This document shows, one piece after another, positions 1 to 64,000 of a DNA stretch of 64,000 nucleotides; position 1 is the first letter of the stretch, and every line of letters begins with the position of its first letter. Location of the stretch: the NCBI GenBank assembly GCA_902574205.1, contig CACGMS010000002.1, forward strand, positions 22,746 through 86,745, given 5' to 3'. The notes beneath the pieces were generated by a model. That model made no database searches, was not told the origin of the DNA, and saw nothing but the letters and a program-made list of their open reading frames with translations. This DNA is from an uncultured Candidatus Hydrogenedens sp. Lineage in GTDB: Bacteria; Myxococcota; UBA4151. Made by a program: the position numbers and the translations under genes.

Positions 1-1
1 T

Positions 2-412
2 CAAGAGGCCCTGGATGCCTTCGTGCGTGAGTCGCACGCTGTCGGTATTCAGCTTTGCGAACGCTCTGGTGCTTCGCTGGCCATAAGTGGCGATCTATTC
101 CGTGTGGATCCCGGTCGCTTCGCGGCCTCTCTGGCCGGTTTGTTGGCTAGTGCGCAGGGCGTGATGCGCCCTTTAGGGCGGGAACAGGTTGAGAGTCTTC
201 ACATCGATGCCGGGGAGGTGAAACTCCTCTCGGCGCTCGTGAAACCCGGTTTCACGCTAGTCGTTGTCTTTGATGCGCGAAGTAGCCTTGGGGTGGTCCG
301 ATGGCGTTTGGCGTCTTTAGTGAGTCGTTTGGGGAGTCTTTTGGGTGCGAATGAGCATCAAAGAATAGGCTCACCGATCACGGATGAAGAAATTGAGAAT
401 CTGTTCTCTTAG
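2..412 (+). CDS. mglB: Roadblock/LC7-family protein, MglB-like (GTPase-activating protein homologue). 5' partial: the reading frame is open to the window edge.
   Basis: Frame 2 is open from nt 2 and stops at 412. The C-terminal part, TLVVVFDARSSLGVVRWRL...GSPITDEEIENLFS, matches by eye the M. xanthus MglB roadblock core and its acidic C-terminal helix (VVLVVIFDNRTSLGLVRLRI...GSPFAEISDDDIDNLFSE, recalled from memory). Confidence 0.55.
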   Translation, partial: QEALDAFVRESHAVGIQLCERSGASLAISGDLFRVDPGRFAASLAGLLASAQGVMRPLGREQVESLHIDAGEVKLLSALVKPGFTLVVVFDARSSLGVVRWRLASLVSRLGSLLGANEHQRIGSPITDEEIENLFS

Positions 413-413
413 T

Positions 414-447
414 GTAACACTGCTATACATGTTTGACGGGCTATAAT
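414..447 (+). promoter_or_regulatory. Candidate sigma70-type promoter for the downstream operon, with a -10 TATAAT at 442-447 and a weak -35.
   Basis: A TATAAT hexamer sits 49 nt upstream of ATG 496. The only -35-like hexamer, GTAACA, lies about 22 nt upstream, which is poor spacing. Confidence 0.2.
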
Positions 448-495
448 AGGGCTTGTTACCTGCGCGGCCTGACCGTGAGAGGCTTGGAGATTGCG

Positions 496-1320
496 ATGAA
501 TCTGATGGTTCGAGCAGCACTGTTTATTGCTCTAGTTGGCGTGCCCTTACCGGCTTGGTCTCAAGCAGCTTTGGAGGCGGCTCCGGCTGAAGCCGCGAAT
601 CCGACTGATGGTGATGAGCCTGGCGAAGATAAGGAGGCCCCTGCTGCAGTGGAGCAGTCGACCCCAGCCGCTTCAGCTGATCAAGCAGGATCAGGAAACT
701 CTGGGAACGCAGATGATGCAGATGATGCAGATGACGGCGAAGATGATGGTGACGATGCATACGATGTTCGAGTGCGCGATCTAGAAGAACGAGTCAACCA
801 ACTCAAGATGCGGATTTATCAAAGTAAAGCGCGCTTGGTTCGCTTGCAAGAGGCGGTCATGCATGGCGTGGTCAGTGGTGCTCGAGCACGGTTGGTTCAT
901 CGTAATGAGATGGGTTCGACATTCAAACTTCAAGAAGCTCATTATTTCCTTGATGGCGCACCGTTGAAGCAGATGTCGAACTTGGATGGTAGCCTTGCCA
1001 ATCAAAAGGAGATCGAACTGTTTCAAGGTCAAATTGTCCCGGGCAATCATCAGTTATCGGTGAATTTGGTTTATGCCGGTAATGGCTTCGGGATCTTTTC
1101 CTACTTGAAGGGTTATCGATTCAAAATCCGATCCAGCTACACCTTCTCCGCTGAGGAGGGTAAGTTCACCGAGATCAAAGTCGTTGGCTTTGAGCGTGGA
1201 GGGATTACGACTGACCTGAGGGAGCGACCGACTGTCCGTTATGACGTTGATGTCATGAAGGATACGGCTAGGTCTCAAAAGAAAGAGCAGGCGGATAAGC
1301 CTGTCGCCAAGGGGAACTGA
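496..1320 (+). CDS. Secreted hypothetical protein with a signal peptide, an Asp/Glu-rich low-complexity segment (DDADDADDGEDDGDD), a coiled-coil and a C-terminal beta-rich domain.
   Basis: ATG at 496 is preceded by GGAGA. MNLMVRAALFIALVGVPLPAWSQA is a signal peptide. The ORF track's 433 start adds a non-signal N-terminus and is unlikely. A 7-bp gap separates it from the next gene. Confidence 0.6.
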   Translation: MNLMVRAALFIALVGVPLPAWSQAALEAAPAEAANPTDGDEPGEDKEAPAAVEQSTPAASADQAGSGNSGNADDADDADDGEDDGDDAYDVRVRDLEERVNQLKMRIYQSKARLVRLQEAVMHGVVSGARARLVHRNEMGSTFKLQEAHYFLDGAPLKQMSNLDGSLANQKEIELFQGQIVPGNHQLSVNLVYAGNGFGIFSYLKGYRFKIRSSYTFSAEEGKFTEIKVVGFERGGITTDLRERPTVRYDVDVMKDTARSQKKEQADKPVAKGN

Positions 1321-1326
1321 CCCACT

Positions 1327-3675
1327 ATGCTGCGTCCTGCGGGGCTCTCGCTCCTTACTTTAGTCATCGCATTTAGCGTTGATGCCGAGGCTCAGTCCTC
1401 GGTCAAAGAGGGTTTGCGTACGGTTTCGGGGATGGCGGATGAGGTCAGCGGTCGAGCGCAGTTTATCGAGCAGCAGTTCCGCAAGAAGTCGATGGGTGTA
1501 GAAGAACGTGGTCGTAAAGCTCGGCTAGAAAACGGCGAGGTTTTGTTTTTGCTCAAAGACTACCGCAACGCTGCGGTTGTTCTTTTTGATCTCGTTGAAG
1601 ACCCTAAGCTTAAGAATGACAAACGGTATGCTGACGCCGTTTATTTTTTGGCTGAGTCATTGTTTCAAGATGGCAACGGCTCGGCGGCTCGTATTTACTT
1701 TAAGCGTTTGGTTGAAGCAGGGGCATCCCGTCATCTGACCCCCTCTATCCTGCGACTGATAGAGATAGCGGGCTCGCGTGCAGAGTTTGATGAGGTCGGT
1801 AAAGCGTTCAAGGCCTATCAAAAGGCGAGTGGTGGTCGGATTCCGCCGCAGGTCGATTATTTTTATGGAAAGTCGTTGATTCACGGTGGTGATTATGCGG
1901 CCGCTATCGAGCGCCTCAAGCGCTCTGCTGTTGAGGGGCCTTACCGTCATCAGTCGACGTATGCGACTGGTGTGGCGTTGGCCGCTTTGGGTAAACTCAA
2001 CGATGCGGCAGAAATGTTCGACTCTTTGCTGAAGTTTGTTCCTTCGACCGACGCTCAGAAAGAAATACGAGAACTTACCCACCTTGCCCGCGGACGAGTC
2101 TACTACGAAATTGGTGAAATCGGTGCGAGTATCGATGCCTATCAAAGCATTGATCACCGTTCGAAGTATTTCGATGAGATGTTGTTCGAAATTACATGGG
2201 CATACGTCAAAAGCGCTGAAGAAAAAGACGACGAAGACGATAAGAATACGCAATACAAAAAGGCGGTGCGGGCGGTTGAGATTTTACTTGCCAGTAATCC
2301 GCATTCGCCGGTTGTTCCTGAGGCGAAGGTTTTGCTTGGAAACCTGCACTTGCGCCTTAAGCAGTATGGACTGGCGGTCAAAGCATTTGACCAGGTGGTG
2401 AAGGACTACGAGCCGGGGCATGAGGAATTGCGACGGATTATTCGCGAGCGTGGTGATCCCATGCGGTATTTCCGCGAGATTATTGCGACCGGATTGGACA
2501 AGTTATCAGCAGAAAGCATGTTGCCGCCAGTTGCTTTGGATTGGGCTCGCTCTGACGGTGATCTGGACGGTGCTGTTCGTTTGTTCACCGAGCTTGAGCG
2601 CGGTGAGCGCGATTTAGCAGAAGCCGATCAGTTGATTGAAAAGATTCTTAGTCGCATTGAAGGTGAACGCCGAATTAACATGTTTCCGACCCTTGCCGAC
2701 CAACAAGGTCGAGCGGTTGAGGTTGGCGCTTTGGCTGCTGATTGTGAGCGTCGGTTGCTTGATTTGGAAACCCGCATCCTGCGTGAGCAGGGCTTGAATA
2801 CCGAGCAGTTGAGCGCGTTGCGTGCTGAGCGTCTACGGCTTCAGGCTCAGGTCGATAAGCTACCACCGACACTCAAGGCTCGAACGGAGCGAGTGGCGTC
2901 GGTCACGCGTCGGCTGGGTGATTTGAAGCAGCGTTTGTTCCGGCTGACGCTTGAGTTAAAAGGGTTTAAAAAGACGATCGCTGCGGTCGATCAGTACGTC
3001 GCAGGGCGTCGACAAAAAGGGAACCTGAGCCGTGAGGAGCTTGGATTCTTCCAGGTTAATGTGCCGGTGATTCGCGATATGATTATTGATATGGAGCGTA
3101 TTGCGCAGCGCCTCAAAGCTGAAATTGAGAGCGAGGTTTCGGGGGTTGGTGCTGGTGCCGGCAGTGATGAATTTGCGTTACGTGCTGAATTTCGCCAAGC
3201 GCTCGCTAGAGAGCGCGACGCCGCCACTCAGTTGAGGGCGCGATTGACTGGCGAAAATCTCACCGACATACGCAATCTTGATGCCGTTCGGCAGCGTGTG
3301 GCTCGAGCACAGCAACAAGTGGATAAGGTCTTGCGAGAACTTGAGACTGTAGTCGCTAACGAGGCGGGCAACATAAGAGGTCGCGTGATGGTGGAGCAAG
3401 CTCGTTTGAGGGGGCTTCGAGCAGAAGAGGAGGCCTTAGCGAGGCAGGCTGAGCGTGGAGCGATCGGCGCCGTAAATGCGACGCTGAGCAACGTGAGTAA
3501 CAAGTTCTATCAAATTATTCGCAACGCAGACGTTGGTAAAATCGATGTGGCTTGGGAGCAGAAAGAAACAGAAACCAAAGGGATTACTAAGCTGGGTCGA
3601 GCAAAAGAACGAGAGATGTCTCGTATTCGAGAGCAGTTTGACGAAGCTTTAGGCGGTGAGGGGGCTAGCAAGTGA
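1327..3675 (+). CDS. Periplasmic TPR-repeat protein with a long central coiled-coil (GltD/GltE-type candidate).
   Basis: 782-aa ORF. N-terminal signal peptide (MLRPAGLSLLTLVIAFSVDAEA). TPR-like helical repeats in the N-terminal half and heptad-rich segments from about aa 400 to 780. Its stop overlaps the next start (GTGA at 3672-3675). Confidence 0.7.
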   Translation: MLRPAGLSLLTLVIAFSVDAEAQSSVKEGLRTVSGMADEVSGRAQFIEQQFRKKSMGVEERGRKARLENGEVLFLLKDYRNAAVVLFDLVEDPKLKNDKRYADAVYFLAESLFQDGNGSAARIYFKRLVEAGASRHLTPSILRLIEIAGSRAEFDEVGKAFKAYQKASGGRIPPQVDYFYGKSLIHGGDYAAAIERLKRSAVEGPYRHQSTYATGVALAALGKLNDAAEMFDSLLKFVPSTDAQKEIRELTHLARGRVYYEIGEIGASIDAYQSIDHRSKYFDEMLFEITWAYVKSAEEKDDEDDKNTQYKKAVRAVEILLASNPHSPVVPEAKVLLGNLHLRLKQYGLAVKAFDQVVKDYEPGHEELRRIIRERGDPMRYFREIIATGLDKLSAESMLPPVALDWARSDGDLDGAVRLFTELERGERDLAEADQLIEKILSRIEGERRINMFPTLADQQGRAVEVGALAADCERRLLDLETRILREQGLNTEQLSALRAERLRLQAQVDKLPPTLKARTERVASVTRRLGDLKQRLFRLTLELKGFKKTIAAVDQYVAGRRQKGNLSREELGFFQVNVPVIRDMIIDMERIAQRLKAEIESEVSGVGAGAGSDEFALRAEFRQALARERDAATQLRARLTGENLTDIRNLDAVRQRVARAQQQVDKVLRELETVVANEAGNIRGRVMVEQARLRGLRAEEEALARQAERGAIGAVNATLSNVSNKFYQIIRNADVGKIDVAWEQKETETKGITKLGRAKEREMSRIREQFDEALGGEGASK

Positions 3676-6600
3676 CGCGTGGACTAACGCTGGCACTCGG
3701 TTTCTTTTTAGCCGCCCAGGTTGTTGCTCAGGGTCAGCCGGATACAGCCAAGCAATCGGAAGACGCTGAACCAGCACCAGCGAAAGCCGGGTCGACAGAC
3801 TCAAAGGCAGCAGAGCAACCATCAAATGATGATCCGCCAGAGGCGGGAGCCGCTGTGGCTGAGGCGCAGCAAAAGACGCCAGAGCAGTTAGCGAAAGAGA
3901 AAGCCAAAAAAGAATTTGAAGAGACCGTTGCTCGCTTCAAAAAGGTCTCTGATGAGTTCAATGCTGAGATTATGGCGACGATCAAGCGCAAGCGAGATGC
4001 TCGCATGCGCCGCATCGATATCGATTTTGAACAGCGTATCGGCGAGTTAGAGCGGCGTGAATCCGAGCGACGTAAAGGTGCAATTGAAGCATTTGAGCGC
4101 TTTGTGAGTCGCTATGCTTATGATGCCGAATATTCACCTCAAGCGATGTTTCGATTGGCTGAACTCTACTTTGAGCAAGCTAAATACGACTACAATGATG
4201 CCGATGAGGAGTTTTCTAGGCAGCTTGAATTGTTTGAGCAGAAAAAGATTGGCAAAGAGCCCGATGCGCCGGTTTTGGATTTGGCTAAGAGCATTAAGTT
4301 GTACGAGACAATCCTCAAGCGCTTTCCAAAGTTCGAACAAAACGACGGTGTTCAATATCTCCTAGCGTTTTGTTTAGAGGAGACCGGCGAATTTGAGCGC
4401 AGCCTGTCGAATTATGAAGGCTTGGTCGCTAACTACCCCGACAGTAAGTTTGTACCTGAAGTCTGGTTGCGTATCGGTGAAAATCATTTCACTGAAGATC
4501 GGTTATGCGAAGCGCTTGATGCTTATCGTCGGGTACTCAACAATCCCGAGTCAGCTTTGTACGATAAGGCACTCTACAAAGTCGCGTGGACGCACTATCG
4601 CCTCGATCGTTTTGATGCGGCGTACAAGCGCTTCATCGAGTTGATCGATTTTTCGGATAAAAAAGCTGAAGAAACCGGTGAGAGTGGATCAGACCTTAGG
4701 AAAGAGGCGTTGCAATACGTCGCTGTTGCTGCCGTTGAACAGGGGTGGGGGCGGCCTGCGACGGGCGAAGAGTTAGATCAGTGTAAAGCGGTTGTAGCTC
4801 AAGACGAGTTGTACGACGAAAAACAGGCTGAGTTGATGGATGAGTATGATGCCAAGGGGATCACGCCACCAGAAGTCTCAGCTGGTGACCGTTTGGAGCA
4901 GATGTTCGCTGCGGTGGGTGGGCGTAGCTACCAACGTGAAGTGTATTTAGAGGTGGCTAAGGTCCTGTTCGACCAAGCCGCATGGCAGAAGTATACGCCG
5001 ATCGCTAAGCGGGTGATCGAGCTTGACCCTATGCACCCGGATAATCCGAACGTGGCGATGAATATTATTGCTGCTTATGACCAACTGGGTCGCGAGAAGC
5101 TCGCTGAGGGCGCTGCTGCGCGTGAGGCATTGTTTACGACTTATGGTCCGGGTACCGAGTGGCAAGAGGCGAACAAAAATCGCCCTTCGGTGATTCGAAA
5201 GGCGATGAAGCTGGCTCAAGACGCTTTGATTTCCTCGGCCTTGTTTCGACTCGACCTTGCCCAGAAATACTTCCAGGAAGAGAAGGTCGCTTTAGCCTCT
5301 GAAGAAGCTCGAGTTTCTGCGCAGATGCTTTCTGACTACATCGAGCGATTTCCTTATGACCCAAATCTCTACGAGTACAACTATTACCTAGGTATTGGTT
5401 ATACAATGTCGGTGCAGTTTCTTAAGGCAGCCGACGTCTTTGAGTTGGTACGCGACGATAAGAAGAATAGTAAATATCGCGAGGATGCGGCTTACCGTGC
5501 GTTCTTGAACTTGCAGGCCGAGGTCGATTCGCAAACTCAAAAAGGTACGTTGCCTGAGCCGCCACCGCTAGCGGATACTCCGCAGGAGATTCCTCGCCTT
5601 TTGGTGCGTTTGATCGACGCGTCGATGAGGTACATCAAATCAAGTCCAAACACCGAAGATACACCGCGTTTCTACTTTAATGCAGCGACAATTTATGCCC
5701 AATACTCACACAAGTCGAAAGCCGATAAATGGTACCGAAAACTGATCGATACCTTCCCTGAGTCGGAAGGGGCGGTGGATGCTGCTCGATGGGTGCTCAA
5801 TGAGTACTCTGCTACAGAAGACTGGAAGAACGTTGAGGCCTGGTGTCGCCGTATGCTCAAGATTGGCGTCGGTAAAGACAACGAAGAATTCAAAGAGCAG
5901 ATGAGCAAAAGCGCTGCCGGTGCTGTGTATAAGCAAGCCGTCGCTGCGTTTGGTAAAAAGGAATTCCAACTGGCGCATGACGAGTTTTTGCGCTTGGTCA
6001 AGGAGGACCCGAAGAATCAGTTTGCAGCTAAGGCGCTGTATTCAGCAGCTCAGTCAATGGCTGAACTTAAGCGCTTTTTGTCGGCCGGTCAGCTTTATGA
6101 GCGAGTCTTCAAAGAGTACCCAGAAGATAAAGATCTCGCTGCAAAAGCATTATTTAATGTTGCATCGACGGCCTATGAGGGCTTTGAGTTCGATCGCGCC
6201 ATCTCATTGTATTTGAAATTGGTGTCCGATTACAAAGATTTCCCCGATCGAGCCGATGCGCTCTACAACGCTGCTGTTGCGCTACAGAGCACCGAACAGT
6301 TCAAGCGCGCCGCGCTGTTGTTTCAGAAATACACCAAGCTGTTTAAAGATCGGCCTGATGTACCTGAGGTGTTTTTCAATTCGGCTTTGGTTTGGGAGCA
6401 GGCGAAAGACGATCGCCGCATGAAACGAACATTTAATGAGTTTATTCGTAAGTACGGCAGTAAGAAAGAACAAGGCGGGCGTGTCGTTCAAATCTATTCG
6501 AAGTTTAGCGACCAATTGTGGGACGAGTTGGTGACTTTGAAATCGAAGCCGCCGAAAAGCAGGGCTCAGCGCCGGCGGTGGTCTAAATCGGTCAAGAATG

Positions 6601-7640
6601 CGCGAAAGAAAGTCGACCGATTTGTTGATAAAACGCTGGATGAATACAAAAAACGAGGTTTTGCACCGCAAACGATTGAGGCAGCTTATGCTGCTAAGGC
6701 GCATTTTCGTAAACTCGAAGCTGAATTCGAAGAGTACGCGGCGCTCGATTTTGGTGTGCAGGCACGAAAAGATGTTGAGCTTGCAAAGAAGCTTCAAAAG
6801 CGCATCAAAGAGAAGTTTGAATGGGCGAACAATCTTGAGAAAAAGTACCTCGATATCTTCCAGTATCTGACCTTTGATTGGACCTTGGCTGCATCGTATC
6901 GAATTGGTTCGATCTGGGAGAATTTTGCCGAGAAACTCTACAATGCGCCAGTGCCGAGACAGTTTCGTAATGACGACATTATGATGGATGAGTGGAAGGT
7001 TTTGCTTGAGCAGCAAGCCGAGCCATTTGAGCAGCGTGCGGTGCAAAAGTATGGCGACCTCATCAAAGAGGCGCGCAAGCGGAAGTTCCGCAACATGTGG
7101 ACGAAAAAGGCACTTCAGAGTTTGAATCGTTATGCGCGAGACGAATGGCCGATCGAAAAAGAAGCAATTACGAGTGGTCTTGAGGCGTTGTTGCCTGGTG
7201 ACTTGTTCGCTCAGCCCGCAGCTTATCGAAAGCCGCCACCACCGCCGCCGGAACCCAAAGACAAGGGCGAAGAGAAGCCTGAGGATAAGGGCGAAGAGAA
7301 GTCTGAGGACAAGGGTGAAGAGAAGCCTGAGGATAAGGGCGAAGAGAAGTCTGAGGACAAGGGTGAAGAGAAGCCTGAGGATAAGGGCGAAGAGAAGTCT
7401 GAGGACAAGGGTGAAGAGAAGCCTGAGGATAAGGGCGAAGAGAAGTCTGAGGACAAGGGTGAAGAGAAAGCTGAGGACAAGGGTGAAGAGAAAGCTGAGG
7501 ATATGGTGGAAAATCAACCCGCCGTCGATGTTCAGCCGTCGGATGTGCCTAGCCCGGACCAAGTAGAAGCCGACCAAAAATCCGCCGAAGAGAAATCGGA
7601 TCAAGCGCCACCAGCCGATAGCGATGAGGAGGACAAATGA
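3672..7640 (+). CDS. Large secreted TPR-repeat protein (1322 aa) with a C-terminal acidic (DKGEEK[P/S/A]E)x10 repeat tail.
   Basis: GTG start overlaps the upstream stop. Signal peptide MTRGLTLALGFFLAAQVVAQG. Multiple TPR-like repeats with the Y/W/F-A-L pattern. A 240-bp perfect tandem repeat sits at the 3' end. Its stop overlaps the next ATG (ATGA at 7637). Confidence 0.75.
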   Translation: MTRGLTLALGFFLAAQVVAQGQPDTAKQSEDAEPAPAKAGSTDSKAAEQPSNDDPPEAGAAVAEAQQKTPEQLAKEKAKKEFEETVARFKKVSDEFNAEIMATIKRKRDARMRRIDIDFEQRIGELERRESERRKGAIEAFERFVSRYAYDAEYSPQAMFRLAELYFEQAKYDYNDADEEFSRQLELFEQKKIGKEPDAPVLDLAKSIKLYETILKRFPKFEQNDGVQYLLAFCLEETGEFERSLSNYEGLVANYPDSKFVPEVWLRIGENHFTEDRLCEALDAYRRVLNNPESALYDKALYKVAWTHYRLDRFDAAYKRFIELIDFSDKKAEETGESGSDLRKEALQYVAVAAVEQGWGRPATGEELDQCKAVVAQDELYDEKQAELMDEYDAKGITPPEVSAGDRLEQMFAAVGGRSYQREVYLEVAKVLFDQAAWQKYTPIAKRVIELDPMHPDNPNVAMNIIAAYDQLGREKLAEGAAAREALFTTYGPGTEWQEANKNRPSVIRKAMKLAQDALISSALFRLDLAQKYFQEEKVALASEEARVSAQMLSDYIERFPYDPNLYEYNYYLGIGYTMSVQFLKAADVFELVRDDKKNSKYREDAAYRAFLNLQAEVDSQTQKGTLPEPPPLADTPQEIPRLLVRLIDASMRYIKSSPNTEDTPRFYFNAATIYAQYSHKSKADKWYRKLIDTFPESEGAVDAARWVLNEYSATEDWKNVEAWCRRMLKIGVGKDNEEFKEQMSKSAAGAVYKQAVAAFGKKEFQLAHDEFLRLVKEDPKNQFAAKALYSAAQSMAELKRFLSAGQLYERVFKEYPEDKDLAAKALFNVASTAYEGFEFDRAISLYLKLVSDYKDFPDRADALYNAAVALQSTEQFKRAALLFQKYTKLFKDRPDVPEVFFNSALVWEQAKDDRRMKRTFNEFIRKYGSKKEQGGRVVQIYSKFSDQLWDELVTLKSKPPKSRAQRRRWSKSVKNARKKVDRFVDKTLDEYKKRGFAPQTIEAAYAAKAHFRKLEAEFEEYAALDFGVQARKDVELAKKLQKRIKEKFEWANNLEKKYLDIFQYLTFDWTLAASYRIGSIWENFAEKLYNAPVPRQFRNDDIMMDEWKVLLEQQAEPFEQRAVQKYGDLIKEARKRKFRNMWTKKALQSLNRYARDEWPIEKEAITSGLEALLPGDLFAQPAAYRKPPPPPPEPKDKGEEKPEDKGEEKSEDKGEEKPEDKGEEKSEDKGEEKPEDKGEEKSEDKGEEKPEDKGEEKSEDKGEEKAEDKGEEKAEDMVENQPAVDVQPSDVPSPDQVEADQKSAEEKSDQAPPADSDEEDK
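7260..7499 (+). repeat. In-frame tandem DNA repeat: 24-bp unit x10, with strict 48-bp super-period. Encodes DKGEEKPE/DKGEEKSE alternation.
   Basis: Units gacaagggYgaagagaagYctgag / gataagggcgaagagaagtctgag alternate. U3 to U8 are three perfect 48-bp copies. The last two units carry aaagct (KAE). Confidence 0.92.
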
Positions 7641-9589
7641 AACGTGTCGTACTTTTCATGATCCTCGGTGCTTCGTGTGCCTCACCGAAACCTGCCCAGC
7701 CTGAACCGGTTGTCTTTGATGAGGCGCCAGTAATGGAGCCTGAAGCCGGCCCGGCTGAGCCTGTTGAGGCGGGTTTTACACCGGATGCAGCGGCAGACGC
7801 AGGTGAGATCGTTGTTCCGGATGCAGCGGTCGATGCTGGTTCGGTGCTTCCTGATGCGGGTACTGTCGACGCAGGGCGTTTGGTTGAGCCTTTGTTGCCC
7901 GATGAGGCCCTAAAAGCGCGCTTTGAAAAAGCTCTAGACCAAGCGCTTGATGACCCGAAAGCTGCGGAGTCTGAGTTTGATGCGATCGCTGCTGTGGCAC
8001 CCAACTTCTATTTTGCGCATTACAATGCTGCGCTGTGTCGTTTGAGACAGGGTGATAAACAAGCAGGCATGGCTCGATTGCAGTCTGTGCATGACCAGTT
8101 TGGTTCGGTTTTTCATGGCGCAACAGAAGCGCTTGCTTGGGCAAAGTTTCGCGATGGCGATAAAGAAGGCGCACAGTCCCTTCTAAGGGGCGCGATGAAT
8201 GATCACCCTCGTGTTCTTGATTTGCGAAACGCGTACGGTCGCATGTTGCTTGAAGTTGGTCGTTACGAAGAGGCGGCTGCGCTATCGATGAAAACTCTTA
8301 AGAAAGACGAAGTAAATGTCTCTGCGATGCAGGTTCTAGGTTGGTCGTTTTGTAAGCGTGAAAAGATGGGGCTGTGCCTTCTCGTGCTCGGGAACGCGTT
8401 GAAAGTTCCTGGTGAAGAAGCGAACGGGATGACCAATTACCTAGCGGCTTTAGCGTACCTAAAATATGCGAAAGGTGCTCAGAAGTTAACAGCTGAAGCG
8501 CGCGTTCGCCGCGCTCATGGGTATTTGGAAAAGGCAGCCGCAGGCTTGCCAGATAAGCCAGAGGTACTGATTAATTATGCTCGCGTTTTGCTCGATCGCG
8601 GCGACCCTCAGCAGGCCTATAAGTTAAGTCGAAGAGCCACGGTTCTGCGGCCGGACTTAATCGAGGGTTGGATGCTCAAGGCTGTCGCTGAGCGCGATAA
8701 GGGTGACTATGCCGCAAGTCGAACGACCTTTTTGAAGATTCTCAACGAGTATCCAGAACAGTATTCGGTGCTTTATAATTTGGGTATTTTGTATCTCGAT
8801 CACGGCATGAAAAAGGTCGAGGGACAAGAGTTGTGTCCAGATGTCTCGATCGACGACATGAAGCAAGAAGTGGGATCGGATTTGTTTGACGGTGTCGCGG
8901 TCAAGCACGTCGACAAGACGATGGTCGACAAACTGCGCCGATTGCGTCAGGCGACGAGTTACCTTGAGCGGTTTCGTAAGAGTACGGAGCTCGATAATGA
9001 GCGCTCGATCGAAGTGGAGAAACAGATCCGCGCAGCGAATAAGGCCATTCGTAGCGAGAGTAAGAAACGCGCGCGGAACATCAAGCGTGCCAAGCGAGAA
9101 AAGAAAAAGGCAGAGCGGCGCAAAAAGCGGATGGAGCGCGAAGCCAAGAAAAAAGCTGCTGAGGAAAAGAAAGCCGCTGAGGAAAAGGCTGCTGCTGAAG
9201 CGCAGGGCGCTGCTGTAAGTGGAGAAGCTGACGGTTCATCGCAGGTTGAGTCGACGTCTTCGAAGGATAACGCGAACACGGACGCTGATGCGCCTGTTGC
9301 TGAGCCGGTGCCAACGCCAGAGACCGCAGCGGGAGCGCCGCGAGCGAACGCCGGCGAAGGCGAAGAAAAGGGCGAAGAAAAGGGCGACGAAAAGAGCGAA
9401 GAAAAGGGCGAAGAAAAGAGCGACGAAAAGAGCGACGAAAAGAGCGACGAAAATTCGTCTGAGCAAACTAAGCCTGCGTCGGAATCCAAATCTGATGATG
9501 AATCGCAGTCTTCTGCTTCGGAAGATCAGCAGCAAGCCGAAGCTGAGAATGAAGAACCTTCTGATGGTTCGGAGCGCGAAGAGAAATGA
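7637..9589 (+). CDS. TPR-repeat lipoprotein (650 aa) with a Lys-rich coiled-coil segment and an acidic EEKGE/DEKSD repeat tail.
   Basis: N-terminus MKRVVLFMILGASC has signal and lipobox-like features. TPR-like repeats at aa 120-400. KRAKREKKKAERRKKRMEREAKKKAAEEKKAAEEKAAAEA helix. 15-bp repeats at 9352-9455. Coupled by ATGA at both ends. Confidence 0.72.
   Translation: MKRVVLFMILGASCASPKPAQPEPVVFDEAPVMEPEAGPAEPVEAGFTPDAAADAGEIVVPDAAVDAGSVLPDAGTVDAGRLVEPLLPDEALKARFEKALDQALDDPKAAESEFDAIAAVAPNFYFAHYNAALCRLRQGDKQAGMARLQSVHDQFGSVFHGATEALAWAKFRDGDKEGAQSLLRGAMNDHPRVLDLRNAYGRMLLEVGRYEEAAALSMKTLKKDEVNVSAMQVLGWSFCKREKMGLCLLVLGNALKVPGEEANGMTNYLAALAYLKYAKGAQKLTAEARVRRAHGYLEKAAAGLPDKPEVLINYARVLLDRGDPQQAYKLSRRATVLRPDLIEGWMLKAVAERDKGDYAASRTTFLKILNEYPEQYSVLYNLGILYLDHGMKKVEGQELCPDVSIDDMKQEVGSDLFDGVAVKHVDKTMVDKLRRLRQATSYLERFRKSTELDNERSIEVEKQIRAANKAIRSESKKRARNIKRAKREKKKAERRKKRMEREAKKKAAEEKKAAEEKAAAEAQGAAVSGEADGSSQVESTSSKDNANTDADAPVAEPVPTPETAAGAPRANAGEGEEKGEEKGDEKSEEKGEEKSDEKSDEKSDENSSEQTKPASESKSDDESQSSASEDQQQAEAENEEPSDGSEREEK
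9352..9455 (+). repeat. Imperfect 15-bp in-frame tandem repeat (about 7 units) encoding (E/D)EK(G/S)(E/D).
   Basis: Units are gaagaaaagggcgaa / gacgaaaagagcgaa / gacgaaaagagcgac variants. Confidence 0.7.
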
Positions 9590-9660
9590 TGATCGACTTC
9601 TCGTTAATTTCGAACCCTTGCGCTCAACTGAAGCGTGTGTACCATGCGGTAGGGGAGCGT

Positions 9661-9918
9661 ATGATGCGAGTGAAGCAGCCAGGGTGGCTACGATTGCGTT
9701 GGGCTGGCCTCGCGGTCCTGGCCGTTCTAATGTTTGGCTCGACACCAGCGTATGCGAAAAAGTTGGTTATCTCAGAAGCTTTTGAAATTACTGGGAAAAT
9801 ACAGCGACCTCAGGCGATGTATATCCTCCAGCGACAAAAGCTAAATCTCAAGGGTCTTCAACTTCGCCGGAGTCTAATTCCCAAGCTCTTAGAAAGTATG
9901 CGCAAGCCGCCACTTTGA
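9661..9918 (+). CDS. Small secreted hypothetical protein (about 85 aa).
   Basis: In the 9586-9918 ORF, the internal start ATG 9661 (after GGGGAG) gives the signal peptide MMRVKQPGWLRLRWAGLAVLAVLMFGSTPAYA. No recognisable domain. Confidence 0.3.
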   Translation: MMRVKQPGWLRLRWAGLAVLAVLMFGSTPAYAKKLVISEAFEITGKIQRPQAMYILQRQKLNLKGLQLRRSLIPKLLESMRKPPL

Positions 9919-10020
9919 CGGCTTGCCACACAAAAGAAAGTTAACTAACAACCCTCTTCAGATAATTGTGTGGTCCAAAATCTTGGGTCACTGAGGACAA
10001 GAGACATACAGGAGGTTCTC

Positions 10021-10671
10021 ATGTCGGTAGTTGCCGAGTTTTACAAACAGGGTGGTACTTGGATGCATCCCATCGCATTCGTGTCGGTGGTGGTGGTCGC
10101 GGTTTGTGCGGAGCGGATTTATTTCCTCTGGTTCCGTTACAACCTAAATGCTCACAGTTTCATGGGTCAGATTCAAAAGCTGATCATGGAAAACAGTGTC
10201 GATCGGGCGATCAAGCTGTGCAATGCTGAGCAGCATGCTGCGTTGCCGAGGATCGTGAAATCCGGTCTGACTCGCGCCAACAAAGGTGAGCAAGAAATCA
10301 CAAACGCTGTCGAAGAGATGGTGCTTGAGATGACCCCGCTCATCAGCAAGCGGATGGCATGGCTTCCGACGTTGGCGTCGTTGGCAACGATGCTCGGTCT
10401 TCTTGGTACGATTATCGGTATGATCGAAGCGTTCGCCGCCGTGGCGAAGGCAGCGCCTGATCAGAAGCAGGAAATGCTTGCCGGTGCTATTGCTATCGCG
10501 ATGAACACCACGGCGTTTGGTCTGATGGTCGCGATCCCGACCATGTTCCTTAGTCTGATTCTCAACACGTTGGTGAAGAAGATTATGGATGAAATTGATC
10601 AATACAGCATCAAGCTGGTTAATATGCTTGTCCTGCGTGGTCAGGGTGGGACCAACCCGCTCAATCGCTAG
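10021..10671 (+). CDS. MotA/TolQ/ExbB-family proton channel (AglR/TolQ-like).
   Basis: AGGAGG lies 6 nt upstream of ATG 10021, so the ORF-track start at 9970 is unlikely. About 216 aa with three TM helices and the conserved TolQ/ExbB C-terminal TM pair (LASLATMLGLLGTIIGMIEAF...AIAMNTTAFGLMVAIPTMF). Confidence 0.82.
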   Translation: MSVVAEFYKQGGTWMHPIAFVSVVVVAVCAERIYFLWFRYNLNAHSFMGQIQKLIMENSVDRAIKLCNAEQHAALPRIVKSGLTRANKGEQEITNAVEEMVLEMTPLISKRMAWLPTLASLATMLGLLGTIIGMIEAFAAVAKAAPDQKQEMLAGAIAIAMNTTAFGLMVAIPTMFLSLILNTLVKKIMDEIDQYSIKLVNMLVLRGQGGTNPLNR

Positions 10672-10751
10672 GAAGTGAATTGAGTGAATTGAGTCCTGTC
10701 GCTGGCGACGGTGGCTCTCTTATGGTTGTCTGAATATGTTGGAGTGACAGC

Positions 10752-11522
10752 GTGGCACGCAAAAAGATCAAGGAAGAAGTCCCTGAGCCAAACTTGGTTC
10801 CTGTGATGAACCTGGTGATGTTGTTGATCCCGTTCTTGTTGATGGCTTCGGCCTTCTTCGAAGTGGCGATCATTAACGTCAGTGCGCCGAAGGTAGCTTC
10901 TGGGCCGAGCTCGGATGATACCCCTAAAGATGATAAGCCGAAACTCAATCTGACCGTTGTGGTTAGTGACGGTGGTTTCAAGATTTGTGCGTATGGTGGT
11001 TGTCTTGGACCGGGCGGGGTTCGAGCTGAGGGTGGCGCCGCAAACGGTCCTGGGGCAGGTGGTAAGCCAACCGTTGCAACGACGCGCTTCTCGCATGAGT
11101 GCGTCGATAAAACTGCAACGCCTGCTCCTCCGGCATGTACCTTGCCGTTGCTTGCTTCGTGTCGGTCTGACGGCAGCGCACCTCATGATTTGCCGTATCC
11201 CGAGCGTTTGGCGAAAAATATGGATACGAACGGTGGCAGTCGCAAGGACTGCGATGGTGACGGTAAAGCCGATGTAGATATCTGCAAGGGTGAAGCAACA
11301 GACTGCAATTATCAGAATTATGACTACGCTGCATTGCGCAAGCATCTAGCTAAACTCAAGGCGGGAGCTGAGCAGGAGCGTAAGGTGATGATCATGGCCG
11401 ACGAAGGTATTCCCTTTGAGGTAGTCGTTGGGGTTATGGATATCGCTCGTGATATGAAGACCGAGAGCGGGGAGACGAAAGAGTTGTTCCCCGACGTGGT
11501 CCTTTCGCCGGGCTTCCAGTAG
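10752..11522 (+). CDS. ExbD/TolR-family protein (AglQ/AglS-like) with a roughly 110-aa Gly/Cys-rich periplasmic insertion.
   Basis: GTG start after GGAGTGA. Basic N-terminus plus TM (NLVPVMNLVMLLIPFLLMASAFF) as in ExbD. The C-terminal ExbD core is RKVMIMADEGIPFEVVVGVMDIARDMK. An 8-Cys Gly-rich insert lies between the first beta-strand and the core. Confidence 0.7.
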   Translation: MARKKIKEEVPEPNLVPVMNLVMLLIPFLLMASAFFEVAIINVSAPKVASGPSSDDTPKDDKPKLNLTVVVSDGGFKICAYGGCLGPGGVRAEGGAANGPGAGGKPTVATTRFSHECVDKTATPAPPACTLPLLASCRSDGSAPHDLPYPERLAKNMDTNGGSRKDCDGDGKADVDICKGEATDCNYQNYDYAALRKHLAKLKAGAEQERKVMIMADEGIPFEVVVGVMDIARDMKTESGETKELFPDVVLSPGFQ

Positions 11523-11541
11523 TCCGAAAGGAAGGTAAATC

Positions 11542-12144
11542 GTGACCGAAGAGCAAAATGTCGAGTCGGTTGAAGAGCAGAAGGCCGTTGAGTCGGTCGA
11601 CGGTGCTTATCCTGGATGGGATGAGCAACAACCGCCAGCGAAGAAGAAGAAACAGGCAGGAGGTATTGGTGACGAAGAGGTCCCGATGCCGAATATTACG
11701 TCGCTACTCGACGCGCTGTTCATTATTCTCGTGTTCCTCCTGAAAAGCTATTCAACCAACCCAGTTTCGGTGACTCAGAGCGCGAGTCTGAAGTTAGCGG
11801 CTTCCGCTGCGCAGCTCAGTCCGAAAGATGCATTGCCGGTGATTATTGATAAAAAAGGTATCACCGTCGACGGTATCGAGACGATGAAGTTTGATGATAA
11901 GGGTATGGTTCCGGCGGATCAGGTTGCCGGTCACATTATTGCGCCTTTGTCGCAGGCATTGCGTGATCAAGCTGAGAAGCAGCGTAAGCTGGCTCAGTTG
12001 AACACCGATGTCAGTTTTAAAGGTGAGTTGATTCTTATTTGCGATAAGGATTTACCATATAAAATCCTGCGCGATATCTTAATGACGGCTGGCGATGCGG
12101 AGTATGGTAATTTCCGTTTCGCTGTGATTAAGGCTGCGGGCTGA
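11542..12144 (+). CDS. ExbD/TolR-family protein (second paralogue).
   Basis: GTG start after AGGAAGG. Acidic N-terminal extension, then TM (ITSLLDALFIILVFLLK). The periplasmic ExbD-like core is GELILICDKDLPYKILRDILMTAGDAEYGNFRFAV. Confidence 0.7.
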   Translation: MTEEQNVESVEEQKAVESVDGAYPGWDEQQPPAKKKKQAGGIGDEEVPMPNITSLLDALFIILVFLLKSYSTNPVSVTQSASLKLAASAAQLSPKDALPVIIDKKGITVDGIETMKFDDKGMVPADQVAGHIIAPLSQALRDQAEKQRKLAQLNTDVSFKGELILICDKDLPYKILRDILMTAGDAEYGNFRFAVIKAAG

Positions 12145-12175
12145 TTACCCACCAGAGAGAAAGGCGACGCCATCT

Positions 12176-13534
12176 ATGGGCACGAAGGTTCTCAAGGTAG
12201 CGGTCACTCAAGGTAAAAAAATCCTTGAGCAGAAACTCATCAGTAGCCGAACTTCGGTTACCGTGGGGACTGCGGCATCGAATACATTGCATGTAAGCGG
12301 TGAAGGCTTACCGGATACTTATAATCTGTTTGAGGTTGTTGGCGGAAAGTATTGCCTGAACTTCACGGAGAAGATGACGGGCAAGGTCAATGTTGGTGGT
12401 GGTCAGCTTGATTTTGAAACTGCCCGACAACAGACCGGTGTGCGTAAGCGCGGTAATGAATACCAAATGGTACTCAGCGAGGCGTCCAAAGGTGCAATCG
12501 AGTTGGGTGCTGGCGGTGTCCGCATCATCTTTCAGTTTGTCGATGCGCCCGCTGATGCGGTGCCTGCAAAACTGGCAGATTCGACGTATATGCCGCCTCT
12601 GCAGCGCTTGGATCGAGTGTTTTGGGGTTGTTTGGTTGTCTCTGCGTTGCTGCATACGGGTGGGGTGATCGGTGCGATGAACGCGCCGCCACCGCCGAAG
12701 CGCAAGATCACCGAGTTGCCTGATCGTTTTGCTAAGATGATCATCAAGAAGCCGCCAAAAGTTAAGCCGAAAGAAGAAAAGAAAAAAGAGCCCAAGAAAG
12801 ACGGTGAGAAGAAGCCGTCCGAGAAAAAATCCGAAAAGAAAGCTGAGCCGAAACCAGAGAAAAAGCCGGCTAAAAAAGCTCAAACAGCTGCCAAGAAAGA
12901 AGAGCGTCGTGCCCAGGCTCAACAAGCCGTCCGCCAGAGCGCTGTCTTCAAGGCTTTAGCGATCGCTACGTCCGGCGGCGGCGCTGGCGTCGTGTTTCAG
13001 GCAGACGGTGACCCTCGAACTGATGTTAGCGCAGCGTTAGCGGCTTCGGGCGGAGCGGGTATCGCCGCTGCGGATGGAGGGCCCGGTGGGCCTGCTGTTC
13101 GAGGTGGCTCCGGTGGCGGAGGGCCTGTTGGTATTGGTGAAGTGGGCGGCGTGGCCGTCGGCGGCGGTGGGGGTAAGATAGCCAAGCGAAAAGGCCCGAA
13201 AATCCGCGTACGTATGAAGATGAGTAAGCCGAAGATTGACGACGGCGAGCTGGACGGAAAATCAGTTGCTCGTAAAATTCGGGCTCGAAAGCGTGCGTTC
13301 CAGGCTTGTTATGAGCGAGAACTCAAACGTAATCCGTCGCTCAAAGGTAAGCTGGTCTTAGAAGTTACGGTTGGCGAGAATGGTCGTGTCGCCGATATCT
13401 TTGTCGCCGATAACGCGCTCAATAACGCTGTGGCTAACTGCATCAAAGGCAAGATGCGTTCGATTCGTTTCCCGAAACCAGAGGGTGGCGAAGCAACGTT
13501 CTCCTATCCGTTCGTCTTTGCATCGAGTGGGTAG
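12176..13534 (+). CDS. Bitopic GltG(PglI)/GltJ(AgmX)-like protein. It has a cytoplasmic FHA-like domain, one TM, a Lys/Pro/Glu-rich linker, a Gly-rich segment and a C-terminal TonB-C-like AgmX/PglI-type domain.
   Basis: The N-terminal 135 aa carry a degenerate FHA pattern (VTVGTAASNTLHV...GGKYCLNFTEKMTGKVNVGG). TM is VFWGCLVVSALLHTGGVIGAM. Linker is PPPPKRK...KPKEEKKKEPKKDGEKKPSEKKSEKKAEPKPEKKPAKK. C-terminus is FQACYERELKRNPSLKGKLVLEVTVGENGRVADIFV...CIKGKMRSIRFPKPEGGEATFSYPFVF, which resembles the AgmX/PglI C-terminal (TonB-C-like) family. Confidence 0.65.
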   Translation: MGTKVLKVAVTQGKKILEQKLISSRTSVTVGTAASNTLHVSGEGLPDTYNLFEVVGGKYCLNFTEKMTGKVNVGGGQLDFETARQQTGVRKRGNEYQMVLSEASKGAIELGAGGVRIIFQFVDAPADAVPAKLADSTYMPPLQRLDRVFWGCLVVSALLHTGGVIGAMNAPPPPKRKITELPDRFAKMIIKKPPKVKPKEEKKKEPKKDGEKKPSEKKSEKKAEPKPEKKPAKKAQTAAKKEERRAQAQQAVRQSAVFKALAIATSGGGAGVVFQADGDPRTDVSAALAASGGAGIAAADGGPGGPAVRGGSGGGGPVGIGEVGGVAVGGGGGKIAKRKGPKIRVRMKMSKPKIDDGELDGKSVARKIRARKRAFQACYERELKRNPSLKGKLVLEVTVGENGRVADIFVADNALNNAVANCIKGKMRSIRFPKPEGGEATFSYPFVFASSG

Positions 13535-13536
13535 TT

Positions 13537-14463
13537 ATGCAGCGGCTGGATCGTGCGGGGATTGAAGTCCTTCTCGAGACTGAACAGTTCAAGAGTTGGT
13601 TTGCCGAACTTAACGGTCTCAATCATCGCCTCGAACTTTTAGAATCCTCGATTGAGCGCGCTGCGGAGGCGTGCGCAGAAGCCGGCTTCCGATGCACCTA
13701 TTGGCAAGAAGCTGCTGAAGAGGCGTTGTTGCGGTCAGCCGACCTGGGTAATACCTGCCATAATCTGCGTACGGAGATCGCTCGCTTAGAGAACGAAGCT
13801 TTTAGACGGCTTGCAGAGTTTGAGAGCGTTCGGGATGAGGTCACCGATCTGTGGATCAAAATTACAGCGATCGAGCATCGTTGTGATGATCATCCGGACG
13901 AAGCAACTCGCGTAAGGTCTCGAGCTCGCTATCAAGGCGAGTTGAAAAAACTTCGAGCAGCCTATGCATCCAGTAATGAGCGTAAAGAAGCACTTTGGCA
14001 GGCCGAAGAGCTGCTTTGGATGCAAGTGGCGGAGCAGACCCTCATGGTGCCCGAGATCGAAGTTCGTTCTCAGCGTTTAGAAGAGCGCTATGGACAGTTG
14101 ATGCACCGCGTTGAGGCGTTACAAGAGCGGGAGAAGCGTGCGCAACAAACGCTGGCTGATGAGCGTGAGGAACTGGTTGAAGTTCAGAAGCAAATGGCAA
14201 AATTGCGCTCTGCGGCAAAGATGTCGTTTTCCTGTGTTTGCCATGAAAATTTTCTCTATTGGCCGATTGGTGACGATGCGAAACTTGCTCTGGTTGTCGC
14301 CCTCAATTCGAATCCGACGGATTACAATATTGAGGTGAAGAGCGGGCAATTGTATCAATGTGAAACCGAGAGAGGCGTCCGGTATCTTGAGCCCGTCAGT
14401 GTCGGTACGTCGGTTGTGGAAGAAGATGAGCGTCTTATTCGGTTCTTTGAGGAGGTCGCATGA
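13537..14463 (+). CDS. Cytoplasmic coiled-coil hypothetical protein (308 aa).
   Basis: Starts 3 bp after the upstream stop. Heptad-rich, no TM or signal peptide. Its stop overlaps the next ATG (ATGA at 14460). Confidence 0.6.
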   Translation: MQRLDRAGIEVLLETEQFKSWFAELNGLNHRLELLESSIERAAEACAEAGFRCTYWQEAAEEALLRSADLGNTCHNLRTEIARLENEAFRRLAEFESVRDEVTDLWIKITAIEHRCDDHPDEATRVRSRARYQGELKKLRAAYASSNERKEALWQAEELLWMQVAEQTLMVPEIEVRSQRLEERYGQLMHRVEALQEREKRAQQTLADEREELVEVQKQMAKLRSAAKMSFSCVCHENFLYWPIGDDAKLALVVALNSNPTDYNIEVKSGQLYQCETERGVRYLEPVSVGTSVVEEDERLIRFFEEVA

Positions 14464-14918
14464 GTGAGGCTTATGATCGGGTCGAAGCGCTTCAGGCCTC
14501 GCCTTTGTTTAACGATCTTTTGCCGTTGGAAAAACAATATCTTGCGGATTTAGCAGTCCATCGCCAACTCGGAGCAGGCGACATCCTTTTTGAGGAAGGT
14601 GATGTTGGTGATGCGATGTATGTCGTGGTCAGTGGTGAGTTGGGCGTTGAGGTTGGCGAGAATGGTGTAAATCACGAAATAGCGACTTTAGTGGCGCCTG
14701 ATTTTGTGGGTGAAATGGCGTTGATTGATAAACGGCCTAGGGCAGCTCGCGTTCGCGCAAAATCGGATGCGGTTTTGTTAGCGATCAGCCATGCGAACAT
14801 TTACTCTTTTGCCCGTGTTCATCGAAGCGGTTTTACTTGGTTAGTGGTCAATATTGCGAAAAACCTGGCCAGCCGCTTACGTGCGATGAACGACGCTGCT
14901 TCGGGTGTGGCCGAGTGA
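14460..14918 (+). CDS. Standalone cyclic-nucleotide-binding (CAP-family cNMP) domain protein with no HTH.
   Basis: GDILFEEGDVGDAMYVVVSGEL...FVGEMALIDKRPRAARVRA is the canonical cNMP-binding beta-roll with the phosphate-binding GE...R(A)A. Only 152 aa, so no effector domain is fused. Confidence 0.8.
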   Translation: MSEAYDRVEALQASPLFNDLLPLEKQYLADLAVHRQLGAGDILFEEGDVGDAMYVVVSGELGVEVGENGVNHEIATLVAPDFVGEMALIDKRPRAARVRAKSDAVLLAISHANIYSFARVHRSGFTWLVVNIAKNLASRLRAMNDAASGVAE

Positions 14919-15028
14919 CCTTTTGGCCACCATTTTAAAAGGGTTACTTTGAACGACCATTTCCCTTGCCCCGATCGGCCGTTTCCCGGATACTATAACT
15001 CTAGCGCCGCGGTCTGTGATTTTGGCGC

Positions 15029-16333
15029 GTGTTTGGAGCCTTTGATTTGTTCATGTTAATGAACCAAAACCGCTTGTTGGTAGCGGTCTTAGGCTTCGCG
15101 TTCGTCAGCGCGCCTGCGTACGCAGAAGGCGGCATCAAGCTCACCTCGGAAGCACGAATGCACCCGTTGGTGCAAACTGGGTTCGCATTCGATTCGAATC
15201 CGCACCGTGCTTCTGGCGATACAGCTAAAGGCGATGGGTTCTTTCTGGTTCAAGGCGGCTTTGAGTTGAGTGTACCTTCTGATCGGCTCGACGTCCGCAT
15301 GAACAATGTCATCAGTTACAACCACTATCTGGGGTTGATGGCGGATCCGAACACCGTGGGGGGGAATACGGCAGCGCTCTCGACGGTCAAGGGTGGTTCG
15401 GCACTCCAGTTGCTCGGCAATCGTAAGGGTAAACTGCGATGGGGGCTGGCTGGGAAGGTCAGTCGCCTTGATGAGCCAGAGCCCCTGAATCTGGGTATTC
15501 GGCAGGGGCGTTGGTCCAATGGTGTTGATACGTTCTTGGAGTGGCGCCCCAGTGGCGGTGCTTTGGGCGTCAAACCAGCAGCCAGTTTGGTGTATGATGC
15601 GTATGACGCGTCAGGTGGGGTAGGCGCAACGAAGCTCAATAAGGTCGCTCCGGGTCTGAGACTTGATTTTGACTGGCGCTTTCTCCCGCGGACGCAGTTC
15701 GTGATCAACAATCATTGGACATCGGTGACGTACGTAAACGACGAAGCGGCTAACGGTTACGCTGATCCTGTGAGTTCAGAACTGGGCGTTATGGGACAGT
15801 TTTCGCCGCGTCTTTCAGCGATCATTGCCGTGGGTTATTCGGGTAGTCAGTTTCTGACATCGGACAAGAATACGGACAACGCGACGAAAACGTTTTCTGG
15901 GCAAGCCGAGATTCGTTACGATGAACGACGAAAGGTGACCTGGCGATTAGGTTTGCGCCGTCGGCTGCTGCCCGTATCGGTTTTTGGCTTCATGGCGGAC
16001 AACAGTGCCTATGCGCGCTACTCTGAGAAGTATTTGGGCGGTCTGCGCGTGGTGACACAACTCAAGGCAAGCCTTCGTACATTTGGCGCGCAGACGTCTG
16101 CACAAGACGTCATCCAGATTGGTACGGGTGAAGCACGAGCAGATATCACCGCGAGCTTTGATGCAAACATTCTCTGGCAACCGCAGAAATGGTGGGTAGC
16201 TGGTTTGACGAATCGTTTTGAGTACTTCACCACCAATAGTGTGTTCAAGTCAGCCGGTATGGCAGGTGATTCGCTGATTAGTCCTGATTTTGGGCGTAAT
16301 CTAACCATGTTGGTGTTCGAAGCCAAGTACTGA
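15029..16333 (+). CDS. Outer-membrane beta-barrel protein (partner of the downstream short OPX protein).
   Basis: Signal peptide (LLVAVLGFAFVSAPAYA). Alternating amphipathic beta-strand pattern throughout. Ends ...LTMLVFEAKY with a terminal aromatic typical of OMP barrels. A start at 15053 or 15059 is also possible. TGATG overlap with the next gene. Confidence 0.7.
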   Translation: MFGAFDLFMLMNQNRLLVAVLGFAFVSAPAYAEGGIKLTSEARMHPLVQTGFAFDSNPHRASGDTAKGDGFFLVQGGFELSVPSDRLDVRMNNVISYNHYLGLMADPNTVGGNTAALSTVKGGSALQLLGNRKGKLRWGLAGKVSRLDEPEPLNLGIRQGRWSNGVDTFLEWRPSGGALGVKPAASLVYDAYDASGGVGATKLNKVAPGLRLDFDWRFLPRTQFVINNHWTSVTYVNDEAANGYADPVSSELGVMGQFSPRLSAIIAVGYSGSQFLTSDKNTDNATKTFSGQAEIRYDERRKVTWRLGLRRRLLPVSVFGFMADNSAYARYSEKYLGGLRVVTQLKASLRTFGAQTSAQDVIQIGTGEARADITASFDANILWQPQKWWVAGLTNRFEYFTTNSVFKSAGMAGDSLISPDFGRNLTMLVFEAKY

Positions 16334-16926
16334 TGCGACTTGGTTGGGTTTGGATCGTCCTGGCGCTGGGTGCCTGTCGCGGGACAGTCGCTCCGGCACC
16401 TAAAACCGTTGATATCGAGAGTATTCGCGAGACGATTGAGAAGCGTCGTCACTTTATTGGCGCGGGTGACTCGGTTCAGATCCAAGTGTACCGAGAAAAG
16501 GAACTGTCGCTGAGCCAGATCGTCAGTCAGGATGGGACCATTTCGTTGCCGGTCACCGGAGAAGTCCAAGTCGCTGGAAAAACGCGTCAGCAGATTGAAG
16601 CTGAGCTCGAGACTAAACTGGTTAAGGCCGGTTTGAGTAACCCGAGGGTGTCCGTTTTGATCAAAAGGCTGATCTCCGCAAAGGTCTCTGTCTATGGTGA
16701 GGTGACTAAGCCTGGTACCTTTCCGTACGAGTCTGGGATGACAGTTGTTCAGGCGATTACCATGGCCGACGGGTTTAAGCGGACCGCCCTACAAGATAGA
16801 GTCATGATTATTCATGCCAATGGGGAGCGCCTCGAGGTGCCTGTGCGCCAGATTGGGTTGGGAAAAGTTCCGAATGTACCTTTGTTACCCGGTGATGTGA
16901 TCTACGTCCCAGAGAGCTATTTTTAG
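16333..16926 (+). CDS. Short Wza-like outer-membrane polysaccharide export (OPX) protein with a Poly_export/SLBB domain.
   Basis: VQIQVYREKELS...ISQDGTISLPVTGEVQVAGKTRQQIEAELETKL matches the PES/Wza N-terminal motif and is followed by an SLBB-like segment. At 197 aa it lacks the C-terminal OM-spanning helix of full-length Wza. Confidence 0.75.
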   Translation: MRLGWVWIVLALGACRGTVAPAPKTVDIESIRETIEKRRHFIGAGDSVQIQVYREKELSLSQIVSQDGTISLPVTGEVQVAGKTRQQIEAELETKLVKAGLSNPRVSVLIKRLISAKVSVYGEVTKPGTFPYESGMTVVQAITMADGFKRTALQDRVMIIHANGERLEVPVRQIGLGKVPNVPLLPGDVIYVPESYF

Positions 16927-16945
16927 TCGCTGAAAGGACTGGGTC

Positions 16946-17683
16946 ATGAAGGGTATTGTGCTCGCGGGTGGTATGGGGACGCGTCTCGCTCCCTTGACGC
17001 ACGTCACCAACAAGCATTTGTTACCGGTTTATGATCGACCCATGGTCGATTATCCGCTCGAGACATTGATCACGGCAGGTATCGAGGAAATCATGGTTGT
17101 TACGGGCGGTGAACACGCTGGTGATTTCCTCAAGTTGATGGGTAACGGTGAACGCCTCGGTTTACGTCATCTGAACTACACCTACCAAAAAGGTCATGGT
17201 GGCATCGCGGAAGCGCTTGGTCTGTGCGCGCATTGGGCAGATGGTGAGCCGATCTGCGTGATCTTAGGCGATAACCTTTTTGAGTATCAGTTGAGCCCAG
17301 GACTCATGGCGTTTGCGGATGATCCTAAAGGTGCCATGGTCTTCTTAAAGCAAGTCCATGATCCTGAGCGGTTTGGTGTCGCCACTCTTGAGGGTGATCG
17401 TGTCGTGGATATCACCGAGAAGCCCTCGCAACCGAATAGCGATTGGGCAGTGACCGGCGCCTATTGTTACGATGCAGAGGTCTTTGAAATCATTAAAACG
17501 CTCAAGCCAAGTGCTCGTGGCGAGCTTGAAATTACGGACGTCAATAATGCGTATCTGCAACGAGGTATGTTGCAAGCGCACAAGCTCGACGGTTGGTGGA
17601 CCGATGCAGGAACTTTCGAGAGTCTCTTGCGCGCTGGCAATTTGGTGGCCAAAAGCGGTGCCAATAAATCGCACGAGTCGTAA
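16946..17683 (+). CDS. Sugar-1-phosphate nucleotidyltransferase (short-form glucose-1-phosphate thymidylyl/uridylyltransferase family).
   Basis: MKGIVLAGGMGTRLAPLTHVTNKHLLPVYDRPMVDYPLE is the canonical NTP-transferase N-terminal motif. Confidence 0.82.
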   Translation: MKGIVLAGGMGTRLAPLTHVTNKHLLPVYDRPMVDYPLETLITAGIEEIMVVTGGEHAGDFLKLMGNGERLGLRHLNYTYQKGHGGIAEALGLCAHWADGEPICVILGDNLFEYQLSPGLMAFADDPKGAMVFLKQVHDPERFGVATLEGDRVVDITEKPSQPNSDWAVTGAYCYDAEVFEIIKTLKPSARGELEITDVNNAYLQRGMLQAHKLDGWWTDAGTFESLLRAGNLVAKSGANKSHES

Positions 17684-17691
17684 AAGGTATC

Positions 17692-19935
17692 ATGCGCGAA
17701 CAACTCATTGCATTCGTTGATCCTCGTCATCGAAACGGTGCACTTCGATTAGGTCTTCTTTTTGCTGCATTGATCTTTGTGCCCTTTTTAGGTGCCTCTG
17801 GTCTCACGTCGCCATGGGAAGCACAGTACGCTGAAGTCGCTCGCGAAATGACGGCTAATGGTAACTATGTTTATCCAAAATACAGGAATACAGGGTTCTT
17901 CTCGAAACCCATTTTGACGATGTGGTTAACGAGTCCTGGGCTGAGCATTACGGGTGGCTGGCAAGCTGACGGCATGATTTCATCGTGGACGCCATTCGCT
18001 GTGCGTTTACCGATGGTTTTGTTGTTGTTGTTTGCCTTGTTTACGATGTTTTGGTCGATGGATCGGATCTTTGGTCATCGCATCGCGCTGGCGTGTATAT
18101 TGGTGGCTTCGACATCACCGTTTATTTTACTCGCAGGGCGCCAAGCGGTTACTGATATGCCGTTTTTTGCAACGGTAAGCGCGGCTTTATTCGCTCTAAT
18201 GGGGTATCTGTTTGGTGAGGATGAAGAGGCAGAGGCTCAGGCGCGTGTGGATACCCCGGCTGTCTGGGTTTTTGCTGTGCTTGCTGGGGTCGTCGTTGAG
18301 TTGGTTGTAGGGCTAGCTGCTCCGGCGGTTCATAGCGGTTGGCGACTGTTGTTTCTCTTGATTACGGTGCTTGCCGTCGCTCACCTTTTAGACCGTGCAG
18401 CCCGTCGACAACTGGAGAACTCTGAGGCTCGCTGGCTGACCGTTCGTGAAGATGGCGGTGATAAGTTACCGCTATGGTTCTTGACGGGGTTAGCTTGTGT
18501 CGTTGGCTTGCAGATCTTTTGGTATGTGACTTGTCCGGAGAATGATCCAATTTTGCCGATCAGAGGCTTGCGCTTGCCGAGCCGTATCACGGTCGTTGCT
18601 GGTATGATTGTACTCGCCGGCGTTTTGTATGCCCAACTTCGTCACAAAGCGCGCAATGAACTTCCGTTGTATGGCTTTTATGCCCTAGTCGGTTTGGCGA
18701 CATTAGCGAAAGGTTTTGGCGGCTTTATGCTCCCGGGAGCTGTTGCTCTGGGTTATATTGTCAGTGCCTGGGATTGGGGAGTTCTCAAGCGGGTTCGCTT
18801 GGTCACGGGTCCTGCTTTGTCTCTACTTGTTGGTGCACCTTGGTTCTTAATTATGTTCGCTTATCCTGGACGAGATGAAGAGCATAAGACCTTTTATTCT
18901 CGGTTTGTGGTGCATGATCACCTTCGGCGAATGGGCGGTGGAATTCATGGGGATTCAAGTAAGCGTGGTCTCGGCTTTACATACCATATTCGCTACTTAG
19001 CGTATGGTTTGTTTCCGTGGGTTTTGGCGCTTCCAGCTGCCGTCGCTCGTCTGATTGGAAACACCAAAGCACGTCGAGGTAAGGATGCCGCCGAGATGTT
19101 CTTGGTGGTTTGGTTGGTGGTGAGCTTTTTACTCTTTACGCTGATGTCGACCAAGTTTCATCATTATGGATTGCCGGTTGTCGCGCCGCTCGTTGCGTTG
19201 ATCGGGATTTGGTTGGGTAATTTGAGTTTAGATCGCTTTGTGTGGTCGCCGCCTATTGCTGCGTTGACGATTTTGCTCGGGGTCGCTGTTGCGGCTGACT
19301 TGATCCGGTTTCCATGGGAGTGGATGGATCTAACAACATACCACTATATTAACTATAAACCTCAAGATTATTTCCCAAGTGTTGCCGGTGGTCAGTGTGA
19401 TCTGAGCACAACGTACTGTTGGGTTCTTGGTTTCATTCCAGTGACCATCGACTTCAATTGGCCGTTATTGGTAGGAATCGCTGTTGTTGTATCAACAGCT
19501 CTCGCTGTTATGGCATCGCTCTACGGCGCCTACAAAGCCGGTGCGGGATTTTTACAGAGCAAGGTGTGGGTCGCCTCGGGTTTGGTGACAGGCCTCTTTG
19601 TGGCGCATTTGTATTTCCCTGTCCTGGGTCAGCATTGGACGCATGCTTCGTTAGTTGGAACGTACTTTAAGCGACGACAGCCAGCTGACCCGCTCGTGGC
19701 TTATCAGATGAATTGGCACGGCGAGACTTTTTACGCGCGTAACTTAGAGTGGCAAATCAATGACTCGAAGCGGTTACGACAAATTGTGGACCGGCCAGGA
19801 ACCGCTTGGGTGTTGGTTGAGCAGTCGCGATTTGATGGGATGAAAAAATCGCTGGGAAATCGGTACAAAGAGCGAGTTCATATTGCTGATCGCTCGAATG
19901 TGAAATGGTATTTGGTACGCGTTGATGATCCCTAG
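17692..19935 (+). CDS. GT-C fold membrane glycosyltransferase (ArnT/PMT-like, GT39/GT83 type).
   Basis: 747 aa and polytopic. N-terminal ...PWEAQYAEVAREMTANGNYVYPKY resembles the ArnT/PMT first periplasmic loop motif. About 12 or more TM helices. Confidence 0.7.
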   Translation: MREQLIAFVDPRHRNGALRLGLLFAALIFVPFLGASGLTSPWEAQYAEVAREMTANGNYVYPKYRNTGFFSKPILTMWLTSPGLSITGGWQADGMISSWTPFAVRLPMVLLLLFALFTMFWSMDRIFGHRIALACILVASTSPFILLAGRQAVTDMPFFATVSAALFALMGYLFGEDEEAEAQARVDTPAVWVFAVLAGVVVELVVGLAAPAVHSGWRLLFLLITVLAVAHLLDRAARRQLENSEARWLTVREDGGDKLPLWFLTGLACVVGLQIFWYVTCPENDPILPIRGLRLPSRITVVAGMIVLAGVLYAQLRHKARNELPLYGFYALVGLATLAKGFGGFMLPGAVALGYIVSAWDWGVLKRVRLVTGPALSLLVGAPWFLIMFAYPGRDEEHKTFYSRFVVHDHLRRMGGGIHGDSSKRGLGFTYHIRYLAYGLFPWVLALPAAVARLIGNTKARRGKDAAEMFLVVWLVVSFLLFTLMSTKFHHYGLPVVAPLVALIGIWLGNLSLDRFVWSPPIAALTILLGVAVAADLIRFPWEWMDLTTYHYINYKPQDYFPSVAGGQCDLSTTYCWVLGFIPVTIDFNWPLLVGIAVVVSTALAVMASLYGAYKAGAGFLQSKVWVASGLVTGLFVAHLYFPVLGQHWTHASLVGTYFKRRQPADPLVAYQMNWHGETFYARNLEWQINDSKRLRQIVDRPGTAWVLVEQSRFDGMKKSLGNRYKERVHIADRSNVKWYLVRVDDP

Positions 19936-20006
19936 CGACTAAAGGCGTTGCGACGGCGGGCTTGCTTGCTTATTGAGGGGACCGCTTTCGACGATAGGGG
20001 TAAACG

Positions 20007-20405
20007 ATGCGGTGGTTTATTGGGTGCGCTTTGTTTGCCGTAGTGGCTTGTTCGAGTGGGCCGAATAACCGCTTTACCGAACATCAAAAGAAGATCACAC
20101 CGCCGCCTCCGAAAGAAGCGCTAAAGAAAGTCGTAAAAAAAGAAGTCGATTATCACGGTCTTGTCGCAGAAGGTGCCATCTTAGTTGATGTACGAACGCC
20201 TCCTGAGTTTGCTCGCGGTAGTGTTCCTGGCGCAAAGAACGTTCCTTATGAGAACTTACTTCAAAAGATGGACGCCTTCGGAACGCACGATCAAACCGTG
20301 ATCGTGTTTTGTGAGTCTGGACGGCGTGCTGGGTTAGCTAAAGAGATCCTCGTTCAGCAGGGCTGGAAAGAGGTTCATAACATGGGAAGTCACAGGGACT
20401 GGTAA
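20007..20405 (+). CDS. Rhodanese-domain lipoprotein (sulfurtransferase-like).
   Basis: Lipobox (VVACSSG). Rhodanese fold with the active-site loop FCESGRRAG. TAATG-coupled to the next gene. Confidence 0.8.
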   Translation: MRWFIGCALFAVVACSSGPNNRFTEHQKKITPPPPKEALKKVVKKEVDYHGLVAEGAILVDVRTPPEFARGSVPGAKNVPYENLLQKMDAFGTHDQTVIVFCESGRRAGLAKEILVQQGWKEVHNMGSHRDW

Positions 20406-21967
20406 TGAAGAATTTATTGATTGCATTATCGTGTATGCTGGCACCGTCGGTCGCTTTGGCGGCTGGGGGCGGCATGGAAGCTTATGGCGAGATTGTCGCC
20501 ATCTTTATTTTGCTCGCCGTTGTGGTGTTCGTGATCAGTCGGTTGCCCACGGTTGAAGAGGTCAACCATTCGGCTGAGTTCCGTCGTCGACGCGTTATGA
20601 ACTGGCTTCCTTTGGGGCTGACCTATGCGTTCTTGTATATGGGTCGCTACAACCTCAAGGTCTCCAAGTTTGCCTTTGAAGAAATGCAAGATTCGGCGGG
20701 CGGCGCGCTGATGAGTAACGAGGGCTTTGGCGTGATCTTCACCGTTGGGGTGTGGGTTTACGGCTCGGCCTTTTTGATCAACGGCCCGCTCACTGACAAA
20801 TTGGGCGGTCGCTTCGCTATTTTAGTGGGTGCCGGTGGGTCTGCATTCGCTAATCTGTTAATGGGCTTGGCGACTTGGAGTTTAGTCAATCAGGGGCCCA
20901 TGCACACCGCTATCGGTGAGAACTTCATCACGATTTTCTCTGTGCTCTATGGCGTAAATATGTACTTTCAGAGCTTTGGCGCTGTGGCAGTGGTTAAGTG
21001 TAACGCACCATGGTTCCATGTCAGAGAGCGCGGTGTATTTGGCGCGATTTTCGGTATCTTGATCTCGCTCGGCGTCTATTTTGCGTTTGATTTGGGCTAC
21101 AAAATTGTCAACCACATCGGCGTCGCTGAGGTCTTCTTTATACCCACAGTGATGTTAGCGATCTTCTGGATTGCTGATTACTTCTTGGTGCGTAACTCAC
21201 CCGAGGATGCAGGCCTGAAAGACTTTGATACGGCGGACGCTTCATCAGGCGATGATGGACCGCAACTCGGAGCCTTAGAAGTCTTTAAGAAGATGCTGAC
21301 CAATCCGATCATCATCACCATTGCGTTGGTTGAGTTCTGCAGTGGGTTTATTCGCCAGGCGCCGATGCAATGGTACCGAACGTTTGCTAAGCAGACCAAC
21401 GAGGTGCTGCAGCTCAAAGGCGACTTTATCTATGATCACTGGGGTATGTGGTTGTGCGTCGCTGGTATTATGGGCGGCGTGCTCGCTGGTGTGATTTCGG
21501 ATCGAGTCTTTCAGTCCCGCCGAGGACCCGTGGCAGCCATCTTGTATTTGGGCGTGACCTTAGGTTCGGTTGTTCTGTACTTTACCTATCAAATCCCAGC
21601 GATTGAGTTTGCCGGTGTGAAGTTATCGGTTCCAGGCGTGATGGCGATTTTGATTTCGATGTGCGTCATCGGCGTACACGGTATGTTATCCGGGACGGCG
21701 TCCATGGACTTTGGTGGTCGCAAGAATGTGGGGATTGCGGTCGGGATTATCGACGGGTTTGTCTATTTGGGCACCGGAGTGATGTCACTGACGTACGCTT
21801 ATGTCTTGCCGCAAGAGCAGTTCGATACATCGGGTCAACTCATCGGACCGGTCACACAGCCTGAGAACTGGTCGCCTTGGCCGATTTCGATGATCATCAT
21901 CGGGTTCTGCGGCTTTGCGCTGGCTACACGCGTCTGGAATGCGAAGCCTAAAGGTAAAGGCGCCTAA
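20405..21967 (+). CDS. MFS-type transporter.
   Basis: 12-TM topology. The motif LTYAFLYMGRYNLKV is the MFS signature region after TM2. Confidence 0.7.
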   Translation: MKNLLIALSCMLAPSVALAAGGGMEAYGEIVAIFILLAVVVFVISRLPTVEEVNHSAEFRRRRVMNWLPLGLTYAFLYMGRYNLKVSKFAFEEMQDSAGGALMSNEGFGVIFTVGVWVYGSAFLINGPLTDKLGGRFAILVGAGGSAFANLLMGLATWSLVNQGPMHTAIGENFITIFSVLYGVNMYFQSFGAVAVVKCNAPWFHVRERGVFGAIFGILISLGVYFAFDLGYKIVNHIGVAEVFFIPTVMLAIFWIADYFLVRNSPEDAGLKDFDTADASSGDDGPQLGALEVFKKMLTNPIIITIALVEFCSGFIRQAPMQWYRTFAKQTNEVLQLKGDFIYDHWGMWLCVAGIMGGVLAGVISDRVFQSRRGPVAAILYLGVTLGSVVLYFTYQIPAIEFAGVKLSVPGVMAILISMCVIGVHGMLSGTASMDFGGRKNVGIAVGIIDGFVYLGTGVMSLTYAYVLPQEQFDTSGQLIGPVTQPENWSPWPISMIIIGFCGFALATRVWNAKPKGKGA

Positions 21968-22039
21968 GCGAAGAGCTAAGGTGGGCGTTATTGCCAGTTC
22001 TGCCAATATGGCCGATTGGAACCTGTCAGGCCGGCAGTT

Positions 22040-22131
22040 GGGCTGAGGCCTTTAAGTTATAAGTCATTGGAATTCAAAGTTTATAATTAAGGCATGAATC
22101 CTGCTTAACCCTTCTGCGTACGTAGGAGGAC
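22040..22131 (+). promoter_or_regulatory. Candidate promoter and RBS region of the T2SS operon. TATAAT at 22082-22087 and AGGAGGA at 22124-22130.
   Basis: 165-bp intergenic gap. A consensus -10 hexamer, but no well-spaced -35. A strong Shine-Dalgarno sits 1 nt before ATG 22132. Confidence 0.25.
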
Positions 22132-23073
22132 ATGCGGGTGGATCGGCTGAAACAGCTCAAACCGCTAGGAACGTTTTTCGGGTTGGCGCTCTGTGCTTAT
22201 CTGGCTGCGGGTATTGTGACGACGGTGGTTGCTGAATGGCGCCGCCCGGTGCCGCCTTTGCCTGAGGTCAAGGCGCCGAAGAGCAGCAAGCGTTTTGTGC
22301 GTCAAATCAGCGCTATCGCTGATCGTAATCTAGCAGGAACTGCCAAAGAGGTGGTTGAAGAAATCGAGTCGGTTGAAGAGGGCCCAGAAGACCTCGATCC
22401 CAGCGGTGAGGTGATGAAATCCGGGCTCAACGCTCGGGTTGTTGCGACGGTATTGTTTGAGCATCAGGCATGGGATTTTGCGCTGATTGAGGACGGACTT
22501 CGGCGCAAAACCTTTATTGGTCATGTCGGCGATGAACTCTTTCCCAAGAACGAACTCTTTACGGTGATGACCATCGAAGAGGATCGCGTGATCATTCGCG
22601 AGGGCTCGAGTCCTCGACTCACATATCTTGAAAAGGAAAAGGTCAGCGACTCGGGCACCAGCAGCAGTTCTTCGACTTCGTCGTCAAGCAGTTCACCTAA
22701 CGATAAGTCCGATATCAACAAGCGGATTCTTGCGGGGGTGAAGAAAAAAGGAGCCGGCAAATATGAGATTTCTCGCGACAGCATCGATACCGTACTCTCA
22801 AATATGAGTGCGCTCTCCACAGACGCTCGGGTGGTCCCTGACTTCAAAGGGGGCAAACAACGCGGCTTTAAGTTGTTTTCGATCAAACCCAAGTCGGTCT
22901 TCTCAAAAATTGGTTTAAAAAACGGGGACGTTCTCAAGACCGTCAACGGTTATACTCTGTCTAGTCCTGATAAAATCCTAGAGGTCTACGGGAAACTCAA
23001 AGATTCCGAACAGATCTCGATCGAAGTTTTACGACGCGGCAAGCCTCGTAACTTTGAATACTCCATTCGTTAA
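22132..23073 (+). CDS. gspC: Type II secretion system protein C (GspC), with a PDZ domain.
   Basis: N-terminal TM. Ser-rich linker. C-terminal PDZ (GFKLFSIKPKSVFSKIGLKNGDVLKTVNG). Directly precedes the secretin gene. Confidence 0.72.
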   Translation: MRVDRLKQLKPLGTFFGLALCAYLAAGIVTTVVAEWRRPVPPLPEVKAPKSSKRFVRQISAIADRNLAGTAKEVVEEIESVEEGPEDLDPSGEVMKSGLNARVVATVLFEHQAWDFALIEDGLRRKTFIGHVGDELFPKNELFTVMTIEEDRVIIREGSSPRLTYLEKEKVSDSGTSSSSSTSSSSSSPNDKSDINKRILAGVKKKGAGKYEISRDSIDTVLSNMSALSTDARVVPDFKGGKQRGFKLFSIKPKSVFSKIGLKNGDVLKTVNGYTLSSPDKILEVYGKLKDSEQISIEVLRRGKPRNFEYSIR

Positions 23074-25487
23074 TGAAGAAAGGCTTGGTTATGCGTACCC
23101 TGAGCCTCGTTGTGCTCTCATTGATTCTTACGACTCCAGCTTTGGCGCAGAATGCCTCAAAGCCGGTCTCTGAGCGTTCTAAAAAACGGCGAGCCCGCAA
23201 AGGTAAGTTCGACTTTAAGGAGCAGACCTACAAGCTGCCAAAGTTGCTGCAGTTGATGGGTGAGTTGACCCGTAAGAATTTTATCTTAGGTAAAGAACTC
23301 AAAAATAAAGAGATCACGATCTATTGCCAAAGCCCGGTAAGCATTACTGAAGCTTATCGTGTGTTTGTCTCTGCTTTGTCGGCTCATAAATTGAGTTTGG
23401 TCAAAGTCGGTAAGTTCTATCGAGTGGTAAAAGCGAAAGATGCCGTCAAAGGCCCCTCACCAACCTTCATTGATGGTCGCATGAACGAAGTGCCCTACGA
23501 TGAGCGCATGGTGACCGTTTTGCATAAGCTGCGCCACTTAGACGGTAACGATCTGCTCAAGGTGCTGAAGAAGATGATTAGCCCGTCTGGCAGTGTGCAG
23601 ATCGTGCCGCCACGGTTGTTGTTGATCTCCGATTCGGCGATGAATGTTCATCGCTTGATGCGCTTGGTCAAACACCTGGATAAAGCCGGCGCCACCCACC
23701 AGATTCACTACTATGAAGCGCGCTACGCTGATGCGGGTGATTTGGCTTCAAAACTTGGTGAGGTCTTTACCGTACTAGGGAAGAATAAGAAGAAGGCATC
23801 CACGAAATCTAAGAGCACTGCGCCGAGCGATGTGGTTCTGCAGCAGGTGGTCGCCGACGACCGAACCAACACCTTGATTATCGTTTCGGAACAAGTGGCT
23901 TATGAGCGCGCCGTGCAATTGCTCGATCGATTGGATCTACCGACACCCGATGATGAGGGTGCAATTCACGTCCTTCGTTTGGAAAATGCTGACGCCAAGG
24001 AACTTGCCTCGACGCTTTCGAGTTTGATCTCCGGATTGAGCAGCCAGCGAAACCGAAAAGGCAAGGGGAAGAGTAAATCGAAGAAAAAATCAGGCAAAGG
24101 CGCGTCTGCCGAAGGCTTGTTTACCGGGGAAGTTAAAGTGAGCGCTGATGAGGCGACGAACTCACTTGTTGTAGTCGCCAGTCGCAACGACTTGAGGGTT
24201 CTTCAGCGCATCGTCAAGCGGCTGGATTACCGTCGTCCGCAGGTTTTTGTTGAAGCAGCCTTTCTTGAGCTGTCAGTCAAAGAAGGCTCGGATGTGGGTG
24301 CCAGTATGCATAGCGGTGTAACTGCTGAAGGTACCGATTGGGTCGATGCAACTGAAAGCCCTTGGGTTGCCGGTGCACTGGCTGGTGGCGCGGGTATTGT
24401 TGGCTCAACGACAGCTCAAGGCCTTCGTTCGATCTCACCGGTAAGTGCCGCCGGATTGCTGGGTTTAGTCGGTGCCTTTCAAGGGGTTTCGATCCCTGGT
24501 CTTGATGAGGCCTTTGGGGTGAAGTTACCCACTTTTGGCGTGGTCTTTCAGGCGCTCAAGAGCACGACGGGTGTGGATGTCTTATCGACGCCGCATTTGT
24601 TGACGACCGACAATGAAGAAGCTGAGATTACGGTGGGCAAAAATGTACCTTTTGCATCGAGCATGATGGGTGGACTCGGTAATCTAGCGAGTTTGGCAGG
24701 TGCTGCAGGGTCTTCAGCAGCGAGCACGGGATTAGGTGCTTTGGGTGGTTTAGGGATCCCTTCTGTATCCATTCAGCGTCAAGATGTGGCGCTCAAGCTC
24801 AAGCTGACGCCACACGTCACCAATACGGGACAGGTCCGTATGGAACTTGAAGCTGAGATCAGTGAATTAGGCGGCATTGAACCGACAACCAACTCACCGA
24901 TTACGACGCAGCGAAAGATCAAAACCGTTGTGGTCGCTGGAGACAGCCAGACCATTGTTATCGGCGGTTTGATGGGGGATCGAAAAACGGATTCAGTGAC
25001 AAAGATTCCGTTGCTCGGTGATCTGCCCTTACTTGGAGCGTTGTTTCGTTCGAAAAAGACCGAGATCGATAAGACCAATCTGTTGTTGGTCCTGACCCCG
25101 CATATTGTCACGAACGACGAGGATTTTGCTCGGATTTTTGAGCGTAAGCTTGAGGAACGTCGCGAGTATGCAAAGTTTATGAGTGATCGTGCGAATAAAT
25201 TCCGATCAACGATGAATTGGCAGCGAAAAGTCGGTCCGTTCGGTCGGCTCGATCGCGACCTCACGCGTCATCTTGACTCAATTGAAAATGGGGGTGGTGG
25301 TGAAGGTGATGAAGAGGTCATCGGTGCCGATGTGACGCCAAGTATTGAAGACGCCGTGACGTCTGAAGCGAAGCTTGAAGCGCCAGCAGCAGCGCAAACG
25401 GAACCGAAAGTAAAGACGGATTCATCTGCTCAGCCTGGCGCCGAAGCCAAACCGGCTGAAACTAAAGCCGCTGCGAAGAAAGACTGA
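23073..25487 (+). CDS. gspD: Type II secretion system secretin GspD.
   Basis: Secretin C-domain (GDSQTIVIGGLMGDRKTDSVTKIPLLGDLPLLGALFRSKKTEIDKTNLLLVLTPHIV) plus N0-N3 domains. Confidence 0.9.
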   Translation: MKKGLVMRTLSLVVLSLILTTPALAQNASKPVSERSKKRRARKGKFDFKEQTYKLPKLLQLMGELTRKNFILGKELKNKEITIYCQSPVSITEAYRVFVSALSAHKLSLVKVGKFYRVVKAKDAVKGPSPTFIDGRMNEVPYDERMVTVLHKLRHLDGNDLLKVLKKMISPSGSVQIVPPRLLLISDSAMNVHRLMRLVKHLDKAGATHQIHYYEARYADAGDLASKLGEVFTVLGKNKKKASTKSKSTAPSDVVLQQVVADDRTNTLIIVSEQVAYERAVQLLDRLDLPTPDDEGAIHVLRLENADAKELASTLSSLISGLSSQRNRKGKGKSKSKKKSGKGASAEGLFTGEVKVSADEATNSLVVVASRNDLRVLQRIVKRLDYRRPQVFVEAAFLELSVKEGSDVGASMHSGVTAEGTDWVDATESPWVAGALAGGAGIVGSTTAQGLRSISPVSAAGLLGLVGAFQGVSIPGLDEAFGVKLPTFGVVFQALKSTTGVDVLSTPHLLTTDNEEAEITVGKNVPFASSMMGGLGNLASLAGAAGSSAASTGLGALGGLGIPSVSIQRQDVALKLKLTPHVTNTGQVRMELEAEISELGGIEPTTNSPITTQRKIKTVVVAGDSQTIVIGGLMGDRKTDSVTKIPLLGDLPLLGALFRSKKTEIDKTNLLLVLTPHIVTNDEDFARIFERKLEERREYAKFMSDRANKFRSTMNWQRKVGPFGRLDRDLTRHLDSIENGGGGEGDEEVIGADVTPSIEDAVTSEAKLEAPAAAQTEPKVKTDSSAQPGAEAKPAETKAAAKKD

Positions 25488-25489
25488 TC

Positions 25490-27187
25490 ATGCGTATCGG
25501 TGAACTTCTAATTCGGCATCAGGGTGTGACCGCAGAAGCGGTTGACGCGGCTCTTGAAGAGCAGGTGGAACGTGGTGGCTTGCTTGGTGAGTTGCTCGTA
25601 GGCGCCAAAGCGGTTGATGAGTCCGGTTTAGCGATGAGTTTAGCCCAGCAGGCAGGCTGTGGCTTTCGCAAGCAGATCGATGCGAACGCCATCCCGGATG
25701 AGTTGCTTGATTTGATTCCGCTTAGTTTTGCTCGTGCACGGCAAGTGTTACCGCTTGAGGTGTCTGATGATGGCTCGGTGGTGGTGGTCGTTGCAGATCC
25801 TTACGATTTGTCGGTGGTCAGTGATCTGCAGTTGATGCTGCAGCGACCTTTGGTCACCGAAGTGGCGACATCGACACTGATTACCGCCAGCGCCAACAGC
25901 GCTTATGATCGAGCGACTCGGTTAGCCGAAGATGCTGCCGAAGGGCTTGAAGAGAGCCATGCGGAAGAAGAAGAAGAGTTCGCAATTCAAGACATCCTCG
26001 ATGCCGAGGATGAGGCACCGATTATTCGATTTGTTCACTCGATTTTATCTCAGGCCGTTCGCGAGCGTGCCTCTGATATTCATGTGGAGCCCTTTGAGCG
26101 AGAAGTCGCAGTGCGTTTTCGAGTCGATGGCGTGTTGCGCGAGGTGGTTCGTCCGCCTAAGGCCGCCCAGAGCTCGATTACCAGTCGTATCAAAGTGATG
26201 GCTGGCCTGAACATCGCTGAGAAGCGTTTGCCTCAAGATGGGCGTATCCGTCTCAAGCGTGCCGGTCGCGATATTGATATTCGTGTCTCGACCGTACCCA
26301 CCAGTCATGGCGAGCGGGTGGTGATGCGTTTGCTCGATCGCTCGGCAGTTCTCAAACCGCTTGATGATTTGGGCTTTGCTCAGAGTCAGTTGGACGGCGT
26401 GGACCGACTCATCAAGCGCAGTCATGGGATCATTTTGGTCACCGGTCCAACCGGTTCAGGTAAAACGACGACGCTTTATGGTTGTTTGAGCAAGATCAAT
26501 TCGCCGGATAAGAACATCTTAACGATTGAAGATCCCGTCGAGTATCAGCTCCAAGGCGTGGGTCAGGTCCCTGTTAATCCAAAGATCGATTTGACCTTCG
26601 CGTCTGGTTTGCGTGCGTTCTTACGCCAGGATCCTGACGTGATCATGGTGGGTGAGATTCGCGATAAGGATACCGCAGAGATTGCCATTCAAGCCTCGTT
26701 GACGGGCCACTTAGTCCTCTCGACGATTCACACTAACGATGCCGCTTCAGCGATGACTCGTTTGGTCGATATGGGCGTTGAAGCCTTTTTGGTGGCGTCG
26801 TCATTAGCGGGTGTCTTGGCTCAGCGTCTGGTGCGTACGGTTTGTGATGAATGCGCCGAGACTCTACCCTTGAGTGACGGTGCGTGCCGTGAACTCGGTG
26901 TGGATCCGCGTATTCACGCCGGCAAACCTGTCCGTCGTGGCACAGGGTGTATCGAATGCCAAAATACAGGCTACAAAGGTCGAACTGGAATTTATGAGTT
27001 GTTGTTGGTTGATGACAACGTGCGTGAGTTGGTGCTGACCAACTCCGATGCAGCCCGGGTTAAAAAGGCTGCCCGTGAATACGGCATGGAAACCCTACGA
27101 GAAGACGGTCTTCGCAAAATCCTAAACGGTGAGACGACGGTTGCTGAGGTGTGTCGCGTCACGACGGAAGAAGCGGTGTTGGACTAA
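25490..27187 (+). CDS. gspE: Type II secretion ATPase GspE.
   Basis: Walker A GPTGSGKTTTLY. Asp box. Tetracysteine C-terminus (CDECAE...CIECQNTGYKGR). Confidence 0.93.
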   Translation: MRIGELLIRHQGVTAEAVDAALEEQVERGGLLGELLVGAKAVDESGLAMSLAQQAGCGFRKQIDANAIPDELLDLIPLSFARARQVLPLEVSDDGSVVVVVADPYDLSVVSDLQLMLQRPLVTEVATSTLITASANSAYDRATRLAEDAAEGLEESHAEEEEEFAIQDILDAEDEAPIIRFVHSILSQAVRERASDIHVEPFEREVAVRFRVDGVLREVVRPPKAAQSSITSRIKVMAGLNIAEKRLPQDGRIRLKRAGRDIDIRVSTVPTSHGERVVMRLLDRSAVLKPLDDLGFAQSQLDGVDRLIKRSHGIILVTGPTGSGKTTTLYGCLSKINSPDKNILTIEDPVEYQLQGVGQVPVNPKIDLTFASGLRAFLRQDPDVIMVGEIRDKDTAEIAIQASLTGHLVLSTIHTNDAASAMTRLVDMGVEAFLVASSLAGVLAQRLVRTVCDECAETLPLSDGACRELGVDPRIHAGKPVRRGTGCIECQNTGYKGRTGIYELLLVDDNVRELVLTNSDAARVKKAAREYGMETLREDGLRKILNGETTVAEVCRVTTEEAVLD

Positions 27188-27190
27188 GTT

Positions 27191-28411
27191 ATGCCGCTTT
27201 ACGAATACAAAGGGTTCAGTGCTTCAGGGAAAGCAGCGAAGGGTGTTCGCGATGCCGAAACACCCAAGGCTTTGCGCGCACAACTCCGTCGTGACGGTGT
27301 TTTTATTTCCGAGGTCAAAGAAGCAAAGGTTGAGAAGAAGCAAGGCAGCGCAAAAGCGTTATCAAGTGGCAAGGTTAATGTCCGTGTGTTGGCGGTGGTT
27401 ACGCGGCAATTTGCGGTTCTTATTCGTTCCGGTATCCCACTCGTTCCGGCGCTCACGGCATTGGCAGAGCAGGTTGAAGATGAACGATTAGCCCGTGTGC
27501 TCGCAGACGTTAAAGGGCGCGTGAATGAAGGGGCATCGCTTGCCGATGCCATGGGAGCTCACCCGAGAGCATTTTCAAATATTTATATCAATATGGTGCG
27601 TGCGGGCGAAAGCTCAGGTGCGCTCGATGTCGTTCTCGAGCGACTCGCCGATTTCACCGAAGGTCAAGCGGAACTCAAGTCGAAAGTTATCGGTGCTTTG
27701 ATCTATCCGGTGGTGATGGTGATCGCCGGTGCTTTAGTCATGTTTGGATTGTTTATCTTTGTGGTGCCGCGCATCACTAAGATTTTCTCGTCGGCTGAAG
27801 CTCAATTACCTTTGCTTACGCGCACACTGATCGGCTTATCCGAAGTGATGCGTAATCCGGTTTTGATGTTCGGCGTGTTGGCTTTATTGGTGGTGGGTTT
27901 CATTATCTTTCGAAATTGGGTCCGCACCGAGACCGGACGTCGAAGCTTTGATGCGTTTAAGCTTAGCTTGCCACTGTTTGGTCGTATTCACCGCATGGTC
28001 GCCATTGCTCGATTTGCGCGCACATTAGGAACACTCTTAGCCTCGGGTGTGCCGCTTTTAGCCGCCTGTAAAATTGTACGAAATGTGGTGAGTAATGAGG
28101 TGCTGGCTGAAACCATTGACGCAGCGGCTTTAGCTGTTAGCGAGGGCCAGAGCTTTGCTGCGCCACTCAAGCGTAGTGGTGAGTTTCCACCTCTCGTTCA
28201 TCACATGATTTCCGTCGGTGAACAAAGCGGTAAACTTGAAGGTATGCTCGAGAATGTGGCGACCGCATACGAACAACAGGTCGAAGTGACCGTCGGTGGT
28301 TTGACTTCGATTATCGAACCCATCTTGATTTTGTTTATGGGTGGCGGCGTGGCGACCGTCGTCTTTGCGATTTTGATGCCTATTTTACAAATGAACCAAT
28401 TCATCCGCTGA
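27191..28411 (+). CDS. gspF: Type II secretion inner-membrane platform protein GspF.
   Basis: 406 aa. Duplicated GspF domain, three TMs. Confidence 0.88.
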   Translation: MPLYEYKGFSASGKAAKGVRDAETPKALRAQLRRDGVFISEVKEAKVEKKQGSAKALSSGKVNVRVLAVVTRQFAVLIRSGIPLVPALTALAEQVEDERLARVLADVKGRVNEGASLADAMGAHPRAFSNIYINMVRAGESSGALDVVLERLADFTEGQAELKSKVIGALIYPVVMVIAGALVMFGLFIFVVPRITKIFSSAEAQLPLLTRTLIGLSEVMRNPVLMFGVLALLVVGFIIFRNWVRTETGRRSFDAFKLSLPLFGRIHRMVAIARFARTLGTLLASGVPLLAACKIVRNVVSNEVLAETIDAAALAVSEGQSFAAPLKRSGEFPPLVHHMISVGEQSGKLEGMLENVATAYEQQVEVTVGGLTSIIEPILILFMGGGVATVVFAILMPILQMNQFIR

Positions 28412-28422
28412 AAGGCGATTTC

Positions 28423-28854
28423 ATGGAAAACACATCAACAAAAATTCTGAAAGCAAGCGCAAGGCGCGGGATGACTTTGATCGAAATCCTTGTTGTGGTT
28501 GCGATTTTAGGCATGTTGGCAACGGCAGTAACTGTGACGGTGCTTGATCAGTTTGAAGACGCCAAGGGTGAACGCGCCCGTATGGATATTGCCGCGGTGA
28601 CCCAGGGCTTATCTGCCTATTACATCAAGATGGGTAAGTACCCGACGACGGGCGAAGGCTTGAGCAGTTTGGTCAGTCCTCCCAAAGGCAGCCCGCTGTT
28701 GAGTGAACTCCCTAAAGACCCGTGGGAAAACGAGTATAATTACGCCTATCCTGGCACGCGTAATGCCAAAGGTTTTGATTTGTGGAGTTCGGGTAAGGAC
28801 GGTCAATCTGGTAGCGAAGACGATATCGGTAACTGGAAAGACTCGGCTGAGTAA
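28423..28854 (+). CDS. gspG: Major pseudopilin GspG.
   Basis: Prepilin leader RRG|MTLIEILVVVAILGMLA with Glu+5. Confidence 0.87.
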   Translation: MENTSTKILKASARRGMTLIEILVVVAILGMLATAVTVTVLDQFEDAKGERARMDIAAVTQGLSAYYIKMGKYPTTGEGLSSLVSPPKGSPLLSELPKDPWENEYNYAYPGTRNAKGFDLWSSGKDGQSGSEDDIGNWKDSAE

Positions 28855-28857
28855 ATC

Positions 28858-29529
28858 GTGAGGATTCCTGCTTCTTCCTCAGCTTTTCGATCAGGTTTTA
28901 CCTTGATTGAGTTGATGGTCGCCATTGGTATTTTGGCGATTGTGACCGCAGGTGCTGTCAGTGGTATTTCGGCGGTCGATGGTGCTCGCACGCGCGAGGC
29001 CGCGGGAAAAGTTTCGGCAGCCGTTCGTGAGAGTTTCGATCGCGCCGCGCTGTCTGGTGAGATGCATCGATTAGTGTTTGAACTTGGTGGATCTGGAATG
29101 CGCCTTGAATCGGCCGATGGTTTCTTTGCGCTTCCTGCAGTCGGTGGTGATTTAGGCGAAACCGCAGAAGAGCGCGCAAGTCGCCTCGCAGAACAAGAAG
29201 AAGATTTATACGATGGCTTGAGCGATGAGGCGAAAGCTGGACTCAAGGCACTCAGACAGCCGCCGACTTGGAGTCCGGTTGATGGTCCGCTGGGTGAAGG
29301 TGTTGATTTAGGCAGCGCCAAAATCCTCTCATTTTGGTCGGACGCCTTTGAGCGCTTTCAATCCAAGGGCGAAGGGATTCTATATTTCTTTCCACGAGGA
29401 GAAACTCAAGACGCGGTCTTTTTCATCGGTGAAAGTGACGAGGAGAGTTTTACGGTTCGCGTGGACGGTATGGCTGCTCGTGTTCACGCTAAGTTTGGGC
29501 GTTACGATCACCGGGGTAAAGAGCTATGA
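28858..29529 (+). CDS. gspH: Minor pseudopilin (GspH-like).
   Basis: G|FTLIELMVAIGILAIV prepilin N-terminus. GTG start. Named by position in the operon. Confidence 0.6.
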   Translation: MRIPASSSAFRSGFTLIELMVAIGILAIVTAGAVSGISAVDGARTREAAGKVSAAVRESFDRAALSGEMHRLVFELGGSGMRLESADGFFALPAVGGDLGETAEERASRLAEQEEDLYDGLSDEAKAGLKALRQPPTWSPVDGPLGEGVDLGSAKILSFWSDAFERFQSKGEGILYFFPRGETQDAVFFIGESDEESFTVRVDGMAARVHAKFGRYDHRGKEL

Positions 29530-30128
29530 TGCGTGGTTTTACTTTACTCGAAGCGCTCGTTGCAATGGGCATTTTAGCCGGGCTGTTCACGGCGATCTAT
29601 GGCGTTCAAGCAAGTGCCGTACGTTCGGTTCGTTATGCTCGTGATTTGCAGCGTGCTGCGCTGCTTGCTCGTGATAAGGTTCTTGAAGTCGAATGGAAGC
29701 TCAAAAAGGATGGGTTTTCAGTTGCTGATATGACGATGGAAGGGGACTTTGATGATGCTCAGGCGCCTGAGTTTAAGTGGCGAGCTGAGATTCGTCGCGT
29801 TAAAGCGGAAGCTTTTGAAAATATGGCGACGCCCGCCATGGACGGTGAAGTGTCGCCGTTAGCTGGTGCTTTTGCCCCAGCATTTTCAATGATCGGTCGA
29901 CGCCTAGCCGATCAGGTTCGTGAGCTTCGTGTGGTCGTTTCGTGGAAAGATGGCACCTATGATGAATCGTTTGATGTCGTGACCCATATTGTTCAACTCA
30001 CTGGGATGGGCTCGTCGGCAGCTAGTCCGGTTCCCAATGCCGGTCCGGGAGGGACATCCCTGCTTCAGCAAATGAAAACGAAGGCTTCGACTACAACTGG
30101 TTCAGCGGCATCGGGAGCGAGAAAATGA
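29526..30128 (+). CDS. gspI: Minor pseudopilin (GspI-like).
   Basis: G|FTLLEALVAMGILAGLF prepilin N-terminus. ATGA coupling. Confidence 0.6.
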   Translation: MMRGFTLLEALVAMGILAGLFTAIYGVQASAVRSVRYARDLQRAALLARDKVLEVEWKLKKDGFSVADMTMEGDFDDAQAPEFKWRAEIRRVKAEAFENMATPAMDGEVSPLAGAFAPAFSMIGRRLADQVRELRVVVSWKDGTYDESFDVVTHIVQLTGMGSSAASPVPNAGPGGTSLLQQMKTKASTTTGSAASGARK

Positions 30129-30814
30129 ACCGCGGGTTTACTCTTCTAGAAGTGATGATTGCGACGGTTGTGGTAGGGATGATTGGTGTTTCTATTTACG
30201 GCGCTGTTGATCGTTCTTTTGAGCTCAAAGAAGAAGTCGCCGCCTATTCTGAGCGTTATCGTCAAGCGTACGTCGCGCTTGACCGGATGACGCGCGAGAT
30301 CAGCTCGGCATTTGTGTCCAAGCATGTCGAGCCCGGCGAGCCACGGGTCGAAACATTGTTCATGGGCGAAGATGATGAACTTCGCTTTACCGCCTTTTCC
30401 AATACTGTTTTGCGCGCTGGCGCCCGTCAGGGCGATCAAGAGACCATTCACTATCGCTTAGATAGCGACCCGGCCGGTCTTGAGACGGAAGGTAAATGTC
30501 TGATTCGTTGGTCGGCACCTCGTCTACTTGAAGATGCTGAAGACGACAGTAAGGGGCGGGATCGGGTCGTGATTTGCGGCGTGGATCGACTCGTCTTTAG
30601 TTATCATGCTCAGCGTGAGGACGATTGGTCAGAAGATTGGAAGACCACGGACTCACTGCGCGAATCGAAAGATTACGGTTTAGGGATTGAAGAGGTTCGA
30701 AAGCGTTTGCCTGATCGGGTTCGTATCGATCTCACTTTGATGATGCCTGATGACGAACCCAAGTTGTTTCGCACAGCCACGAAAGTACGCCTTCACAAGG
30801 CGCTAAACTTCTAA
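30125..30814 (+). CDS. gspJ: Minor pseudopilin (GspJ-like).
   Basis: G|FTLLEVMIATVVVGMIG prepilin N-terminus. ATGA coupling. Confidence 0.6.
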   Translation: MNRGFTLLEVMIATVVVGMIGVSIYGAVDRSFELKEEVAAYSERYRQAYVALDRMTREISSAFVSKHVEPGEPRVETLFMGEDDELRFTAFSNTVLRAGARQGDQETIHYRLDSDPAGLETEGKCLIRWSAPRLLEDAEDDSKGRDRVVICGVDRLVFSYHAQREDDWSEDWKTTDSLRESKDYGLGIEEVRKRLPDRVRIDLTLMMPDDEPKLFRTATKVRLHKALNF

Positions 30815-30820
30815 GGTGGG

Positions 30821-32245
30821 ATGATGCGAAGACGACGCGGTGTAGCTTTGTTGATGGTGCTTGCGACGGTGGCGGTGATGACCACCGTGGTCATGGAGTT
30901 TGTTCATGATAGTCAAGTGCGTAGTCGCATTGCAGCCAACGCTCGTGACTCGGTCCGTGCCTACTTTTTGGCGCGCTCGGGTATGGAGCTTTCGCGCTTG
31001 ATGATTGCGTTTATGAAGCAATCACCGTGTCCGGTGAGTAGTGGTCTTGCTTCGGTTCAAGCCTCTGTAGGCGGTGCTAAAGGTGGGACTTCAAACACCC
31101 CAGCAACCTGTGAAGATGAACTGCGAATTTTGCAGCAAATGCTCAATCTGCCGCCCACACCTTTTTGGAAGATGATTCCGATTACCTCAGAGCTCTTTCA
31201 AGGCGTCGCTGATGGATCATTTGGTTCGATGCTTGGTGTGCCTTCTCCGCCGCTCGTGATGGGCGTCGAAAGTTCTGATCCTTCAGCTCAACTCGCCGAT
31301 GTTGATGAGGGCTCAGGTGTCTTGTTTGGCGATATGCCAGGTTCGTTCAGTGTGGAGATTGATGATGAGGACCGAAAAATTCCGCTGAAAAGCTTATGGA
31401 AGGGTAGTCCTGCTCAGAATCGAGCAGCGATGATGCGTTTTGCCGCTTTGATCGCCCCTCCTCGCTATGACGCACTGTTTGGTGGTGTGAACAGTCGCGG
31501 TGAAGAAGTCGACCGGCAAGAGTTTTTATCGTCGGTCCTTGACTGGATGGATCCGGATACGACCATGTCAGAAATTGATCTTTTGACCGGTCGCCGAGTC
31601 ACGAGCACCTCACCTGAAGATGCACGTTATGATACGGATGAAGCGCCATATCGGTCGCGTAATGCGGTCTTTGATTCGATTGCTGAACTCCGCTTGGTTA
31701 AGGGTTTTTCCGATGAAGCGTACCGCGCTTTTGCTGATCATTTATCGATCTACAGCGAAGACAAAGTGAATATTGAATCGATGCTTGCTGGCTTACTTGG
31801 GCTCCAGCTCCCTGCACCAGACGGCGATATGACCGCAATGAACGCACCCTCTCAATTTTTAGCCGGTTTATCCGTCTGTTTGACAGCTGATCAGTTGGTT
31901 GCTGTCTGGCAGCGTGTTGGCTTGTGGTATCAGGCCATCAATAACTGTGTTTTGGTCGGCTTGTTGCCTGAAGAAATGCAAGTTGATGTGTTGTGTCCAT
32001 TAGAACCTAACCCGCCGATCAATCCGTTTCCCAAGTTCTTTGTCGAAGCCCTCGCTCAGTTGTCTGAAGCCGAAGGCATCGCCTTTGATAAAGGTAAGTG
32101 CGAGAACGCGGTGACCGCTACTTCACGTTATTTTAAACTGATCAGCCAAGCTCAAGTCGGCGATGCTCGCCGAACGTTGACGATGGTTATTCGCCACGCG
32201 CCTACGGATGCCCAGGAAGAGCGCTACTATTGGCGAGAGGAGTAA
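30821..32245 (+). CDS. gspK: Minor pseudopilin GspK (large, lacks Glu+5).
   Basis: MMRRRRGVALLMVLATVAVMT. 474 aa. Typical GspK size and position. Confidence 0.65.
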   Translation: MMRRRRGVALLMVLATVAVMTTVVMEFVHDSQVRSRIAANARDSVRAYFLARSGMELSRLMIAFMKQSPCPVSSGLASVQASVGGAKGGTSNTPATCEDELRILQQMLNLPPTPFWKMIPITSELFQGVADGSFGSMLGVPSPPLVMGVESSDPSAQLADVDEGSGVLFGDMPGSFSVEIDDEDRKIPLKSLWKGSPAQNRAAMMRFAALIAPPRYDALFGGVNSRGEEVDRQEFLSSVLDWMDPDTTMSEIDLLTGRRVTSTSPEDARYDTDEAPYRSRNAVFDSIAELRLVKGFSDEAYRAFADHLSIYSEDKVNIESMLAGLLGLQLPAPDGDMTAMNAPSQFLAGLSVCLTADQLVAVWQRVGLWYQAINNCVLVGLLPEEMQVDVLCPLEPNPPINPFPKFFVEALAQLSEAEGIAFDKGKCENAVTATSRYFKLISQAQVGDARRTLTMVIRHAPTDAQEERYYWREE

Positions 32246-32247
32246 TT

Positions 32248-34263
32248 ATGGCTGCCCAACTAGGCCTAATTGATTTGAGTACAAAACGGTTGCGTATACT
32301 CGCTGCAGAGGCGGGTGGTCGGCGCGATGAACCTAGCTTGCTGCGTCGCGAAGAGTCACTCGAGGAGGGTCTTGATAGTCTTCCTGACGTGCTTGACCAG
32401 TTGCTCGAAGAGGGTGTGCTGAGCCCTGGTCGCTGGCAGTTGGCATTAAGCGGTGATTTGGTCACTTTTCATCGGATGCATAGTCCGTTGAAAGACCAAC
32501 GCAAAGTGCGGCTTACATTAGAGTTTGAGCTAGAAAACGCGCTTCCCTTTCGCAGTGAGGATGTCGTTGTTTCTCCGATTTTGCGTAAAGCTGAAGACGG
32601 AACCGATATTTTAGCGTTCGTCACGCGTCGCGACGTTCTTGAGCCTTTGATCGACTGTTTCCAGGCGCGCCGAATCGAAACTGTACAGGTCGTTCCAAGT
32701 GCATTTGGTGCTGTTCCTGTCGATTTGTGCGCAAGTGGACGTCATCTGCTCCTTGATCTTGGAAAAGAGCAGATTGATGTGGTGGCGATTGAGGATGGAT
32801 CGATCGAGACGATGGTTACTTTACCGGGTGGCGGAGACTTGGTCACTGCCGCGCTGCGCCGCAGTCACTTCCTTGATGTTCAAGAGGCAGAGCACGCCAA
32901 GGTTTTTGAGGGAGAAACCGTAGAGGGGCGAGAGGCTCTTGCACCAGCGATTGAAGCTTTTACCGAGCATGTTCAGCGAGCGGTTCGAGGGGGCTTGAGG
33001 ACAGCCAATTGGCGCCAAGCTACAGTGCATCTAAGCGGAGGAGCAGCCTGCTTGACAGGATTGGTTGAGCGGTTGCACGAGCGCACGGGATTACGTGTCT
33101 TTCGTGTTGAAAATGTCGATTCGCTGACACCCAGTGCGCAAGAGGCATGTGCACTTGCTGCAGAGGTTGGTCATCTGCGCTCTGTGGTCAAAGGAGGTGG
33201 CTTTAAGCCGGTCAACTTACGAGCAGGCGACCTTGCACATACCACAGATGTGATGAAGGTTTTACAGGGCTTTCGCCCGGTTGCTGGTTGGGCTGCAGCC
33301 GTCTTGATTTTAGTCCTGATGCAGTTTTTTGCCGGGGTGTCGGCGCGCGATGCGCGAGCGGCTCGGTTTGAGTCGGCACGACGGCAGGCTTGTGCCGATA
33401 TCGCGGGGATAACGAGCGCGAACGCAAGGCAGTGTCTCGCAGCGATGAACGAGACCATTGCAGGTACCGGATCGGGCGATATCCCGCGTTTTGACGCCAT
33501 CGATCTGTTTTCACGCATCTCCCAAGCGGTTCCGACAGATTTGGAGGTTAAGCTTGATGATATTCGTATTGATGGGCGATCGTTACGTTTAGCTGGAACT
33601 ACGACTGGCTTTCAACAGGCACGTAGTCTCGTTGACGCGTTATCGGTGGTGCGTTGTGTCGTTGGTTTACGCTCGGATAAGACGGTCAAAAAGGGTGATA
33701 AGGTGATGTTTTCACTGACGGGACGAATCGATTGTTCGGTCAAGCCTACAGACCCGGAGGCGCCCGCATCGCCGTCCGGTCAAAGTCGGGTTCAAAGCGC
33801 TACTCCCAGCGAGTCATCGGGTGCGTCGATCGATTCAAAGCGAAAGGAGAAAAAAGCACCTTCGCTGCCGGTTAAGGACCCGTCATCAGCTAAGGATTTT
33901 GGCAAAGGATTTAGGGGGTCATCACCGACGCAGACACAGCGTCAAGCAGAACAGCAAAAACGACTACGCGCCCAGGGGGATTCGGCAAAGGTCATTGAAG
34001 GTCCGGGCGAGGATGCAGAAGCCGAGGATAACACGGAAGCCGACGAGACCACGGAAGCCACGGGTTACGATGAACCGATTGTTGACCCTGCAACAGGAGT
34101 TACTGTCCCTTCAAGAATTCCAAATCCTTACCCAGGGATCAAACCCTTTCCGGGTGGCTCGCTCAAGCTTCCAAATGGGATCGGTAATGTGATGAAATTA
34201 CCGGAAGATACTTTGGTTGGTGTCCCTCCAGCGGACATGGACACTGAGGAGGGCGACGAATGA
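32248..34263 (+). CDS. gspL: GspL-like assembly platform protein with a roughly 200-aa disordered C-terminal extension.
   Basis: ATG 32248 after GAGAGGAG is the likely start; the ORF track's 32230 is TTG. Actin-like cytoplasmic domain, then TM (GWAAAVLILVLMQFFAGV), a periplasmic domain and a long Pro/Ser/acidic tail. Confidence 0.62.
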   Translation: MAAQLGLIDLSTKRLRILAAEAGGRRDEPSLLRREESLEEGLDSLPDVLDQLLEEGVLSPGRWQLALSGDLVTFHRMHSPLKDQRKVRLTLEFELENALPFRSEDVVVSPILRKAEDGTDILAFVTRRDVLEPLIDCFQARRIETVQVVPSAFGAVPVDLCASGRHLLLDLGKEQIDVVAIEDGSIETMVTLPGGGDLVTAALRRSHFLDVQEAEHAKVFEGETVEGREALAPAIEAFTEHVQRAVRGGLRTANWRQATVHLSGGAACLTGLVERLHERTGLRVFRVENVDSLTPSAQEACALAAEVGHLRSVVKGGGFKPVNLRAGDLAHTTDVMKVLQGFRPVAGWAAAVLILVLMQFFAGVSARDARAARFESARRQACADIAGITSANARQCLAAMNETIAGTGSGDIPRFDAIDLFSRISQAVPTDLEVKLDDIRIDGRSLRLAGTTTGFQQARSLVDALSVVRCVVGLRSDKTVKKGDKVMFSLTGRIDCSVKPTDPEAPASPSGQSRVQSATPSESSGASIDSKRKEKKAPSLPVKDPSSAKDFGKGFRGSSPTQTQRQAEQQKRLRAQGDSAKVIEGPGEDAEAEDNTEADETTEATGYDEPIVDPATGVTVPSRIPNPYPGIKPFPGGSLKLPNGIGNVMKLPEDTLVGVPPADMDTEEGDE

Positions 34264-34805
34264 AGTCCTTGTGGGATGCGTTTTCTAATTTGTCGCCCAA
34301 CGATAAGCGGGCGTTGACTATTTTAATTGTATTCACTGCGACGATGGCATTGCTCTTTGGAGGCGTGGGGATGCGGAACATGAGTCGCACTTCGGAGCGC
34401 CAAGCGATAAAGGCGCAAGAGCAATACGCCAAAGTTCTTAATCTGGCTCAGGATTACGCCACCGCAAAAGCGCAAAAAGAGGCGTTGCAGCGACGGATCC
34501 GCAGCAGCCGTGTGCGGCTCGAAAGTGATATTGAAGCTGCGGCGAGTACGCTCGATATCGATATTCACGATATGAAGAATCAGAGTCCAGCGCCGGCAAA
34601 AGGTGATGCGCTGCGTGAAGAACGGCTCCGAATCACGATCAAAGCGATTACCATGGATCGCTTTACCGAGTTGATGAGTAAATTATTAGATAATCGGTCA
34701 GGTGATCTGATTCGTGTGCGAGAAATCAGTCTCAAGACTCAGTTTGATGACCGCGAAAAGGTTAAGGCGATCTTTGTCATATCGACGTGGCGGAGGAATT
34801 CGTAA
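34260..34805 (+). CDS. gspM: GspM-like protein.
   Basis: 181 aa. N-terminal TM (ALTILIVFTATMALLFGG). ATGA coupling to gspL. Confidence 0.6.
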   Translation: MKSLWDAFSNLSPNDKRALTILIVFTATMALLFGGVGMRNMSRTSERQAIKAQEQYAKVLNLAQDYATAKAQKEALQRRIRSSRVRLESDIEAAASTLDIDIHDMKNQSPAPAKGDALREERLRITIKAITMDRFTELMSKLLDNRSGDLIRVREISLKTQFDDREKVKAIFVISTWRRNS

Positions 34806-35752
34806 TGCAGCAGCTATGGCAGCGTAAATCGGTTCGTCTCCTGATCTATTCGTCGTGGACAACATTGATCTTCGTACTCTCTTTGGTGTGGACGTACCCT
34901 TCTGATGCGCTGGTCGCCGAAGTCGAAGCTGCTGTAAACAATAGTGGCACGCTAAAGAGCTTTGAAGCGCGTAAAGCATCGTTATCCGGACTCGGCGTAG
35001 CCATTGATGGAGTATCGTTGGTGACGGCGAAAGGTGATCCCAACTTGCCCTGGAAATTCAAGAGGGTTTGGGTGGGCCTCAACGGTTTTAGCTTTGATCC
35101 TAAAAACCCAAGTCTGAGGTTTGCTGTCGATGCGTACAAGGGATCGGTGAGTGGTTCTTATTCTGATCGACAATTAGATGTTGAGGTCGATGCGTTAGAC
35201 CTCGGTGGCATCATGCCTTTGCAAAAAATAGTTAAGGTTGGCTTGAGCGGACAGGCGAATGGTGAAGCGGCATTTAAATTTGCTGAAAAGCCGTCGGGTA
35301 TGCGCGGCCTGAGCGGTCGCGTCGACCTCGCCATCAAGTCGGCAGGTGTTGGTCCGGGGGAAGTCCCTATTCCGGGGTTTGGATCGGCATTGACTTTACC
35401 TCCTGCTCAAGTGGGTGACCTGCCTCTTGATCTCGAAATTAATAAAGGCGAGTTTGAGTTGAAAAAGTTCAAAGTCACTGGTGGTGATGTCGAGCTTGCG
35501 GGCGAAGGGACTGTTTCCTTCGTCGGTCGGCGTTCATCCGGACGAATGGATATGGCCTTTGATCTGCGACCGACTGACAAGCTCAAAGCAACCCAGGAAG
35601 GTAAGAACCTTTTGACTGCTTTGGATCCGAAGTCGCCATTATTGCCCTCACGTATCAAGCGGAGTTTTTCGAAAAAAGGATGGTTGGGTATTTCGGTAAC
35701 AGGCCGAGTTAATCGTCCGCGTCTCAAAGTACGCAAAAGTCGTATCGATTAG
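34805..35752 (+). CDS. gspN: GspN-like protein.
   Basis: ATG 34805 (TAATG overlap, GGAGGA RBS) is the likely start; the ORF track's GTG 34787 is less likely. N-terminal TM (VRLLIYSSWTTLIFVLSLVW). Last gene of the gsp operon. Confidence 0.55.
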   Translation: MQQLWQRKSVRLLIYSSWTTLIFVLSLVWTYPSDALVAEVEAAVNNSGTLKSFEARKASLSGLGVAIDGVSLVTAKGDPNLPWKFKRVWVGLNGFSFDPKNPSLRFAVDAYKGSVSGSYSDRQLDVEVDALDLGGIMPLQKIVKVGLSGQANGEAAFKFAEKPSGMRGLSGRVDLAIKSAGVGPGEVPIPGFGSALTLPPAQVGDLPLDLEINKGEFELKKFKVTGGDVELAGEGTVSFVGRRSSGRMDMAFDLRPTDKLKATQEGKNLLTALDPKSPLLPSRIKRSFSKKGWLGISVTGRVNRPRLKVRKSRID

Positions 35753-35824
35753 TTGAGCGTGTTCTCTGGTTTTCGATCAGGATGGTTGCTGGTCTGTCTT
35801 CATTATTGAGCGTTGAAGCAAGCG

Positions 35825-35856
35825 ACCCAACTCTAGTCTTGGGTTTGAATTTTGCG
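35825..35856 (+). terminator. Candidate rho-independent terminator after the gsp operon.
   Basis: ACCCAA-ctctagtc-TTGGGT stem-loop followed by ttgaattttg. Confidence 0.35.
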
Positions 35857-35919
35857 CTATGGCTGGTGTAGCCGATAGGTGGAGATCTCGAGTAGATCGC
35901 ACCCAAGCTTGGAGTCGTC

Positions 35920-36954
35920 GTGGAATCCGGCATAACCACTGCACAAAGTTTGTGGGCTAATTTAAATGAGCGCGTCGTCAGCGATCCGCTTGTTCTCGTC
36001 CTTCTTATTTTGTTGGCGGTTTTGTTCGCGGTTGTCCTTGGTGTCTCGCTTGGAAGTCGACCCGTTAAGAGGGTGTTGCGAACCATCACGCCGTCTAAAC
36101 AACCGATTGAGGAAGCGATTAAGCCGGAAACGACACTCTCGGAACCGCCACCTCTAGGCTTTGCTGATCTGCAAAATCTGTTGGAAACTTACCCCTATGA
36201 AGCGATTCAAGAACTCCGTGGAATGGGGCACCTTAAAGAGGATCAGGATCAAGCTCAGCTACGTTGGCAGCAGCAAGTTTTAGCGGCATATGTGGGTGCA
36301 CCTGTTTTGGATAAACTGCGCGCCGCCGATGACGTCGATGTGGCGGCAGGTGCTATTGAGCTTGCACAGACCGTCTCAGGTGCCATTTTATTCTTTGATT
36401 TGCGCGGGTTTACTATCGCCACGGAGCACTTGGGTGGTGCTTATGTCATGCGTTTACTCAACGTTTACCTTCGTCAGATGGCACAAGTCGTTGCGGAAGC
36501 GGGTGGTGTTGTTGATAAGTTTATCGGTGATAACGTCATGGCGACTTTTGGTGTGCTTAAAGGATTGGATAACCCGTCTCAGTCAGCCTGTGATTGTGCT
36601 CAATCGATGATTGAAAACATGGAGCATATTAACGGTCAACTCGCTGAACGAGGTTTACCGAGTTTGCGCCCGAGTGTGGGTTTGTCTTTTGGTGAGGTTG
36701 TCTCGGGTACACTTGGTGGTTCTAAACGTCGTTCGTTTACCGTGATTGGCGCTGCGGTCAACCGAGCGGCTCGATTGGAATCGCACACTCGAGAACTCGG
36801 TGTTGATTTGTTGATGGATCATCGCAGTTATGAACTCTTAGATGACCCGCCATGGGGGATGAAAGTGCATCATCGAGTGGCGTTGCGCGGGGTTGAAGAG
36901 CCGATTATGGCGTGGTCGTGGACCAAGCCTCGAATAACGCCTCCATCATCCTGA
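35920..36954 (+). CDS. Membrane-anchored class III adenylate/guanylate cyclase (CHD domain).
   Basis: N-terminal TM. The CHD motifs AILFFDLRGFT and KFIGDNVMATFG carry the metal-binding Asp residues. Confidence 0.82.
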   Translation: MESGITTAQSLWANLNERVVSDPLVLVLLILLAVLFAVVLGVSLGSRPVKRVLRTITPSKQPIEEAIKPETTLSEPPPLGFADLQNLLETYPYEAIQELRGMGHLKEDQDQAQLRWQQQVLAAYVGAPVLDKLRAADDVDVAAGAIELAQTVSGAILFFDLRGFTIATEHLGGAYVMRLLNVYLRQMAQVVAEAGGVVDKFIGDNVMATFGVLKGLDNPSQSACDCAQSMIENMEHINGQLAERGLPSLRPSVGLSFGEVVSGTLGGSKRRSFTVIGAAVNRAARLESHTRELGVDLLMDHRSYELLDDPPWGMKVHHRVALRGVEEPIMAWSWTKPRITPPSS

Positions 36955-37012
36955 CCTTGTCAGGCGGCAGCGTCCTACTTATCACAGGCCTATTGCAGAA
37001 GAGGAGGCCGCA

Positions 37013-38059
37013 TTGATGCTGCGTGCCGGAGTTTTGATCGCGATGACGGGTTGCCTAGCAACGGGTAGTTCTAAGAAGGCGCCGACGGATCGAATTGAAC
37101 GCCGTTCATCGAGTCCGAAAACCAAAGCGAAAGCCCAAGGTCCAAGCGCTTTATCGGAGGCACCGGGCGAGGGCGAGCGACCGGAATTGATCGATTCAAG
37201 TTTGGCAATTGAACTCGACAACGGGCGCGGTGGTGGTTCGGTGCGGGTCGGGGTTGCCTTCGCTCTGCACGGTTTGTTCGCTACCGATGACGCCATCCGT
37301 TTGCGCTTGCTAACCGCTGCGGGTCGACCGATCGGTAAGCCCGTTCGATGCCCCCAGCGGGCGAGTCGGCGAACCGGCACGAGGGTGACGTGTCGAGCAC
37401 GAGTGGATCAACGAGCAGGCGAGTTGCCGGTTCGCAAAGGACAGTATCGGTTTCGTATCGAGCACCTTCGCGCCAACAAGCCGTATTTACTGCGCAAAGG
37501 TCGCTTCAATGTTTTCCCGTGCAGTTTTGGCTTGTGCTTGGATCAGGATTATCTGACCGGCGAGCATTGGGCTGAATTTGAAGGGCGCCGGCTCACCTTC
37601 CGAGTCACCGTCAAGCGACGCTCCGCCGCGCTCGCGTTGCATCGAAACCCAAAGCGTCAAGCCAAGGCAAAGCCGCCGTTTCCCATCGAAACGATTTCGA
37701 CCAAATGTCAGCGTGGTAAACAGCAAGTCGGGAAGACGAGTGAGTCGTTTGAGATCTTGAATGATGATGGTATTTGGACGACGCTCCGGGCGAGGAGTGG
37801 TGCTGGCGTCAAGCAGTTGAAGAAAATCGGGCCAGGCCGCCTGAGTTGCTTCGTGCGGATCAACGGACGAGACAAAATACGTTTGGATATGAAGATTAAC
37901 GAACAGGGGTCTCTAACACTACACCGGCTGCAAAAGCGGGAAAATAACCCAATTCGCTCATCTTGGTTTTGGGTGGACGCGCGTCGTCCGAAGCGGCTTG
38001 ACGCGAATGCGCGTGTGGGTCGGTCTGTTCAACGACTGCGTCTTTTGGGAAAGCGCTAA
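37013..38059 (+). CDS. Highly basic (Arg-rich) lipoprotein, hypothetical.
   Basis: Lipobox (LIAMTGCLA). Very high Arg/Lys content throughout. No recognisable domain. Confidence 0.5.
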   Translation: MMLRAGVLIAMTGCLATGSSKKAPTDRIERRSSSPKTKAKAQGPSALSEAPGEGERPELIDSSLAIELDNGRGGGSVRVGVAFALHGLFATDDAIRLRLLTAAGRPIGKPVRCPQRASRRTGTRVTCRARVDQRAGELPVRKGQYRFRIEHLRANKPYLLRKGRFNVFPCSFGLCLDQDYLTGEHWAEFEGRRLTFRVTVKRRSAALALHRNPKRQAKAKPPFPIETISTKCQRGKQQVGKTSESFEILNDDGIWTTLRARSGAGVKQLKKIGPGRLSCFVRINGRDKIRLDMKINEQGSLTLHRLQKRENNPIRSSWFWVDARRPKRLDANARVGRSVQRLRLLGKR

Positions 38060-38123
38060 GCAGCATTCATTGACAGCCTAAGGGTCAAGGGCCACATCGG
38101 GCTGCCACGCACGGGAGATCATT

Positions 38124-39152
38124 GTGTCTAACTGGCTCTCACGCCTCGCTTTGACTACCGACCTAGCTATTGACCTAGGGACAGCAAATACGGTGGTCGC
38201 CGTGCGCGGACAGGGGATTGTACTCGACGAACCTTCGGTGGTTGCCATTCGAAGGGGCTCGCGGCCGACGAAAGTCCAAGCCGTGGGGCGAGAAGCCAAA
38301 GATATGTTGGGGAAAACTCCAGCAGCGATCAAAGCGATTCGGCCGATGCGTGAAGGGGTGATTTCGGACGTCGATGTCACCGAGGAAATGATTCGTCGCT
38401 TTATTGAAAAGGCGGTGGGGCGTCGGCCGCTTCGTGCACGAATGCTCATCTCTGTGCCGGCGGGTATCACTCAAGTTGAACGCAAAGCCGTACGCGATGC
38501 GGCACTCAAGGCGGGAGTTAAGGAAGTTCATTTGATCGAGCAGCCGATGGCTGCAGCAATCGGCGCCGGCTTGCCCGTCAGTGAACCGCGTGGGTCGATG
38601 ATCGTGGATATCGGTGGCGGCACCACCGATGTAGCGGTGATCAGTCTGGGCGCGATGGCAACAGAGTATACGCTTCGGACCGCTGGTGATGCGATGGATC
38701 TCGCGATTCAGCAGTATATTCGTGAGCGAAAGGGTATTTTAGTGGGTTTACCCACGGCTGAGAAAATCAAGATGAAGATCGGCTCGGCGCATCCTCTTGA
38801 AGAAGAACTTGAGATGGATGTGCGCGGACGAGACGCGTTGCAAGGTGTCCCCCGGTCTGAGGTTGTGACGTCGGTTGACGTCCGTGAGGCGGTTGCCGGT
38901 TGTATCGCCGAAATTGATCAAGCAGTCCGAAAAGTCCTTGAGGAAACCGATCCAGAGCTTGCCAGTGACTTAATGGAGCATGGAATCTTGCTTGCGGGTG
39001 GTGGTTCTCAGTTGCTTGGGTTGGACGCCCACTTAACTGAAGTGACGCAAGGCCTGAAGGTGCGTTGCGCAGAGACTCCCCTGCATGCGGTGGTCCACGG
39101 CGTGCTTGTGGCGCTTGAGCAACTCGATACCTACAGAGAACTTCTGCAGTAG
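38124..39152 (+). CDS. mreB: Rod-shape/actin-like protein MreB.
   Basis: GTG start after GGGAGA. DLAIDLGTANTVVAVRGQGIVLDEPSVVAI matches the MreB phosphate-1 motif. Full-length conservation. Confidence 0.92.
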   Translation: MSNWLSRLALTTDLAIDLGTANTVVAVRGQGIVLDEPSVVAIRRGSRPTKVQAVGREAKDMLGKTPAAIKAIRPMREGVISDVDVTEEMIRRFIEKAVGRRPLRARMLISVPAGITQVERKAVRDAALKAGVKEVHLIEQPMAAAIGAGLPVSEPRGSMIVDIGGGTTDVAVISLGAMATEYTLRTAGDAMDLAIQQYIRERKGILVGLPTAEKIKMKIGSAHPLEEELEMDVRGRDALQGVPRSEVVTSVDVREAVAGCIAEIDQAVRKVLEETDPELASDLMEHGILLAGGGSQLLGLDAHLTEVTQGLKVRCAETPLHAVVHGVLVALEQLDTYRELLQ

Positions 39153-39283
39153 GAATTCGCGTCGATCGCTTACGTTCTTGATCGGTATCTGTATCAGGGT
39201 TAGCAGGCACCATCTTGAGTTGGTATCGACGACAGCAGGTCGTTCATAAGTGCTCAACAAACGATTCACTGATAGGCAATTGC

Positions 39284-40558
39284 ATGACGACATTTCGTGA
39301 GCTTGGCCTCGCCGAGGCCTTACTCAAAGCACTAATCGTTGAAGGTTACGAGGTGCCTACTCCTGTGCAGGAATTAGCAATTCCACCATTGCTTGAAGGC
39401 AAGGATGTTTTAGGAGTGGCGCAAACAGGAACGGGTAAGACAGCAGCGTTTGCCCTCCCCGTTCTTCAGGCGATGTTGGGCAAAAAACCTCAAGCAAAGC
39501 GCAAGGTTAGAGCGCTCGTACTTTCGCCAACGCGTGAGCTCGCGGCTCAAATTGGTGATCGGTTCGCCGCCTATTCCAAAGAACTCGATTTGCGTCATTT
39601 GGTGATTTTTGGAGGGGTTAATCAAAACCCTCAAGTGCGAGCGCTGCGGCGCGGTTTGGATATTCTAGTGGCGACGCCTGGGCGGCTTTTGGATCTCGTA
39701 GGTCAAGGTTATATTGACCTAACTGAGGTTGAATTTTTCGTGCTCGATGAGGCGGACCGTATGCTGGATATGGGCTTTATTCATGATATTCGTAAAGTCC
39801 TGCGTATTTTACCTAAAGCTCGTCAGAATCTTTTGTTCAGTGCGACGATGCCATCGAGTATTTCAGATCTAGCGGGCTCTTTCTTGCGCAACGCCGTTCG
39901 AGTTGAGGTCACTCCAGAGACCGTCACTGTAGAACGCATTGAACAGCGCGTCATGTTTGTAAAGAAACCCGATAAGCGACGCTTGCTTGGCGATTTAATC
40001 AAGGCTCATGACGTGCGCTGCGGGATTGTGTTCACCCGCACGAAACACGGTGCCAATCGTTTGGTTAAACAACTCAGTCAGGTCGGTATTGAGGCAGCAG
40101 CTATTCATGGCAACAAAAGTCAAAATGCGCGCAATCGCGCCATGAATGGGTTTCGTTCGGGTGAATTACCGATTCTGGTGGCCACCGATATTGCGAGCCG
40201 CGGAATCGACGTCGATGGCGTGACGCATGTCTTTAATTTTGATTTACCTAATGAGCCGGAAAGCTATGTTCATCGGATTGGTCGAACAGCACGAGCAGGT
40301 AAGAGCGGTCTCGCGATTGCCTTTTGTGACGAAAGCGAAGGTGCCTATCTTAGGGCGATCGAGCGACTTACTGGTGTTGTACTTACGGTTGATGATGAGC
40401 ATGAATACCATCATCCCCCGGCGGTACCGCCGCCGGCGAAACCTCGTCAGGCAAGGCGAGCCGCTTCGCCAAAGCAAGGGACTCGGACAGACCAAAATAG
40501 CTCTTCTCGTCGTCGCCGTCGTCGTCGTCGCGGACCCCATCGCGGGAATGCCCATTGA
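39284..40558 (+). CDS. DEAD-box ATP-dependent RNA helicase with an Arg-rich C-terminal tail.
   Basis: Q-motif region. AQTGTGKTAAF (motif I), VLDEADRM (motif II), SAT, HRIGRTAR. The tail ...SSRRRRRRRRGPHRGNAH. ATG 39284 is preferred over the ORF-track start 39215. Confidence 0.9.
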   Translation: MTTFRELGLAEALLKALIVEGYEVPTPVQELAIPPLLEGKDVLGVAQTGTGKTAAFALPVLQAMLGKKPQAKRKVRALVLSPTRELAAQIGDRFAAYSKELDLRHLVIFGGVNQNPQVRALRRGLDILVATPGRLLDLVGQGYIDLTEVEFFVLDEADRMLDMGFIHDIRKVLRILPKARQNLLFSATMPSSISDLAGSFLRNAVRVEVTPETVTVERIEQRVMFVKKPDKRRLLGDLIKAHDVRCGIVFTRTKHGANRLVKQLSQVGIEAAAIHGNKSQNARNRAMNGFRSGELPILVATDIASRGIDVDGVTHVFNFDLPNEPESYVHRIGRTARAGKSGLAIAFCDESEGAYLRAIERLTGVVLTVDDEHEYHHPPAVPPPAKPRQARRAASPKQGTRTDQNSSSRRRRRRRRGPHRGNAH

Positions 40559-40612
40559 CCAAGACGGTTGTGGCGCCTAGAAGCGCACGCTTCTCGACCC
40601 AATGGAGAGATC

Positions 40613-42595
40613 ATGAATGAAGCTAAAGGCGGCGCAGGAGCCTATCTCCTCGTCATGTTAATTGCCGGCGGTGCCGGTTTCTATTTTGGACAGCAAAGTG
40701 CCGGTACACCGGCAACAGCAGCAGTCGACGGTGATATCGATTGCAACTCTGACGCCGTTCAAGAGTGTCTCAATGCTGAACCGATTTACAAGATTCCAGT
40801 TGGTGATGCGGCGACTAAAGGTAACCCTGAGGCGCTGGTGACGATCGTTGAAGTTAGCGATTTCCAATGTCCCTTCTGTAATCGAGTCAATAAGACCATC
40901 GATCAGTTGATGAAGGGTAAGTACGGCAAAGATTTGCGAGTCGCATTTTATCACAACCCCCTTGGTTTTCATAATCGCGCTGAGCCTGCGGCGGTCGCTG
41001 CGGAAGCGGCGGGTCGACAAGGCAAGTTCTGGGAAATGCATGACAAATTGTTCGCTAACTTGCGAAACCTGACCGACGCCAACTTTGATAAGTGGGCAGG
41101 TGAACTTGCTTTGGATATGACCAAGTTTAAAGCGGATCTCAAAGATCCCGCGTTGCTCAAGAAAGTTAAGGCACAGCAAGCCACAGCGGTGAAGCTCGGT
41201 GCCCGAGGTACCCCAGCTTTCTTCATCAACGGTCGCTTCTTGAGCGGCGCTCAGCCGCTCGCTAAGTTTGAAGAAGTGATCGAAAAGGCGCTCAAAGACG
41301 CCAAGAAGCAGATCAAGAAGGGCGTTGCTGCAAAAGATGTCTACGCAAAGATCATCGAAAAGGGCGCAACCTCGAAGGTGAACAACCCGGCTCCTGCCGC
41401 AGCGCAGCCGCCTGCGCGTCCCAAGCCTCCGGCGGATACGCGTCAAAACGTGCCGGTCAAGAAGAGCTACCGCGGTAAAGGGACCTGGCCTGCTAAGGTG
41501 GTGATCGTTGAGTACTCTGACTTTGAATGTCCCTTCTGTTCACGTGGTGCAAAGACTGTCGAAGACATCATGAAGAATCACGGCAAAGACGTGTACTTTA
41601 TCTACAAGCACAACCCCTTAGGCTTCCACCCCAATGCTGAGCCTGCCGCACGCGCTTGTGAAGCCGCGGGTATGCAGGGCAAGTTCTTTGAAATGCACGA
41701 CAAGATGTTCGCTGATTATAAAAATCTCACGCAAGAGAACTTTGAGAAATGGGCGAAAGAACTGGGTCTGAATGTCGCCAAGTTCAAGAAGGACATGAAC
41801 TCGCAAAAGGTCAAAGATATCGTCAAAGCTGACGTCGCCGAAAGCGCGAAGGTTGGCGCTCGGGGTACCCCGAACTTCTTCGTCAACGGTATTCCCGTTC
41901 GCGGGGCGCTCCCTTATGATCGCTTCAAGCCAACCATCGAAGCCGAACTCAAAAAGGCGGACGCGTTGATCAAGAAGGGCGTGAAGCTCAAAGATGTGTA
42001 TGCTGAAGTGATGAAGGAGGCCGGTAAGCCTGCTCCGAACTTCAAGCTGCCGAACGCGCCGGTCAAACCTAAGGGTCCAGTCAAAGTCGATGACCACCCA
42101 GAGGACATGGCATTTGGTCCGAAGAACGCCAAAGTTACGATTTACGAGTTTAGTGACTTTGAATGTCCCTTCTGCTCAAAGGGTGCCGACACCATCACGG
42201 CGCTTAAAAAAGAGTATGGCGATAAGATTCGAGTGGTGTTCAAGAACTTGCCGCTGTCCTTTCATAAGAACGCAGAACTTGCGGCGAGAGCAGCTCATGC
42301 AGCCGGTAAGCAAGGTAAGTTCTGGGAAATGCACGATAAACTGTTCGCTAACTTTCGCACTTTGGGCGAAGCATCGATTAAGGGCTTTGCCAAAGAAATT
42401 GGTGTGGACATGGCGAAGTGGGAGAAAGATCTCAACAGTGAGTCGACCAAAGCGAAAGTTGAAGCCGATAAGAAACTCGCCAATAAGGTGGGTGCTCGGG
42501 GAACGCCCAACTTCTATATCAATGGTGATCACCTTGCCGGTGCTCAGCCGATCGATCGGTTCAAGGCGATTATCGATAAGCATTTGAAGAAATAA
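40613..42595 (+). CDS. Membrane-anchored protein with three tandem DsbA-like thioredoxin-fold domains (thiol:disulfide oxidoreductase).
   Basis: ATG 40613 after GGAGAG. TM (AYLLVMLIAGGAGFYF). Three repeats, each with a C-P-F-C active site (DFQCPFCNR, DFECPFCSRG, DFECPFCSKG), the ...FH... motif and the cis-Pro loop (GARGTP). Confidence 0.8.
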   Translation: MNEAKGGAGAYLLVMLIAGGAGFYFGQQSAGTPATAAVDGDIDCNSDAVQECLNAEPIYKIPVGDAATKGNPEALVTIVEVSDFQCPFCNRVNKTIDQLMKGKYGKDLRVAFYHNPLGFHNRAEPAAVAAEAAGRQGKFWEMHDKLFANLRNLTDANFDKWAGELALDMTKFKADLKDPALLKKVKAQQATAVKLGARGTPAFFINGRFLSGAQPLAKFEEVIEKALKDAKKQIKKGVAAKDVYAKIIEKGATSKVNNPAPAAAQPPARPKPPADTRQNVPVKKSYRGKGTWPAKVVIVEYSDFECPFCSRGAKTVEDIMKNHGKDVYFIYKHNPLGFHPNAEPAARACEAAGMQGKFFEMHDKMFADYKNLTQENFEKWAKELGLNVAKFKKDMNSQKVKDIVKADVAESAKVGARGTPNFFVNGIPVRGALPYDRFKPTIEAELKKADALIKKGVKLKDVYAEVMKEAGKPAPNFKLPNAPVKPKGPVKVDDHPEDMAFGPKNAKVTIYEFSDFECPFCSKGADTITALKKEYGDKIRVVFKNLPLSFHKNAELAARAAHAAGKQGKFWEMHDKLFANFRTLGEASIKGFAKEIGVDMAKWEKDLNSESTKAKVEADKKLANKVGARGTPNFYINGDHLAGAQPIDRFKAIIDKHLKK

Positions 42596-42633
42596 ATCGA
42601 CCGCCAATAGCGGTGGATCATGCTTGAAGAAGG

Positions 42634-42668
42634 GAGCCTCATGACGAGGCTCTCTTTTTCATTTTTTG
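42634..42668 (+). terminator. Rho-independent terminator.
   Basis: GAGCCTC-atgac-GAGGCTC perfect 7-bp stem followed by tctttttcattttttg. Confidence 0.65.
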
Positions 42669-42731
42669 TGACCCGTTGACGTCTCGTAGCTAAGGCCGCT
42701 TTATCACTCAGGTCGTAAGGGGTTCATCGCT

Positions 42732-43355
42732 TTGAATGCGGATCTTAAATTTTGGCTCAAAGAGGCGCAGTTGATGGGCTTTACCGATGTCGCGTTGAAT
42801 CCTTCTGTGCCTATTGAGGTGGCGGTTGAATGCGATGCGGAGCCGGTCGTTCAGTTTGCCCATCCCATCGAGCCCGTAGGTCAGCGATTTACCGTCGGTT
42901 TAGGACCACGAGACGCTGAACTGATGTTTATCGGCCTTGGTGAGTCAAAGGGTGACTATTTTGATGGTCGCGGTATGGTTGGTGACGCTTTTGACCTGTT
43001 GTCAGCCATGATTGAGAAAGGGATGAAACGCTCGCGCCGAGATATTTTTGTGAGTTGGACGATCCCGACTAATTTGCATGAACAGGGCGGAGTAGAGGAC
43101 GATTGTTTGAGGTGTTTGCGCGCTCAGATTGATTGGGTTTCACCAAAGGTTATTGTTCTTTTGGGCGCCAGGGCTTTGCAACTATTTCGCCCGGACTTAC
43201 AAGATGTAGGTCGTTATCGTGGTCAATGGATAGAGTTAGCAGGACGCATGGCATTGCCGACTTTTCACCCCGAATTTTTGCTGCGTCAGCCTCAGGCGAA
43301 ACGCACTGCATGGCAGGACCTTCAACAGGTCATGGAGCGCCTCGGATGGTCTTAG
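42732..43355 (+). CDS. Uracil-DNA glycosylase superfamily protein (divergent family 4/5-like).
   Basis: LMFIGLGESKGDYFDGRGMVGDAFDLL aligns with the family-4 GEGPG...FVGKAGQLL region. The C-terminal HPEFLLRQP matches the HPSxLLR motif. Start is TTG 42732 (or ATG 42774). Only 3 Cys in total. Confidence 0.6.
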   Translation: MNADLKFWLKEAQLMGFTDVALNPSVPIEVAVECDAEPVVQFAHPIEPVGQRFTVGLGPRDAELMFIGLGESKGDYFDGRGMVGDAFDLLSAMIEKGMKRSRRDIFVSWTIPTNLHEQGGVEDDCLRCLRAQIDWVSPKVIVLLGARALQLFRPDLQDVGRYRGQWIELAGRMALPTFHPEFLLRQPQAKRTAWQDLQQVMERLGWS

Positions 43356-44035
43356 TTTTTGGTCTACTTTTTGTTTTGGCGACTCCGCAAACCACGGAAA
43401 TTCGCACAGAGATCCAAGTCGAAGCAACCCAACCACCGGATCGTCGGGCTGAATTAGCCGGCGAGATCAGTCGCGCGCAAAGCGAGCTCGAAGAGGTTCG
43501 TCGGGTGATGCAGAGTCTTCCAGAGGGCGAAGAAAAGGAAGCCGAAAGCAAACGAATTAAAGCATTAGATGACCAGATAAAGGAAATGCGAAAATTGGTC
43601 TTGCAGTTGCCGGACCCGCCTCGAGATTTGGTTCAGCCGGTTGAGCAACTTCCATCCGTCCAGGTTGACGCGACCAGCGTGTCGTCGGCGCAGACCGCTT
43701 CGGTGGGCTCATCTTCATCGGTTTGGATTGGGTGGGGCTTTGGCTTAATCATCGGTGCCTTTTTAGCGTTTGCCTTCGCTTTTCGTGTGTTGCCAGGTCA
43801 GCTTCCCGAAGGTGCCATGCGCATGCCTCAGTTGGCTGTAATCGCTGCGCTGCTTGCGGCTATAGGCCCCCAGTTACAGTCGCTCAATTATGATCAGTTG
43901 CCTATTGTATTGGGTTGGGTTGCGCTGAGTGTAGGTGCGGTTATTCGACTGGGTATGCGTCGCGTACGTTCACAGATCGAACTTTTTTCGTTAGACCGAC
44001 TTCGTGCTCAAAGTCAGGAGGACGAGGATGAGTAA
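43346..44035 (+). CDS. Hypothetical membrane protein with a signal peptide, a coiled-coil and two C-terminal TM helices.
   Basis: The ATG 43346 start gives [19 protein letters not shown]. The ORF-track start 43133 would overlap the UDG gene by 220 bp and is unlikely. Confidence 0.5.
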
Positions 44036-44870
44036 CGACGGATTAGTCCAAGCGATTACCGCTGAGGTGCAGCGTCGGCTCAAAGATCCTGTAACCGGTC
44101 AGCCCAAGCGAAGTTGGCACAGTGAAGATGCTCGATTGCCTCATCGTCAACGAGCGGCAGTTGAAAAGCCAGCACCTCAAGGTCCCGATGTACCACCCCC
44201 GAGTTCGAAACAACTGGCTCAGTTGATTGATCATACGCTGTTGCGCCCAGAAGCTACGGACGAGCAGTTGCGAAAGGTGTGTGCTGAGGCGCGTCGGTAT
44301 CAGTTCAAAACGGTCTGTGTTAACTCGTGCAACGTACGATTGGTCGCCCAGGAGCTTAGCGGCAGTTCGGTCTTACCGATCGCCGTGGTTGGCTTTCCGC
44401 TCGGCGCTCAGAATCCCGACGCCAAAGCATATGAAACCCGTCAGGCGATTCGCGATGGCGCCAAAGAGATTGATATGGTGATCAACATAGGCGCCTTAAA
44501 GTCGACGCGCTATGCCGAGGTTTTAGACGATATTCGAGCTGTGGTTGAAGCCGCTGCACCTGCGCCGGTTAAAGTCATTCTTGAAACGTCACAGTTGACC
44601 GAAGAAGAGAAAGTGATTTCTTGCGCGTTATCCAAAGCTGCTGGCGCCGCGTTTGTGAAAACGAGCACCGGATTCGATAAGGCAGGCGCAACGGTTGAGG
44701 ACATCACGCTCATGCGTCGTGTGGTTGGTCCGGACCTTGGCGTCAAAGCATCGGGCGGTGTGCGCAGTAAAGCCGATGTCGAAAAGATGGTTCGAGCAGG
44801 CGCCACCCGTGTGGGTGCGAGTTCGTCGGTGACGATTGTTACCGGGGGTACTGCCTCGGGAAGCTATTAG
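44028..44870 (+). CDS. deoC: Deoxyribose-phosphate aldolase DeoC.
   Basis: [12 protein letters not shown]...FKTVCVN...VVGFPLGA...KVILETSQL...FVKTSTGF...GVKASGGVR matches the DeoC fingerprint and catalytic Lys. ATG 44028 after AGGAGG is plausible. The protein has a roughly 50-aa N-terminal extension. Confidence 0.82.
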
Positions 44871-44879
44871 CGTTATCCG

Positions 44880-46178
44880 ATGAACCCTGTTGATCTAATT
44901 GCGAAGAAGCGCGCAGGCCAAGCGCTGAGCGATGAAGAGATCGCATGGTGGATCGCCGCCTACACGCACGCCGAGGTCCCCGATTATCAGATGGCGGCGA
45001 TGGCCATGGCGATTTGCTTTCAAGGGCTCAATGCGCGCGAAACGAGTGTCTGGACGACCGCCATGAGAGATTCGGGTAAGCCGATTTCCTTTGAGGGCAT
45101 GGCGGGCTTTCGAATTGATAAACACAGTACCGGTGGCGTTGGCGATAAGATATCGATTCCCTTAGCTCCCATCGTTGCTGCTTTGGGTTTACAGGTACCC
45201 ATGATTTCGGGTCGAGGCTTAGGACTGACCGGAGGAACTCTTGATAAACTTGAATCCATTCCTGGTTATCGAACCGATCTGAGTTTAGACGAGTTTAAGC
45301 GCACCGTCCTGACTACGGGTTGTTCAATTATTGGTCAGACCGGTCAGCTTGCGCCTGCCGACCGCAAACTCTATGCGCTGCGTGATGTCACCGCGACCGT
45401 CAGCTCGATTCCGTTAATTGTTGCCTCGATTTTATCAAAGAAGTTGAGTGAGGGGCTTGATGCTCTGGTTCTCGATGTCAAGTTTGGCTCGGGCGCATTC
45501 ATGTCCGACTTTGATCAAGCCAATGATCTAGCTCAAGCGCTGGTTTCGGTTAGTCAGTTGAATGGAGTCGCCTGTTCGGCGTTGATCACCGATATGAATC
45601 AGCCGATTGGCCGCTGTATCGGTAATGCGTTGGAGATCAAGGAGAGTATCGAGGTGCTCAAAGGTCAAGGACCAGCCGATACTTGGGAGCTCACCGAAGC
45701 GCTCGCGGTGCGCATGTTGCGATTATCTGGTGAAGCCAAGCACGATGATGAAGCCCGAGAAGCGATTCATGCCGTCGTCGATTCAGGGCGCGCACTAGCA
45801 CGGTTTTCGGAGATGATTTCGGCTCAAGGTGGCGACGCGCAAATCATTGACGATGAGACTCGGATGCCCCAGGCGCCTCGTATTGAAGAGGTCAATGCGC
45901 AGTGCACGGGTATGCTCAAGCGAATTGATGCCCAAGCGGTGGCGCGAGCTGGTCATAGTGTGGGGGTTGGGCGTGAGCGAGCCGATCAAGCTGTGGATTT
46001 AGCGGTGGGTGTGGAGTGGTTGGTTGAACCTGGACAGGAACTGGCACCAGAGACACCGATTGCTCGTTTGCATTGGCGCGATAAAGGTCGAGACGAAGCG
46101 CTCGATTATTTGCGTGCAGCGTTGATTATGGATGGTGAGGTTCAGCCGAGAACAGGGCGTATAAGGGCACAGGTTTAA
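44880..46178 (+). CDS. deoA: Thymidine/pyrimidine-nucleoside phosphorylase.
   Basis: IDKHSTGGVGDKISIPLAPIVAALG is the conserved phosphate-binding segment. 432 aa. Confidence 0.87.
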   Translation: MNPVDLIAKKRAGQALSDEEIAWWIAAYTHAEVPDYQMAAMAMAICFQGLNARETSVWTTAMRDSGKPISFEGMAGFRIDKHSTGGVGDKISIPLAPIVAALGLQVPMISGRGLGLTGGTLDKLESIPGYRTDLSLDEFKRTVLTTGCSIIGQTGQLAPADRKLYALRDVTATVSSIPLIVASILSKKLSEGLDALVLDVKFGSGAFMSDFDQANDLAQALVSVSQLNGVACSALITDMNQPIGRCIGNALEIKESIEVLKGQGPADTWELTEALAVRMLRLSGEAKHDDEAREAIHAVVDSGRALARFSEMISAQGGDAQIIDDETRMPQAPRIEEVNAQCTGMLKRIDAQAVARAGHSVGVGRERADQAVDLAVGVEWLVEPGQELAPETPIARLHWRDKGRDEALDYLRAALIMDGEVQPRTGRIRAQV

Positions 46179-47671
46179 TGTTCGCGCTTGCCGTGAGTAG
46201 TGCCCTGCTCTTTGCCGCGCCAGCGCCGGTAGATCCAGCACCATCGCCTACAGTGTCAGCGGTCGACGCGGCTCAACTCAAGGTCATGATGCGTGATATG
46301 CATCGCGTTGGCGAAGCCCAGGCACAGGTCGCTGCGCCGGTTCCGATTACGAGTTCGTGGGGTCGTCGAGCGGTCTCCTTTCTCGGTATTTTGGTTATGA
46401 TCGTTTTAGCCTTCTTGATGTCTGAGAATCGTCGGTCTGTACCTTGGCGCCTGGTGGGGTTAGGTTGTTTGCTTCAGCTTACCTTCGGGCTTTTGGTCCT
46501 CAAGACCGATGCAGGCGCAGCCCTTTTTAGTTTGGTCAACGAGTTGGTTAACGGCTTGCTCGCTTTTACGACTGAAGGTTCGCGGTTTTTGTTTGGTAAT
46601 TTGGTGACGAACAATGTCCCGGTGGGCGGGCCTCTAGGCGACCCGGTTATGGGTCCGGTCATTGAAGCCAATCAAACCGGGTGGGCAAGTGTGGGTGCGT
46701 ATTTTGCCTTTGGCGTGTTGCCGACCTTGATCTTCTTTTCATCGATCACCGCAGTCGGCTACCATTTGGGTATCTTGCAAAAATTGGTAGGCGCTGTCGC
46801 TTGGCTGATGCGACGAACGCTGCGCACTTCAGGACCTGAAAGCTTGTCTGCGGCGGGTAATATTTTCTTAGGTCAAACGGAGTCTCCCCTTTTGATTCGC
46901 CCCTATGTTCAGCGGATGAGCGATAGTGAATTAATGGCGGTGATGGTTGGCGGTTTTGCGACCGTTGCGGGTGGCGTCATGCTGGCTTTTGTTGGCATGC
47001 TAAGCGGCTATTTCCCAAACATTGCTGGTCACCTTTTAGCGGCAAGTGTGATGTCGGCGCCCGCCGCGTTAGTGATGGCTAAAATTATGGTTCCGGAATT
47101 ACAGGAGCGTTCAGAGGATGAAGTGGTCGAAGTCCACGATGAGAGTGAAGCCGTCAACGTCATCGATGCAGCCGCTCGAGGCGCTGGAGATGGTCTAACC
47201 TTAGCCTTGAACGTAGGCGCCATGCTCATTGCATTTGTAGCCTTGGTCGCCTTGATCAATGCTATTTTCGCCTGGTTTGGTGGGTTCTTTGGGTTTCCCG
47301 AGTTGAGCATGGAATGGTTGCTCGGTCGCTTGCTTGCCCCTTTGGCGTGGGTCATGGGTGTTGATTGGGCTGACGCCGCATTTTGTGGTGCACAACTTGG
47401 CGTGAAAACGGTGACTAACGAGTTTGTCGCTTTTCTCAACGTTGCCGGGAATTTAGGAGCCGAAGGCTCCATATCCGGGCGAAGTGCGGTGATTTTGACC
47501 TATGCGCTTTGTGGGTTCGCCAATTTTTCGTCGATTGCCATTCAAATCGGCGGAATTGGATCGATCGCACCGTCGAGGCGCTCCGATTTGGCGCGACTTG
47601 GTCTTCGTGCGATGATCGCTGGGAACCTAGCGGCTTATATGACGGCTTGTGTGGTCGGTATTTTGCTTTAG
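46178..47671 (+). CDS. nupC: Concentrative nucleoside transporter (NupC/CNT family).
   Basis: VSFLGILVMIVLAFLMSENRRSV...LVNELVNGLLAFTTEGSRFLFG matches the NupC N-terminal region. Multiple TMs. TAATG-coupled. A roughly 65-aa N-terminal extension makes the true start uncertain. Confidence 0.8.
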   Translation: MFALAVSSALLFAAPAPVDPAPSPTVSAVDAAQLKVMMRDMHRVGEAQAQVAAPVPITSSWGRRAVSFLGILVMIVLAFLMSENRRSVPWRLVGLGCLLQLTFGLLVLKTDAGAALFSLVNELVNGLLAFTTEGSRFLFGNLVTNNVPVGGPLGDPVMGPVIEANQTGWASVGAYFAFGVLPTLIFFSSITAVGYHLGILQKLVGAVAWLMRRTLRTSGPESLSAAGNIFLGQTESPLLIRPYVQRMSDSELMAVMVGGFATVAGGVMLAFVGMLSGYFPNIAGHLLAASVMSAPAALVMAKIMVPELQERSEDEVVEVHDESEAVNVIDAAARGAGDGLTLALNVGAMLIAFVALVALINAIFAWFGGFFGFPELSMEWLLGRLLAPLAWVMGVDWADAAFCGAQLGVKTVTNEFVAFLNVAGNLGAEGSISGRSAVILTYALCGFANFSSIAIQIGGIGSIAPSRRSDLARLGLRAMIAGNLAAYMTACVVGILL

Positions 47672-47719
47672 CAGCCGGTTTTGTGGAGACTACGGGACCG
47701 TCCGTTATAGGAGACAGAG

Positions 47720-48568
47720 GTGATTGCTGCTCAAGACCTGGTTGCTCAGGTTGCTCAAGCTACCGAATCGGTACGCAGCGCTGGAATTGGCGAGGTGGAC
47801 TTTGCTGTTGTCTTGGGTTCGGGGTTGTCAGCTTTTGCGGATGACTTGGATCAACCGATCCGCCTTCCATACAAAGATATACCGGGGTTCAAGACGGCCA
47901 CCGTCAAGGGTCATCGCGGTGAACTCTTGTACGGTGAGCTCGCAGGTTACCGCATCCTGGTATTTTCGGGGCGCATGCATTTGTACGAAGGGATTGAGCC
48001 GTGGCGCGCAGGGTTGCTGCCTCGTCTCGCCGCTGCTCTTGGTGCGCGACTGTTCCTGGTGACAAACGCTAGTGGCGGTATTCCTGGCAAAGGTTTAGAG
48101 CCGGGTGACTTGATGCGCATCACGGATCAGATCAACGCCCAAGGCACGAATCCTTTGGTTGGCGACCATGACGAGCGCTTGGGGGCACGATTCCCCGACA
48201 TGGGCCAGCCTTACGACCGCGCATTGGGTGCGCATCTTGATACGTTGGCAGCTCGCCTCGGAGTCCCTTTGAAGCGAGGTGTGTATATTGGGGTTTTGGG
48301 GCCGGGCTATGAGAGCCCAGCAGAGGTTCGAATGTACGGACTGATGGGCGCTGATACCATTGGCATGAGTACGGTTGGCGAAGTTTTGGTCGCTCGCCAG
48401 GTGGGTCTTCCTGTCGTCGGCGTGAGCTGTATCTCGAATTACGCGGCAGGGAACGATGGAGAAGAGGTGTTAACGCACGCTGATGTGACTGAAGTCGTGG
48501 GCGCTGCGGCTAAACGCTTTGTTCAGCTTCTTCGATCAGCAGTGCCTTATTTGATGGAGCGATTGTGA
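47720..48568 (+). CDS. Purine nucleoside phosphorylase (trimeric PNP-I/PunA family).
   Basis: GTG start after AGGAG. VVLGSGLS...HRGELLYGEL...MSTVGEVLVARQVGLPVVGVSCISNYAAG motifs. Confidence 0.87.
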   Translation: MIAAQDLVAQVAQATESVRSAGIGEVDFAVVLGSGLSAFADDLDQPIRLPYKDIPGFKTATVKGHRGELLYGELAGYRILVFSGRMHLYEGIEPWRAGLLPRLAAALGARLFLVTNASGGIPGKGLEPGDLMRITDQINAQGTNPLVGDHDERLGARFPDMGQPYDRALGAHLDTLAARLGVPLKRGVYIGVLGPGYESPAEVRMYGLMGADTIGMSTVGEVLVARQVGLPVVGVSCISNYAAGNDGEEVLTHADVTEVVGAAAKRFVQLLRSAVPYLMERL

Positions 48569-48590
48569 TCGCATTCAGCTCGCCGATGAG

Positions 48591-48620
48591 GGGATGCGCT
48601 TACATCCCTTTGGATTTGGT
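48591..48620 (+). terminator. Candidate rho-independent terminator after the nucleoside operon.
   Basis: GGGATG-cgctta-CATCCC stem followed by tttggatttgg. Confidence 0.45.
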
Positions 48621-48723
48621 CCGAAAGACGTGAACGAACAAGGACTGAAATTGATGTGCTGCGGTGAGTAGCGGTCTGCCACGAACTCAGGTAACATCTG
48701 ACGACTTTGAGGAGCTTAGAAAC

Positions 48724-50694
48724 ATGCGGATAGCGGGACTTTCGCTGTGGTGTTTTGTGATGATGTCGTGTGCGCCGACGGTGAACGCGCCAGAGCTTTT
48801 GCAGGATACAGGGAGTGGCCCGCCGTCTGCTGCAGACGCGGCGGTGGTTGCGGATAGCGGCGCGCCTCCCGCGACGACGGATGCGGGTGTTCTGGATGCA
48901 ACCGATCCTGAGTCCGAGTGTTTGAGCGACATCAACTGCCCACGTGGTCAATATTGTTTGGATTCTCGCTGCGTTGATCAATGCGTTGATGATTCCGGTT
49001 GTCCCGAGGGCAGCATTTGTGAGGTGAATGGCCGCTGTCGCGTCGGCTGTCGTAACGATGCGGCGTGCGGCGCAGGCTCGATCTGTATTGATGAAAGTTG
49101 CACGCCAGGCTGTCGCGATGACGAGGCCTGCGAAGGCCGTCAGATCTGTAATGATAATCGGTGCGTTAATGGTTGTCGCGGTGATGCGATCTGTCCAGCC
49201 GGTCAAATTTGTCTCGATGATGTCTGTCGGTCGGGTTGTCGAAGCGATGAAACCTGTCCGGATGCGCACATCTGTGAAGATGACATCTGTCGCGTCGGTT
49301 GTCGCGAAGACGACGGCTGCGCTGCTCGGCAAATCTGCGTTGAGACGCGCTGTCAGGCGGGTTGTCGAAGCAACGAAGGCTGCGGCCTAGGTCAGCTTTG
49401 CGCCAACAACATCTGTATTCCAGGGTGCATTGAGACGGCTCGTTGTCCTGAAAATCAGGTCTGTCGTGCCGGGCAGTGCGCCGACGGCTGTCGCAGCAAC
49501 GAGGCATGCGCGATTGGTCAGGTCTGCAACGAGGATGGGTTGTGTATTCCTGGCTGTCGCGACGATGAGGGTTGTCCTCAGGGACAGTTCTGCAACGACG
49601 CAAGTCAATGCGCGCCTGGCTGTCGAGCTAATGCCGAATGTCCTCAGGGACAAGCGTGCATCGACAACAGTTGCCAAGACGGCTGTCGTGCAGACGCCGA
49701 ATGTCCCGTGAACAACGTCTGCGCCGACGGTCGCTGCATCAACCAGTGTCGCACGGCGGAACAGTGCAACGTCGGTCAGTATTGTGAGGGCGCTCAAGGA
49801 AACCAGTTGGGTGTATGCGTCGATGGATGCGTCGAGGACAGCAATTGCGGCGACGACAGGATCTGCTCGAACCGAGCGTGTGTTGAAGGTTGCCGCAACG
49901 ATGATGCGTGCCCTCGAGGGTATGCCTGCATCGACAATCAGTGCGCCTATCGTTGCACGCAACAAAACGGCTTTACATGTCCGGGCGGGCAAGTCTGCAA
50001 TCGCTTAGCAAGCCAATGTGTCGAGTGCTTACAAGAGAGTGATTGTGACGCCGGGTTGTTGTGTAATCGGCAAACGCTCACCTGCGAGCGCTGCCAGAAT
50101 AACGCACAGTGTGGTCAAGGCCGTGTGTGCTCAGAGGCGCGAGGCTGCGTGGGCTGTGCGCAAAATAGTGACTGTGCGCAAAACCAGCAATGTGATGTTC
50201 AACGAGGCGTCTGTGTCGATGGTGCGAACGGTGCACTGTATTGCCAGGCATGTAATGATCAAACCCCGTGTGCAGGGGGTATGCGCTGCGTTGGTTTCGG
50301 TCGAGATACACCGCGCAATCGATGCCTGAATACCTGTCAAGATGCCGATGATTGTATTAGCGGTACCCGCTGCGCTGATGGGGTCTGCCAACCGGTGAAC
50401 TACTTAGGGAATACGTGGTGGACAGGGCGGGTAACCGGCAGTAGGCAGGCGAGCTCTTGCGAGGCTGTTTTGAATACGGGAACGCCGTGTCAGAACGCCG
50501 CAACCTGTGACCGGATTGATGATCGTGGCTTCACTGCCGGTCATTGCGGTAGCCAGGGCGCCGCACGCGGGATGTGTACCAAGGTCTGTCGTCTGGATCG
50601 CACCTATAACCCAGCAGAGTGCCCGGTGGGTTGGTCATGTGCCAGTGTACCCCGTTGGGGAGGCAGGTACGGTCAATGCGAGCCTAACCAGTAA
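48724..50694 (+). CDS. Secreted cysteine-rich repeat protein, with at least 12 tandem 21-aa four-Cys modules (Myxococcales-type Cys-rich repeat).
   Basis: ATG 48724 after GAGGAG. Signal peptide MRIAGLSLWCFVMMSCAPTVNA. Modules of the type GCRxDxxCxxGQxCxDxxCxx recur from about aa 100 to 360. Further Cys-rich motifs run to the C-terminus. Confidence 0.8.
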   Translation: MRIAGLSLWCFVMMSCAPTVNAPELLQDTGSGPPSAADAAVVADSGAPPATTDAGVLDATDPESECLSDINCPRGQYCLDSRCVDQCVDDSGCPEGSICEVNGRCRVGCRNDAACGAGSICIDESCTPGCRDDEACEGRQICNDNRCVNGCRGDAICPAGQICLDDVCRSGCRSDETCPDAHICEDDICRVGCREDDGCAARQICVETRCQAGCRSNEGCGLGQLCANNICIPGCIETARCPENQVCRAGQCADGCRSNEACAIGQVCNEDGLCIPGCRDDEGCPQGQFCNDASQCAPGCRANAECPQGQACIDNSCQDGCRADAECPVNNVCADGRCINQCRTAEQCNVGQYCEGAQGNQLGVCVDGCVEDSNCGDDRICSNRACVEGCRNDDACPRGYACIDNQCAYRCTQQNGFTCPGGQVCNRLASQCVECLQESDCDAGLLCNRQTLTCERCQNNAQCGQGRVCSEARGCVGCAQNSDCAQNQQCDVQRGVCVDGANGALYCQACNDQTPCAGGMRCVGFGRDTPRNRCLNTCQDADDCISGTRCADGVCQPVNYLGNTWWTGRVTGSRQASSCEAVLNTGTPCQNAATCDRIDDRGFTAGHCGSQGAARGMCTKVCRLDRTYNPAECPVGWSCASVPRWGGRYGQCEPNQ

Positions 50695-50736
50695 AGTCAG
50701 ACACTCGCCTAATCTCAAGATCAAGATGTGACGAAG

Positions 50737-50766
50737 GAACCCTTAAGGGTTCTTTTGTCCTTTTTG
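50737..50766 (+). terminator. Rho-independent terminator.
   Basis: GAACCC-ttaa-GGGTTC perfect palindromic hairpin followed by ttttgtccttttt. Confidence 0.6.
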
Positions 50767-50778
50767 AGGAGCTTGCCT

Positions 50779-53121
50779 GTGGCCGAGTCCAGCACACTGA
50801 TTAATGTCTATAAAGAGGCCGCGCGTCTTTGCACTGAGGTGGGAAAACGTTCTGAGCCGCAAAGCTTTTATTTGCTGATGGCGCTGTACACGACGCCCAA
50901 CCCGACCGGCGATTTTTTGCGCGCGCATGGGATCGAAGAAGACCTGTTGCTCGATGTTTTTCCTAAGGCATGGATTGAGCCGAGCGGCACTGCCCAAAAG
51001 TTGAGAAATGAAGCGATGCAAGAAGCCGAGAGACTCGGTGATCACTGGACCAATTCGTATCATCTGTTACTCGCTTTGATCGCCGATACCGAAGGTCGAG
51101 CGCGAATCGCTTTGGAACGAGCTGTCCAAGAACGCCATATTGAACTCAGGAAATTGCGCCAACGTTGTCATAAACTGCTGGCGAAACATCGCCATGATGT
51201 TCATCGGCGAGCAGGCGCTGCGTCGGTTCAGCGAGCGCATAATAGTCGCCCTCCTCAAAGCGGTAGTCGAACACCAGAAGCGGTGGGAACAGCGACCATT
51301 GCTCCGGTCGAAGTCGACCCGTGTGAACCGGCGACGCTGTTGCCGCACTTTTCAGTATCCTCGACGCCGACTTTGGATAGCCTGTGTATTGACTTGATCG
51401 CTCAAGCCAAGGGCGGAGCACTCAACCCCGTCGTCGGTCGAGAGGTTGAACTCGCTAAAACACTCGACGTTCTGGGTAAACGCCAAGCGAATAATCCCCT
51501 CATTATTGGACCGTCTGGCGTCGGTAAAACCGCTTTGGTTGAAGGGCTTGCCATCGCCATCTCGGGCGGTGAGGCAGGACCGCTTAACGACAAACGCTTA
51601 CTCGCCTTAGAGGTCGGCGCTTTGCTTGCAGGAACAGCGCTTCGAGGTTCGCTCTCTGAGCGCCTTGCGGGTGTTCGTCGAGAGGTGGCTGCGGGCGGCG
51701 CCGTGTTGTTTATCGATGAGTTGCACAGTTTGATGGGCAGTGGGTCTGAAGGTGGAGGCGGCAATGGAGCAGCTGATGAACTCAAGAGCGCTTTAGCTCG
51801 CGGTGAACTTCCATGCATTGGAGCAACCACTGAAGAGGAATATCAGCGACACATTGCGAAGGACCCCGCTTTAGCTCGTCGATTCACGCCGATTTATTTG
51901 GCTGAGCCTGAGCCCGAGGAAGCTGAAGCGATGATCACCGGCAGTTTGCCCGCTTATGAAAGTCATCATGGCTGCTCGTTTGAGCCGGCTACGGTCACCG
52001 CAGCGGTGCGGTTGAGTCATCGCTACATCAGCGAAGGTGCGTTACCTGCCAAGGCTTTTGATATCCTTGATTTAGCGGCTTCTCGCTCGGTTCGGCGCGG
52101 CGATCAGGTGGTTACCAAACGCGCCGTTGCCGAAGTGGTCGCCGAAGCTCTACGCATGCCCGTTGAGCGTATCGATGGCGGCGACGAAGAGCGATTGCTC
52201 AATCTTGAATCGATTATGGCTGATCGGGTCGTTGGGCGTGAGCAGGCGATTACTCGCATCAGCGAGACGTTACGACGTAACCAAGCCGGCTTTGGTGGAC
52301 GTCGACCCATTGGTTCGTTCTTATTGCTCGGCCCAACCGGTGTCGGGAAGACTGAAGTTGCGCGTGCGCTGAGCGACGTCTTGTTTGGCAGCAGTGATGA
52401 TTTGCTGCGTTTTGATATGGGTGAGTTTACTGAGAGTCATTCGGTTGCCCGCTTGATTGGGGCACCTCCCGGTTATGTCGGTCATGAAGACGGTGGACAA
52501 TTAACCGAAGCCGTTCGCCGCAAACCGTATCGAGTGTTGCTTTTTGATGAGGTAGAAAAAGCTCATCCTGACGTGCATCAGGTGTTGTTGTCTTTGCTTG
52601 ACGAAGGCCGCGTCAGTGACGGGCGCGGTATTCGTGTCAGCTTTAGGCATTGCTTGGTCATTCTTACTTCGAATCTAGGTGCTGTGCGTTCGTCGGAGCG
52701 GCGGATTGGCTTTGGCGGAGCCGTTGAGCCTGTCGAAGCGATTCAGAGTTCAGCGTTGATCGATGCAGCAAAGACTGCGATGCCGCCCGAACTTTTTGGC
52801 CGAATTGACGAAGTGCTCGCCTTTCCGATGTTGACACGCACGGAAGCCGTGCAGATTGCTGAGCGATTGTTAGCATCGTCATTGGCGCGTCTTGAGCAGG
52901 AACGTCGAATAACGGTCAACAGCACCGCCGGTGTGGTCGAGTGGTTGGTCGACGAAGGGTTCACGCCCCAAGACGGAGCGCGTCCGATGCGCCGTTTGAT
53001 TCAAAGGCAGGTCGAGGGCTTGCTCGCTCAAAGTGTGTTACGCGGTGAACTCAAAGCTGGAGATCAAGCGGAGCTAATTTCCGATGATCAGGGGCTGAAG
53101 GTGCTGTGCGTACCGCAGTAA
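50779..53121 (+). CDS. ClpA/ClpC-family AAA+ ATPase (two nucleotide-binding domains, Clp_N).
   Basis: GTG 50779 after GAGGAG. Clp_N repeats. D1 Walker A GPSGVGKTAL. D2 Walker A GPTGVGKTEVARAL. An IGFG ClpP-docking-type loop. The ORF-track start 50728 would span the upstream terminator hairpin. Confidence 0.85.
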   Translation: MAESSTLINVYKEAARLCTEVGKRSEPQSFYLLMALYTTPNPTGDFLRAHGIEEDLLLDVFPKAWIEPSGTAQKLRNEAMQEAERLGDHWTNSYHLLLALIADTEGRARIALERAVQERHIELRKLRQRCHKLLAKHRHDVHRRAGAASVQRAHNSRPPQSGSRTPEAVGTATIAPVEVDPCEPATLLPHFSVSSTPTLDSLCIDLIAQAKGGALNPVVGREVELAKTLDVLGKRQANNPLIIGPSGVGKTALVEGLAIAISGGEAGPLNDKRLLALEVGALLAGTALRGSLSERLAGVRREVAAGGAVLFIDELHSLMGSGSEGGGGNGAADELKSALARGELPCIGATTEEEYQRHIAKDPALARRFTPIYLAEPEPEEAEAMITGSLPAYESHHGCSFEPATVTAAVRLSHRYISEGALPAKAFDILDLAASRSVRRGDQVVTKRAVAEVVAEALRMPVERIDGGDEERLLNLESIMADRVVGREQAITRISETLRRNQAGFGGRRPIGSFLLLGPTGVGKTEVARALSDVLFGSSDDLLRFDMGEFTESHSVARLIGAPPGYVGHEDGGQLTEAVRRKPYRVLLFDEVEKAHPDVHQVLLSLLDEGRVSDGRGIRVSFRHCLVILTSNLGAVRSSERRIGFGGAVEPVEAIQSSALIDAAKTAMPPELFGRIDEVLAFPMLTRTEAVQIAERLLASSLARLEQERRITVNSTAGVVEWLVDEGFTPQDGARPMRRLIQRQVEGLLAQSVLRGELKAGDQAELISDDQGLKVLCVPQ

Positions 53122-53828
53122 TCGGTAAGGGACCTGTCGGTCGCTTTGTTGCTTCACGTTTGGGCGTGACTCCGCTGGGGCGTGACGTGCTTCCGGCGAG
53201 CGATATTCAGGTGGTTGTCTTGGCAGTACCTGATCGAGCCATCGCTGCTTTAGCTGCCCGCCTGCGTCAGCACGGTCAGTGGACTTTAGTCCATTGCAGC
53301 GGTGCGTGTTCACTTCGTGATTTGGCAGGAGGTCCAGCAGCCGTATGGCATCCTATGCGCGCGTTTACATCGACCGATTCGGTTCCGAACGATTTGGATG
53401 GCGCGGTGGTTGGATTAAGAGGCGATTCGGATGTCGTGCGGTGGCTGGAACAGCAAACGCTTATGTGGGGCGGCGTGCCTGTCTGCATTGCCGAGGATCA
53501 AGCGGTTGCCATTCATGCCGCGTGTTGCTTTGCCGCGGGCTTTACAGCCTCGGTCGCCGCACATGCGCAGACTTTGATGGAGTCATCGGGTTTGTCCCGA
53601 GATCACGCTCGACGAGCAGTTGAATGTCTGAGTTCCAGCGCCATGACTCAGGCTTTACAGGGGCTCGGGCTGACGGGACCTGCGATTCGAGGTGACCTCA
53701 ACACCTTGGAGGCTCATCTTGAGGTTTTGGGACCATTGGCACCTTTGTATCGGGCGTTGAGCTTGAGTATGGATACTCATCACCCTCTTGATTCGAGGAT
53801 TAAAGCGCGTCTTCGCTCGGTAGATTAA
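53106..53828 (+). CDS. Rossmann-fold NAD(P)-binding protein (DUF2520/ketopantoate-reductase-like).
   Basis: MRTAVIGKGPVGRFVASRLG dinucleotide-binding GxGxxG. 240 aa. Overlaps the clpA-like 3' end by 16 bp. Confidence 0.55.
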   Translation: MRTAVIGKGPVGRFVASRLGVTPLGRDVLPASDIQVVVLAVPDRAIAALAARLRQHGQWTLVHCSGACSLRDLAGGPAAVWHPMRAFTSTDSVPNDLDGAVVGLRGDSDVVRWLEQQTLMWGGVPVCIAEDQAVAIHAACCFAAGFTASVAAHAQTLMESSGLSRDHARRAVECLSSSAMTQALQGLGLTGPAIRGDLNTLEAHLEVLGPLAPLYRALSLSMDTHHPLDSRIKARLRSVD

Positions 53829-54807
53829 GCCAGCCCATGACCGGATGATGATCCGAGCAACCGCCGGCATCGTAAGCACGTGTTTGACCGCGCCAATCCA
53901 TGGTACTTGAGGCGTACAGGTAATCGATGCGTACCGGCAGCCAGCCACCAAACCATCGGCTCGCTCCAATGCCGCGCCCGCGACGTCTGTGCGCATCACG
54001 AAAGAGTGCTCGCATCTGACCATGCACCCACGTGTTCGGTGTCGAGTTGAAATCGCCAGCGATCAGGAGTGGATCGTCCAAGCCTTGAGCGACGCGTAAG
54101 ACCTCAAACAGTTGCCAGATCTGTCGAGCGGTCGTGTGCCCTAATATGCTCGGCGCACTCTTTGAGCCCTCTTGTTGGCGACTGAGCTCAGGACTTTGAA
54201 GGTGAACGTTCATGAAATTGAACGGCTTTCCTTTAGAGGGGCGAATTTCTGCGAACAAATAAGCGTATTGCGTGTGACTCGTGAACCGACGCTGTTGGGC
54301 CAGATGAATAGTCCATTCTTTAGGTACACAAAGACCGAGTCCATTGCTCCCCAATTTAGGGAAATAACCGGCCCACGTGCAGCGCATATCGAGCGCCCTG
54401 GCAACACTTTCTAGACCCTCTTGTCGTATTTCCTGGAGCGCAACAATACGTGGATTGTGATCGGCAATAACCTTTTGAACGCATCGGTGTTGTTCGGAAA
54501 AACCGAGCGCAACATTCCACGTCATGACTGGAGTAGCTTGCTTTGGCTCGTCCAGTGACCAGCGTACATCTTCGATCACTAACGTGAGGTTGAGCAGCAG
54601 CATGATGCCGAACACAAGGCGTTGGTTCGGACGTGCTTTGATTAGGAAGGCTGCTCCACATACGGCGATAAGTCCGAGTAAAGGTCCCATCACGCCAGCG
54701 ATCAGGCTCCATGGGCCGCTCAAGATCGCATAGGTGCCCAGCAGTCGAAGTGACAGTGGGATCAAAAGGATCAGCGTGAGCGGTGGAAACCAAGATGCCA
54801 GCGGCAT
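53800..54807 (-). CDS. Membrane-anchored endonuclease/exonuclease/phosphatase (EEP) family protein.
   Basis: Three N-terminal TMs. EEP motifs IVALQEIRQEG ... IAGDFNSTPN ... SDHHPV. Confidence 0.75.
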   Translation of the reverse strand: MPLASWFPPLTLILLIPLSLRLLGTYAILSGPWSLIAGVMGPLLGLIAVCGAAFLIKARPNQRLVFGIMLLLNLTLVIEDVRWSLDEPKQATPVMTWNVALGFSEQHRCVQKVIADHNPRIVALQEIRQEGLESVARALDMRCTWAGYFPKLGSNGLGLCVPKEWTIHLAQQRRFTSHTQYAYLFAEIRPSKGKPFNFMNVHLQSPELSRQQEGSKSAPSILGHTTARQIWQLFEVLRVAQGLDDPLLIAGDFNSTPNTWVHGQMRALFRDAHRRRGRGIGASRWFGGWLPVRIDYLYASSTMDWRGQTRAYDAGGCSDHHPVMGWLNLPSEDAL

Positions 54808-54817
54808 AATCTGACCG

Positions 54818-55687
54818 TTAGGCGGGGGCGTCTGACAGGCCGGTATGCCGAGCCCATGCGCACACCGTATTGTGGAGTAACGTGGCGATGGTCATAGGTC
54901 CGACACCACCAGGAACAGGCGTTGCTGCACTGGCGACAGCATCGAGGCCCTGCCACTCAATATCACCGACTAAGCCCTCGTTGGTTCGGTTGATACCCAC
55001 ATCGATACATACTGCGCCTGGTTTCAACCATTCGGCTTTAACGAACTCAGGACGGCCAATCGCTGCTACGACGATATCGGAGGTTGCGATCAGACTTTTG
55101 AGATCATGCGTTCGACTGTGAGCGATGGTTACCGTGGCGTGTTGTTGCAGTAAGAGCTCGGCCATTGGTCGACCGACAATGTTTGATCGACCAACAACCA
55201 GTGCACTTTTTCCACTCAGCTCAATGTTGTAGGCATCGAGAAGGTGCATGATACCTAAGGGCGTGCACGGAGCAACCTCGCCGCGCTGTTGCCAGAGGGC
55301 ACCACTATTGACCGGATGAAAACCATCCACATCTTTGCTCGGATGAATGGCGTCTAGAACCAAATTTTCATCGAGACCTTCAGGGAGCGGCAACTGCACT
55401 AAAATTCCATCAACGTCTGGATCGGCGTTGAGCGCTTCGATGCGCGCCAAGAGTTCATGCTCTGTAATGGTGCTCGGTAAGCGTTGTACTTCACCGCGTA
55501 TACCGGCCTTAGCCGATGCCTTTTCTTTGCTTCGGACATAGGTGGCGCTGGCAGGGTCATCGCCAGCGAGCAAAACGGTGAGACCGGGTGGTCGCCCTGC
55601 CTGTTGGACGTGGTGTTCGACCCAGTCAGCGAGTGCAGACCGGCGAGTGAGGGCGAGTGATTTTCCGTCGAGTATCTTCATGCTCAA
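54818..55687 (-). CDS. folD: Bifunctional 5,10-methylene-tetrahydrofolate dehydrogenase/cyclohydrolase FolD.
   Basis: KILDGKSLA...LTVLLAGDDPASATYVRSKEKA...VVGRSNIVGRPMAELL...ATVTIAHSRT matches across the full length. Confidence 0.92.
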   Translation of the reverse strand: MSMKILDGKSLALTRRSALADWVEHHVQQAGRPPGLTVLLAGDDPASATYVRSKEKASAKAGIRGEVQRLPSTITEHELLARIEALNADPDVDGILVQLPLPEGLDENLVLDAIHPSKDVDGFHPVNSGALWQQRGEVAPCTPLGIMHLLDAYNIELSGKSALVVGRSNIVGRPMAELLLQQHATVTIAHSRTHDLKSLIATSDIVVAAIGRPEFVKAEWLKPGAVCIDVGINRTNEGLVGDIEWQGLDAVASAATPVPGGVGPMTIATLLHNTVCAWARHTGLSDAPA

Positions 55688-55702
55688 CTCGGTGCATGAA
55701 TT

Positions 55703-57238
55703 CTACCTGGTCGGCAAGGGTAGCGGCTCAACCTGCAGTTGCTCCATACGGTTCCTTAACCCTTCCGGGTCGATCGTTGATCGTTGTTTCTTCCATTGCG
55801 TTGAACGAACGAATCGTAGCGTTCTTTGAGGCCCTAGACTCCATGTAACTGAGGCTTGTAGCGGACCGTTGCTGATGCTTTTCATCCGCGTTGGGGGTGG
55901 CAGCCGTACATTATCAGGCCAGTCAAAAACCCATTCCACACGCCTTTGTTCGACACGGGGGCCCAGAACTTCGGAACTGTTGAGGTAGCGAAGTTCAGGT
56001 AGTGGTGATCCCAGCCATCGTGTGGGATCAAGTTCACCGATGGTAAAGGAAACGGTAAAGGGCAGATGGACAGGACCGGTGCCACCCAATTGTTGTTCAC
56101 CGCTTTGTATCTTAGACCGTAGCGGTTCCATGAGTTGTTTGAGTGAATCGATCATATTGATCGACCCTTGCCTAACGAGTCGAGCGCCTGCGCCCGAAAA
56201 TATGAGCTGACCTCGTCCACTGACTTGACCTTGCACGCTGACCGAAGTTCGAACCCGAAGAAGCCGTGTTCCCGATTCATGCCGAACAGGTATTCGAGCG
56301 AGCGCACCGGGCTGAATGAGCGTGCAATCTCGAAATGGGCGCCGATACGCATCAGGCAAATGAAGATCATATCCGCCTTCTGTCCGTTGCGTCGCAGTCC
56401 CTAAAACGACTTGGCTTGGACGTAGCGTCTCCGAGCCCCAATAGCGCAGCAAGCACGCAACGGAACCTTGTTTCGCTTGAACAACGGGTAAGGTCTTGAG
56501 TTGATAATCGAGGTGGTTGCTGCTCACCAAACGCTGAACTAAGTTCGGGTGGATCTTCTTTTTCCAGTGAGCATACGCGATGCGTTTCCCTAAATATCCA
56601 GGAGCATAAGGATGACTTCCGGAGGGTTGTAGTTGCGACCACGTACCCATGATCGACGTTTCATTTTTTATCTGTCCGCCGTTCAATCCACGTGTTTTGA
56701 TCTCGATTTGAGAGACTCCTTGACCGGATACTCGAATTTCGGCTTTGTCGATCGGAAAAGGACCCGACAAATCGAGCTGTGGCAAGAAGCTGGGTCTTTG
56801 GTGGTGCACGATCCATCGCCAGCGCAACAAAACACCGGCAGGCAATCGGAGTTTGTGCGCGTAAAATGCCGGGCTGGCACCCGAGGTTAGTGGTTTGTCG
56901 GCGCGGTCGATCGGCGCAAAGTGGTCGCTGTTTAGTTGGGTGATAGGGCCGCTGAGCGTACGCCAGTCCACGGCGATCGCTTCAATGCGTTGATCTGGTC
57001 CTGTCGGCACCCGTAGGGTAATTGTTGTCGGCTGTCGGAGCAGTCGAGATTCAAAGTAGTTGGCGCGTAAGCTTTGTCCATTTTGGAGCAGTTCTAAGTT
57101 GAGCCGCCGCTCAAGAATCACTTGAGATTCAGCACCGGGTTTGGACCAACCACCAACGACCGGGGGTAATAACGTTGGGTTGCATCCGCTGGTTATCGCA
57201 AGACAGATGATCAGATGGGAGCGTGACTTCATCGGCAA
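55703..57238 (-). CDS. Hypothetical lipoprotein (511 aa).
   Basis: Lipobox (LAITSGCN). No recognisable domain. Its start overlaps the STK stop by 10 bp. Confidence 0.55.
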   Translation of the reverse strand: MPMKSRSHLIICLAITSGCNPTLLPPVVGGWSKPGAESQVILERRLNLELLQNGQSLRANYFESRLLRQPTTITLRVPTGPDQRIEAIAVDWRTLSGPITQLNSDHFAPIDRADKPLTSGASPAFYAHKLRLPAGVLLRWRWIVHHQRPSFLPQLDLSGPFPIDKAEIRVSGQGVSQIEIKTRGLNGGQIKNETSIMGTWSQLQPSGSHPYAPGYLGKRIAYAHWKKKIHPNLVQRLVSSNHLDYQLKTLPVVQAKQGSVACLLRYWGSETLRPSQVVLGTATQRTEGGYDLHLPDAYRRPFRDCTLIQPGALARIPVRHESGTRLLRVRTSVSVQGQVSGRGQLIFSGAGARLVRQGSINMIDSLKQLMEPLRSKIQSGEQQLGGTGPVHLPFTVSFTIGELDPTRWLGSPLPELRYLNSSEVLGPRVEQRRVEWVFDWPDNVRLPPPTRMKSISNGPLQASVTWSLGPQRTLRFVRSTQWKKQRSTIDPEGLRNRMEQLQVEPLPLPTR

Positions 57239-59172
57239 CGCAACTTGATGTTGACGGTTTGTTCACCCATGCCTTGGCTGCTCACTCGCTTGGTTCGTCG
57301 TTTGCATCGCGCATTGCTCACCATCACCATCACTTTCGCTGATGGCTTTAGACCACGAAGAGTTTGCCTACCCTTTCCAGCGATTGATGCGTGCCCGGGG
57401 CTCGAGATTTTGACGCGCGCTGTCGGCGGATCGGGAACGATCTCCAAATTCCAGCGCTCCATTTTCAACGCAACATCAACAGGTGTTGTACTGCCAGGTT
57501 TGAGTGGGCCCATCTTTCGTCGGTACGGTCGATAGTTGTTGGCTCTGATAAACAGATCCTTTTTTAAGCCATCACCCAAAGTGAGTATCGCTTTACCGTC
57601 GGTAAGTTGGAACTCTTCATCGCCTAACGTCACCAATGAATTCGCGGGTTTTACGCTGAGTTCAATACGCCCGTCGGGAAGGGCTTCTTTCGGTAGGTTG
57701 GGTTGCCACGCGAAGGTTTGCGCGGGTCGGATGTTGATTTTTTCTTTGAGGCTAGTGTGCCCTTGGGCTTCGAGAAGAACATCGACCATTCCGTGCGGGA
57801 TTTGTTCGACAACTAGGGAACCCCTACCGTCTGGCGAAGGCTTTGTTTCGCCCATGAATTCCTGGTCGATGTACACGCGGACTTTGGCTGGCATGGTTGA
57901 GACTTGCAGGCTTCCGGGTCGGGTGATCCACCATTGCCATGTTTCCCATCCGACTCCGAGGGTCAGCAAGGCTGCGATTAAGACCATAATCAGCGGTTTG
58001 AGCGATGAGCGCTTGGGAGGTAGTTTGGGCGCAGGCTCTCGCATCCGTACCGCTGAAGGCGTACGGCTCGGTGGCTGTTTTGGACTTGGCGTGGCGCTAG
58101 GAATCGGGTGGTGTACTTGTGTATTTTTGCTGACACCGACTTGGACCGACGGCGTTGACCGGGTGGCACCCGGAGCGCGGATTTCTGATTCGATGAGTGA
58201 GGCATCATATTTTTCGTAACTTGAAAGAAGTTTACGCTCACTTCGGTATTTATCGCTAAAGGTTTGAGTTAATGTGTTGGACAATTCGAGCTGACCGACT
58301 TGGTCGTCTTGTGAGCTCAGCCATCGCGTAATATCTCGAGCCATATGCTCGCTTCGGCTGTAGCGCTCCTCTTCATCCTTTTGCAGCGCTTTCAAGCAAA
58401 TCATTTGGAGCGCTTTGGGGACCGTGCGTGCGGCTTGGTCAAATGAAGGGAGATCAACAGCCCTTACGGCATCCATGGTGGCGTAGTCGGTTTCTCGATC
58501 GAAGGCTCGATGTCCGGTAAGCAGTTCCCAAAATACCGTACCTAAACTGAAAAGATCTGAGCGGTTTGAAAGCGGTAGCCCGCGGACTTGTTCGGGGCTC
58601 ATATAACCAAATTTACCTTTGAGCACTCCAGCGTCTGTTTGTTGTGTTTTTTGACGGGCTTTAGCGATACCAAAATCGACCAGTTTGACCTCCCCTTGCC
58701 AGCTCAAGAGGACGTTTTGTGGACTGACATCACGGTGGATGAGACCGAGGCTACTTCCCGAACTATCGGTTGCCCGATGGGCGTAGCCCAAACCGAGCGC
58801 AACCTCACGAACGATGAGTGCAGCAAAAGCAGGGTTCATGGGTTTACCCGACTTCTCACAGGCATTGAAAAAGGTCTTTAAGTCGAGTCCAGAAACGTAC
58901 TCCATGGTGAGGTAATAACTACCATCCAGTTTTCCAAAGTCGTAGACCTGTGCGATGTTGCCGTGTTGAAGGGTGCGGGTGATGTTTGCCTCGTCGCGAA
59001 ACATGGCGATGAACTGTTCGTTGTCCGAGACCGCAGGCAAAACACGCTTGATTGCGATCACCCGTTCGAAGCCCTCTTCGCCAAACTGCTTGCCTCGAAA
59101 AACTTCTGCCATCCCGCCATAGGCGATGCGGTCGAGCAAAAGATAACGTCCAAAGACGGTCGGTTTCGACAT
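57229..59172 (-). CDS. Ser/Thr protein kinase with TM and extracytoplasmic PEGA-like domains.
   Basis: Hanks kinase motifs (GGMAEVFRG, VAIKRV, HRDVSPQNVLL, DFGIAK, SPEQ). Pro-rich linker. TM (LIMVLIAALLTLGVGW). Three PEGA-like beta modules. Confidence 0.88.
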   Translation of the reverse strand: MSKPTVFGRYLLLDRIAYGGMAEVFRGKQFGEEGFERVIAIKRVLPAVSDNEQFIAMFRDEANITRTLQHGNIAQVYDFGKLDGSYYLTMEYVSGLDLKTFFNACEKSGKPMNPAFAALIVREVALGLGYAHRATDSSGSSLGLIHRDVSPQNVLLSWQGEVKLVDFGIAKARQKTQQTDAGVLKGKFGYMSPEQVRGLPLSNRSDLFSLGTVFWELLTGHRAFDRETDYATMDAVRAVDLPSFDQAARTVPKALQMICLKALQKDEEERYSRSEHMARDITRWLSSQDDQVGQLELSNTLTQTFSDKYRSERKLLSSYEKYDASLIESEIRAPGATRSTPSVQVGVSKNTQVHHPIPSATPSPKQPPSRTPSAVRMREPAPKLPPKRSSLKPLIMVLIAALLTLGVGWETWQWWITRPGSLQVSTMPAKVRVYIDQEFMGETKPSPDGRGSLVVEQIPHGMVDVLLEAQGHTSLKEKINIRPAQTFAWQPNLPKEALPDGRIELSVKPANSLVTLGDEEFQLTDGKAILTLGDGLKKDLFIRANNYRPYRRKMGPLKPGSTTPVDVALKMERWNLEIVPDPPTARVKISSPGHASIAGKGRQTLRGLKPSAKVMVMVSNARCKRRTKRVSSQGMGEQTVNIKLRCR

Positions 59173-59181
59173 GGATGCGAA

Positions 59182-60027
59182 CTAATCTTTACGAAGGTAA
59201 AATCGAGAACGGTCTATCTCGAAGTAGAAGCTGAACCTGTCTAGGTCAATCACCCCGTTACGAAGTAACGATTGTGGTGGGTTCGCAAAAGGTGCAGCAG
59301 CGACGACCGCGCGCACGGCTTCTTGGTCAAGTAAACGTAATCCGCTGCCTTTGATCACTTCAGGTTGCTCGAGGAGATAGCCTCTTGCGTTGAGCCTTAA
59401 TCGCAGTACGGTTTGTCGGTCTTGCGTTCCGTATAAGAGTCCCGTTGGGTCTCGACGATGCAAGGCAGAAACAGGATCCCATTGTTTTGCTATGGAATTT
59501 TGTAGGCGGCGAAAAAATCCTCCGTAGCGAACACCTCGTGAGTTAAGCCAGGTGACATCACCCTCAGCGACATCAAAATCTGGTAATCGAGGACCACCGA
59601 AAGCATCGGGTAAATCAAAAATATCGATCGAAGCGCTGTTCTTTTGATGGTGTAAAAAGTCGAGGTCGAGCGCCAGATTTTTTGTGTCTTGAGGGCTGGC
59701 CTTTAGGGCTGAAGTCACGGGTTGAGAGCGGCTAGCTGCTGGGCGTGACTGGCGAGCCATTGTCTCTTTTTTTACGTGACGATTAAAGGCGTCAGCTGTT
59801 CGCGCTTTGTCGTTATCCGGCTGTTTCTCGATGGGTTCATCTTGAGCTAAAAAAGGGAGGTCCAGCTGTGGTCGTTTTCTGAGTTCGAGGTCAACGGATG
59901 CCAGAGGCGAATCAGCTACCCGATCAAGAGTGTGATTGGGCAAGCTCAATACCAGGATCCAAAGCAACGCGAGTGCTGCCAAGCTGGCAGTGATCAGTCG
60001 TCCAATTTTGGGACTGAGGTGGACCAT
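59182..60027 (-). CDS. TonB-family C-terminal-domain protein (N-terminal TM anchor).
   Basis: N-terminal TM (LITASLAALALLWILVLSL). The C-terminal TVLRLRLNARGYLLEQPEVIKGSGLRLLDQEAVRAVVAAAPFANPP matches the TonB_C pattern. Confidence 0.65.
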   Translation of the reverse strand: MVHLSPKIGRLITASLAALALLWILVLSLPNHTLDRVADSPLASVDLELRKRPQLDLPFLAQDEPIEKQPDNDKARTADAFNRHVKKETMARQSRPAASRSQPVTSALKASPQDTKNLALDLDFLHHQKNSASIDIFDLPDAFGGPRLPDFDVAEGDVTWLNSRGVRYGGFFRRLQNSIAKQWDPVSALHRRDPTGLLYGTQDRQTVLRLRLNARGYLLEQPEVIKGSGLRLLDQEAVRAVVAAAPFANPPQSLLRNGVIDLDRFSFYFEIDRSRFYLRKD

Positions 60028-60063
60028 AGGTAGGGTTTAGCTCAAATCGCTATAAGCACCAAT

Positions 60064-61179
60064 TTAGTATTGGTTTGGCTTGAGACTATGTACGAATAGC
60101 GTACCGTCGCCCTCGTTGGTGAAGACAGAGACGATGCGTCCCTTTGAGTTGATTGCTAAATCGGCATGGACCACGGTTGCTTCACCGATTTTGAAGTGGC
60201 GATGCTTCTGATGGCGTTTGTCGTAGCGGATGAGATAGGCATGCCTTGAATAGGTGGTTAGTGTTTGGTCTGTTCCTCCCGTAAGAATCACGAGTTGACC
60301 ATCTTGATCACGAGCGGCTCGGACAAAAGATGCATGACGAGCAATCCATCGTGTCTTTTTATTCTTTTCACCGATTTTGATCCAAGCCCGACCATTCACA
60401 CTGTATACCCATTGGCTTGTGGGGTCCTTGCCTTCGCCAATGAACACGACACTGCGTCCAGGGCTTTTATGGTTATCAACGCTCGTTATGGTCCATTTGC
60501 CGTTCAGATCACGCTCGGCGCGTTCAAGTCCTGTTTTGACCATCCTTGCATCACCGTACATGACGGTGACTCGTCCATCGTCGTGGACAAAAAGATCGGG
60601 GCGAACGGAGTGTGAACCTTGCGCTTCTTTGGTGATGATTTCGTGCTTCCAAACACCTTTGGCGTCGGTGTAGCTGTATTGGAACCCTTCTTTGACACCG
60701 AAGTAGACCAGATGAAGTCGCCCGTCTTTACTTTCAAACAATCGACCTGCTCGCCCATCGCCATCGACTTTTGATATGATCGATTGCTTCCAGCCTGATT
60801 CAGTTTGACGCAGCAGGCGATAAATTCCTAGCTCTTGGACCTGATAAGCGAAGATCGGTCGACCGTCGCGCCCGAGGATCATCGTCATGTAACGACCCGC
60901 TCCAGGTGAGGTGTCGATCGGTTCCTTGGTCCAGCGACCATCCAAACCCTGTCGAGCATACCAGACATAGCCCGTTCGACCGTTGCACCAGCCGACATGA
61001 AGGACATCGTCTTTGGAAAACGCAGCAATCGGCCACCAACCGTTGCGCGGATCGAGAACTTTTAATCCCTTTTCACCTTCGGCAAGTACAGTCAGTTCGC
61101 CTTCGCTTGGCACTTGGTCGAAAGCAACTTCTTCACTTTCAGGAATACAACCAAGACCTCCTAAAAAAGCGATGAGCAT
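60064..61179 (-). CDS. Lipoprotein with a predicted beta-propeller-like repeat fold.
   Basis: True start ATG 61179 (MLIAFLGGLGC lipobox). Recurrent D-G-R/K ... hydrophobic-strand modules. The ORF-track version (to 61545) runs through the tRNA-Gly gene and is an artefact. Confidence 0.6.
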   Translation of the reverse strand: MLIAFLGGLGCIPESEEVAFDQVPSEGELTVLAEGEKGLKVLDPRNGWWPIAAFSKDDVLHVGWCNGRTGYVWYARQGLDGRWTKEPIDTSPGAGRYMTMILGRDGRPIFAYQVQELGIYRLLRQTESGWKQSIISKVDGDGRAGRLFESKDGRLHLVYFGVKEGFQYSYTDAKGVWKHEIITKEAQGSHSVRPDLFVHDDGRVTVMYGDARMVKTGLERAERDLNGKWTITSVDNHKSPGRSVVFIGEGKDPTSQWVYSVNGRAWIKIGEKNKKTRWIARHASFVRAARDQDGQLVILTGGTDQTLTTYSRHAYLIRYDKRHQKHRHFKIGEATVVHADLAINSKGRIVSVFTNEGDGTLFVHSLKPNQY

Positions 61180-61205
61180 GAGTCCAGATAGACGACGTGA
61201 TAATG

Positions 61206-61281
61206 TGGAGCGGGACACGGGACTCGAACCCGCGACATCCAGCTTGGGAAGCTGGCACTCTACCAACTGAGTTAGTCCCGC
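61206..61281 (-). tRNA. tRNA-Gly (anticodon CCC), 76 nt including the encoded CCA.
   Basis: Reverse complement GCGGGACTAACTCAGTTGGTAGAGTGCCAGCTTCCCAAGCTGGATGTCGCGGGTTCGAGTCCCGTGTCCCGCTCCA folds as a canonical cloverleaf: 7-bp acceptor, D-arm ACTC/GAGT, anticodon stem CCAGC/GCTGG with loop TTCCCAA, T-arm GCGGG/CCCGT. Confidence 0.93.
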
Positions 61282-61360
61282 AAGGTCACGTAACATCACT
61301 ATTGACCACTTTGTATCTGCCCTCATTCGAGACGACTCATCGATCGCTCTTTGTTTGCCG

Positions 61361-63307
61361 TCAAGCGGGTTGTGGCGTGTTGGTGATTGTCTTGAGACGA
61401 TGGCTAGCGTCCAAGAAGTCAGCATCACTGCGCACGACCCGTTTGAGATAGTAACTCGCTTCGTCCATATCTTCCATGCTTTGGTACGCACATGCGAGCT
61501 CGTAGTGGACAAAAATGCGCAAGTCTTCGGGCAGATCTTCGCCATGTAAAGAGCGTTTCAAGAAGCTGATACCCCTTGGGATCTTATTGAGATCTTGGAG
61601 TGCAATACCGGCAAGATAATGTGCTGTCGCCTGCCCGGGAACCGATTTCTCGACCCAGTCACGCAGTGCATCAATCGCCAGTTGTGCATCACCTTGATTG
61701 ATCTGGTCTCGAATGGCGCTGTAGTGAGAGGGGATACCTCCAGGCAAATCTGGCACACGAGGCCCCTCGTGTCGCGCGGCTTGCCGAGCTTCCAAGCGTT
61801 CGAGCCGTATTTGTAACTCTGGATGGTCGGGAAAGATTTCAAGACCGTCGCGAATGAGTTGTGCCGCTTTATCTTGATTTCCTTGTCGGCTGGCGAGGTC
61901 GACATCAGCAATGACTTGGTTGATCGGGTCAACGGTCATCGACACATCGAGTTCATTGTTGGCGAGCTCGGCGGTTGCAGCCGCTAAGAGCTCGTCGAGG
62001 TCATCGGTATTCCATGAGCTGTTGGTCGCATTGCTACGCACTACCGTCTGACCGAGTTCTTGGAGTTGTTTGCGAAAATGTGATTCTTGTTCTGTGTTTC
62101 CTTGAGCCGAAGCTTCTTCGATGAGCGCAATGAGTTGTCGTACCGCACCCGACTTGTCATCCAGTTCAAGGTAAGCTTTGAGCAGCTTTTGTCGCATAGG
62201 AATGTCTTCGCCGCGCATTTGAACCGCTCGAATCAAGCAATCTCGTGCGCGGCTGAGTAAGCCCAATTGAGAAAAGCTTTCGGCTTCGGCTGCTAAGCGA
62301 TTAACTTGAGTTGACTCTCTGCGATTGAACATCCCTGTTGCTTCTGAACGAACAGGTTCAAGTGGGTCGGGTGCTTCTCTAAAACCAGGGGATTGACCAC
62401 TAAACTGTGGATCAAGCTGCAAGAATCTCATCGCTTCTTGATCTCCTGGTGTGAGTTCGAGGACTTTTTGAAAGAGTTCTTTCGCTTTGTCGGTATGCCC
62501 AGCCTGCTCGAAAACCAAAGCCCGCTCACGCATCACGCGGGCGGCTTTCTTTGGTTGGTCCAGACCAAGAAAAGCTTCGGCCATAATAGCGAGTGTATCT
62601 GGATTACGAGGTTCGCGTTTAAAAACGGTTTGAATGCGCGCCAACGCGGCGCGCGCGTTTCCTTGTTCAATATGGGCTTTAGCGACTTGAAGCACCATTT
62701 TTATATCGCCTGGTTTGAGTTTGATCAGCCGCTCTGCGACTTTGATAAACTCGGCAAGCCTTCCCTGTGTTTTTAGTGTTTTAGCGGCGTCTTTTATGCT
62801 GCTAAAGCCTTGCTCTCGACGCCCTGCTTTAATCAGCGCATCACCGTGGCGCAGTCGCGCTGTGACATTTTCAGGAGCGATTTGTACGAGGCGCTCAAGG
62901 AGGGATAACGCCTCTGGCTCATCACCTGCCTTTTGATGAATTCGAATCGCCGTCGTGAGGCTAGCAATCGCTTCAGCTTTGAGTTCCATTTTGAGGTGTA
63001 GATCAGCCAGTCGGCTGTGCACTTTCGGATTATTGGGTGCTAGTCGTTGGGCTTGCTTGTAGACCGCAACCGCCCGAGCAAAAAATCCTTGTCGTGTATG
63101 GTGCTCGGCGACGGTCATGTGAACGTCGAGAGCCTCTTCAGGTTGCCCATGTCGCGCGAGCACTTCTGCGAGTTTGTGTTGCGTTCGCATATCCGAAGGC
63201 TCTTCATCGCGCAGCACTCGGTAGGCATCGATGGCTTTTTCTAGCTGGCCTTTTTGCGCCAGTTTAGCTGCAGCTTCGATTCGAGTTTTGCGTTTTTGGT
63301 CCGACAA
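61361..63307 (-). CDS. TPR-repeat protein (648 aa).
   Basis: Multiple TPR units (A..Y...L.....A). Confidence 0.75.
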   Translation of the reverse strand: MSDQKRKTRIEAAAKLAQKGQLEKAIDAYRVLRDEEPSDMRTQHKLAEVLARHGQPEEALDVHMTVAEHHTRQGFFARAVAVYKQAQRLAPNNPKVHSRLADLHLKMELKAEAIASLTTAIRIHQKAGDEPEALSLLERLVQIAPENVTARLRHGDALIKAGRREQGFSSIKDAAKTLKTQGRLAEFIKVAERLIKLKPGDIKMVLQVAKAHIEQGNARAALARIQTVFKREPRNPDTLAIMAEAFLGLDQPKKAARVMRERALVFEQAGHTDKAKELFQKVLELTPGDQEAMRFLQLDPQFSGQSPGFREAPDPLEPVRSEATGMFNRRESTQVNRLAAEAESFSQLGLLSRARDCLIRAVQMRGEDIPMRQKLLKAYLELDDKSGAVRQLIALIEEASAQGNTEQESHFRKQLQELGQTVVRSNATNSSWNTDDLDELLAAATAELANNELDVSMTVDPINQVIADVDLASRQGNQDKAAQLIRDGLEIFPDHPELQIRLERLEARQAARHEGPRVPDLPGGIPSHYSAIRDQINQGDAQLAIDALRDWVEKSVPGQATAHYLAGIALQDLNKIPRGISFLKRSLHGEDLPEDLRIFVHYELACAYQSMEDMDEASYYLKRVVRSDADFLDASHRLKTITNTPQPA

Positions 63308-63370
63308 TACTGAGTCCCTTCACGACAAGAGTATTGAGGCCCGCTCAAAGGTCAAGGTGACCTGTAATCG

Positions 63371-63964
63371 TCACTGCGCTTTCTTGCATTTTACACGCTG
63401 GCCGGTCTTGCTCCAGCAGGTCCAAGCCTCGGATTTTTGACCATTAATATAAGCGCCTTTAGCCCGTTTTTTTCCGTTGTTGTGCCAAAATCGCCAGGTG
63501 CCTTGGCGAACACCAGCGCGCATTGGTCCTTGAGCCCGTTTTTTCCCGTTCCGATGAAAATAGGTCCAAAGACCCTCTTCAGCGCCCTCGACGACTAAAC
63601 CTTTTCGGATCGGAACACCGTTGTTTCGGCGACAATCTTGGAAATCTCCGTCGCCTTTAGGGGACCAGCTACACATTCCGTTTTTCCGACCGCGCGCATC
63701 AAAGTAGGTCCACCTGCCGACCATACGTCCGAGTCGGTAGTTCCCCTTGCTGCGTGGCTTACCTAGGTCATCGTAGAGCAGCCATCGGCCATGCCGTCGT
63801 CCATTTTTGAATGCGCCCTTACTTTGTGACTGGCCACGGTCGTTACGAAAACTCCATACGCCAAATCGAATCCCATTTTTATAGTGACCATTCGATCGCA
63901 AATGGCCGCTATCATGCCAACTTTTAGACTGACCTGATTCTAGACCTTGCTTGTAAGTGACCAC
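63371..63964 (-). CDS. MORN-repeat (YwqK-like) protein. The N-terminus may extend beyond 63964 or the window end.
   Basis: Repeated G.W..Y/W..G motifs (GRWLLYDDLGKPRSKGNYRLGRMVGRWTYFDARGRK...). Confidence 0.6.
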   Translation of the reverse strand: MVTYKQGLESGQSKSWHDSGHLRSNGHYKNGIRFGVWSFRNDRGQSQSKGAFKNGRRHGRWLLYDDLGKPRSKGNYRLGRMVGRWTYFDARGRKNGMCSWSPKGDGDFQDCRRNNGVPIRKGLVVEGAEEGLWTYFHRNGKKRAQGPMRAGVRQGTWRFWHNNGKKRAKGAYINGQKSEAWTCWSKTGQRVKCKKAQ

Positions 63965-64000
63965 ATGGGCTTTCTTACCGTTCGCGTGCCAGCGGATCCA

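Follow-up and report, generated by a model that had tools for sequence, protein, structure and literature searches.

The window, a stretch of 64,000 nt, carries 12 genes in its positions 1-14918 according to ORF inspection, profile searches and homology, all of them on the + strand, followed by a porin candidate and an OPX gene. An earlier note had described the first part as a co-directional run of at least nine genes; the common orientation holds for every gene it named, but the count is twelve. The four-base start/stop overlaps that it listed are present (GTGA at 3672; ATGA at 7637, 9586 and 14460), and each of its named parts was recovered by model search or homology. The features are as follows.

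1..412 (frame 2..412), +: MglB-like Roadblock/LC7 protein (Pfam Robl_LC7, span 23-412), incomplete at its 5' end, where the window begins
496..1320, +: secreted protein, MXAN_1924 position (signal peptide, acidic disordered stretch, long helix, transthyretin-like beta-sandwich)
1327..3675, +: GltC-like secreted TPR/coiled-coil protein, MXAN_1923 position (TPR_16, NF033756)
3672..7640, +: GltD-like secreted TPR protein of 1322 aa, MXAN_1922 position (YbgF/CpoB-type TPR modules, acidic repeat tail)
7637..9589, +: GltE-like TPR lipoprotein, MXAN_1921 position (NF033758, lipoprotein-type signal peptide)
9661..9918 (alternative start 9586), +: small secreted GltF-like protein, MXAN_1920 position (conservation, signal peptide)
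10021..10671, +: AglR-like MotA/TolQ/ExbB channel subunit (Pfam MotA_ExbB)
10752..11522, +: first ExbD/TolR-like subunit, AglQ position (Pfam ExbD; Asn20, Cys-rich periplasmic insertion)
11542..12144, +: second ExbD/TolR-like subunit, AglS position (Pfam ExbD; N-terminal extension, Asp57)
12176..13534, +: GltG-type bitopic transducer (NF033768, NF033760, AF2 model)
13537..14463, +: cytoplasmic coiled-coil protein (coiled-coil matches)
14460..14918, +: stand-alone cyclic-nucleotide-binding protein, MXAN_1918 position (Pfam cNMP_binding)
15029..16333, +: WzpB-like outer-membrane porin candidate, MXAN_1916 position (homology to a Myxococcus/Archangium gene, signal peptide)
16333..16926, +: WzaB-like class-3 OPX lipoprotein, MXAN_1915 position (Pfam Poly_export and SLBB)

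Among the M. xanthus tags used here, MXAN_1924-1926 (1925/1926 being presumably mglBA) and MXAN_1918 are assigned by gene order and from the mglBA tags.

Secreted TPR proteins and their flanks

The roadblock gene that had been noted ahead of the TPR genes is confirmed as MglB-like, scoring just above the Robl_LC7 cut-off (4.5e-5; 23.6 bits vs 23) and sharing 28% identity with Myxococcus MglB over 139 aa (E 3e-13), including the C-terminal ...DEEIENLFS tail. Its ORF has no upstream in-frame stop and is thus truncated at the window start; the homolog in a close relative is 146 aa long and lies after lspA. MglB occupies the corresponding position in 40 of the 54 related loci long enough to show it, usually with mglA, and in Myxococcus and Archangium the true mglB and mglA lie immediately upstream of the cluster.

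The three large proteins that follow were correctly described as secreted TPR proteins, with signal peptides on the first two and a lipoprotein-type signal on the third (by inspection), and they are related to GltC, GltD and GltE. The GltC-like protein matches TPR_16 (1.3e-13) and, below the cut-off of 450, the NCBIfam GltC model NF033756 (1.1e-10, 40.9 bits), and it is 28% identical over ~770 aa to the same-position Myxococcus gene of ~806 aa; MXAN_1923 is given as 809 aa in Table S3 of Luciano et al. 2011 (PMC3169522). The GltD-like protein, whose gene contains a tandem repeat at 7260-7501, reaches 129 bits against TIGR02795 YbgF as a sum over 4-6 stretches and is 31-32% identical over >1100 aa to a Myxococcus gene of ~1124 aa, the position of MXAN_1922, named as the G4 gltD homologue (PMC3169522). 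The GltE-like lipoprotein (N-terminus MKRVVLFMILGASC) keeps its position in related loci and matches the GltE model NF033758 at 1.6e-8 (34 bits vs a cut-off of 225).

The 380 bp reported as a gap ahead of the TolQ-like gene in fact contain a small conserved ORF with a signal peptide (...FGSTPAYA), found at the equivalent place in 70+ related loci at 35-70% identity and faintly matching the NCBIfam CglF/GltF model (E 0.17). Its start is more likely ATG 9661, preceded by an AGGGGAG site, than 9586. The TolQ-like gene most likely begins at ATG 10021, with an AGGAGG site upstream, so that a spacer of ~100 bp remains before it.

Motor subunits and transducer

One TolQ-like gene is followed by two TolR-like genes, as had been claimed (MotA_ExbB 1.5e-24; ExbD 1.4e-12 and 4.9e-9). 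The AglR-like subunit (Pfam MotA_ExbB, 86.6 bits) has three hydrophobic segments, finds TolQ as its nearest solved structures (E 1e-7), and has 7556 homologs at E<=1e-10, of which the top ones are ~60-65% identical and ~217 aa long. The first TolR-like subunit (Pfam ExbD, 48.2 bits) has Asn20 instead of the membrane Asp; Asn is found at this position in 117 of 146 representative homologs, and the PVMNLVM motif is kept in loci L001-L004, L006, L055, L083 and L084. The second subunit (36.8 bits) has Asp57, and its SLLDALF motif is kept across loci. The two align to each other in the TM region only. Of the two TolR-like helices, in which a protonatable Asp was to be looked for, the second alone has it. 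The proposed 1:2 ratio of TolQ to TolR stands as a ratio of genes rather than as a measured stoichiometry.

The GltG-type protein passes the NF033768 AgmX/PglI C-terminal domain model (94.5 bits vs 40) and matches the GltG model NF033760 over positions 206-649 (E 8e-52), below that equivalog's cut-off (176.7 vs 650). It consists of a cytoplasmic FHA-fold domain (1-123), a TM helix (~147-169), a Lys/Pro/Glu-rich and Gly-rich linker, and an AgmX/PglI TonB-C-like domain (~345-450). A Foldseek search with its AF2 model returned FHA domains and TonB CTDs, while the protein has neither a match to the Pfam FHA model nor the phosphothreonine-binding residues; we predict that the N-terminal domain is a degenerate FHA fold. 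This domain aligns with the membrane-proximal part of the GltG model, from position 206 onward, and the canonical N-terminal FHA of GltG (residues 26-90) has no counterpart. The claimed FHA-TM-TonB-C architecture is supported as a predicted fold, but not in the canonical GltG form. The related claim that this is not the TonB or TolA architecture agrees with the passed NF033768 model and the predicted FHA fold, its TolA and TonB matches being weak.

These results make for a firm identification of an Agl/Glt-family machine. Models, homology and gene order all support membership in the core of Luciano et al. 2011 (PMC3169522), and the parts that had been listed for it (aglRQS and gltD/E/G) are present, although that list was incomplete, as the published core also includes GltC. 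Synteny identifies it more precisely as orthologous to the G4 paralog of M. xanthus (MXAN_1919-1924) and not to Glt proper, the GltG equivalog score lying far below its cut-off; the gene sizes of the Myxococcus/Archangium locus agree with those of MXAN_1919-1923 in Luciano Table S3.

Conserved gene order and the downstream porin and OPX genes

Synteny was assessed in the best 80 related genome loci, all from Myxococcota and mostly from Myxococcaceae and Archangiaceae. The order MglB-(MglA)-p295-C-D-E-F-(R-Q-S)-G-(cc)-cNMP-porin-OPX is common to them, with the bracketed genes not in all, and this recurrence in 80 of 80 loci is far more than chance. The coiled-coil gene, whose product has SMC/Rad50-like coiled-coil matches only, follows the GltG-like gene in a subset including L055, L057, L083 and L084. 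The cNMP-binding gene (Pfam cNMP_binding, 72.5 bits) is present in 55 of the 65 downstream-extending loci and is 43-46% identical to the Myxococcus/Archangium copies. After it, a 110-bp spacer (14918-15029) could mark the boundary of two transcription units.

The porin candidate has a signal peptide and ends in ...FEAKY. In Myxococcus and Archangium, a gene of ~421 aa directly ahead of the OPX gene shares 24-28% identity with it (E 1e-14 to 1e-16); WzpB is MXAN_1916 (PMC9603273). The WzaB-like OPX protein (197 aa; Poly_export 74.4 bits plus SLBB) has no OM-spanning segment, also gives EpsY and PEP-CTERM export matches, and is 39-44% identical to a Myxococcus protein of 204 aa. It has a lipobox-like LALGAC and ends in ...PESYF vs ...PESFF in M. 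xanthus, where the Phe203-Phe204 motif of WzaB binds WzpB (PMC12819527). BPS secretion depends experimentally on both M. xanthus proteins, the genes of which have been called an 'orphan-like' pair, with the other pathway genes 1 Mbp away (PMC7310880, PMC9603273, PMC12819527). Directly downstream in the window lie an RmlA-like nucleotidyltransferase and a GT-C glycosyltransferase.

Of the 65 loci that continue for 4.5 kb or more on the downstream side, 57 have both the porin and the OPX gene there, a figure that overstates the independent observations because the 80 loci are phylogenetically clustered; the median distance from GltG-like stop to OPX start is 2.5 kb. The linkage holds in the window clade, Myxococcaceae, Archangiaceae and Bradymonadia-labelled loci, even though GltG-like proteins of the window clade are only 33-38% identical to those of Myxococcaceae. 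It is not universal: L006, L055, L083 and L084, lineages that likewise keep the motor in cis, have FG-GAP/Ig-like surface proteins or other genes in place of the porin and OPX. We found no mention of this linkage in the searchable literature. The conserved synteny backs the earlier suggestion that the module at 15-20 kb may be a partner of the machine.

Possible function and known relatives

Building on the gene content, domain identities, synteny-based orthology and predicted folds, we lean towards a G4-type, TonB-like transducing machine that spans the envelope, has its own motor and acts on a secreted polysaccharide leaving by the adjacent porin and OPX. The AglR-like protein and a heteromeric TolR-like pair (Asp57, Asn20) would form an inner-membrane proton channel, in which proton flow is converted to movement. 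This would drive the single-pass GltG-type protein, whose linker and TonB-C-like domain would span the periplasm and contact a scaffold of the GltC/D/E-like TPR proteins, the GltF-like protein and the beta-sandwich protein; this coupling we infer by analogy with the M. xanthus AglR-GltG data. The output would most likely fall on a polysaccharide leaving via the WzpB-like porin and WzaB-like OPX, a tie suggested by the synteny, and the polymer may be gated, pulled or distributed, as Agl-Nfs does with spore-coat polymer. The degenerate FHA-fold domain, coiled-coil protein, cNMP-binding protein and MglB would likely provide the control side.

That the same machine serves another cargo (a surface protein, adhesin or other envelope process), with the porin/OPX a neighbor by descent, seems rather unlikely to us, given that the pair stays adjacent across such diverged clades and that Nfs, the sole characterised non-motility paralog, handles an OPX-exported polymer. 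Still, L055 and L083 carry large FG-GAP/Ig-like surface proteins without the OPX/porin, and Agl-Glt acts on the adhesin CglB according to a preprint (bioRxiv 10.1101/2020.07.22.216333). The MXAN_1922 mutant also speaks for another cargo: its polar insertion causes no appreciable change in gliding or soft-agar (pilus-dependent) spreading (PMC3169522), and as BPS-minus M. xanthus mutants are described as impaired in swarm spreading, G4 is probably dispensable for BPS export in M. xanthus.

The dispensability of the M. xanthus ortholog for gliding helps to make a gliding machine equivalent to Agl-Glt improbable, as do the GltG, GltC and GltE equivalog cut-offs missed 4- to 11-fold, the missing canonical FHA of GltG, and profile searches that found no GltA, B, H, I, J or K homologs among the cluster proteins. 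This holds despite the AglRQS and GltC, D, E, F and G homologs, the adjoining MglB, and the gliding of Bdellovibrio with reduced gene sets of this kind (PMC3169522). An ordinary TonB-ExbB-ExbD or Tol-Pal/CpoB system, serving nutrient uptake or envelope integrity, is largely refuted, and we regard it as very improbable: TolQ and ExbB are the solved structures closest to the channel subunit, the transducer ends in a TonB-CTD fold and weakly matches TolA and TonB, and the 1322-aa TPR protein passes the YbgF cut-off once its repeated modules are summed, yet the proteins miss the cut-offs for TolQ (56 vs 221), ExbB (41 vs 206), TolR (20.9 vs 127) and TonB_Cterm (16.5 vs 27.1) and stay far from that for ExbD. 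Moreover, the transducer has a predicted N-terminal FHA fold, one of the two very different ExbD paralogs lacks the Asp, M. xanthus has a bona fide Tol-Pal apart from G4, and domain searches of the window found no TolB, Pal or TonB-dependent receptor, the last having been named as evidence that would count against an Agl/Glt identity.

Compared with TonB-ExbB-ExbD and Tol-Pal-CpoB, the G4-type cluster shares the MotA/TolQ/ExbB channel, ExbD/TolR partners, YbgF/CpoB-type TPR modules, and a single-pass transducer with extended linker and TonB-C fold, but differs in its divergent ExbD paralogs (Asn, Asp) and cytoplasmic FHA-fold domain. With Agl-Glt it shares a homologous motor, GltC/D/E/F/G parts and MglAB-type regulation, and differs in its unmet equivalog scores, the lack of GltA, B, H, I, J and K, and a GltG-like protein of 452 aa vs 640 aa without canonical FHA. 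The Geobacter core complex GM21_0438-0445, compared by published gene order, has GltC-GltD-GltE-small gene-AglR-AglQ-AglS-GltG in one block as well; the window's GltE-like protein is larger (650 vs ~272 aa), and MglB, beta-sandwich, coiled-coil, cNMP and porin/OPX neighbors are added. M. xanthus G4 agrees in gene set, order and sizes from MglB through porin and class-3 OPX and in its ~450-aa GltG-like protein without canonical FHA. However, the window still has one TolQ-like and two TolR-like genes after the GltF-like gene and ahead of the GltG-like one, whereas Myxococcaceae G4 loci have no motor genes in the cluster and the M. xanthus orphan set MXAN_3003-05 lies elsewhere; the window also lacks mglA beside mglB and the gene at the MXAN_1917 position, and its GltG-like gene is followed by the coiled-coil gene. 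In Agl-Nfs, AglR binds GltG and NfsG, and Wza-exported polymer is transported around the spore in a process that needs proton conductance (AglQ D28) (PMC3858216). The likeness lies in a non-motility Glt paralog, a TolQR-like motor acting via a GltG paralog, and a class-3 OPX-exported polymer (PMC3858216); Nfs differs in having GltA/B-type outer-membrane proteins and in borrowing AglRQS, whereas the cluster in the window owns its motor.

Gene content of the cluster

We counted twelve genes in positions 1-14918, all on the + strand and forming part of a closely packed + strand gene run that extends over positions 1-22000 of the window.

Genes of the cluster (window coordinates, strand, product and supporting match)
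2-412, +, Roadblock/LC7 (MglB-like) protein; Robl_LC7 at threshold, ORF cut by the window edge
433/496-1320, +, secreted beta-sandwich protein
1327-3675, +, secreted TPR protein, GltC-like, 782 aa; weak GltC model match
3672-7640, +, secreted TPR protein, GltD-like, 1322 aa; several YbgF/CpoB-type TPR modules
7637-9589, +, secreted TPR protein, GltE-like, 650 aa; weak GltE model match
9586/9661-9918, +, small secreted GltF-like protein; signal peptide, conserved ORF
10021-10671, +, MotA/TolQ/ExbB-family protein; PF01618, 86.6 bits
10752-11522, +, first ExbD/TolR-family protein (AglQ position); PF02472, 48.2 bits
11542-12144, +, second ExbD/TolR-family protein (AglS position); PF02472, 36.8 bits
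12176-13534, +, bitopic GltG-type protein, 452 aa; NF033768, 94.5 bits
13537-14463, +, coiled-coil protein
14460-14918, +, cNMP-binding protein

The four 4-base start/stop overlaps that the earlier note had read between these genes are present in the sequence, as are its one TolQ-like and two TolR-like genes. The 380-bp gap that it placed before the TolQ-like gene, by comparison, is occupied by a conserved ORF, the GltF-like gene, which encodes 85-110 aa including a signal peptide and whose likely start is ATG 9661 with an AGGGGAG site ahead of it. The TolQ-like gene itself most likely starts at ATG 10021, preceded by AGGAGG, and its homologs measure 216-217 aa. An MglB-like first gene had also been proposed; a candidate is there, with a Robl_LC7 match at threshold and 28% identity to MglB, but its ORF lacks an upstream stop and is cut at the window edge. 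The MglB-like protein of a close relative has 146 aa. Rfam and tRNA scans of the cluster returned no RNA family and no tRNA, the promoter scan performed no better than on shuffled sequence, and the terminator scan likewise gave no operon limits. At 52%, the GC content of the window is low compared with cultured myxobacteria.

Tandem DNA repeats lie at 7260-7501 (24/48 bp) and 9360-9453 (12/36 bp), and these encode the acidic KGEEK(P/S)ED C-terminal tails of the GltD-like and GltE-like proteins.

The GltG-type protein and the motor subunits

The GltG-type protein passes the NF033768 model for the AgmX/PglI C-terminal, TonB-C-like domain (cut-off 40), and it matches the GltG equivalog NF033760 with an E-value of 8e-52 and 176.7 bits against a cut-off of 650, over model positions 206-649 only. 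In an AlphaFold2 model built from 16 homologs, residues 1-123 are predicted to be all-beta (pLDDT 80-90) with the eleven-stranded beta-sandwich of the FHA type; a single transmembrane helix follows at ~147-169, then a long low-confidence linker that is Lys/Pro/Glu-rich and Gly-rich, and finally a compact C-terminal domain at ~345-450. Foldseek searches of the PDB with the N-terminal domain gave as top matches the FHA domains of GarA, OdhI, Rv1747 FHA-1, kanadaptin, and MDC1 (probability 1.0, E ~1e-3, TM 0.5-0.66), together with a type III secretion FHA-like domain, while the C-terminal domain retrieved TonB C-terminal domains.

The earlier note had called the N-terminal domain FHA-like, and this description holds for the predicted fold but not for its sequence signature. 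The Pfam FHA model (PF00498) gave no match to the protein at E<=0.05, and the sole invariant position of the FHA motifs in the 16 aligned homologs is the Gly of Gly-Arg; the phosphothreonine-contacting Arg, the Ser/His of Ser-x-x-His, and the Asn are not conserved in these homologs, as judged by eye from the sequence alignment rather than from a structural superposition. M. xanthus GltG has a canonical FHA domain at residues 26-90 (PMC3169522, Table 1). We rejected the identification of the N-terminal domain with this canonical FHA domain, because the alignment begins at GltG model position 206, so that the window protein corresponds to GltG minus its first ~200 residues. On the predicted structure, the GltG-type protein would thus keep just a degenerate, membrane-proximal FHA-fold domain.

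The channel subunit finds its best solved relatives in TolQ and ExbB, at E-values of only 1e-7 to 1e-5, and has 7556 homologs at E<=1e-10, the best 120 of which are ~60-65% identical and ~217 aa long. Between the two TolR-like proteins, only the transmembrane helix can be aligned. A conserved Asp in this helix, for which the earlier note had proposed a check, is present in the second TolR-like protein, which occupies the AglS position and has an N-terminal extension (Asp57 in SLLDALF), but not in the first, at the AglQ position, where Asn20 in PVMNLVM takes its place. This Asn is kept in every motor-carrying locus, and among 146 representative homologs drawn from a 1.8-billion-protein library it occurs, in the form P-x-M-N-L, in 117, with Asp in 20. 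The combination of Asn20 and Asp57 points to a motor type that pairs one Asn with one Asp subunit, a natural experiment in the use of the protonatable residue by 5:2-type motors.

The first TolR-like protein also carries a periplasmic Gly-rich insertion with eight Cys at residues ~75-190, found in the window clade only; its length is 256-271 aa in this clade and 153-218 aa elsewhere. The close relative has a second stator-like set at a distance of ~6 kb on the upstream side of the cluster (upstream region L081, 1338-3775, - strand); it consists of one MotA_ExbB protein and two of the MotB_plug type, of which one carries an OmpA domain.

Several known systems share parts with this cluster. A TonB uptake system would account for the TonB-like C-terminal fold and the ExbB/ExbD-family subunits, but the TonB C-terminal model TIGR01352 scored 16.5 bits against 27.1, the ExbB equivalog 41 against 206, and ExbD_2 16.5 against 123, and we found no TonB-dependent receptor among the window proteins scanned; co-regulated receptor genes were among the observations that the earlier note had named as speaking against its reading. 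Tol-Pal fares no better, with the TolQ equivalog at 56 bits against 221, TolR at 20.9 against 127, TolA far under its cut-off, and neither TolB nor Pal among the window proteins scanned. The 12176-13534 product, for which the earlier note had considered a score as TonB or TolA only, passes the AgmX/PglI model and has a predicted FHA fold. For the Glt gliding machine proper (G1/G2/M1), the GltG equivalog is missed, the canonical N-terminal FHA domain is absent, and so is the outer-membrane module: the 18 proteins of 1-22 kb gave no NCBIfam matches to GltA/B/H/K, GltI, or GltJ, apart from a GltJ model match through the shared C-terminal domain only. We rejected all three of these systems.

Paralog assignment and genomic neighborhood

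With the family alignment as query and each species represented by one genome, we obtained 260 confirmed loci and examined the best 80 of them, taking other Myxococcus species as proxies for M. xanthus, which is itself represented by a 3-kb contig (L079) only. The synteny comparison proposed in the earlier note gave the same order in all 80 of these best loci: MglB, MglA in many, the beta-sandwich protein, the GltC-, GltD-, GltE-, GltF-, and GltG-like genes, sometimes a coiled-coil gene, a cNMP-binding gene, and genes for a ~420-aa secreted protein and a ~200-aa OPX protein. The Myxococcus and Archangium loci begin with genuine mglB and mglA genes, and gene sizes of ~806, 1124, 535, 93, and 447 aa in these loci match MXAN_1923, 1922, 1921, 1920, and 1919 (Luciano Table S3). 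Luciano 2011 (PMC3169522) assigns MXAN_1922 to the "G4" paralog cluster of M. xanthus as its gltD homologue. Taken together, the shared order, the matching sizes, and the place of MXAN_1922 in G4 lead us to assign the window cluster, by synteny, as the ortholog of M. xanthus G4.

The kinship of the secreted TPR proteins with GltD and GltE, also put forward earlier, is borne out at a distance. Direct NCBIfam matches are weak (GltC model by the 782-aa protein, 1.1e-10; GltE model by the 650-aa protein, 1.6e-8), and the window proteins are 24-32% identical to the Myxococcus genes listed as MXAN_1921-1923 in Table S3, over full length for the GltC- and GltD-like proteins; the relation of the 1322-aa protein to GltD is transitive, via MXAN_1922. 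More generally, G4-type proteins of the window clade are only ~35% identical to those of Myxococcaceae. The closest genome is a Myxococcota MAG (XB_MAG121) whose GltG-like protein is 92% identical and from which the upstream context was taken, and the same locus occurs on a Tara Oceans scaffold. Two window proteins looked up by exact sequence gave no match.

The secreted beta-sandwich protein (496-1320), at the MXAN_1924 position, has 53-57% identity to Myxococcus over ~180 aa, a conservation second only to that of the TolQ-like subunit. Its predicted layout runs from a signal peptide through an acidic disordered region and a long helix to a transthyretin-like beta-sandwich, for which comparisons returned generic transthyretin-like matches only. 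The protein at this position is missing from the G4 homologue list of the 2011 table. A ~225-aa secreted coiled-coil gene at the MXAN_1917 position (L037 11748-12449 and L070 11798-12469 in related genomes) lies between the cNMP-binding and porin genes in Myxococcaceae and is absent from the window.

The motor trio stands between the GltF- and GltG-like genes in 6 of the best 80 loci, those of the window clade and of two divergent MAGs, and two further motor-bearing lineages (L083 and L084) were found with the TolQ-like protein as query. On the simplest view, the contiguous form came first, and the motor was later lost or relocated in Myxococcaceae. M. xanthus has one orphan Agl-like set, MXAN_3003-05, which is dispensable for gliding and sporulation and whose AglR homologue binds neither GltG nor NfsG (PMC3858216).

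In L083 (1-14768) and L084 (1-14300) a single block holds mglB, mglA, the beta-sandwich gene, the GltC- to GltF-like genes, the AglR-, AglQ-, and AglS-like genes, the GltG-like gene, and a coiled-coil gene. The presence of mglB-mglA inside these blocks, with an MglA 87% identical to that of M. xanthus, indicates that the polarity GTPase module adjoins the machine well beyond Myxococcaceae. Other lineages likewise have mglB-mglA at the MglB position. Neither the 64-kb window nor the 10 kb of upstream sequence from the relative yielded an mglA homolog. The MglB-like gene of the window clade comes after secA and lspA (L081 8709-9916), with no mglA alongside.

Downstream of the cluster, the module at 15-20 kb had been named as a possible partner, and the comparison favors this suggestion. 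A candidate porin of 434 aa (15029-16333) overlaps by 1 base the gene for a 197-aa OPX protein (16333-16926) of class 3, which is lipoprotein-type, contains PF02563 and SLBB only, and has no outer-membrane-spanning helix. Both genes lie downstream in 57 of the 65 loci with enough sequence among the best 80 of 260, including the window clade, these 80 loci being phylogenetically non-independent. The pair is homologous to that at the MXAN_1915/1916 position in Myxococcus, and PMC9603273, PMC12819527, and PMC7310880 describe MXAN_1916 as WzpB and MXAN_1915 as WzaB, the porin and class-3 OPX protein of the biosurfactant polysaccharide (BPS) pathway. The window OPX protein has a lipobox-like LALGAC and a C-terminal Tyr-Phe; at the same place M. 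xanthus WzaB has Phe203-Phe204, a motif that binds WzpB (PMC12819527). In four motor-bearing lineages the porin/OPX pair is missing, its place downstream being taken by genes for FG-GAP/Ig-like surface proteins or by other genes.

Directly after the OPX gene, 16946-19935 encodes an RmlA-like sugar-1-phosphate nucleotidyltransferase followed by a 747-aa, 14-TM GT-C (ArnT/PMT-like) glycosyltransferase, a pair kept in the window clade (L001, L002, L004, and L053). Farther on are a complete type II secretion system at 22132-35752 (PDZ GspC-like, secretin, GspE, GspF, pseudopilins, and GspK/L/M-like proteins) and, 21-24 kb downstream of the cluster, a class III adenylate/guanylate cyclase (35920-36954) and MreB (38124-39152). 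It is conceivable that this cyclase is the ligand source for the cNMP-binding protein of the cluster.

Proposed function and relation to known systems

A G4-type machine most likely linked to polysaccharide export is the reading to which conserved synteny points. In the established systems of M. xanthus, AglR contacts GltG and NfsG and proton conductance is needed, and Agl-Nfs carries Nfs proteins around the spore, organizing a polymer exported by a Wza-type protein (PMC3169522, PMC3858216). By homology, the window channel would drive the GltG-type protein, whose extended linker and TonB-C-like domain would reach the TPR proteins in the periplasm; from the YbgF/CpoB-type modules of the 1322-aa protein, the contact between the two may be TolA-CpoB-like. 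The output would most likely be aimed at polymer leaving via the neighboring porin/OPX pair. Gliding and soft-agar spreading showed no visible change in a strain with a polar insertion in MXAN_1922 (PMC3169522), and BPS-minus strains spread poorly, which makes it unlikely that BPS export as such needs G4. We also offer a speculation that we consider improbable, in which the G4-type machine would use proton flow to assist polysaccharide secretion of the class-3 OPX/Wzp kind. The TonB-like GltG-type protein, together with the TPR scaffold, would then open or pull on the WzpB/WzaB translocon or its polymer, or shift either of them, controlled by MglA/MglB and cyclic nucleotides. Gliding (Glt) and spore-coat winding (Nfs) would both derive from this original role, with mglBA first serving as its regulator.

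These observations bear on a question standing since 2011, namely what the conserved Agl/Glt core and the G4, G5, and M2 paralogs of M. xanthus do. The window and its relatives indicate that the G4 type occurs widely across Myxococcota, that other lineages have the block order mglB-mglA-...-motor-GltG, and that the block usually precedes a porin/OPX pair which M. xanthus workers regard as an orphan within the BPS pathway. Three hypotheses are thereby opened for M. xanthus: that G4 is powered by MXAN_3003-05, that it acts on BPS or on WzpB/WzaB, and that MglA regulates it. The linkage with the porin/OPX pair may already have been noticed by others, since a review by Agrebi et al. in 2015 is said to link capsule export and Agl/Glt evolution. 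The BPS/OPX papers (PMC7310880, PMC9603273, PMC12819527) describe mxan_1915 as "orphan-like", and term searches of them gave no mention of Nfs, TonB, or mglA/mglB; Glt came up in these searches in the introduction of PMC7310880 only, as gliding-machine background. We found no mention of MXAN_1918-1921, 1923, or 1924 in the literature searched, and term searches of a 2025 field review showed Nfs tied to the spore-coat polymer and gave no mention of a core complex.

Compared with known systems, the cluster matches the Agl/Glt core complex (group B genes of Luciano 2011) in having one MotA/TolQ/ExbB-family and two ExbD/TolR-family genes, a GltG-type protein, a secreted TPR trio, and the gene order. 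Its single block of GltC-, GltD-, and GltE-like genes, a small gene, and AglR-, AglQ-, AglS-, and GltG-like genes is arranged as tabulated for Geobacter. Domain matches, homology, and this Geobacter-type order thus support the earlier proposal of a core machine with its parts clustered. The window motor, with Asn at the AglQ position, differs from AglQ as described in M. xanthus, where Asp28 is essential (PMC3858216). The cluster is a member of a known family and not a new kind of system. Our analysis contributes its assignment to an exact paralog, a contiguous gene arrangement read as ancestral, the degenerate FHA fold predicted for the GltG-type protein, the Asn/Asp pair, and the recurrent mglB(A) and WzpB/WzaB neighborhood.

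Follow-up and report, generated by a model that had tools for sequence, protein, structure and literature searches.

A length-variable in-frame tandem repeat in a GltD/AgmU-like gene of uncultured marine Myxococcota and its possible role as an acidic spacer

In the 64-kb stretch of DNA analysed here (the window), a gene probably encoding a periplasmic scaffold of the GltD/AgmU family carries ten tandem copies of a 24-bp unit close to its 3' end. The repeat keeps the reading frame, is predicted to be disordered, is confined to one clade and is polymorphic in length: copy number varies among otherwise near-identical genomes of a sister lineage, all sources being metagenome assemblies. We assign a probability of about 0.6 to the reading that the array is a hypermutable in-frame minisatellite (VNTR) whose product is an acidic spacer of adjustable length, by which a conserved C-terminal motif of the scaffold is tethered.

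Results

Anatomy of the array and its flanks

3672..7640, plus strand, GltD/AgmU-family gene, 1322 aa (TPR family matches, 192 homologues, helical C-terminal domain in the AF2 model)
7212..7259, plus strand, Pro-rich stretch QPAAYRKPPPPPPEPK leading from the last folded helix into the array, conserved in close relatives, all of which align here
7260..7499, plus strand, tandem array of ten DKGEEK[P/S/A]E units with a 12/24/48-bp hierarchy (sequence reading, Tandem Repeats Finder, unit table)
7500..7637, plus strand, 46-aa C-terminal segment (QPAVDV[Q/T]PSDVP[S/T]PDQVEADQKSAEEKS...DEEDK), conserved across lineages

Tandem Repeats Finder detected the array at 7260-7501, with 10.1 copies and a score of 365 for period 24, and with 5.0 copies, 96% matches and a score of 435 for period 48; no other repeat in the window comes close to it. 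All ten 24-bp units (240 bp) are in frame with the ORF at 3672..7640, and the unit itself consists of two diverged 12-bp (4-aa) subunits of the pattern acidic-K-small-E. Unit identities are exact (U2=U4=U6=U8 and U3=U5=U7), so that U3 to U8 are three perfect 48-bp copies with a synonymous alternation of GAC/GAT and GGT/GGC, as the original prediction had stated, and with CCT/TCT giving proline or serine. The tenfold, near-perfect 24/48-bp in-frame repeat that it described was also found, except that unit position 7, claimed to be only P or S, is P in four units, S in four and A in two. The divergence of 1 to 3 nt proposed for the flanking units proved to be 1 nt for U1 and 2 nt for the identical U9 and U10 (DKGEEKAE), each compared with U3. 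The 48-bp periodicity is perfect over 7269-7468 (200 bp), with 0 differences in 152 periodic comparisons versus only 47-54% third-position identity to any relative. Sequence comparison supports the view that this tract varies in length and was homogenised or expanded recently.

The array had been placed at the C-terminus of the protein, but 46 residues, DMVENQPAVDVQPSDVPSPDQVEADQKSAEEKSDQAPPADSDEEDK and then the stop codon, follow it, making it an internal linker before a conserved terminal segment. This segment is conserved across lineages where the array itself is not, and its amino acid identity of 0.73-0.95 versus a third-position identity of only 0.29-0.68 indicates constraint at the protein level. 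Such protein-level-only conservation is what would be expected of a tethered motif. AF2 modelling of residues 901-1322 showed no docking of the 46-residue motif in cis, and no partner for it was identified, both of which count against a tethering role. The last codons of the gene hold a GAGGAG Shine-Dalgarno sequence and an ATGA stop/start overlap for the next gene.

A GltD/AgmU-like protein in an Agl-Glt/Nfs-type operon

The gene starts with GTG, overlapping the upstream stop codon (GTGA), and its product combines a Sec-type signal peptide, TPR and helical domains, and a disordered tail. Multiple TPR families match, including a tol_pal_ybgF-type TPR at 1.3e-37; the 192 homologues are all Myxococcota-type TPR proteins, and the helical C-terminal domain preceding the tail was modelled at pLDDT >90 (AF2). 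Size and architecture fit GltD/AgmU (about 1100-1300 aa, central TPR region, helical flanks, disordered ends). Proteins of Pyxidicoccus, Hyalangium and Myxococcus match at 30-32% identity across 82-84% of the query (E-values of 1e-137 to 1e-155) and may represent any of the four M. xanthus paralogues (Glt, Nfs, G4, G5); no NCBIfam model naming GltD matched the protein at E <= 0.01. From these comparisons the protein appears to be a GltD/AgmU-family TPR scaffold, and the cluster may correspond to the Glt, Nfs or G4/G5 paralogues. Nothing points to the surface location that had been offered as one option for the tail; the Sec-type signal peptide and a family described as periplasmic suggest a periplasmic one.

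Most members of the GltD family have only 0-30 residues beyond the last helical domain, and Myxococcus-type homologues only about 20-30 past the last aligned helix; a long tail is therefore not needed for the core function of the family. In the clade of the window, an acidic tail of 114-164 residues and similar composition is kept in 5 of 5 lineages, down to 53% identity, and the long, acidic, repeat-bearing tail is specific to this marine clade.

The neighbouring genes are as follows.

1327..3675, plus strand, GltC-like TPR protein gene (NF033756 GltC at 1.1e-10, below cutoff)
7637..9589, plus strand, gene for a GltE-like TPR lipoprotein whose translation is coupled to that of gltD (NF033758 GltE at 1.6e-08, below cutoff)
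9586..9918, plus strand, small secreted GltF-like protein, 110 aa (motif IQ[KR]PQA.YILQR common with a 93-aa gene of relative L012)
9970..10671, plus strand, MotA/TolQ/ExbB-type motor gene (family match)
10752..11522, plus strand, first ExbD/TolR-type motor gene (family match)
11542..12144, plus strand, second ExbD/TolR-type motor gene (family match)
12176..13534, plus strand, GltG-like protein gene (NF033760 at 8e-52; NF033768 at 94.5 bits, above its cutoff of 40)

The resulting order (gltC-like, gltD-like, gltE-like, small GltF-like, MotA/TolQ, ExbD, ExbD, gltG-like) recurs in relatives L004 and L011. The linkage of gltC, gltE and gltG with a TolQ/TolR motor, present here around the gltD-like gene, is the 'core complex' gene set defined for M. 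xanthus (PMC3169522). The motor genes (9970..12144) resemble AglR, AglQ and AglS, the GltF-like protein is kept in position and sequence in distant clusters, and in the GltG-like protein a basic, Lys/Pro-rich linker in the periplasm joins a transmembrane helix to a C-terminal domain of AgmX/PglI (TonB-CTD-like) type. Judged from gene content, the operon would encode an Agl-Glt/Nfs-type envelope machine of uncultured marine Myxococcota with a TolQR-like motor. A GltD/AgmU protein of such a machine would be needed for gliding, or in the Nfs case for sporulation, and be recruited to focal adhesion sites.

Charge and disorder of the tail

Each 8-residue unit carries four acidic and two basic residues, and the array as a whole has a fraction of charged residues of 0.75, a net charge per residue of -0.25 and a kappa of about 0.01-0.03, figures that uphold its earlier description as an extreme polyampholyte. 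Its mean hydropathy of 0.18 is far under the Uversky boundary of 0.50, and the tail was modelled by AF2 at pLDDT 40-50 with no secondary structure (coil in DSSP). Disorder prediction, which had been suggested as a check, thus returned a disordered tail, and the array is predicted to be a disordered, well-mixed, net-acidic polyampholyte. That the E/K repeat might form a helix of the TolA or single-alpha-helix type was rejected because Gly and one of Pro, Ser or Ala occur in every unit and the AF2 model is coil.

Highly charged low-complexity segments occur in 3 of the 51 ORFs of the window, all three of them putative periplasmic Glt components, with net charges per residue of -0.25 (GltD tail), +0.33 (GltE helix) and +0.25 (GltG linker). 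These complementary signs, in proteins expected in one periplasmic complex (model: PMC11761067), would suit an electrostatic binding element that forms a fuzzy complex with the basic GltE-like helix or the Lys/Pro linker of the GltG-like protein, or binds Mg2+/Ca2+ in a marine periplasm; the relatives do derive from marine or estuarine samples (TARA, other metagenomes). We nevertheless regard this explanation as improbable. Relative L012 has the basic GltE helix and GltG linker, yet its GltD tail is short and slightly basic, so that co-evolution of an acidic GltD tail with either basic segment is unsupported. Moreover, the alternation of Lys with acidic residues, reflected in the low kappa, weakens polycation and metal binding. 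The cation-binding element suggested earlier has little in its favour, since on direct reading the unit DKGEEK[PSA]E contains neither the RTX GGxGxD nor the EF-hand DxDxDG motif, no known cation-binding motif was seen, and the interleaved Lys residues offset half of the acidic charge.

Copy number in relatives and in the window

Comparison of copy number across genomes, the check proposed for the suspected length variation, revealed 6 versus 8 units in sister-lineage contigs that are identical outside the array. Across the 1217 codons (3651 nt) compared outside it, contigs L004/L005 and L006 show 100.0% identity, and L008 differs from this group by 1 mismatch in the 2400 nt upstream of it. Their arrays read E0-A-B-A-B'-T (6 units) in L004/L005, E0-A-B-A-B-A-B'-T (8 units) in L008 and E0-A-B-A-B-A-B-T (8 units) in L006, and the 6- and 8-unit alleles are linked by one 48-bp step and one unit conversion. 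The same arrays were recovered in independent assemblies (L004=L005; P0122=P0127), and the arrays of the relatives are resolvable at k<=99 (k 23-99), although some copy numbers could be collapsed, as every relative comes from a metagenome assembly.

Relatives at >90% protein identity differ in the number and type of units. Among other relatives, L007 has 7 homogeneous DKGEEKSE units, L003 and L001 have degenerate units with 4-aa half-units, and L002 has a 12-bp SEEK array in its gltD-like gene. A sister clade carries an independent 21-bp EPGEKDD repeat in 2 to 4 copies, the 2-copy version being stable in 7 members; P0004 and P0148 differ by two units, and other family members (P0064, P0085) contain independent, unrelated repeats. 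Neither the sequence nor the period of the array is conserved between lineages, and repeat-unit DNA is kept between lineages beyond the synonymous-site level elsewhere in the gene. Horizontal transfer of a larger block was rejected as the source of the common units, since divergence right beside the array is no lower than in the remainder of the gene.

The exact protein of the window was found on one contig only, the nearest relative being 82% identical in DNA. A scan of genome collections for strain-level relatives yielded two loci only (86-88% identity), and the three loci from a scan of metagenomes all belong to the sister lineage, which occurs in the samples ERZ27251066, ERZ27251049, JGI Ga0315320 and Ga0315321. 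In the remainder of the 90%-identity cluster, P0134/L003 (95.8% amino acid identity) is the one member whose sequence covers the tail; the other six are short fragments. Owing to the 200-bp perfectly 48-periodic stretch, all k-mers of the window array become unique only at k>=153, a value exceeding those usual in common short-read metagenome assemblers. The array may therefore be real while its ten-unit count is an assembly product, which would make the three perfect super-units biologically uninformative; that the exact protein lies on a single contig, and that the related gltE array broke a TARA scaffold, fit this concern. We consider it rather unlikely, in that the relatives, whose arrays resolve at shorter k, show like arrays with real differences that are reproduced in independent assemblies, and collapse during assembly would be expected to give too few copies rather than too many.

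A second array in the GltE-like gene

9360..9453, plus strand, 12-bp array of GGC/AGC GAA/GAC GAA AAG encoding [G/S][E/D]EK, about 8 copies (Tandem Repeats Finder: period 12, 7.8 copies)

In the GltE-like protein, this array lies in a disordered acidic tail that comes after a basic helix resembling that of TolA; unlike the GltD-like array, it is thus preceded by a helix of E/K type in its own protein. Its copy number also varies, with 2 copies in L004 versus 5 in L005/L006, which have identical gltD genes, and in L003 (TARA) it coincides with a 100-N scaffold gap. In L002 the 12-nt unit TCGGAAGAGAAG populates both the gltD-like and the gltE-like gene, and exact 24-nt and 12-nt units are common to lineages with otherwise saturated synonymous sites. 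Unit DNA appears to be under nucleotide-level constraint or to be exchanged between both genes and between lineages. It is a speculative and improbable extension of these observations that the acidic E-K-x-E arrays in the tails of both proteins, GltD-like and GltE-like, are under selection as a pair and make up a 'tuning module' of this marine clade, in which contingency-type loci would adjust the reach or charge of a periplasmic force-transducing shaft.

The unusual conservation of unit DNA between lineages could also reflect a function of the nucleic acid itself, whether through an ORF in another frame or on the opposite strand, a structured RNA, an internal promoter or a set of ribosome-pacing, Shine-Dalgarno-like GAGGA motifs ahead of the coupled gltE start. 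GAGGA does occur at every unit junction on direct reading, and long alternative frames are open (7132-7566, plus strand; 7223-7480 and 6282-7604, minus strand). Such frames are expected in purine-rich repeats, however, and change with each change of copy number or unit; with the flanking conservation clearly in the gltD frame, we dismissed them as a by-product. An RNA element, promoter or terminator at the array was likewise rejected, since there was no Rfam match, the RNA fold had a z-score of -1.6 with an empty centroid structure, and no promoter or terminator signal lay inside the array. We regard a function at the level of nucleic acid as highly implausible.

Discussion

In the reading that we favour, a minisatellite encoding an acidic spacer, unequal recombination or replication slippage between near-identical 24/48-bp units would add or remove whole units, so that the reading frame, the 46 conserved residues at the C-terminus and the coupled translation of gltE would all be kept. 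The quantity that varies would be the length of a Gly/Pro-punctuated, well-mixed, net-acidic polyampholyte. Predicted to be unfolded, the array would most likely act as an extended, flexible, length-adjustable spacer or tether, which could hold the terminal motif away from the folded helical C-terminal domain, the GltE docking region in the M. xanthus model. We infer this function and the mutational mechanism, as well as any effect of copy number on fitness.

The serious rival is neutral low-complexity expansion, in which the tail would be dispensable, only the frame would be selected (for the terminal segment and the coupling to gltE) and copy number would have no meaning. The tail is absent from most family members, and from one lineage to another the units change freely in sequence, period and number; an unconserved array sequence and period are equally expected under neutral turnover. 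Unrelated repeats arose independently in P0064 and P0085, and GltD-mCherry is functional in M. xanthus (PMC3169522), which, provided that the tag is attached C-terminally, as the name of the fusion implies, means that the C-terminus tolerates a large appendage. Set against this are the retention of the long acidic tail in every lineage of the clade, the gain of a like E-K-x-E array by the neighbouring GltE-like protein, and a conservation of unit DNA, relative to synonymous sites elsewhere in the gene, that pure neutrality does not predict. Taking both sides together, we find neutral expansion possible, if unlikely.

The closest analogue of the proposed spacer is the tolA repeat of E. coli, which ranges from 8 to 16 copies among 234 strains (Zhou, Michiels and Aertsen 2012, PMC3477136), contracts in a RecA-dependent manner at about 7e-5 and modulates stress phenotypes through its copy number (PMC3477136). 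Both are imperfect in-frame tandem repeats in a charged low-complexity segment, that of tolA lying in the periplasm-spanning component of a TolQR-type, pmf-driven system, to which the Agl motor and GltG of the window system are homologous (TolQR and TolA, respectively). Both also vary in copy number, tolA among natural isolates and the window-type array in the sister lineage. They differ in that the units of tolA, 15/18 bp long and rich in Lys/Ala, contribute to a long alpha-helix, whereas those of the window, at 24/48 bp, are acidic, rich in E/K, contain Gly and Pro/Ser and are predicted to form coil. Furthermore, the tolA repeat sits in the TolA-like protein itself, and those of the window sit in the GltD-like and GltE-like TPR scaffolds instead of the TolA-like GltG; tolA has rate and phenotype data, whereas the window array is known from sequence alone.

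GltD (AgmU) and GltE of the Agl-Glt focal-adhesion machine of M. xanthus belong to the same protein family as the window proteins and have the same operon partners. M. xanthus GltD has a central TPR region, helical flanks and a predicted disordered C-terminus (residues 1104-1197), and GltE, which combines a TPR region with a long helix and has one disordered end, was modelled on the GltD C-terminal domain (PMC11761067). Our literature search returned no paper reporting a tandem repeat or length polymorphism in M. xanthus GltD or GltE. The repeats of Borg elements resemble the window array in being near-perfect, in frame, of independent origin, fast-evolving and in encoding disordered regions; one of their clusters is a K/E polyampholyte. 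Secreted proteins are enriched in such repeats, and different repeats of similar composition occur in proteins homologous to one another, TolA-like ones included (PMC9879509). Borg repeats lie on archaeal extrachromosomal elements, whereas the window repeat lies on a bacterial chromosome-type contig, in a motility-type operon.

The (Glu-Pro)n/(Lys-Pro)n spacer of TonB is likewise charged, proline-containing, non-globular and periplasmic, and joins a functional C-terminal element to the remainder of the protein. It is described as fairly rigid, of polyproline-II type, and we know of no near-perfect DNA repeat encoding it. With one Pro or Ser per 8 residues and Gly in addition, the window array is instead expected to be a flexible coil; a TonB-like Lys/Pro linker is present in the GltG-like protein of the same operon.

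For this uncultured marine group of Myxococcota, the locus offers a strain-resolving marker and is at the same time a spot where short-read assemblies are unreliable. The arrays amount to a naturally occurring range of tail lengths in two central, probably periplasmic components, the GltD-like and GltE-like proteins, and to such disordered tails the published M. xanthus structural model gives no role (PMC11761067). In other respects they are an ordinary case in which tandem repeats give rise to disordered regions of envelope proteins, a known kind of hypervariable repeat in a new location. If copy number matters as it does for tolA, the alleles would provide a handle on the reach and flexibility that the periplasmic 'shaft' needs.

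The repeat array in the gltD-like gene

The top-scoring repeat found by Tandem Repeats Finder in the 64 kb window lies at 7260-7499, inside ORF 3672..7640 (1322 aa), which holds ten 24-bp units (U1 to U10) in frame. At 7260-7501 the program reports both a period of 24 (10.1 copies, score 365) and a period of 48 (5.0 copies, 96% matches, score 435), and the 48-bp periodicity is perfect over the 200 bp from 7269 to 7468. According to the unit table, U2, U4, U6 and U8 are identical (GATAAGGGCGAAGAGAAGTCTGAG, encoding DKGEEKSE), as are U3, U5 and U7 (GACAAGGGTGAAGAGAAGCCTGAG, DKGEEKPE), U1 is 1 nt apart from U3, and the identical units U9 and U10 encode DKGEEKAE. Sequence reading, Tandem Repeats Finder and the unit table confirm the repeat as originally described, but its placement at the C-terminus was wrong, since 46 further residues follow the array. 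The 8-residue unit consists of two diverged copies of a 4-residue subunit with the pattern acidic-K-small-E, which ties the array to 12-bp arrays, namely the SEEK array of the related MAG locus L002 and the one in the neighboring GltE-like gene.

At the nucleic acid level, the array matched no Rfam family, its predicted RNA structure was not significant (z -1.6), and no promoter or terminator signals were found inside it. Alternative-frame and antisense ORFs over the array were rejected as artefacts of purine-rich repeats.

Gene identity and operon context

The protein encoded by ORF 3672..7640 shows numerous TPR hits, with a strong one to a YbgF-type TPR model, and on direct reading its N-terminus resembles a Sec signal peptide (MTRGLTLALGFFLAAQVVAQ/GQ). 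All 192 homologues obtained at E<=1e-10 are large TPR proteins, and their source names, where given, indicate Myxococcota/Deltaproteobacteria; proteins from Myxococcus, Pyxidicoccus and Hyalangium among them are 30-32% identical. Because M. xanthus has four paralogues (Glt, Nfs, G4, G5), the protein was filed in the GltD/AgmU family and a gliding role was left unassigned. The nearest genomes are uncultured Myxococcota MAGs and metagenome contigs of marine or estuarine origin. The genes surrounding the gltD-like gene are the following:

1327-3675, GltC-like TPR protein (weak match), upstream neighbor
7637-9589, GltE-like TPR lipoprotein (weak match), next gene after the gltD-like gene
after the GltE-like gene, GltF-like protein of 110 aa
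after the GltF-like gene, one MotA/TolQ/ExbB gene followed by two ExbD/TolR genes
12176-13534, GltG-like protein (NF033760, 8e-52; AgmX/PglI C-terminal domain, 94.5 bits, above cutoff)

Successive genes are joined by GTGA or ATGA overlaps, and the gene set matches the 'core complex' of Luciano et al., composed of gltC, D, E and G together with aglR, Q and S (PMC3169522).

Upstream of the operon, a Roadblock/LC7-domain ORF (23-412) scores as MglB-like at 23.6 bits (cutoff 23), and locus L011 carries the same gene upstream. Beside it, 433-1320 encodes a secreted 295-aa protein, of unknown family, whose sequence includes short acidic repeats (ADDADDADD...; Tandem Repeats Finder matches at 709-757). 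Immediately 3' of the gltG-like gene, 13537-14918 encodes a 308-aa coiled-coil protein with weak SMC-like matches and a 152-aa cyclic-nucleotide-binding-domain protein (PF00027, 2.8e-20), both of which could be regulators of the machine.

A predicted disordered tail with a conserved end

For the array, the fraction of charged residues is 0.75, the net charge per residue -0.25 and kappa ~0.01-0.03, meaning that charges are very well mixed; in the folded body, the first two values are 0.32 and -0.01. An AlphaFold2 model of residues 901-1322, built on an alignment of 50 sequences, places a helical domain as far as residue ~1160 (pLDDT >90), followed by a tail with pLDDT 40-50 throughout and an array without secondary structure. 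Disorder prediction, proposed earlier as a check, thus points to a disordered tail by both pLDDT and charge statistics.

Of 118 family members compared, the majority extend by 0-30 residues beyond the last helical domain, acidic tails of 114-164 residues occur only in the clade of the window (P0001-P0005, homologous proteins down to 53% identity), and a few other members bear unrelated tail repeats. Within this clade-specific tail, which is predicted to be disordered, the array forms an in-frame minisatellite. That the tail is missing across the family is compatible with the main rival explanation, neutral expansion within a dispensable tail, which fits less well with the acidic tail being kept throughout the clade.

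A conserved terminal segment lies 3' of the array. The sequence QPAVDV[Q/T]PSDVP[S/T]PDQVEADQKSAEEKS...DEEDK is conserved at the protein level, with amino-acid identities of 0.73-0.95 against 0.29-0.68 at third codon positions, and the final codons of the gene contain the GAGGAG ribosome-binding site of gltE and the ATGA overlap. In the published model of the M. xanthus complex, the C-terminus of GltD is likewise disordered (residues 1104-1197), and GltE sits on the GltD C-terminal domain (PMC11761067).

Array length varies among relatives

Arrays from eight loci, obtained by cluster look-ups and contig retrieval and all from metagenome assemblies, were compared. Copy number differs between near-identical genomes. 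In the sister lineage, the loci from two ENA assemblies (L004, L005) and from JGI (L006) show 100.0% identity across 1217 codons outside the array, and L008 has a single mismatch over the 2400 nt upstream of it. Written as unit types, their arrays are:

L004 and L005: E0-A-B-A-B'-T
L008: E0-A-B-A-B-A-B'-T
L006: E0-A-B-A-B-A-B-T

Judged by unit order, these arrays are a stepwise series that would involve gain or loss of a 48-bp super-unit and then a B' to B conversion (4 nt). They are not assembler noise, since k-mers in them are unique at k<=99, and there is independent agreement between L004 and L005 and between P0122 and P0127. The copy-number variability anticipated in the original prediction is therefore borne out in close relatives (6 units in L004/L005, 8 in L006/L008), and across the eight loci both unit number and unit sequence differ.

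L007, which comes from the L006 sample and shows 89% DNA identity, carries an array of seven DKGEEKSE units. The window's nearest relative, L003 (95.8% amino-acid and 82.4% nucleotide identity outside the array), has about six degenerate units, some of them 4-residue half-units, and L002 carries its 12-bp SEEK array in place of the 24-bp units. A more distant sister clade has an independent 21-bp EPGEKDD repeat, present twice in P0004 and four times in P0148 within one 90%-identity cluster; a 2-copy version is unchanged in length across seven members, in agreement with the established link between copy number and repeat instability (PMC3477136). Tails of P0064 and P0085 carry repeats of independent origin at the same position (EPVTPAA in 4 copies; TAPAEGTE-like repeats), and the GltD end seems to be generally prone to the birth of repeats. 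This free turnover of units is compatible with neutral expansion.

The window array shows 0 differences in 152 periodic comparisons, and third codon positions of its gene are just 47-54% identical to those of any relative, which indicates that the present array arose long after the lineage split. Its count of ten units is assembly-level and needs read-level confirmation, since resolving the 200-bp perfect stretch without ambiguity takes k>=153 and the exact protein was found on one contig only.

A second array in the GltE-like gene

The GltE-like gene contains a 12-bp in-frame array at 9360-9453 ([G/S][E/D]EK, ~8 copies), a parallel that fits less well with neutral expansion. It has 2 copies in L004 (8637-8660) and 5 in L005 and L006 (L005 8637-8696), so that L004 and L005 differ here despite identical gltD. 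L002 has three SEEK and six EGAPA units, and in L003, a TARA contig, a 100-N scaffold gap falls within the array (7434-7493 plus gap).

Among the 51 window ORFs, segments with a charged-residue fraction of at least 0.6 occur only in the GltD-, GltE- and GltG-like proteins. Their signs are opposed, the GltD tail being acidic and the GltE helix and GltG Lys/Pro linker basic. Charge pairing as the primary explanation was set aside, because L012 has the basic GltE and GltG segments together with a short, slightly basic GltD tail. Within the basic TolA-like helix of GltE, an 18-bp KAAEEK repeat (9152-9198, 2.6 copies) has three copies in L003 (KKAAEEKKAAEEKKAAEE) and may also be variable. The GltG linker (residues ~185-245, KKPPKVKPKEEKKKEPKKDGEKKPSEKKSEKKAEPKPEKK...) is a strongly basic, Lys/Pro/Glu-rich periplasmic segment between the transmembrane helix and the TonB-CTD-like domain.

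Unit identity across lineages

Where a residue outside the array is conserved, the fraction of positions at which the window shares its codon with L001, L002, L003 or L007 is ~0.47-0.68 for D/E/K and 0.26-0.45 for G/S/P/A, so synonymous sites there seem near saturation. Window U2 is identical to units in L007 (24/24) and U1 to one L004/L006 unit (24/24), and the gltE unit GGCGAAGAAAAG recurs unchanged among the window, L003 and L004-L006. In L002, the gltD (~9560-9700) and gltE (11595-11630) arrays, ~1.7 kb apart, both consist of the 12-nt unit TCGGAAGAGAAG (SEEK), which suggests exchange between the arrays or a common nucleotide-level constraint.

A rough estimate of chance identity is ~0.007 per unit pair, before correcting for about a dozen comparisons, or ~0.01 with the gltE array included; excess cross-lineage conservation of units is suggestive, not established. 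Such codon-level conservation fits neutral expansion less well. The immediate array flanks show the same divergence as the remaining gene, which rules out that a larger block was transferred and leaves codon- or mRNA-level constraint, inter-array conversion or repeat-seeded short-patch recombination as candidate explanations.

Other features of the window

The stretch from the motility-type operon to a type II secretion cluster (22132-25487; GspC 'delta' type, 242 bits; GspD secretin, 459 bits) contains, at 16333-19935, genes for a Poly_export/SLBB polysaccharide export protein, an RmlA-type glucose-1-phosphate thymidylyltransferase and an ArnT/PMT-like glycosyltransferase. Extension of the secretion cluster to ~30800 is an assumption, as the family-library scan covered genes before 25490. 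ORF 32230-34263 has a weak 18-bp in-frame acidic repeat at 34018-34059 (2.3 copies, E-A-D/E-x-T, …AEAEDNTEADETTEAT…). The sole Rfam match in the window is a tRNA gene at 61209-61281 on the minus strand (67.5 bits).

Proposed mechanism and known systems

Unequal recombination or slippage would add or remove units, and the product would be a flexible, extended, acidic periplasmic spacer whose length may set the gap from the folded C-terminal domain to the conserved terminal motif. By general polymer estimates, contour length grows by ~3 nm with each 8-residue unit. As an expanded coil, 80 residues would then extend over several nanometres, which is a substantial part of the few tens of nanometres that a periplasm measures across.

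The closest analogue is the variable intragenic repeat of E. coli tolA, whose product spans the periplasm as part of the homologous Tol machine. This repeat has 13 imperfect 15/18-bp units and ranges from 8 to 16 copies among 234 isolates; phenotypes vary with its copy number, and its contraction is RecA-dependent (PMC3477136). Unlike the helical, Lys/Ala-rich tolA repeat, the window array is acidic and predicted to be coil, its units are of 24/48 bp, and the window arrays lie in the TPR scaffold proteins, not in GltG, which is the TolA-like component. In Borg elements, tandem repeats generate disordered K/E-rich regions in secreted proteins (PMC9879509). Our literature search found no paper on tandem repeats in Agl-Glt proteins.

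The array is a real feature, and what goes beyond the ordinary is solely the pairing of gltD and gltE arrays and the suggested conservation of units across lineages.

Follow-up and report, generated by a model that had tools for sequence, protein, structure and literature searches.

Directly upstream of the open reading frame under study lie genes for a TolQ-like and two ExbD-like motor subunits. The locus raises the question which kind of envelope transducer this frame encodes and to what such a motor would be coupled. We addressed it within a window of 64 kb, by which we mean the whole stretch of myxococcotal DNA that was analyzed. The frame starts with ATG and codes for 452 amino acids, and its parts and neighboring genes are listed in Table 1. 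All strings quoted in the preliminary description were recovered from the translation, namely VTVG (aa 28-31), NTLHV (aa 36-40) and GGKYCLNFTEKMTGKVNVGG (aa 56-75) near the N terminus, PKVKPKEE...PAKK (aa 194-234) in the linker, as well as CYERELKRNPSL and CIKGKM, which start from C378 and C422, respectively. We found 129 homologues at E<=1e-3, the majority with a length of 430-470 aa, and 320 GTDB species genomes code for relatives. If only the N-terminal domain and the transmembrane (TM) helix were used as query, matches were obtained in 719 clusters of 50% identity. Within the 64-kb window, tblastn delivered no paralogue of the N- or the C-terminal domain. Given these numbers of homologues and genomes, and since both cysteines of the previously recognized pair, C378 and C422, are invariant in an alignment of 77 family members, the features of the protein are not a product of chance.

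Table 1. Parts of the protein and genes of its cluster in window positions. Locus counts refer to the best 80 loci, and their denominators differ gene by gene.
Feature	Position	Strand	Evidence
Complete frame, 452 aa, G4-type GltG paralogue, TonB/TolA-like bitopic transducer (putative)	12176..13534	+	Profile matches, homologues, alignment, AlphaFold2
Cytoplasmic degenerate FHA-like beta-sandwich, aa 1-125, equivalent to GltG 'central FHA'	12176..12550	+	AlphaFold2 pLDDT>90, Foldseek, GltG HMM
Single TM helix, aa 147-169	12614..12682	+	AlphaFold2 helix, pLDDT ~95; hydropathy maximum
S-x-x-x-H motif SALLH in TM helix, aa 156-160	12641..12655	+	Family alignment
Conserved juxtamembrane periplasmic motif LPDRFAK, aa 181-187	12716..12736	+	Alignment: D183 73/77, R184 invariant
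Lys/Pro/Glu-rich spacer, aa 190-245, disordered, variable length	12743..12910	+	Conservation, pLDDT
Gly/Ala-rich segment with conserved motifs, aa 251-340	12926..13195	+	Conservation; pLDDT<50 when modelled alone
AgmX/PglI C-terminal domain, TonB-CTD-like fold, aa 346-452	13211..13531	+	NF033768, Foldseek, pLDDT>90, invariant C378 and C422
MglB-like gene	14-409	+ (by co-directional block)	
GltC-like TPR protein	1327..3675	+	Weak GltC HMM match; syntenic in 56/56 loci
GltD-like large TPR protein, 1322 aa, presumed periplasmic scaffold for Gly-rich segment and C-terminal domain	3672..7640	+	Syntenic in 60/60 loci
GltE-like TPR lipoprotein	7637..9589	+	GltE HMM E 1.6e-8, under cutoff; syntenic in 64/69 loci
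Small secreted protein, 110 aa, GltF position	9586..9918	+	In 76/76 loci
TolQ/ExbB/MotA-like proton-channel subunit (AglR-like), presumed docking partner of TM helix and FHA-like domain	9970..10671	+	PF01618 E 1.5e-24
ExbD/TolR-like subunit 1, Cys-rich insertion	10752..11522	+	PF02472 E 1.4e-12
ExbD/TolR-like subunit 2, TM Asp kept	11542..12144	+	PF02472 E 4.9e-9
Coiled-coil protein, 308 aa, start 2 bp past stop of the frame under study	13537..14463	+	In 17/73 loci
Stand-alone cyclic-nucleotide-binding protein	14460..14918	+	PF00027 E 2.8e-20; in 56/73 loci
Wzp-like outer-membrane beta-barrel candidate	15029..16333	+	E 1e-17 vs Archangium gene at WzpB position; 58/64 loci
Short class-3 OPX protein (Wza-like)	16333..16926	+	Poly_export and SLBB domains; 56/63 loci

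The N-terminal domain was modelled alone by AlphaFold2 with a pLDDT of 89 and a pTM of 0.81, and its 50 best Foldseek matches in the PDB are FHA domains without exception (50/50; E 1.3e-3 to 4.5e-2, TMq 0.37-0.56), although the E values are modest, with 1.3e-3 as the best, and sequence identity amounts to 6-16%. Thus, the domain is ordered and adopts the FHA-like fold that the preliminary description had proposed. Pfam searches at E<=10 with the whole protein and with eight N-terminal domains of the family returned neither an FHA nor any other domain for this region, and the FHA assignment is therefore one by fold only. In the alignment, the domain coincides with the one that precedes the TM helix in long homologues bearing an FHA domain, and the N terminus of the protein falls where the second domain of GltG is located. 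The FHA-like domain hence corresponds to the second, TM-proximal 'central FHA' of GltG, which was published in 2025 (PMC11761067). The Foldseek matches of this domain comprise the type III secretion system (T3SS) structures 4a0e and 6uid and the unnamed T3SS protein 4d9v. The inner-ring protein SctD (YscD, PscD, EscD) of these systems is likewise a bitopic inner-membrane protein with a degenerate cytoplasmic FHA fold beside its TM helix. However, its periplasmic part consists of ring-building domains instead of a TonB-CTD, and it lacks motor coupling, and we regard the resemblance as an analogy of design and not as demonstrated homology.

The only strongly hydrophobic 19-residue window of the protein begins at aa 148 (mean Kyte-Doolittle value 1.72) and falls into the helix modelled at aa 147-169 with a pLDDT of ~95, in agreement with the TM segment that had been expected at aa 150-170. 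Within this helix, S156 is found in 62/77 and H160 in 60/77 aligned family members; the counterparts are S16/H20 in TonB and S18/H22 in TolA. About 20% of the family lack the S-x-x-x-H motif, including a homologue that adjoins motor genes (locus L082). Neither the S156-x-x-x-H160 motif nor the link of the cluster to Wzp/Wza export was part of the preliminary description.

The following stretch, aa 170-262, is composed of 29% K, 14% P and 12% E. The spacer itself (aa 190-245) shows top-residue frequencies of 0.26-0.47, gaps of up to 37%, a pLDDT of ~45-70 per 10-residue block and weak profile matches to the spacer regions of TolA and TonB, so that the TonB-like Lys-rich linker claimed earlier is indeed present. 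Toward the C-terminal domain, aa 263-345 (83 aa) contain 34% G and 17% A. Of the nine 10-residue blocks between aa 251 and 340, eight show top-residue frequencies of 0.58-0.77, and the block at aa 301-310 reaches 0.40. The Gly/Ala-rich stretch thus sits where it had been described, but with a conservation equal to that of the folded domains, it is not a simple spacer. The corresponding segment of GltG is predicted to fold into a crevice of GltD, where a disordered segment wraps GltD (PMC11761067).

For the C-terminal domain, the AgmX/PglI model NF033768 (NCBIfam) scored 94.5 bits against a cutoff of 40 at aa 360-448. A search of the PDB with the family profile led to TonB CTDs at E ~1e-3, and Foldseek delivered 6fip, 6sly, 5lw8, 1u07 and 2gsk_B (E 0.03-0.13, TMt 0.5-0.6). 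Profile and fold are thus in line with the TonB-C alpha/beta fold assumed before. On the protein itself, PF03544 (Pfam TonB_C) gave no match at threshold and TIGR01352 stayed below threshold with 16.5 bits against 27.1, while PF03544 was detected in 62 of the 77 family members at E<0.01.

Which member of the GltG-related proteins is encoded here? The GltG equivalog model (NCBIfam NF033760) aligns aa 8-452 to its positions 206-649 with 176.7 bits at E 8e-52, against a cutoff of 650. In GltG of Myxococcus xanthus (PglI, MXAN_4867), a TM-proximal FHA-like domain and one TM helix are followed by a long periplasmic linker, which is disordered, and by a TonB-CTD-like domain of the AgmX/PglI type (PMC11761067). 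All of these are shared by the protein under study, in which Foldseek and AlphaFold2 reveal a beta-sandwich of the GltG-type 'central FHA' fold at aa 1-123, followed by the single TM helix, and both proteins are encoded together with GltD-, GltE- and GltF-type genes. The architecture is therefore already known from GltG, and the newer part is the gene context. However, the canonical N-terminal FHA domain (PF00498; aa 26-90 in MXAN_4867) is absent according to Pfam. The protein lacks the whole N-terminal FHA region of GltG (aa 1-114), a predicted binding site for GltI (PMC11761067), together with the following linker, comprises 452 instead of 640 aa, and its cluster is not the gliding cluster. 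The GltJ model (NF033761) reaches 46.3 bits against a cutoff of 450 and covers aa 364-448 alone, while the N terminus is FHA-like in contrast to the ZnR and GYF domains of GltJ. Thus, of the earlier label 'GltG/GltJ-type', the GltG-like architecture holds; the similarity to GltJ is restricted to the C-terminal domain, and the protein is neither GltG nor GltJ itself. It rather resembles the GltG paralogue of the M. xanthus G4 cluster, which has ~450 aa, the same four-part architecture and the same gene order, although the identity is ~34% and the TolQ-like, the two ExbD-like and the coiled-coil genes sit inside the cluster in the lineage of the window. Judged by synteny, the protein is a short G4-type GltG paralogue of Myxococcota. 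As such, it probably transduces force at the inner membrane within a 'core complex' of the Glt/Agl type.

Between positions 14 and 19935, the genes all run in one direction, and the gaps that separate them measure -4 to 110 bp. In a scan of positions 1-20000, promoter-like sites occurred at chance level and no terminator-like sites were found within the intergenic gaps of the cluster. The MglB-like gene is not followed by an mglA before the cluster begins, and a MreB gene is located in the window as well. The first ExbD-like subunit carries a TM Asn at the place of the usual proton-binding Asp of ExbD/TolR. The small protein at the GltF position is 42% identical to its Archangium counterpart (E 2e-14), and the Wza-like protein matches a 186-aa polysaccharide export protein in the PDB (9n9a, E 2e-33). 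The order GltC-GltD-GltE-small-transducer-cNMP-...-Wzp-Wza is common to the window and the G4 cluster (Luciano et al. 2011), which adjoins mglBA. In Archangium, the locus reads MglB-MglA-x-GltC-GltD-GltE-small-transducer homologue-cNMP-x-421 aa-Poly_export. Among the best 80 loci, a Wzp-like gene follows downstream in 58/64 and a Wza-like gene in 56/63, and most loci of Myxococcaceae have the cluster without motor genes. Divergent loci show the order motor-transducer-barrel-Wza-Wzc, in one case plus Wzy, and in two of these divergent loci Wzc or Wzy genes are contiguous. A long FHA-bearing homologue is located in a separate Glt-like cluster without Wza.

In M. xanthus, the export genes for BPS, wzpB and wzaB, are found at the end of the G4 cluster. 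We take mglA of this species to be MXAN_1925. WzpB and WzaB are MXAN_1916 and MXAN_1915, respectively, tags that fit the G4 order (PMC9603273, PMC12819527), and the G4 gltD homologue MXAN_1922 (PMC3169522) is the counterpart of the 1322-aa GltD-like protein. By gene counting between these published anchors, the putative counterpart of the transducer would be MXAN_1919. A polar mutation in the G4 gltD homologue caused no motility phenotype, and no other phenotype was recorded (PMC3169522). The adjacency of Glt cluster and Wzp/Wza genes is unmentioned in the OPX and Glt papers that we searched, in which wzaB is described as 'orphan-like'.

Four other explanations have to be weighed against a G4-type transducer. 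The protein shares with TonB and TolA the presumed N-in bitopic layout, the S-x-x-x-H motif in the TM helix, a charged Pro-rich spacer, a small alpha/beta C-terminal domain and, encoded next to it, homologues of ExbB/TolQ and ExbD/TolR as presumed partners. A conventional TonB that energizes TonB-dependent outer-membrane receptors for nutrient uptake would account for the TonB-CTD-like fold, the motif, the Pro/Lys spacer and the adjacent ExbB-/ExbD-like genes. However, the 125-aa folded cytoplasmic FHA-like domain, the conserved Gly-rich segment and the invariant cysteine pair are features that TonB and TolA do not have, the TonB models stay under their cutoffs, and synteny with the TPR Glt-like genes is near-universal. 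As the scanned ORFs of the window include no gene for a TonB-dependent receptor or a TonB-box partner and the additional domains are not those of TonB, we rejected this reading as exceedingly improbable. A TolA analogue, acting in a Tol-Pal-like system of envelope integrity or cell division, would fit to the TolQ- and TolR-like neighbors, to the weak TolA spacer match and to the TPR proteins, which match the YbgF/CpoB model (129 bits against a cutoff of 90 for the 1322-aa protein). These CpoB matches are generic TPR repeats within much larger proteins, though, and neither tolB nor pal was found in the cluster, which co-occurs with Wzp/Wza genes instead. Since, in addition, the C-terminal domain belongs to an AgmX/PglI-specific family, we discarded the TolA reading as well and consider it very unlikely.

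A role as true GltG (or GltJ) of the adventurous-gliding (Agl-Glt) machinery, powering surface motility, seems more natural at first sight. GltG is the best named HMM, GltC-, GltD- and GltE-like as well as motor genes are adjacent, and the window contains the MglB-like gene and MreB. Nevertheless, this reading is improbable and was rejected because of the sub-cutoff scores for both models, the missing canonical FHA domain and the G4 synteny. Disruption of the G4 paralogue cluster left motility of M. xanthus intact (PMC3169522), the scanned ORFs of the window include no relative of the adhesion and platform genes gltA, B, H, K, I or J and no other adhesin-like gene, and a long homologue that does bear the FHA domain resides in a separate cluster. 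Quite improbable is also a working phosphothreonine reader at the N terminus, which would place the transducer under the control of Ser/Thr kinases. Myxococcota are rich in such kinases, the FHA fold is given, and Ser/Thr at position 48 is kept in 63/77 family members. However, if the ligand residues are mapped by sequence pattern and secondary structure, the canonical Arg and Ser-x-x-His are missing, just as the preliminary description had stated. The residue after the invariant G31 is Q, T or S, with Arg outside the five commonest residues there, the family alignment has no His three residues past S/T48, where L, V or I is found instead, and no Asn precedes G69 at the NG turn. Besides, an FHA signal was not found at the sequence level, and the structural matches include degenerate TM-adjacent FHA domains of the T3SS SctD/YscD type, which to our knowledge do not bind phosphothreonine.

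Returning to the G4-type transducer, the following mechanism could be envisioned. The lack of a signal peptide, the single TM helix and the TonB/GltG architecture suggest a cytoplasmic N and a periplasmic C terminus. The helix face with S156-x-x-x-H160 would bind a pentamer formed by the TolQ-like protein, whose gene lies 1.5 kb upstream, with the two ExbD-like proteins as the presumed central plug. This docking step is proposed because of the analogy to TonB-ExbBD and TolA-TolQR, the interaction of the GltG TM helix with AglR in a two-hybrid assay (PMC3169522) and the AlphaFold prediction that the central FHA and TM helix of GltG dock on AglR5QS (PMC11761067). Instead of reading phosphothreonine, the degenerate FHA-like domain may clamp the cytoplasmic face of the channel or bind the coiled-coil or cNMP-binding neighbors. 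The variable Lys/Pro/Glu spacer would then span the periplasm. Following the GltG model and the observed conservation, the Gly-rich segment might fold on the GltD-like TPR scaffold, and the disulfide-capable TonB-CTD-like domain would dock both on this scaffold and on the small GltF-position protein. Proton flow through the motor would finally be converted into movement or conformational change of a periplasmic/outer-membrane assembly, most likely one connected with the Wzp-like porin and the Wza-like export proteins of the cluster and not with gliding adhesins.

While the protein itself adds little, the conserved export link is the most interesting lead. In this lineage, motor genes, transducer, TPR scaffold and the Wzp/Wza pair form one co-directional block, to which related loci add Wzc and Wzy, and this conserved gene link to polysaccharide export hints at the function of the G4-type branch. 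One might tentatively speculate that the G4-type core complex, with the transducer as motor coupler, is a proton-motive-force-driven accessory of class-3 OPX secretion. It would connect the TolQR-like motor via the periplasmic TPR scaffold to the Wzp porin/Wza/Wzc translocon, and thereby gate, power or spatially distribute polymer export. Among the GltG paralogues, NfsG of the Agl-Nfs spore-coat machinery links a TolQR-type motor with the handling of a Wza-type-exported polysaccharide (PMC3858216), and, compared by description, the protein under study would resemble it in such a coupling. In difference to the present cluster, genes of the gltA, gltB, gltC and gltH types belong to the nfs cluster, and its exo export genes do not adjoin it.

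If true, such an export accessory would be a parallel to Agl-Nfs, which acts on the spore-coat polymer Exo, and it would assign a function to the 'ancestral core' of the gliding machinery. With wzpB and wzaB at the end of its G4 cluster, M. xanthus offers the possibility to test an export role. The export link provides a concrete, testable hypothesis for the function of the Glt 'core complex' and of the G4, G5 and M2 paralogues of M. xanthus.

The best-supported reading of the 452-aa protein is that of a TonB/TolA-like transducer, for which the analysis shows domain folds, a transmembrane (TM) motif, a conservation pattern and a gene neighbourhood. The sequence strings quoted in the preliminary description were all found at the expected positions; its observation was confirmed and its interpretation, once corrected, is supported. 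Sequence searches led to 129 homologues at E<=1e-3, mostly of 430-470 aa and mostly from Myxococcota. Relatives are encoded by 320 GTDB species genomes, the closest being a Myxococcota MAG (92% identity), while the N-terminal domain plus TM as sole query matched 719 clusters at the 50% identity level. An AlphaFold2 model from a 77-sequence alignment comprises a beta-sandwich (aa 1-123, pLDDT >90), a helix (aa 147-169, pLDDT ~95), a low-confidence region (aa 180-340) and an alpha/beta domain (aa 346-449, pLDDT >90). The protein adds one more member to an already known kind.

Modelled by itself, the N-terminal domain reached a pLDDT of 89 and a pTM of 0.81, and all of its best Foldseek matches in the PDB (50/50) were FHA domains, among them GarA/OdhI, Rv1747, KAPP, Ki67 and MDC1, at modest E-values (1.3e-3 to 4.5e-2; TMq 0.37-0.56). 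Also matched were the degenerate FHA domains of two T3SS proteins, YscD and PscD, together with 4d9v, a further T3SS protein (unnamed). At sequence level, the N-terminal domains of eight family members gave no FHA signal at E<=10. With residues mapped by pattern and secondary structure, G31 is invariant and followed by Q, T or S, Arg being outside the five commonest residues; the FHA His position is taken by L, V or I, and G69 lacks the preceding Asn. The canonical Arg and Ser-x-x-His are thus missing as proposed, although S/T48 is common in the family. Since ligand-binding residues are absent from an FHA-like fold, the 'degenerate FHA-like' reading is supported. Alignment with long FHA-bearing homologues places this domain at their pre-TM domain. 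Three variants of ~925 aa (P0121, P0123, P0124) carry three FHA-like copies each: two in N-terminal tandem, then a multi-helix hydrophobic region and a third copy, followed by TM, linker and AgmX/PglI C-terminal domain as in the 452-aa protein.

The claimed TM segment was recovered as the sole strongly hydrophobic 19-residue stretch, beginning at aa 148 within the confident helix. A feature absent from the preliminary description is S156-x-x-x-H160 in this helix, the motif found in the membrane anchors of TonB and TolA. Ser is found in 62 and His in 60 of 77 family members, and the motif is missing in ~20% of the family. Composition bears out the described Lys-rich linker (aa 170-262: 29% Lys, 14% Pro, 12% Glu) and the Gly/Ala-rich stretch behind it (aa 263-345: 34% Gly, 17% Ala). 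These are two unlike parts: conservation is low and length variable in the Lys/Pro/Glu spacer (aa 191-240), whereas the Gly-rich part (aa 251-335) reaches the conservation level of the folded domains, except in one 10-residue block. Such a pattern would suit folding of the Gly-rich segment on a partner protein. For the C-terminal domain, an AgmX/PglI-type TonB-C assignment holds: the NCBIfam AgmX/PglI model was passed (94.5 bits, cutoff 40), the family profile matched TonB C-terminal domains in the PDB (E ~1e-3), and TonB-CTD structures were among the Foldseek matches, with modest E-values. Pfam TonB_C matched 62 of 77 family members, with no match on the protein itself. Both cysteines of the reported pair, C378 and C422, are invariant in the 77-sequence alignment and may form a disulfide. 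One homologue (P0100, 784 aa) apparently mixes a segment like the ExbD-like Cys-rich insertion described below with two AgmX/PglI-type C-terminal domains; it could be a genuine fusion or else an artefact of assembly.

The proposed 'GltG/GltJ-type' label stands in part. GltG is the best named HMM, but with 176.7 bits it falls far below the cutoff of 650 and aligns only over model positions 206-649; for the GltJ model, the match is restricted to the C-terminal domain. Myxococcus xanthus GltG comprises three folded parts and a TM helix: a canonical FHA at the N terminus (aa 1-114), for which GltI is the predicted partner; a 'newly identified central FHA' (aa 190-329) directly ahead of the TM helix (aa 330-348), with a predicted position on the AglR pentamer; and, behind a disordered segment predicted to wrap GltD, a TonB-CTD-like domain (PMC11761067). 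The 452-aa protein thus corresponds to GltG without its first ~200 residues.

The genes between 14 and 19935 run in one direction, spaced by -4 to 110 bp.

Features of the window
Feature	Position	Strand	Remark
1, MglB/Roadblock-like	14-409	+	28% identity to Archangium MglB, E 1e-12
2, 295 aa			after MglB-like
3-5, GltC-like, GltD-like (1322 aa), GltE-like			TPR genes
6, 110 aa			after GltE-like
7, TolQ/ExbB-like			ahead of two ExbD-like genes
8-9, ExbD-like subunits	10752-11522 and 11542-12144	+	directly upstream of 452-aa ORF
452-aa ORF	12176..13534	+	ATG start
11-12, coiled-coil (308 aa), stand-alone cNMP-binding (152 aa)	13537-14918	+	after 452-aa ORF
13-14, Wzp-like beta-barrel (434 aa), short class-3 Wza-like OPX	15029-16926	+	OPX: Poly_export/SLBB
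End of the co-directional run, RmlA-like and ArnT-like			after Poly_export/SLBB gene
In-frame tandem repeats, 24/48-bp unit	7260-7501		about 10 copies; C terminus of GltD-like protein
In-frame tandem repeats, 12/36-bp unit	9360-9453		about 8 copies; C terminus of GltE-like protein
Type II secretion cluster	22132-35752	+	GspC, D, E, F, pseudopilins, GspJ- and GspK-like, PilM-like GspL
Adenylate/guanylate cyclase	35920-36954
MreB	38124-39152

The Wza-like protein matches a 186-aa polysaccharide export protein (PDB 9n9a, E 2e-33), and the 434-aa protein matches the Archangium gene at the WzpB position (E 1e-17). The coiled-coil and cNMP-binding genes are translationally coupled to the 452-aa gene (gaps 2 and -4 bp). 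In the first ExbD-like subunit, Asn occupies the site of the expected TM proton-binding Asp (PVMNLVML), and roughly 130 aa of Cys-rich sequence are inserted; the second subunit has retained this Asp (SLLDALFI). The repeats encode acidic tails of KGEEK/EDKGEEK type. Up to ~53.8 kb, a strongly positive GC skew of about +0.12 to +0.18 goes with nearly all long ORFs lying on the plus strand; beyond, genes flip to the minus strand and skew drops to about 0.

Synteny was surveyed in the best 80 of 320 loci, mostly Myxococcaceae, with enough flanking sequence. Among assessed loci, the small GltF-position gene (76/76), GltD-like (60/60) and GltC-like genes (56/56) were always present, and cNMP-binding genes frequently (56/73); Wzp-like (58/64) and Wza-like genes (56/63) lie downstream of the Glt-like cluster. 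Of the 80 loci, those of the window's own clade are the only ones with motor genes inside the cluster. A relative of 60% identity agrees with the window in gene order. Two divergent loci also hold the motor inside: motor-target-168 aa-423 aa-Poly_export-Wzc (L082, where the first ExbD-like counterpart keeps its Asp) and GltC/D-like-motor-target-257 aa-406 aa-Poly_export-Wzc-Wzy (L086), 'target' being the 452-aa counterpart. A long FHA-bearing homologue sits in a Glt-like cluster without Wza. Both mglB and mglA precede the cluster in 45-51 Myxococcaceae loci; the window's MglB-like ORF sits immediately ahead of its cluster, and no mglA separates the two.

In Archangium gephyra, the order is MglB-MglA-247 aa-GltC-like-GltD-like-GltE-like-97 aa-homologue (34% identity)-cNMP-188 aa-421 aa-Poly_export. 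It matches gene for gene the published M. xanthus anchors, namely the G4 gltD homologue MXAN_1922 (PMC3169522), WzpB (MXAN_1916) and WzaB (MXAN_1915) (PMC9603273, PMC12819527), so that by gene order the 452-aa protein is assigned as the G4-type GltG paralogue. By gene counting, its M. xanthus counterpart would be MXAN_1919. This order makes the 'orphan-like' wzpB and wzaB of M. xanthus the closing genes of G4.

By analogy with GltG-AglR, a contact seen in a two-hybrid result (PMC3169522) and predicted in an AlphaFold model (PMC11761067), the TM and FHA-like domain would dock on the TolQ-like pentamer. Likewise by analogy, the GltD-like scaffold and the small protein would be the partners of the Gly-rich segment and C-terminal domain. 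The AglR homologue MXAN_3003 is reported to bind neither GltG nor NfsG (PMC3858216), and is thus free to serve other paralogues. Gliding is probably not the output: the scan of the window turned up neither relatives of gltA, B, H, K, I or J nor any other adhesin-like gene. In M. xanthus, gliding is normal in a polar mutant of MXAN_1922 (PMC3169522). The OPX literature examined calls wzaB 'orphan-like' and mentions neither Glt nor TonB, and targeted searches found no published link between a G4-type Glt-like cluster and polysaccharide export. The conserved adjacency to Wzp/Wza (and Wzc/Wzy) suggests such a coupling, and recalls Agl-Nfs, which acts on spore-coat polymer exported via Wza (PMC3858216). 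It is chiefly this linkage to export genes that gives the protein its moderate interest.
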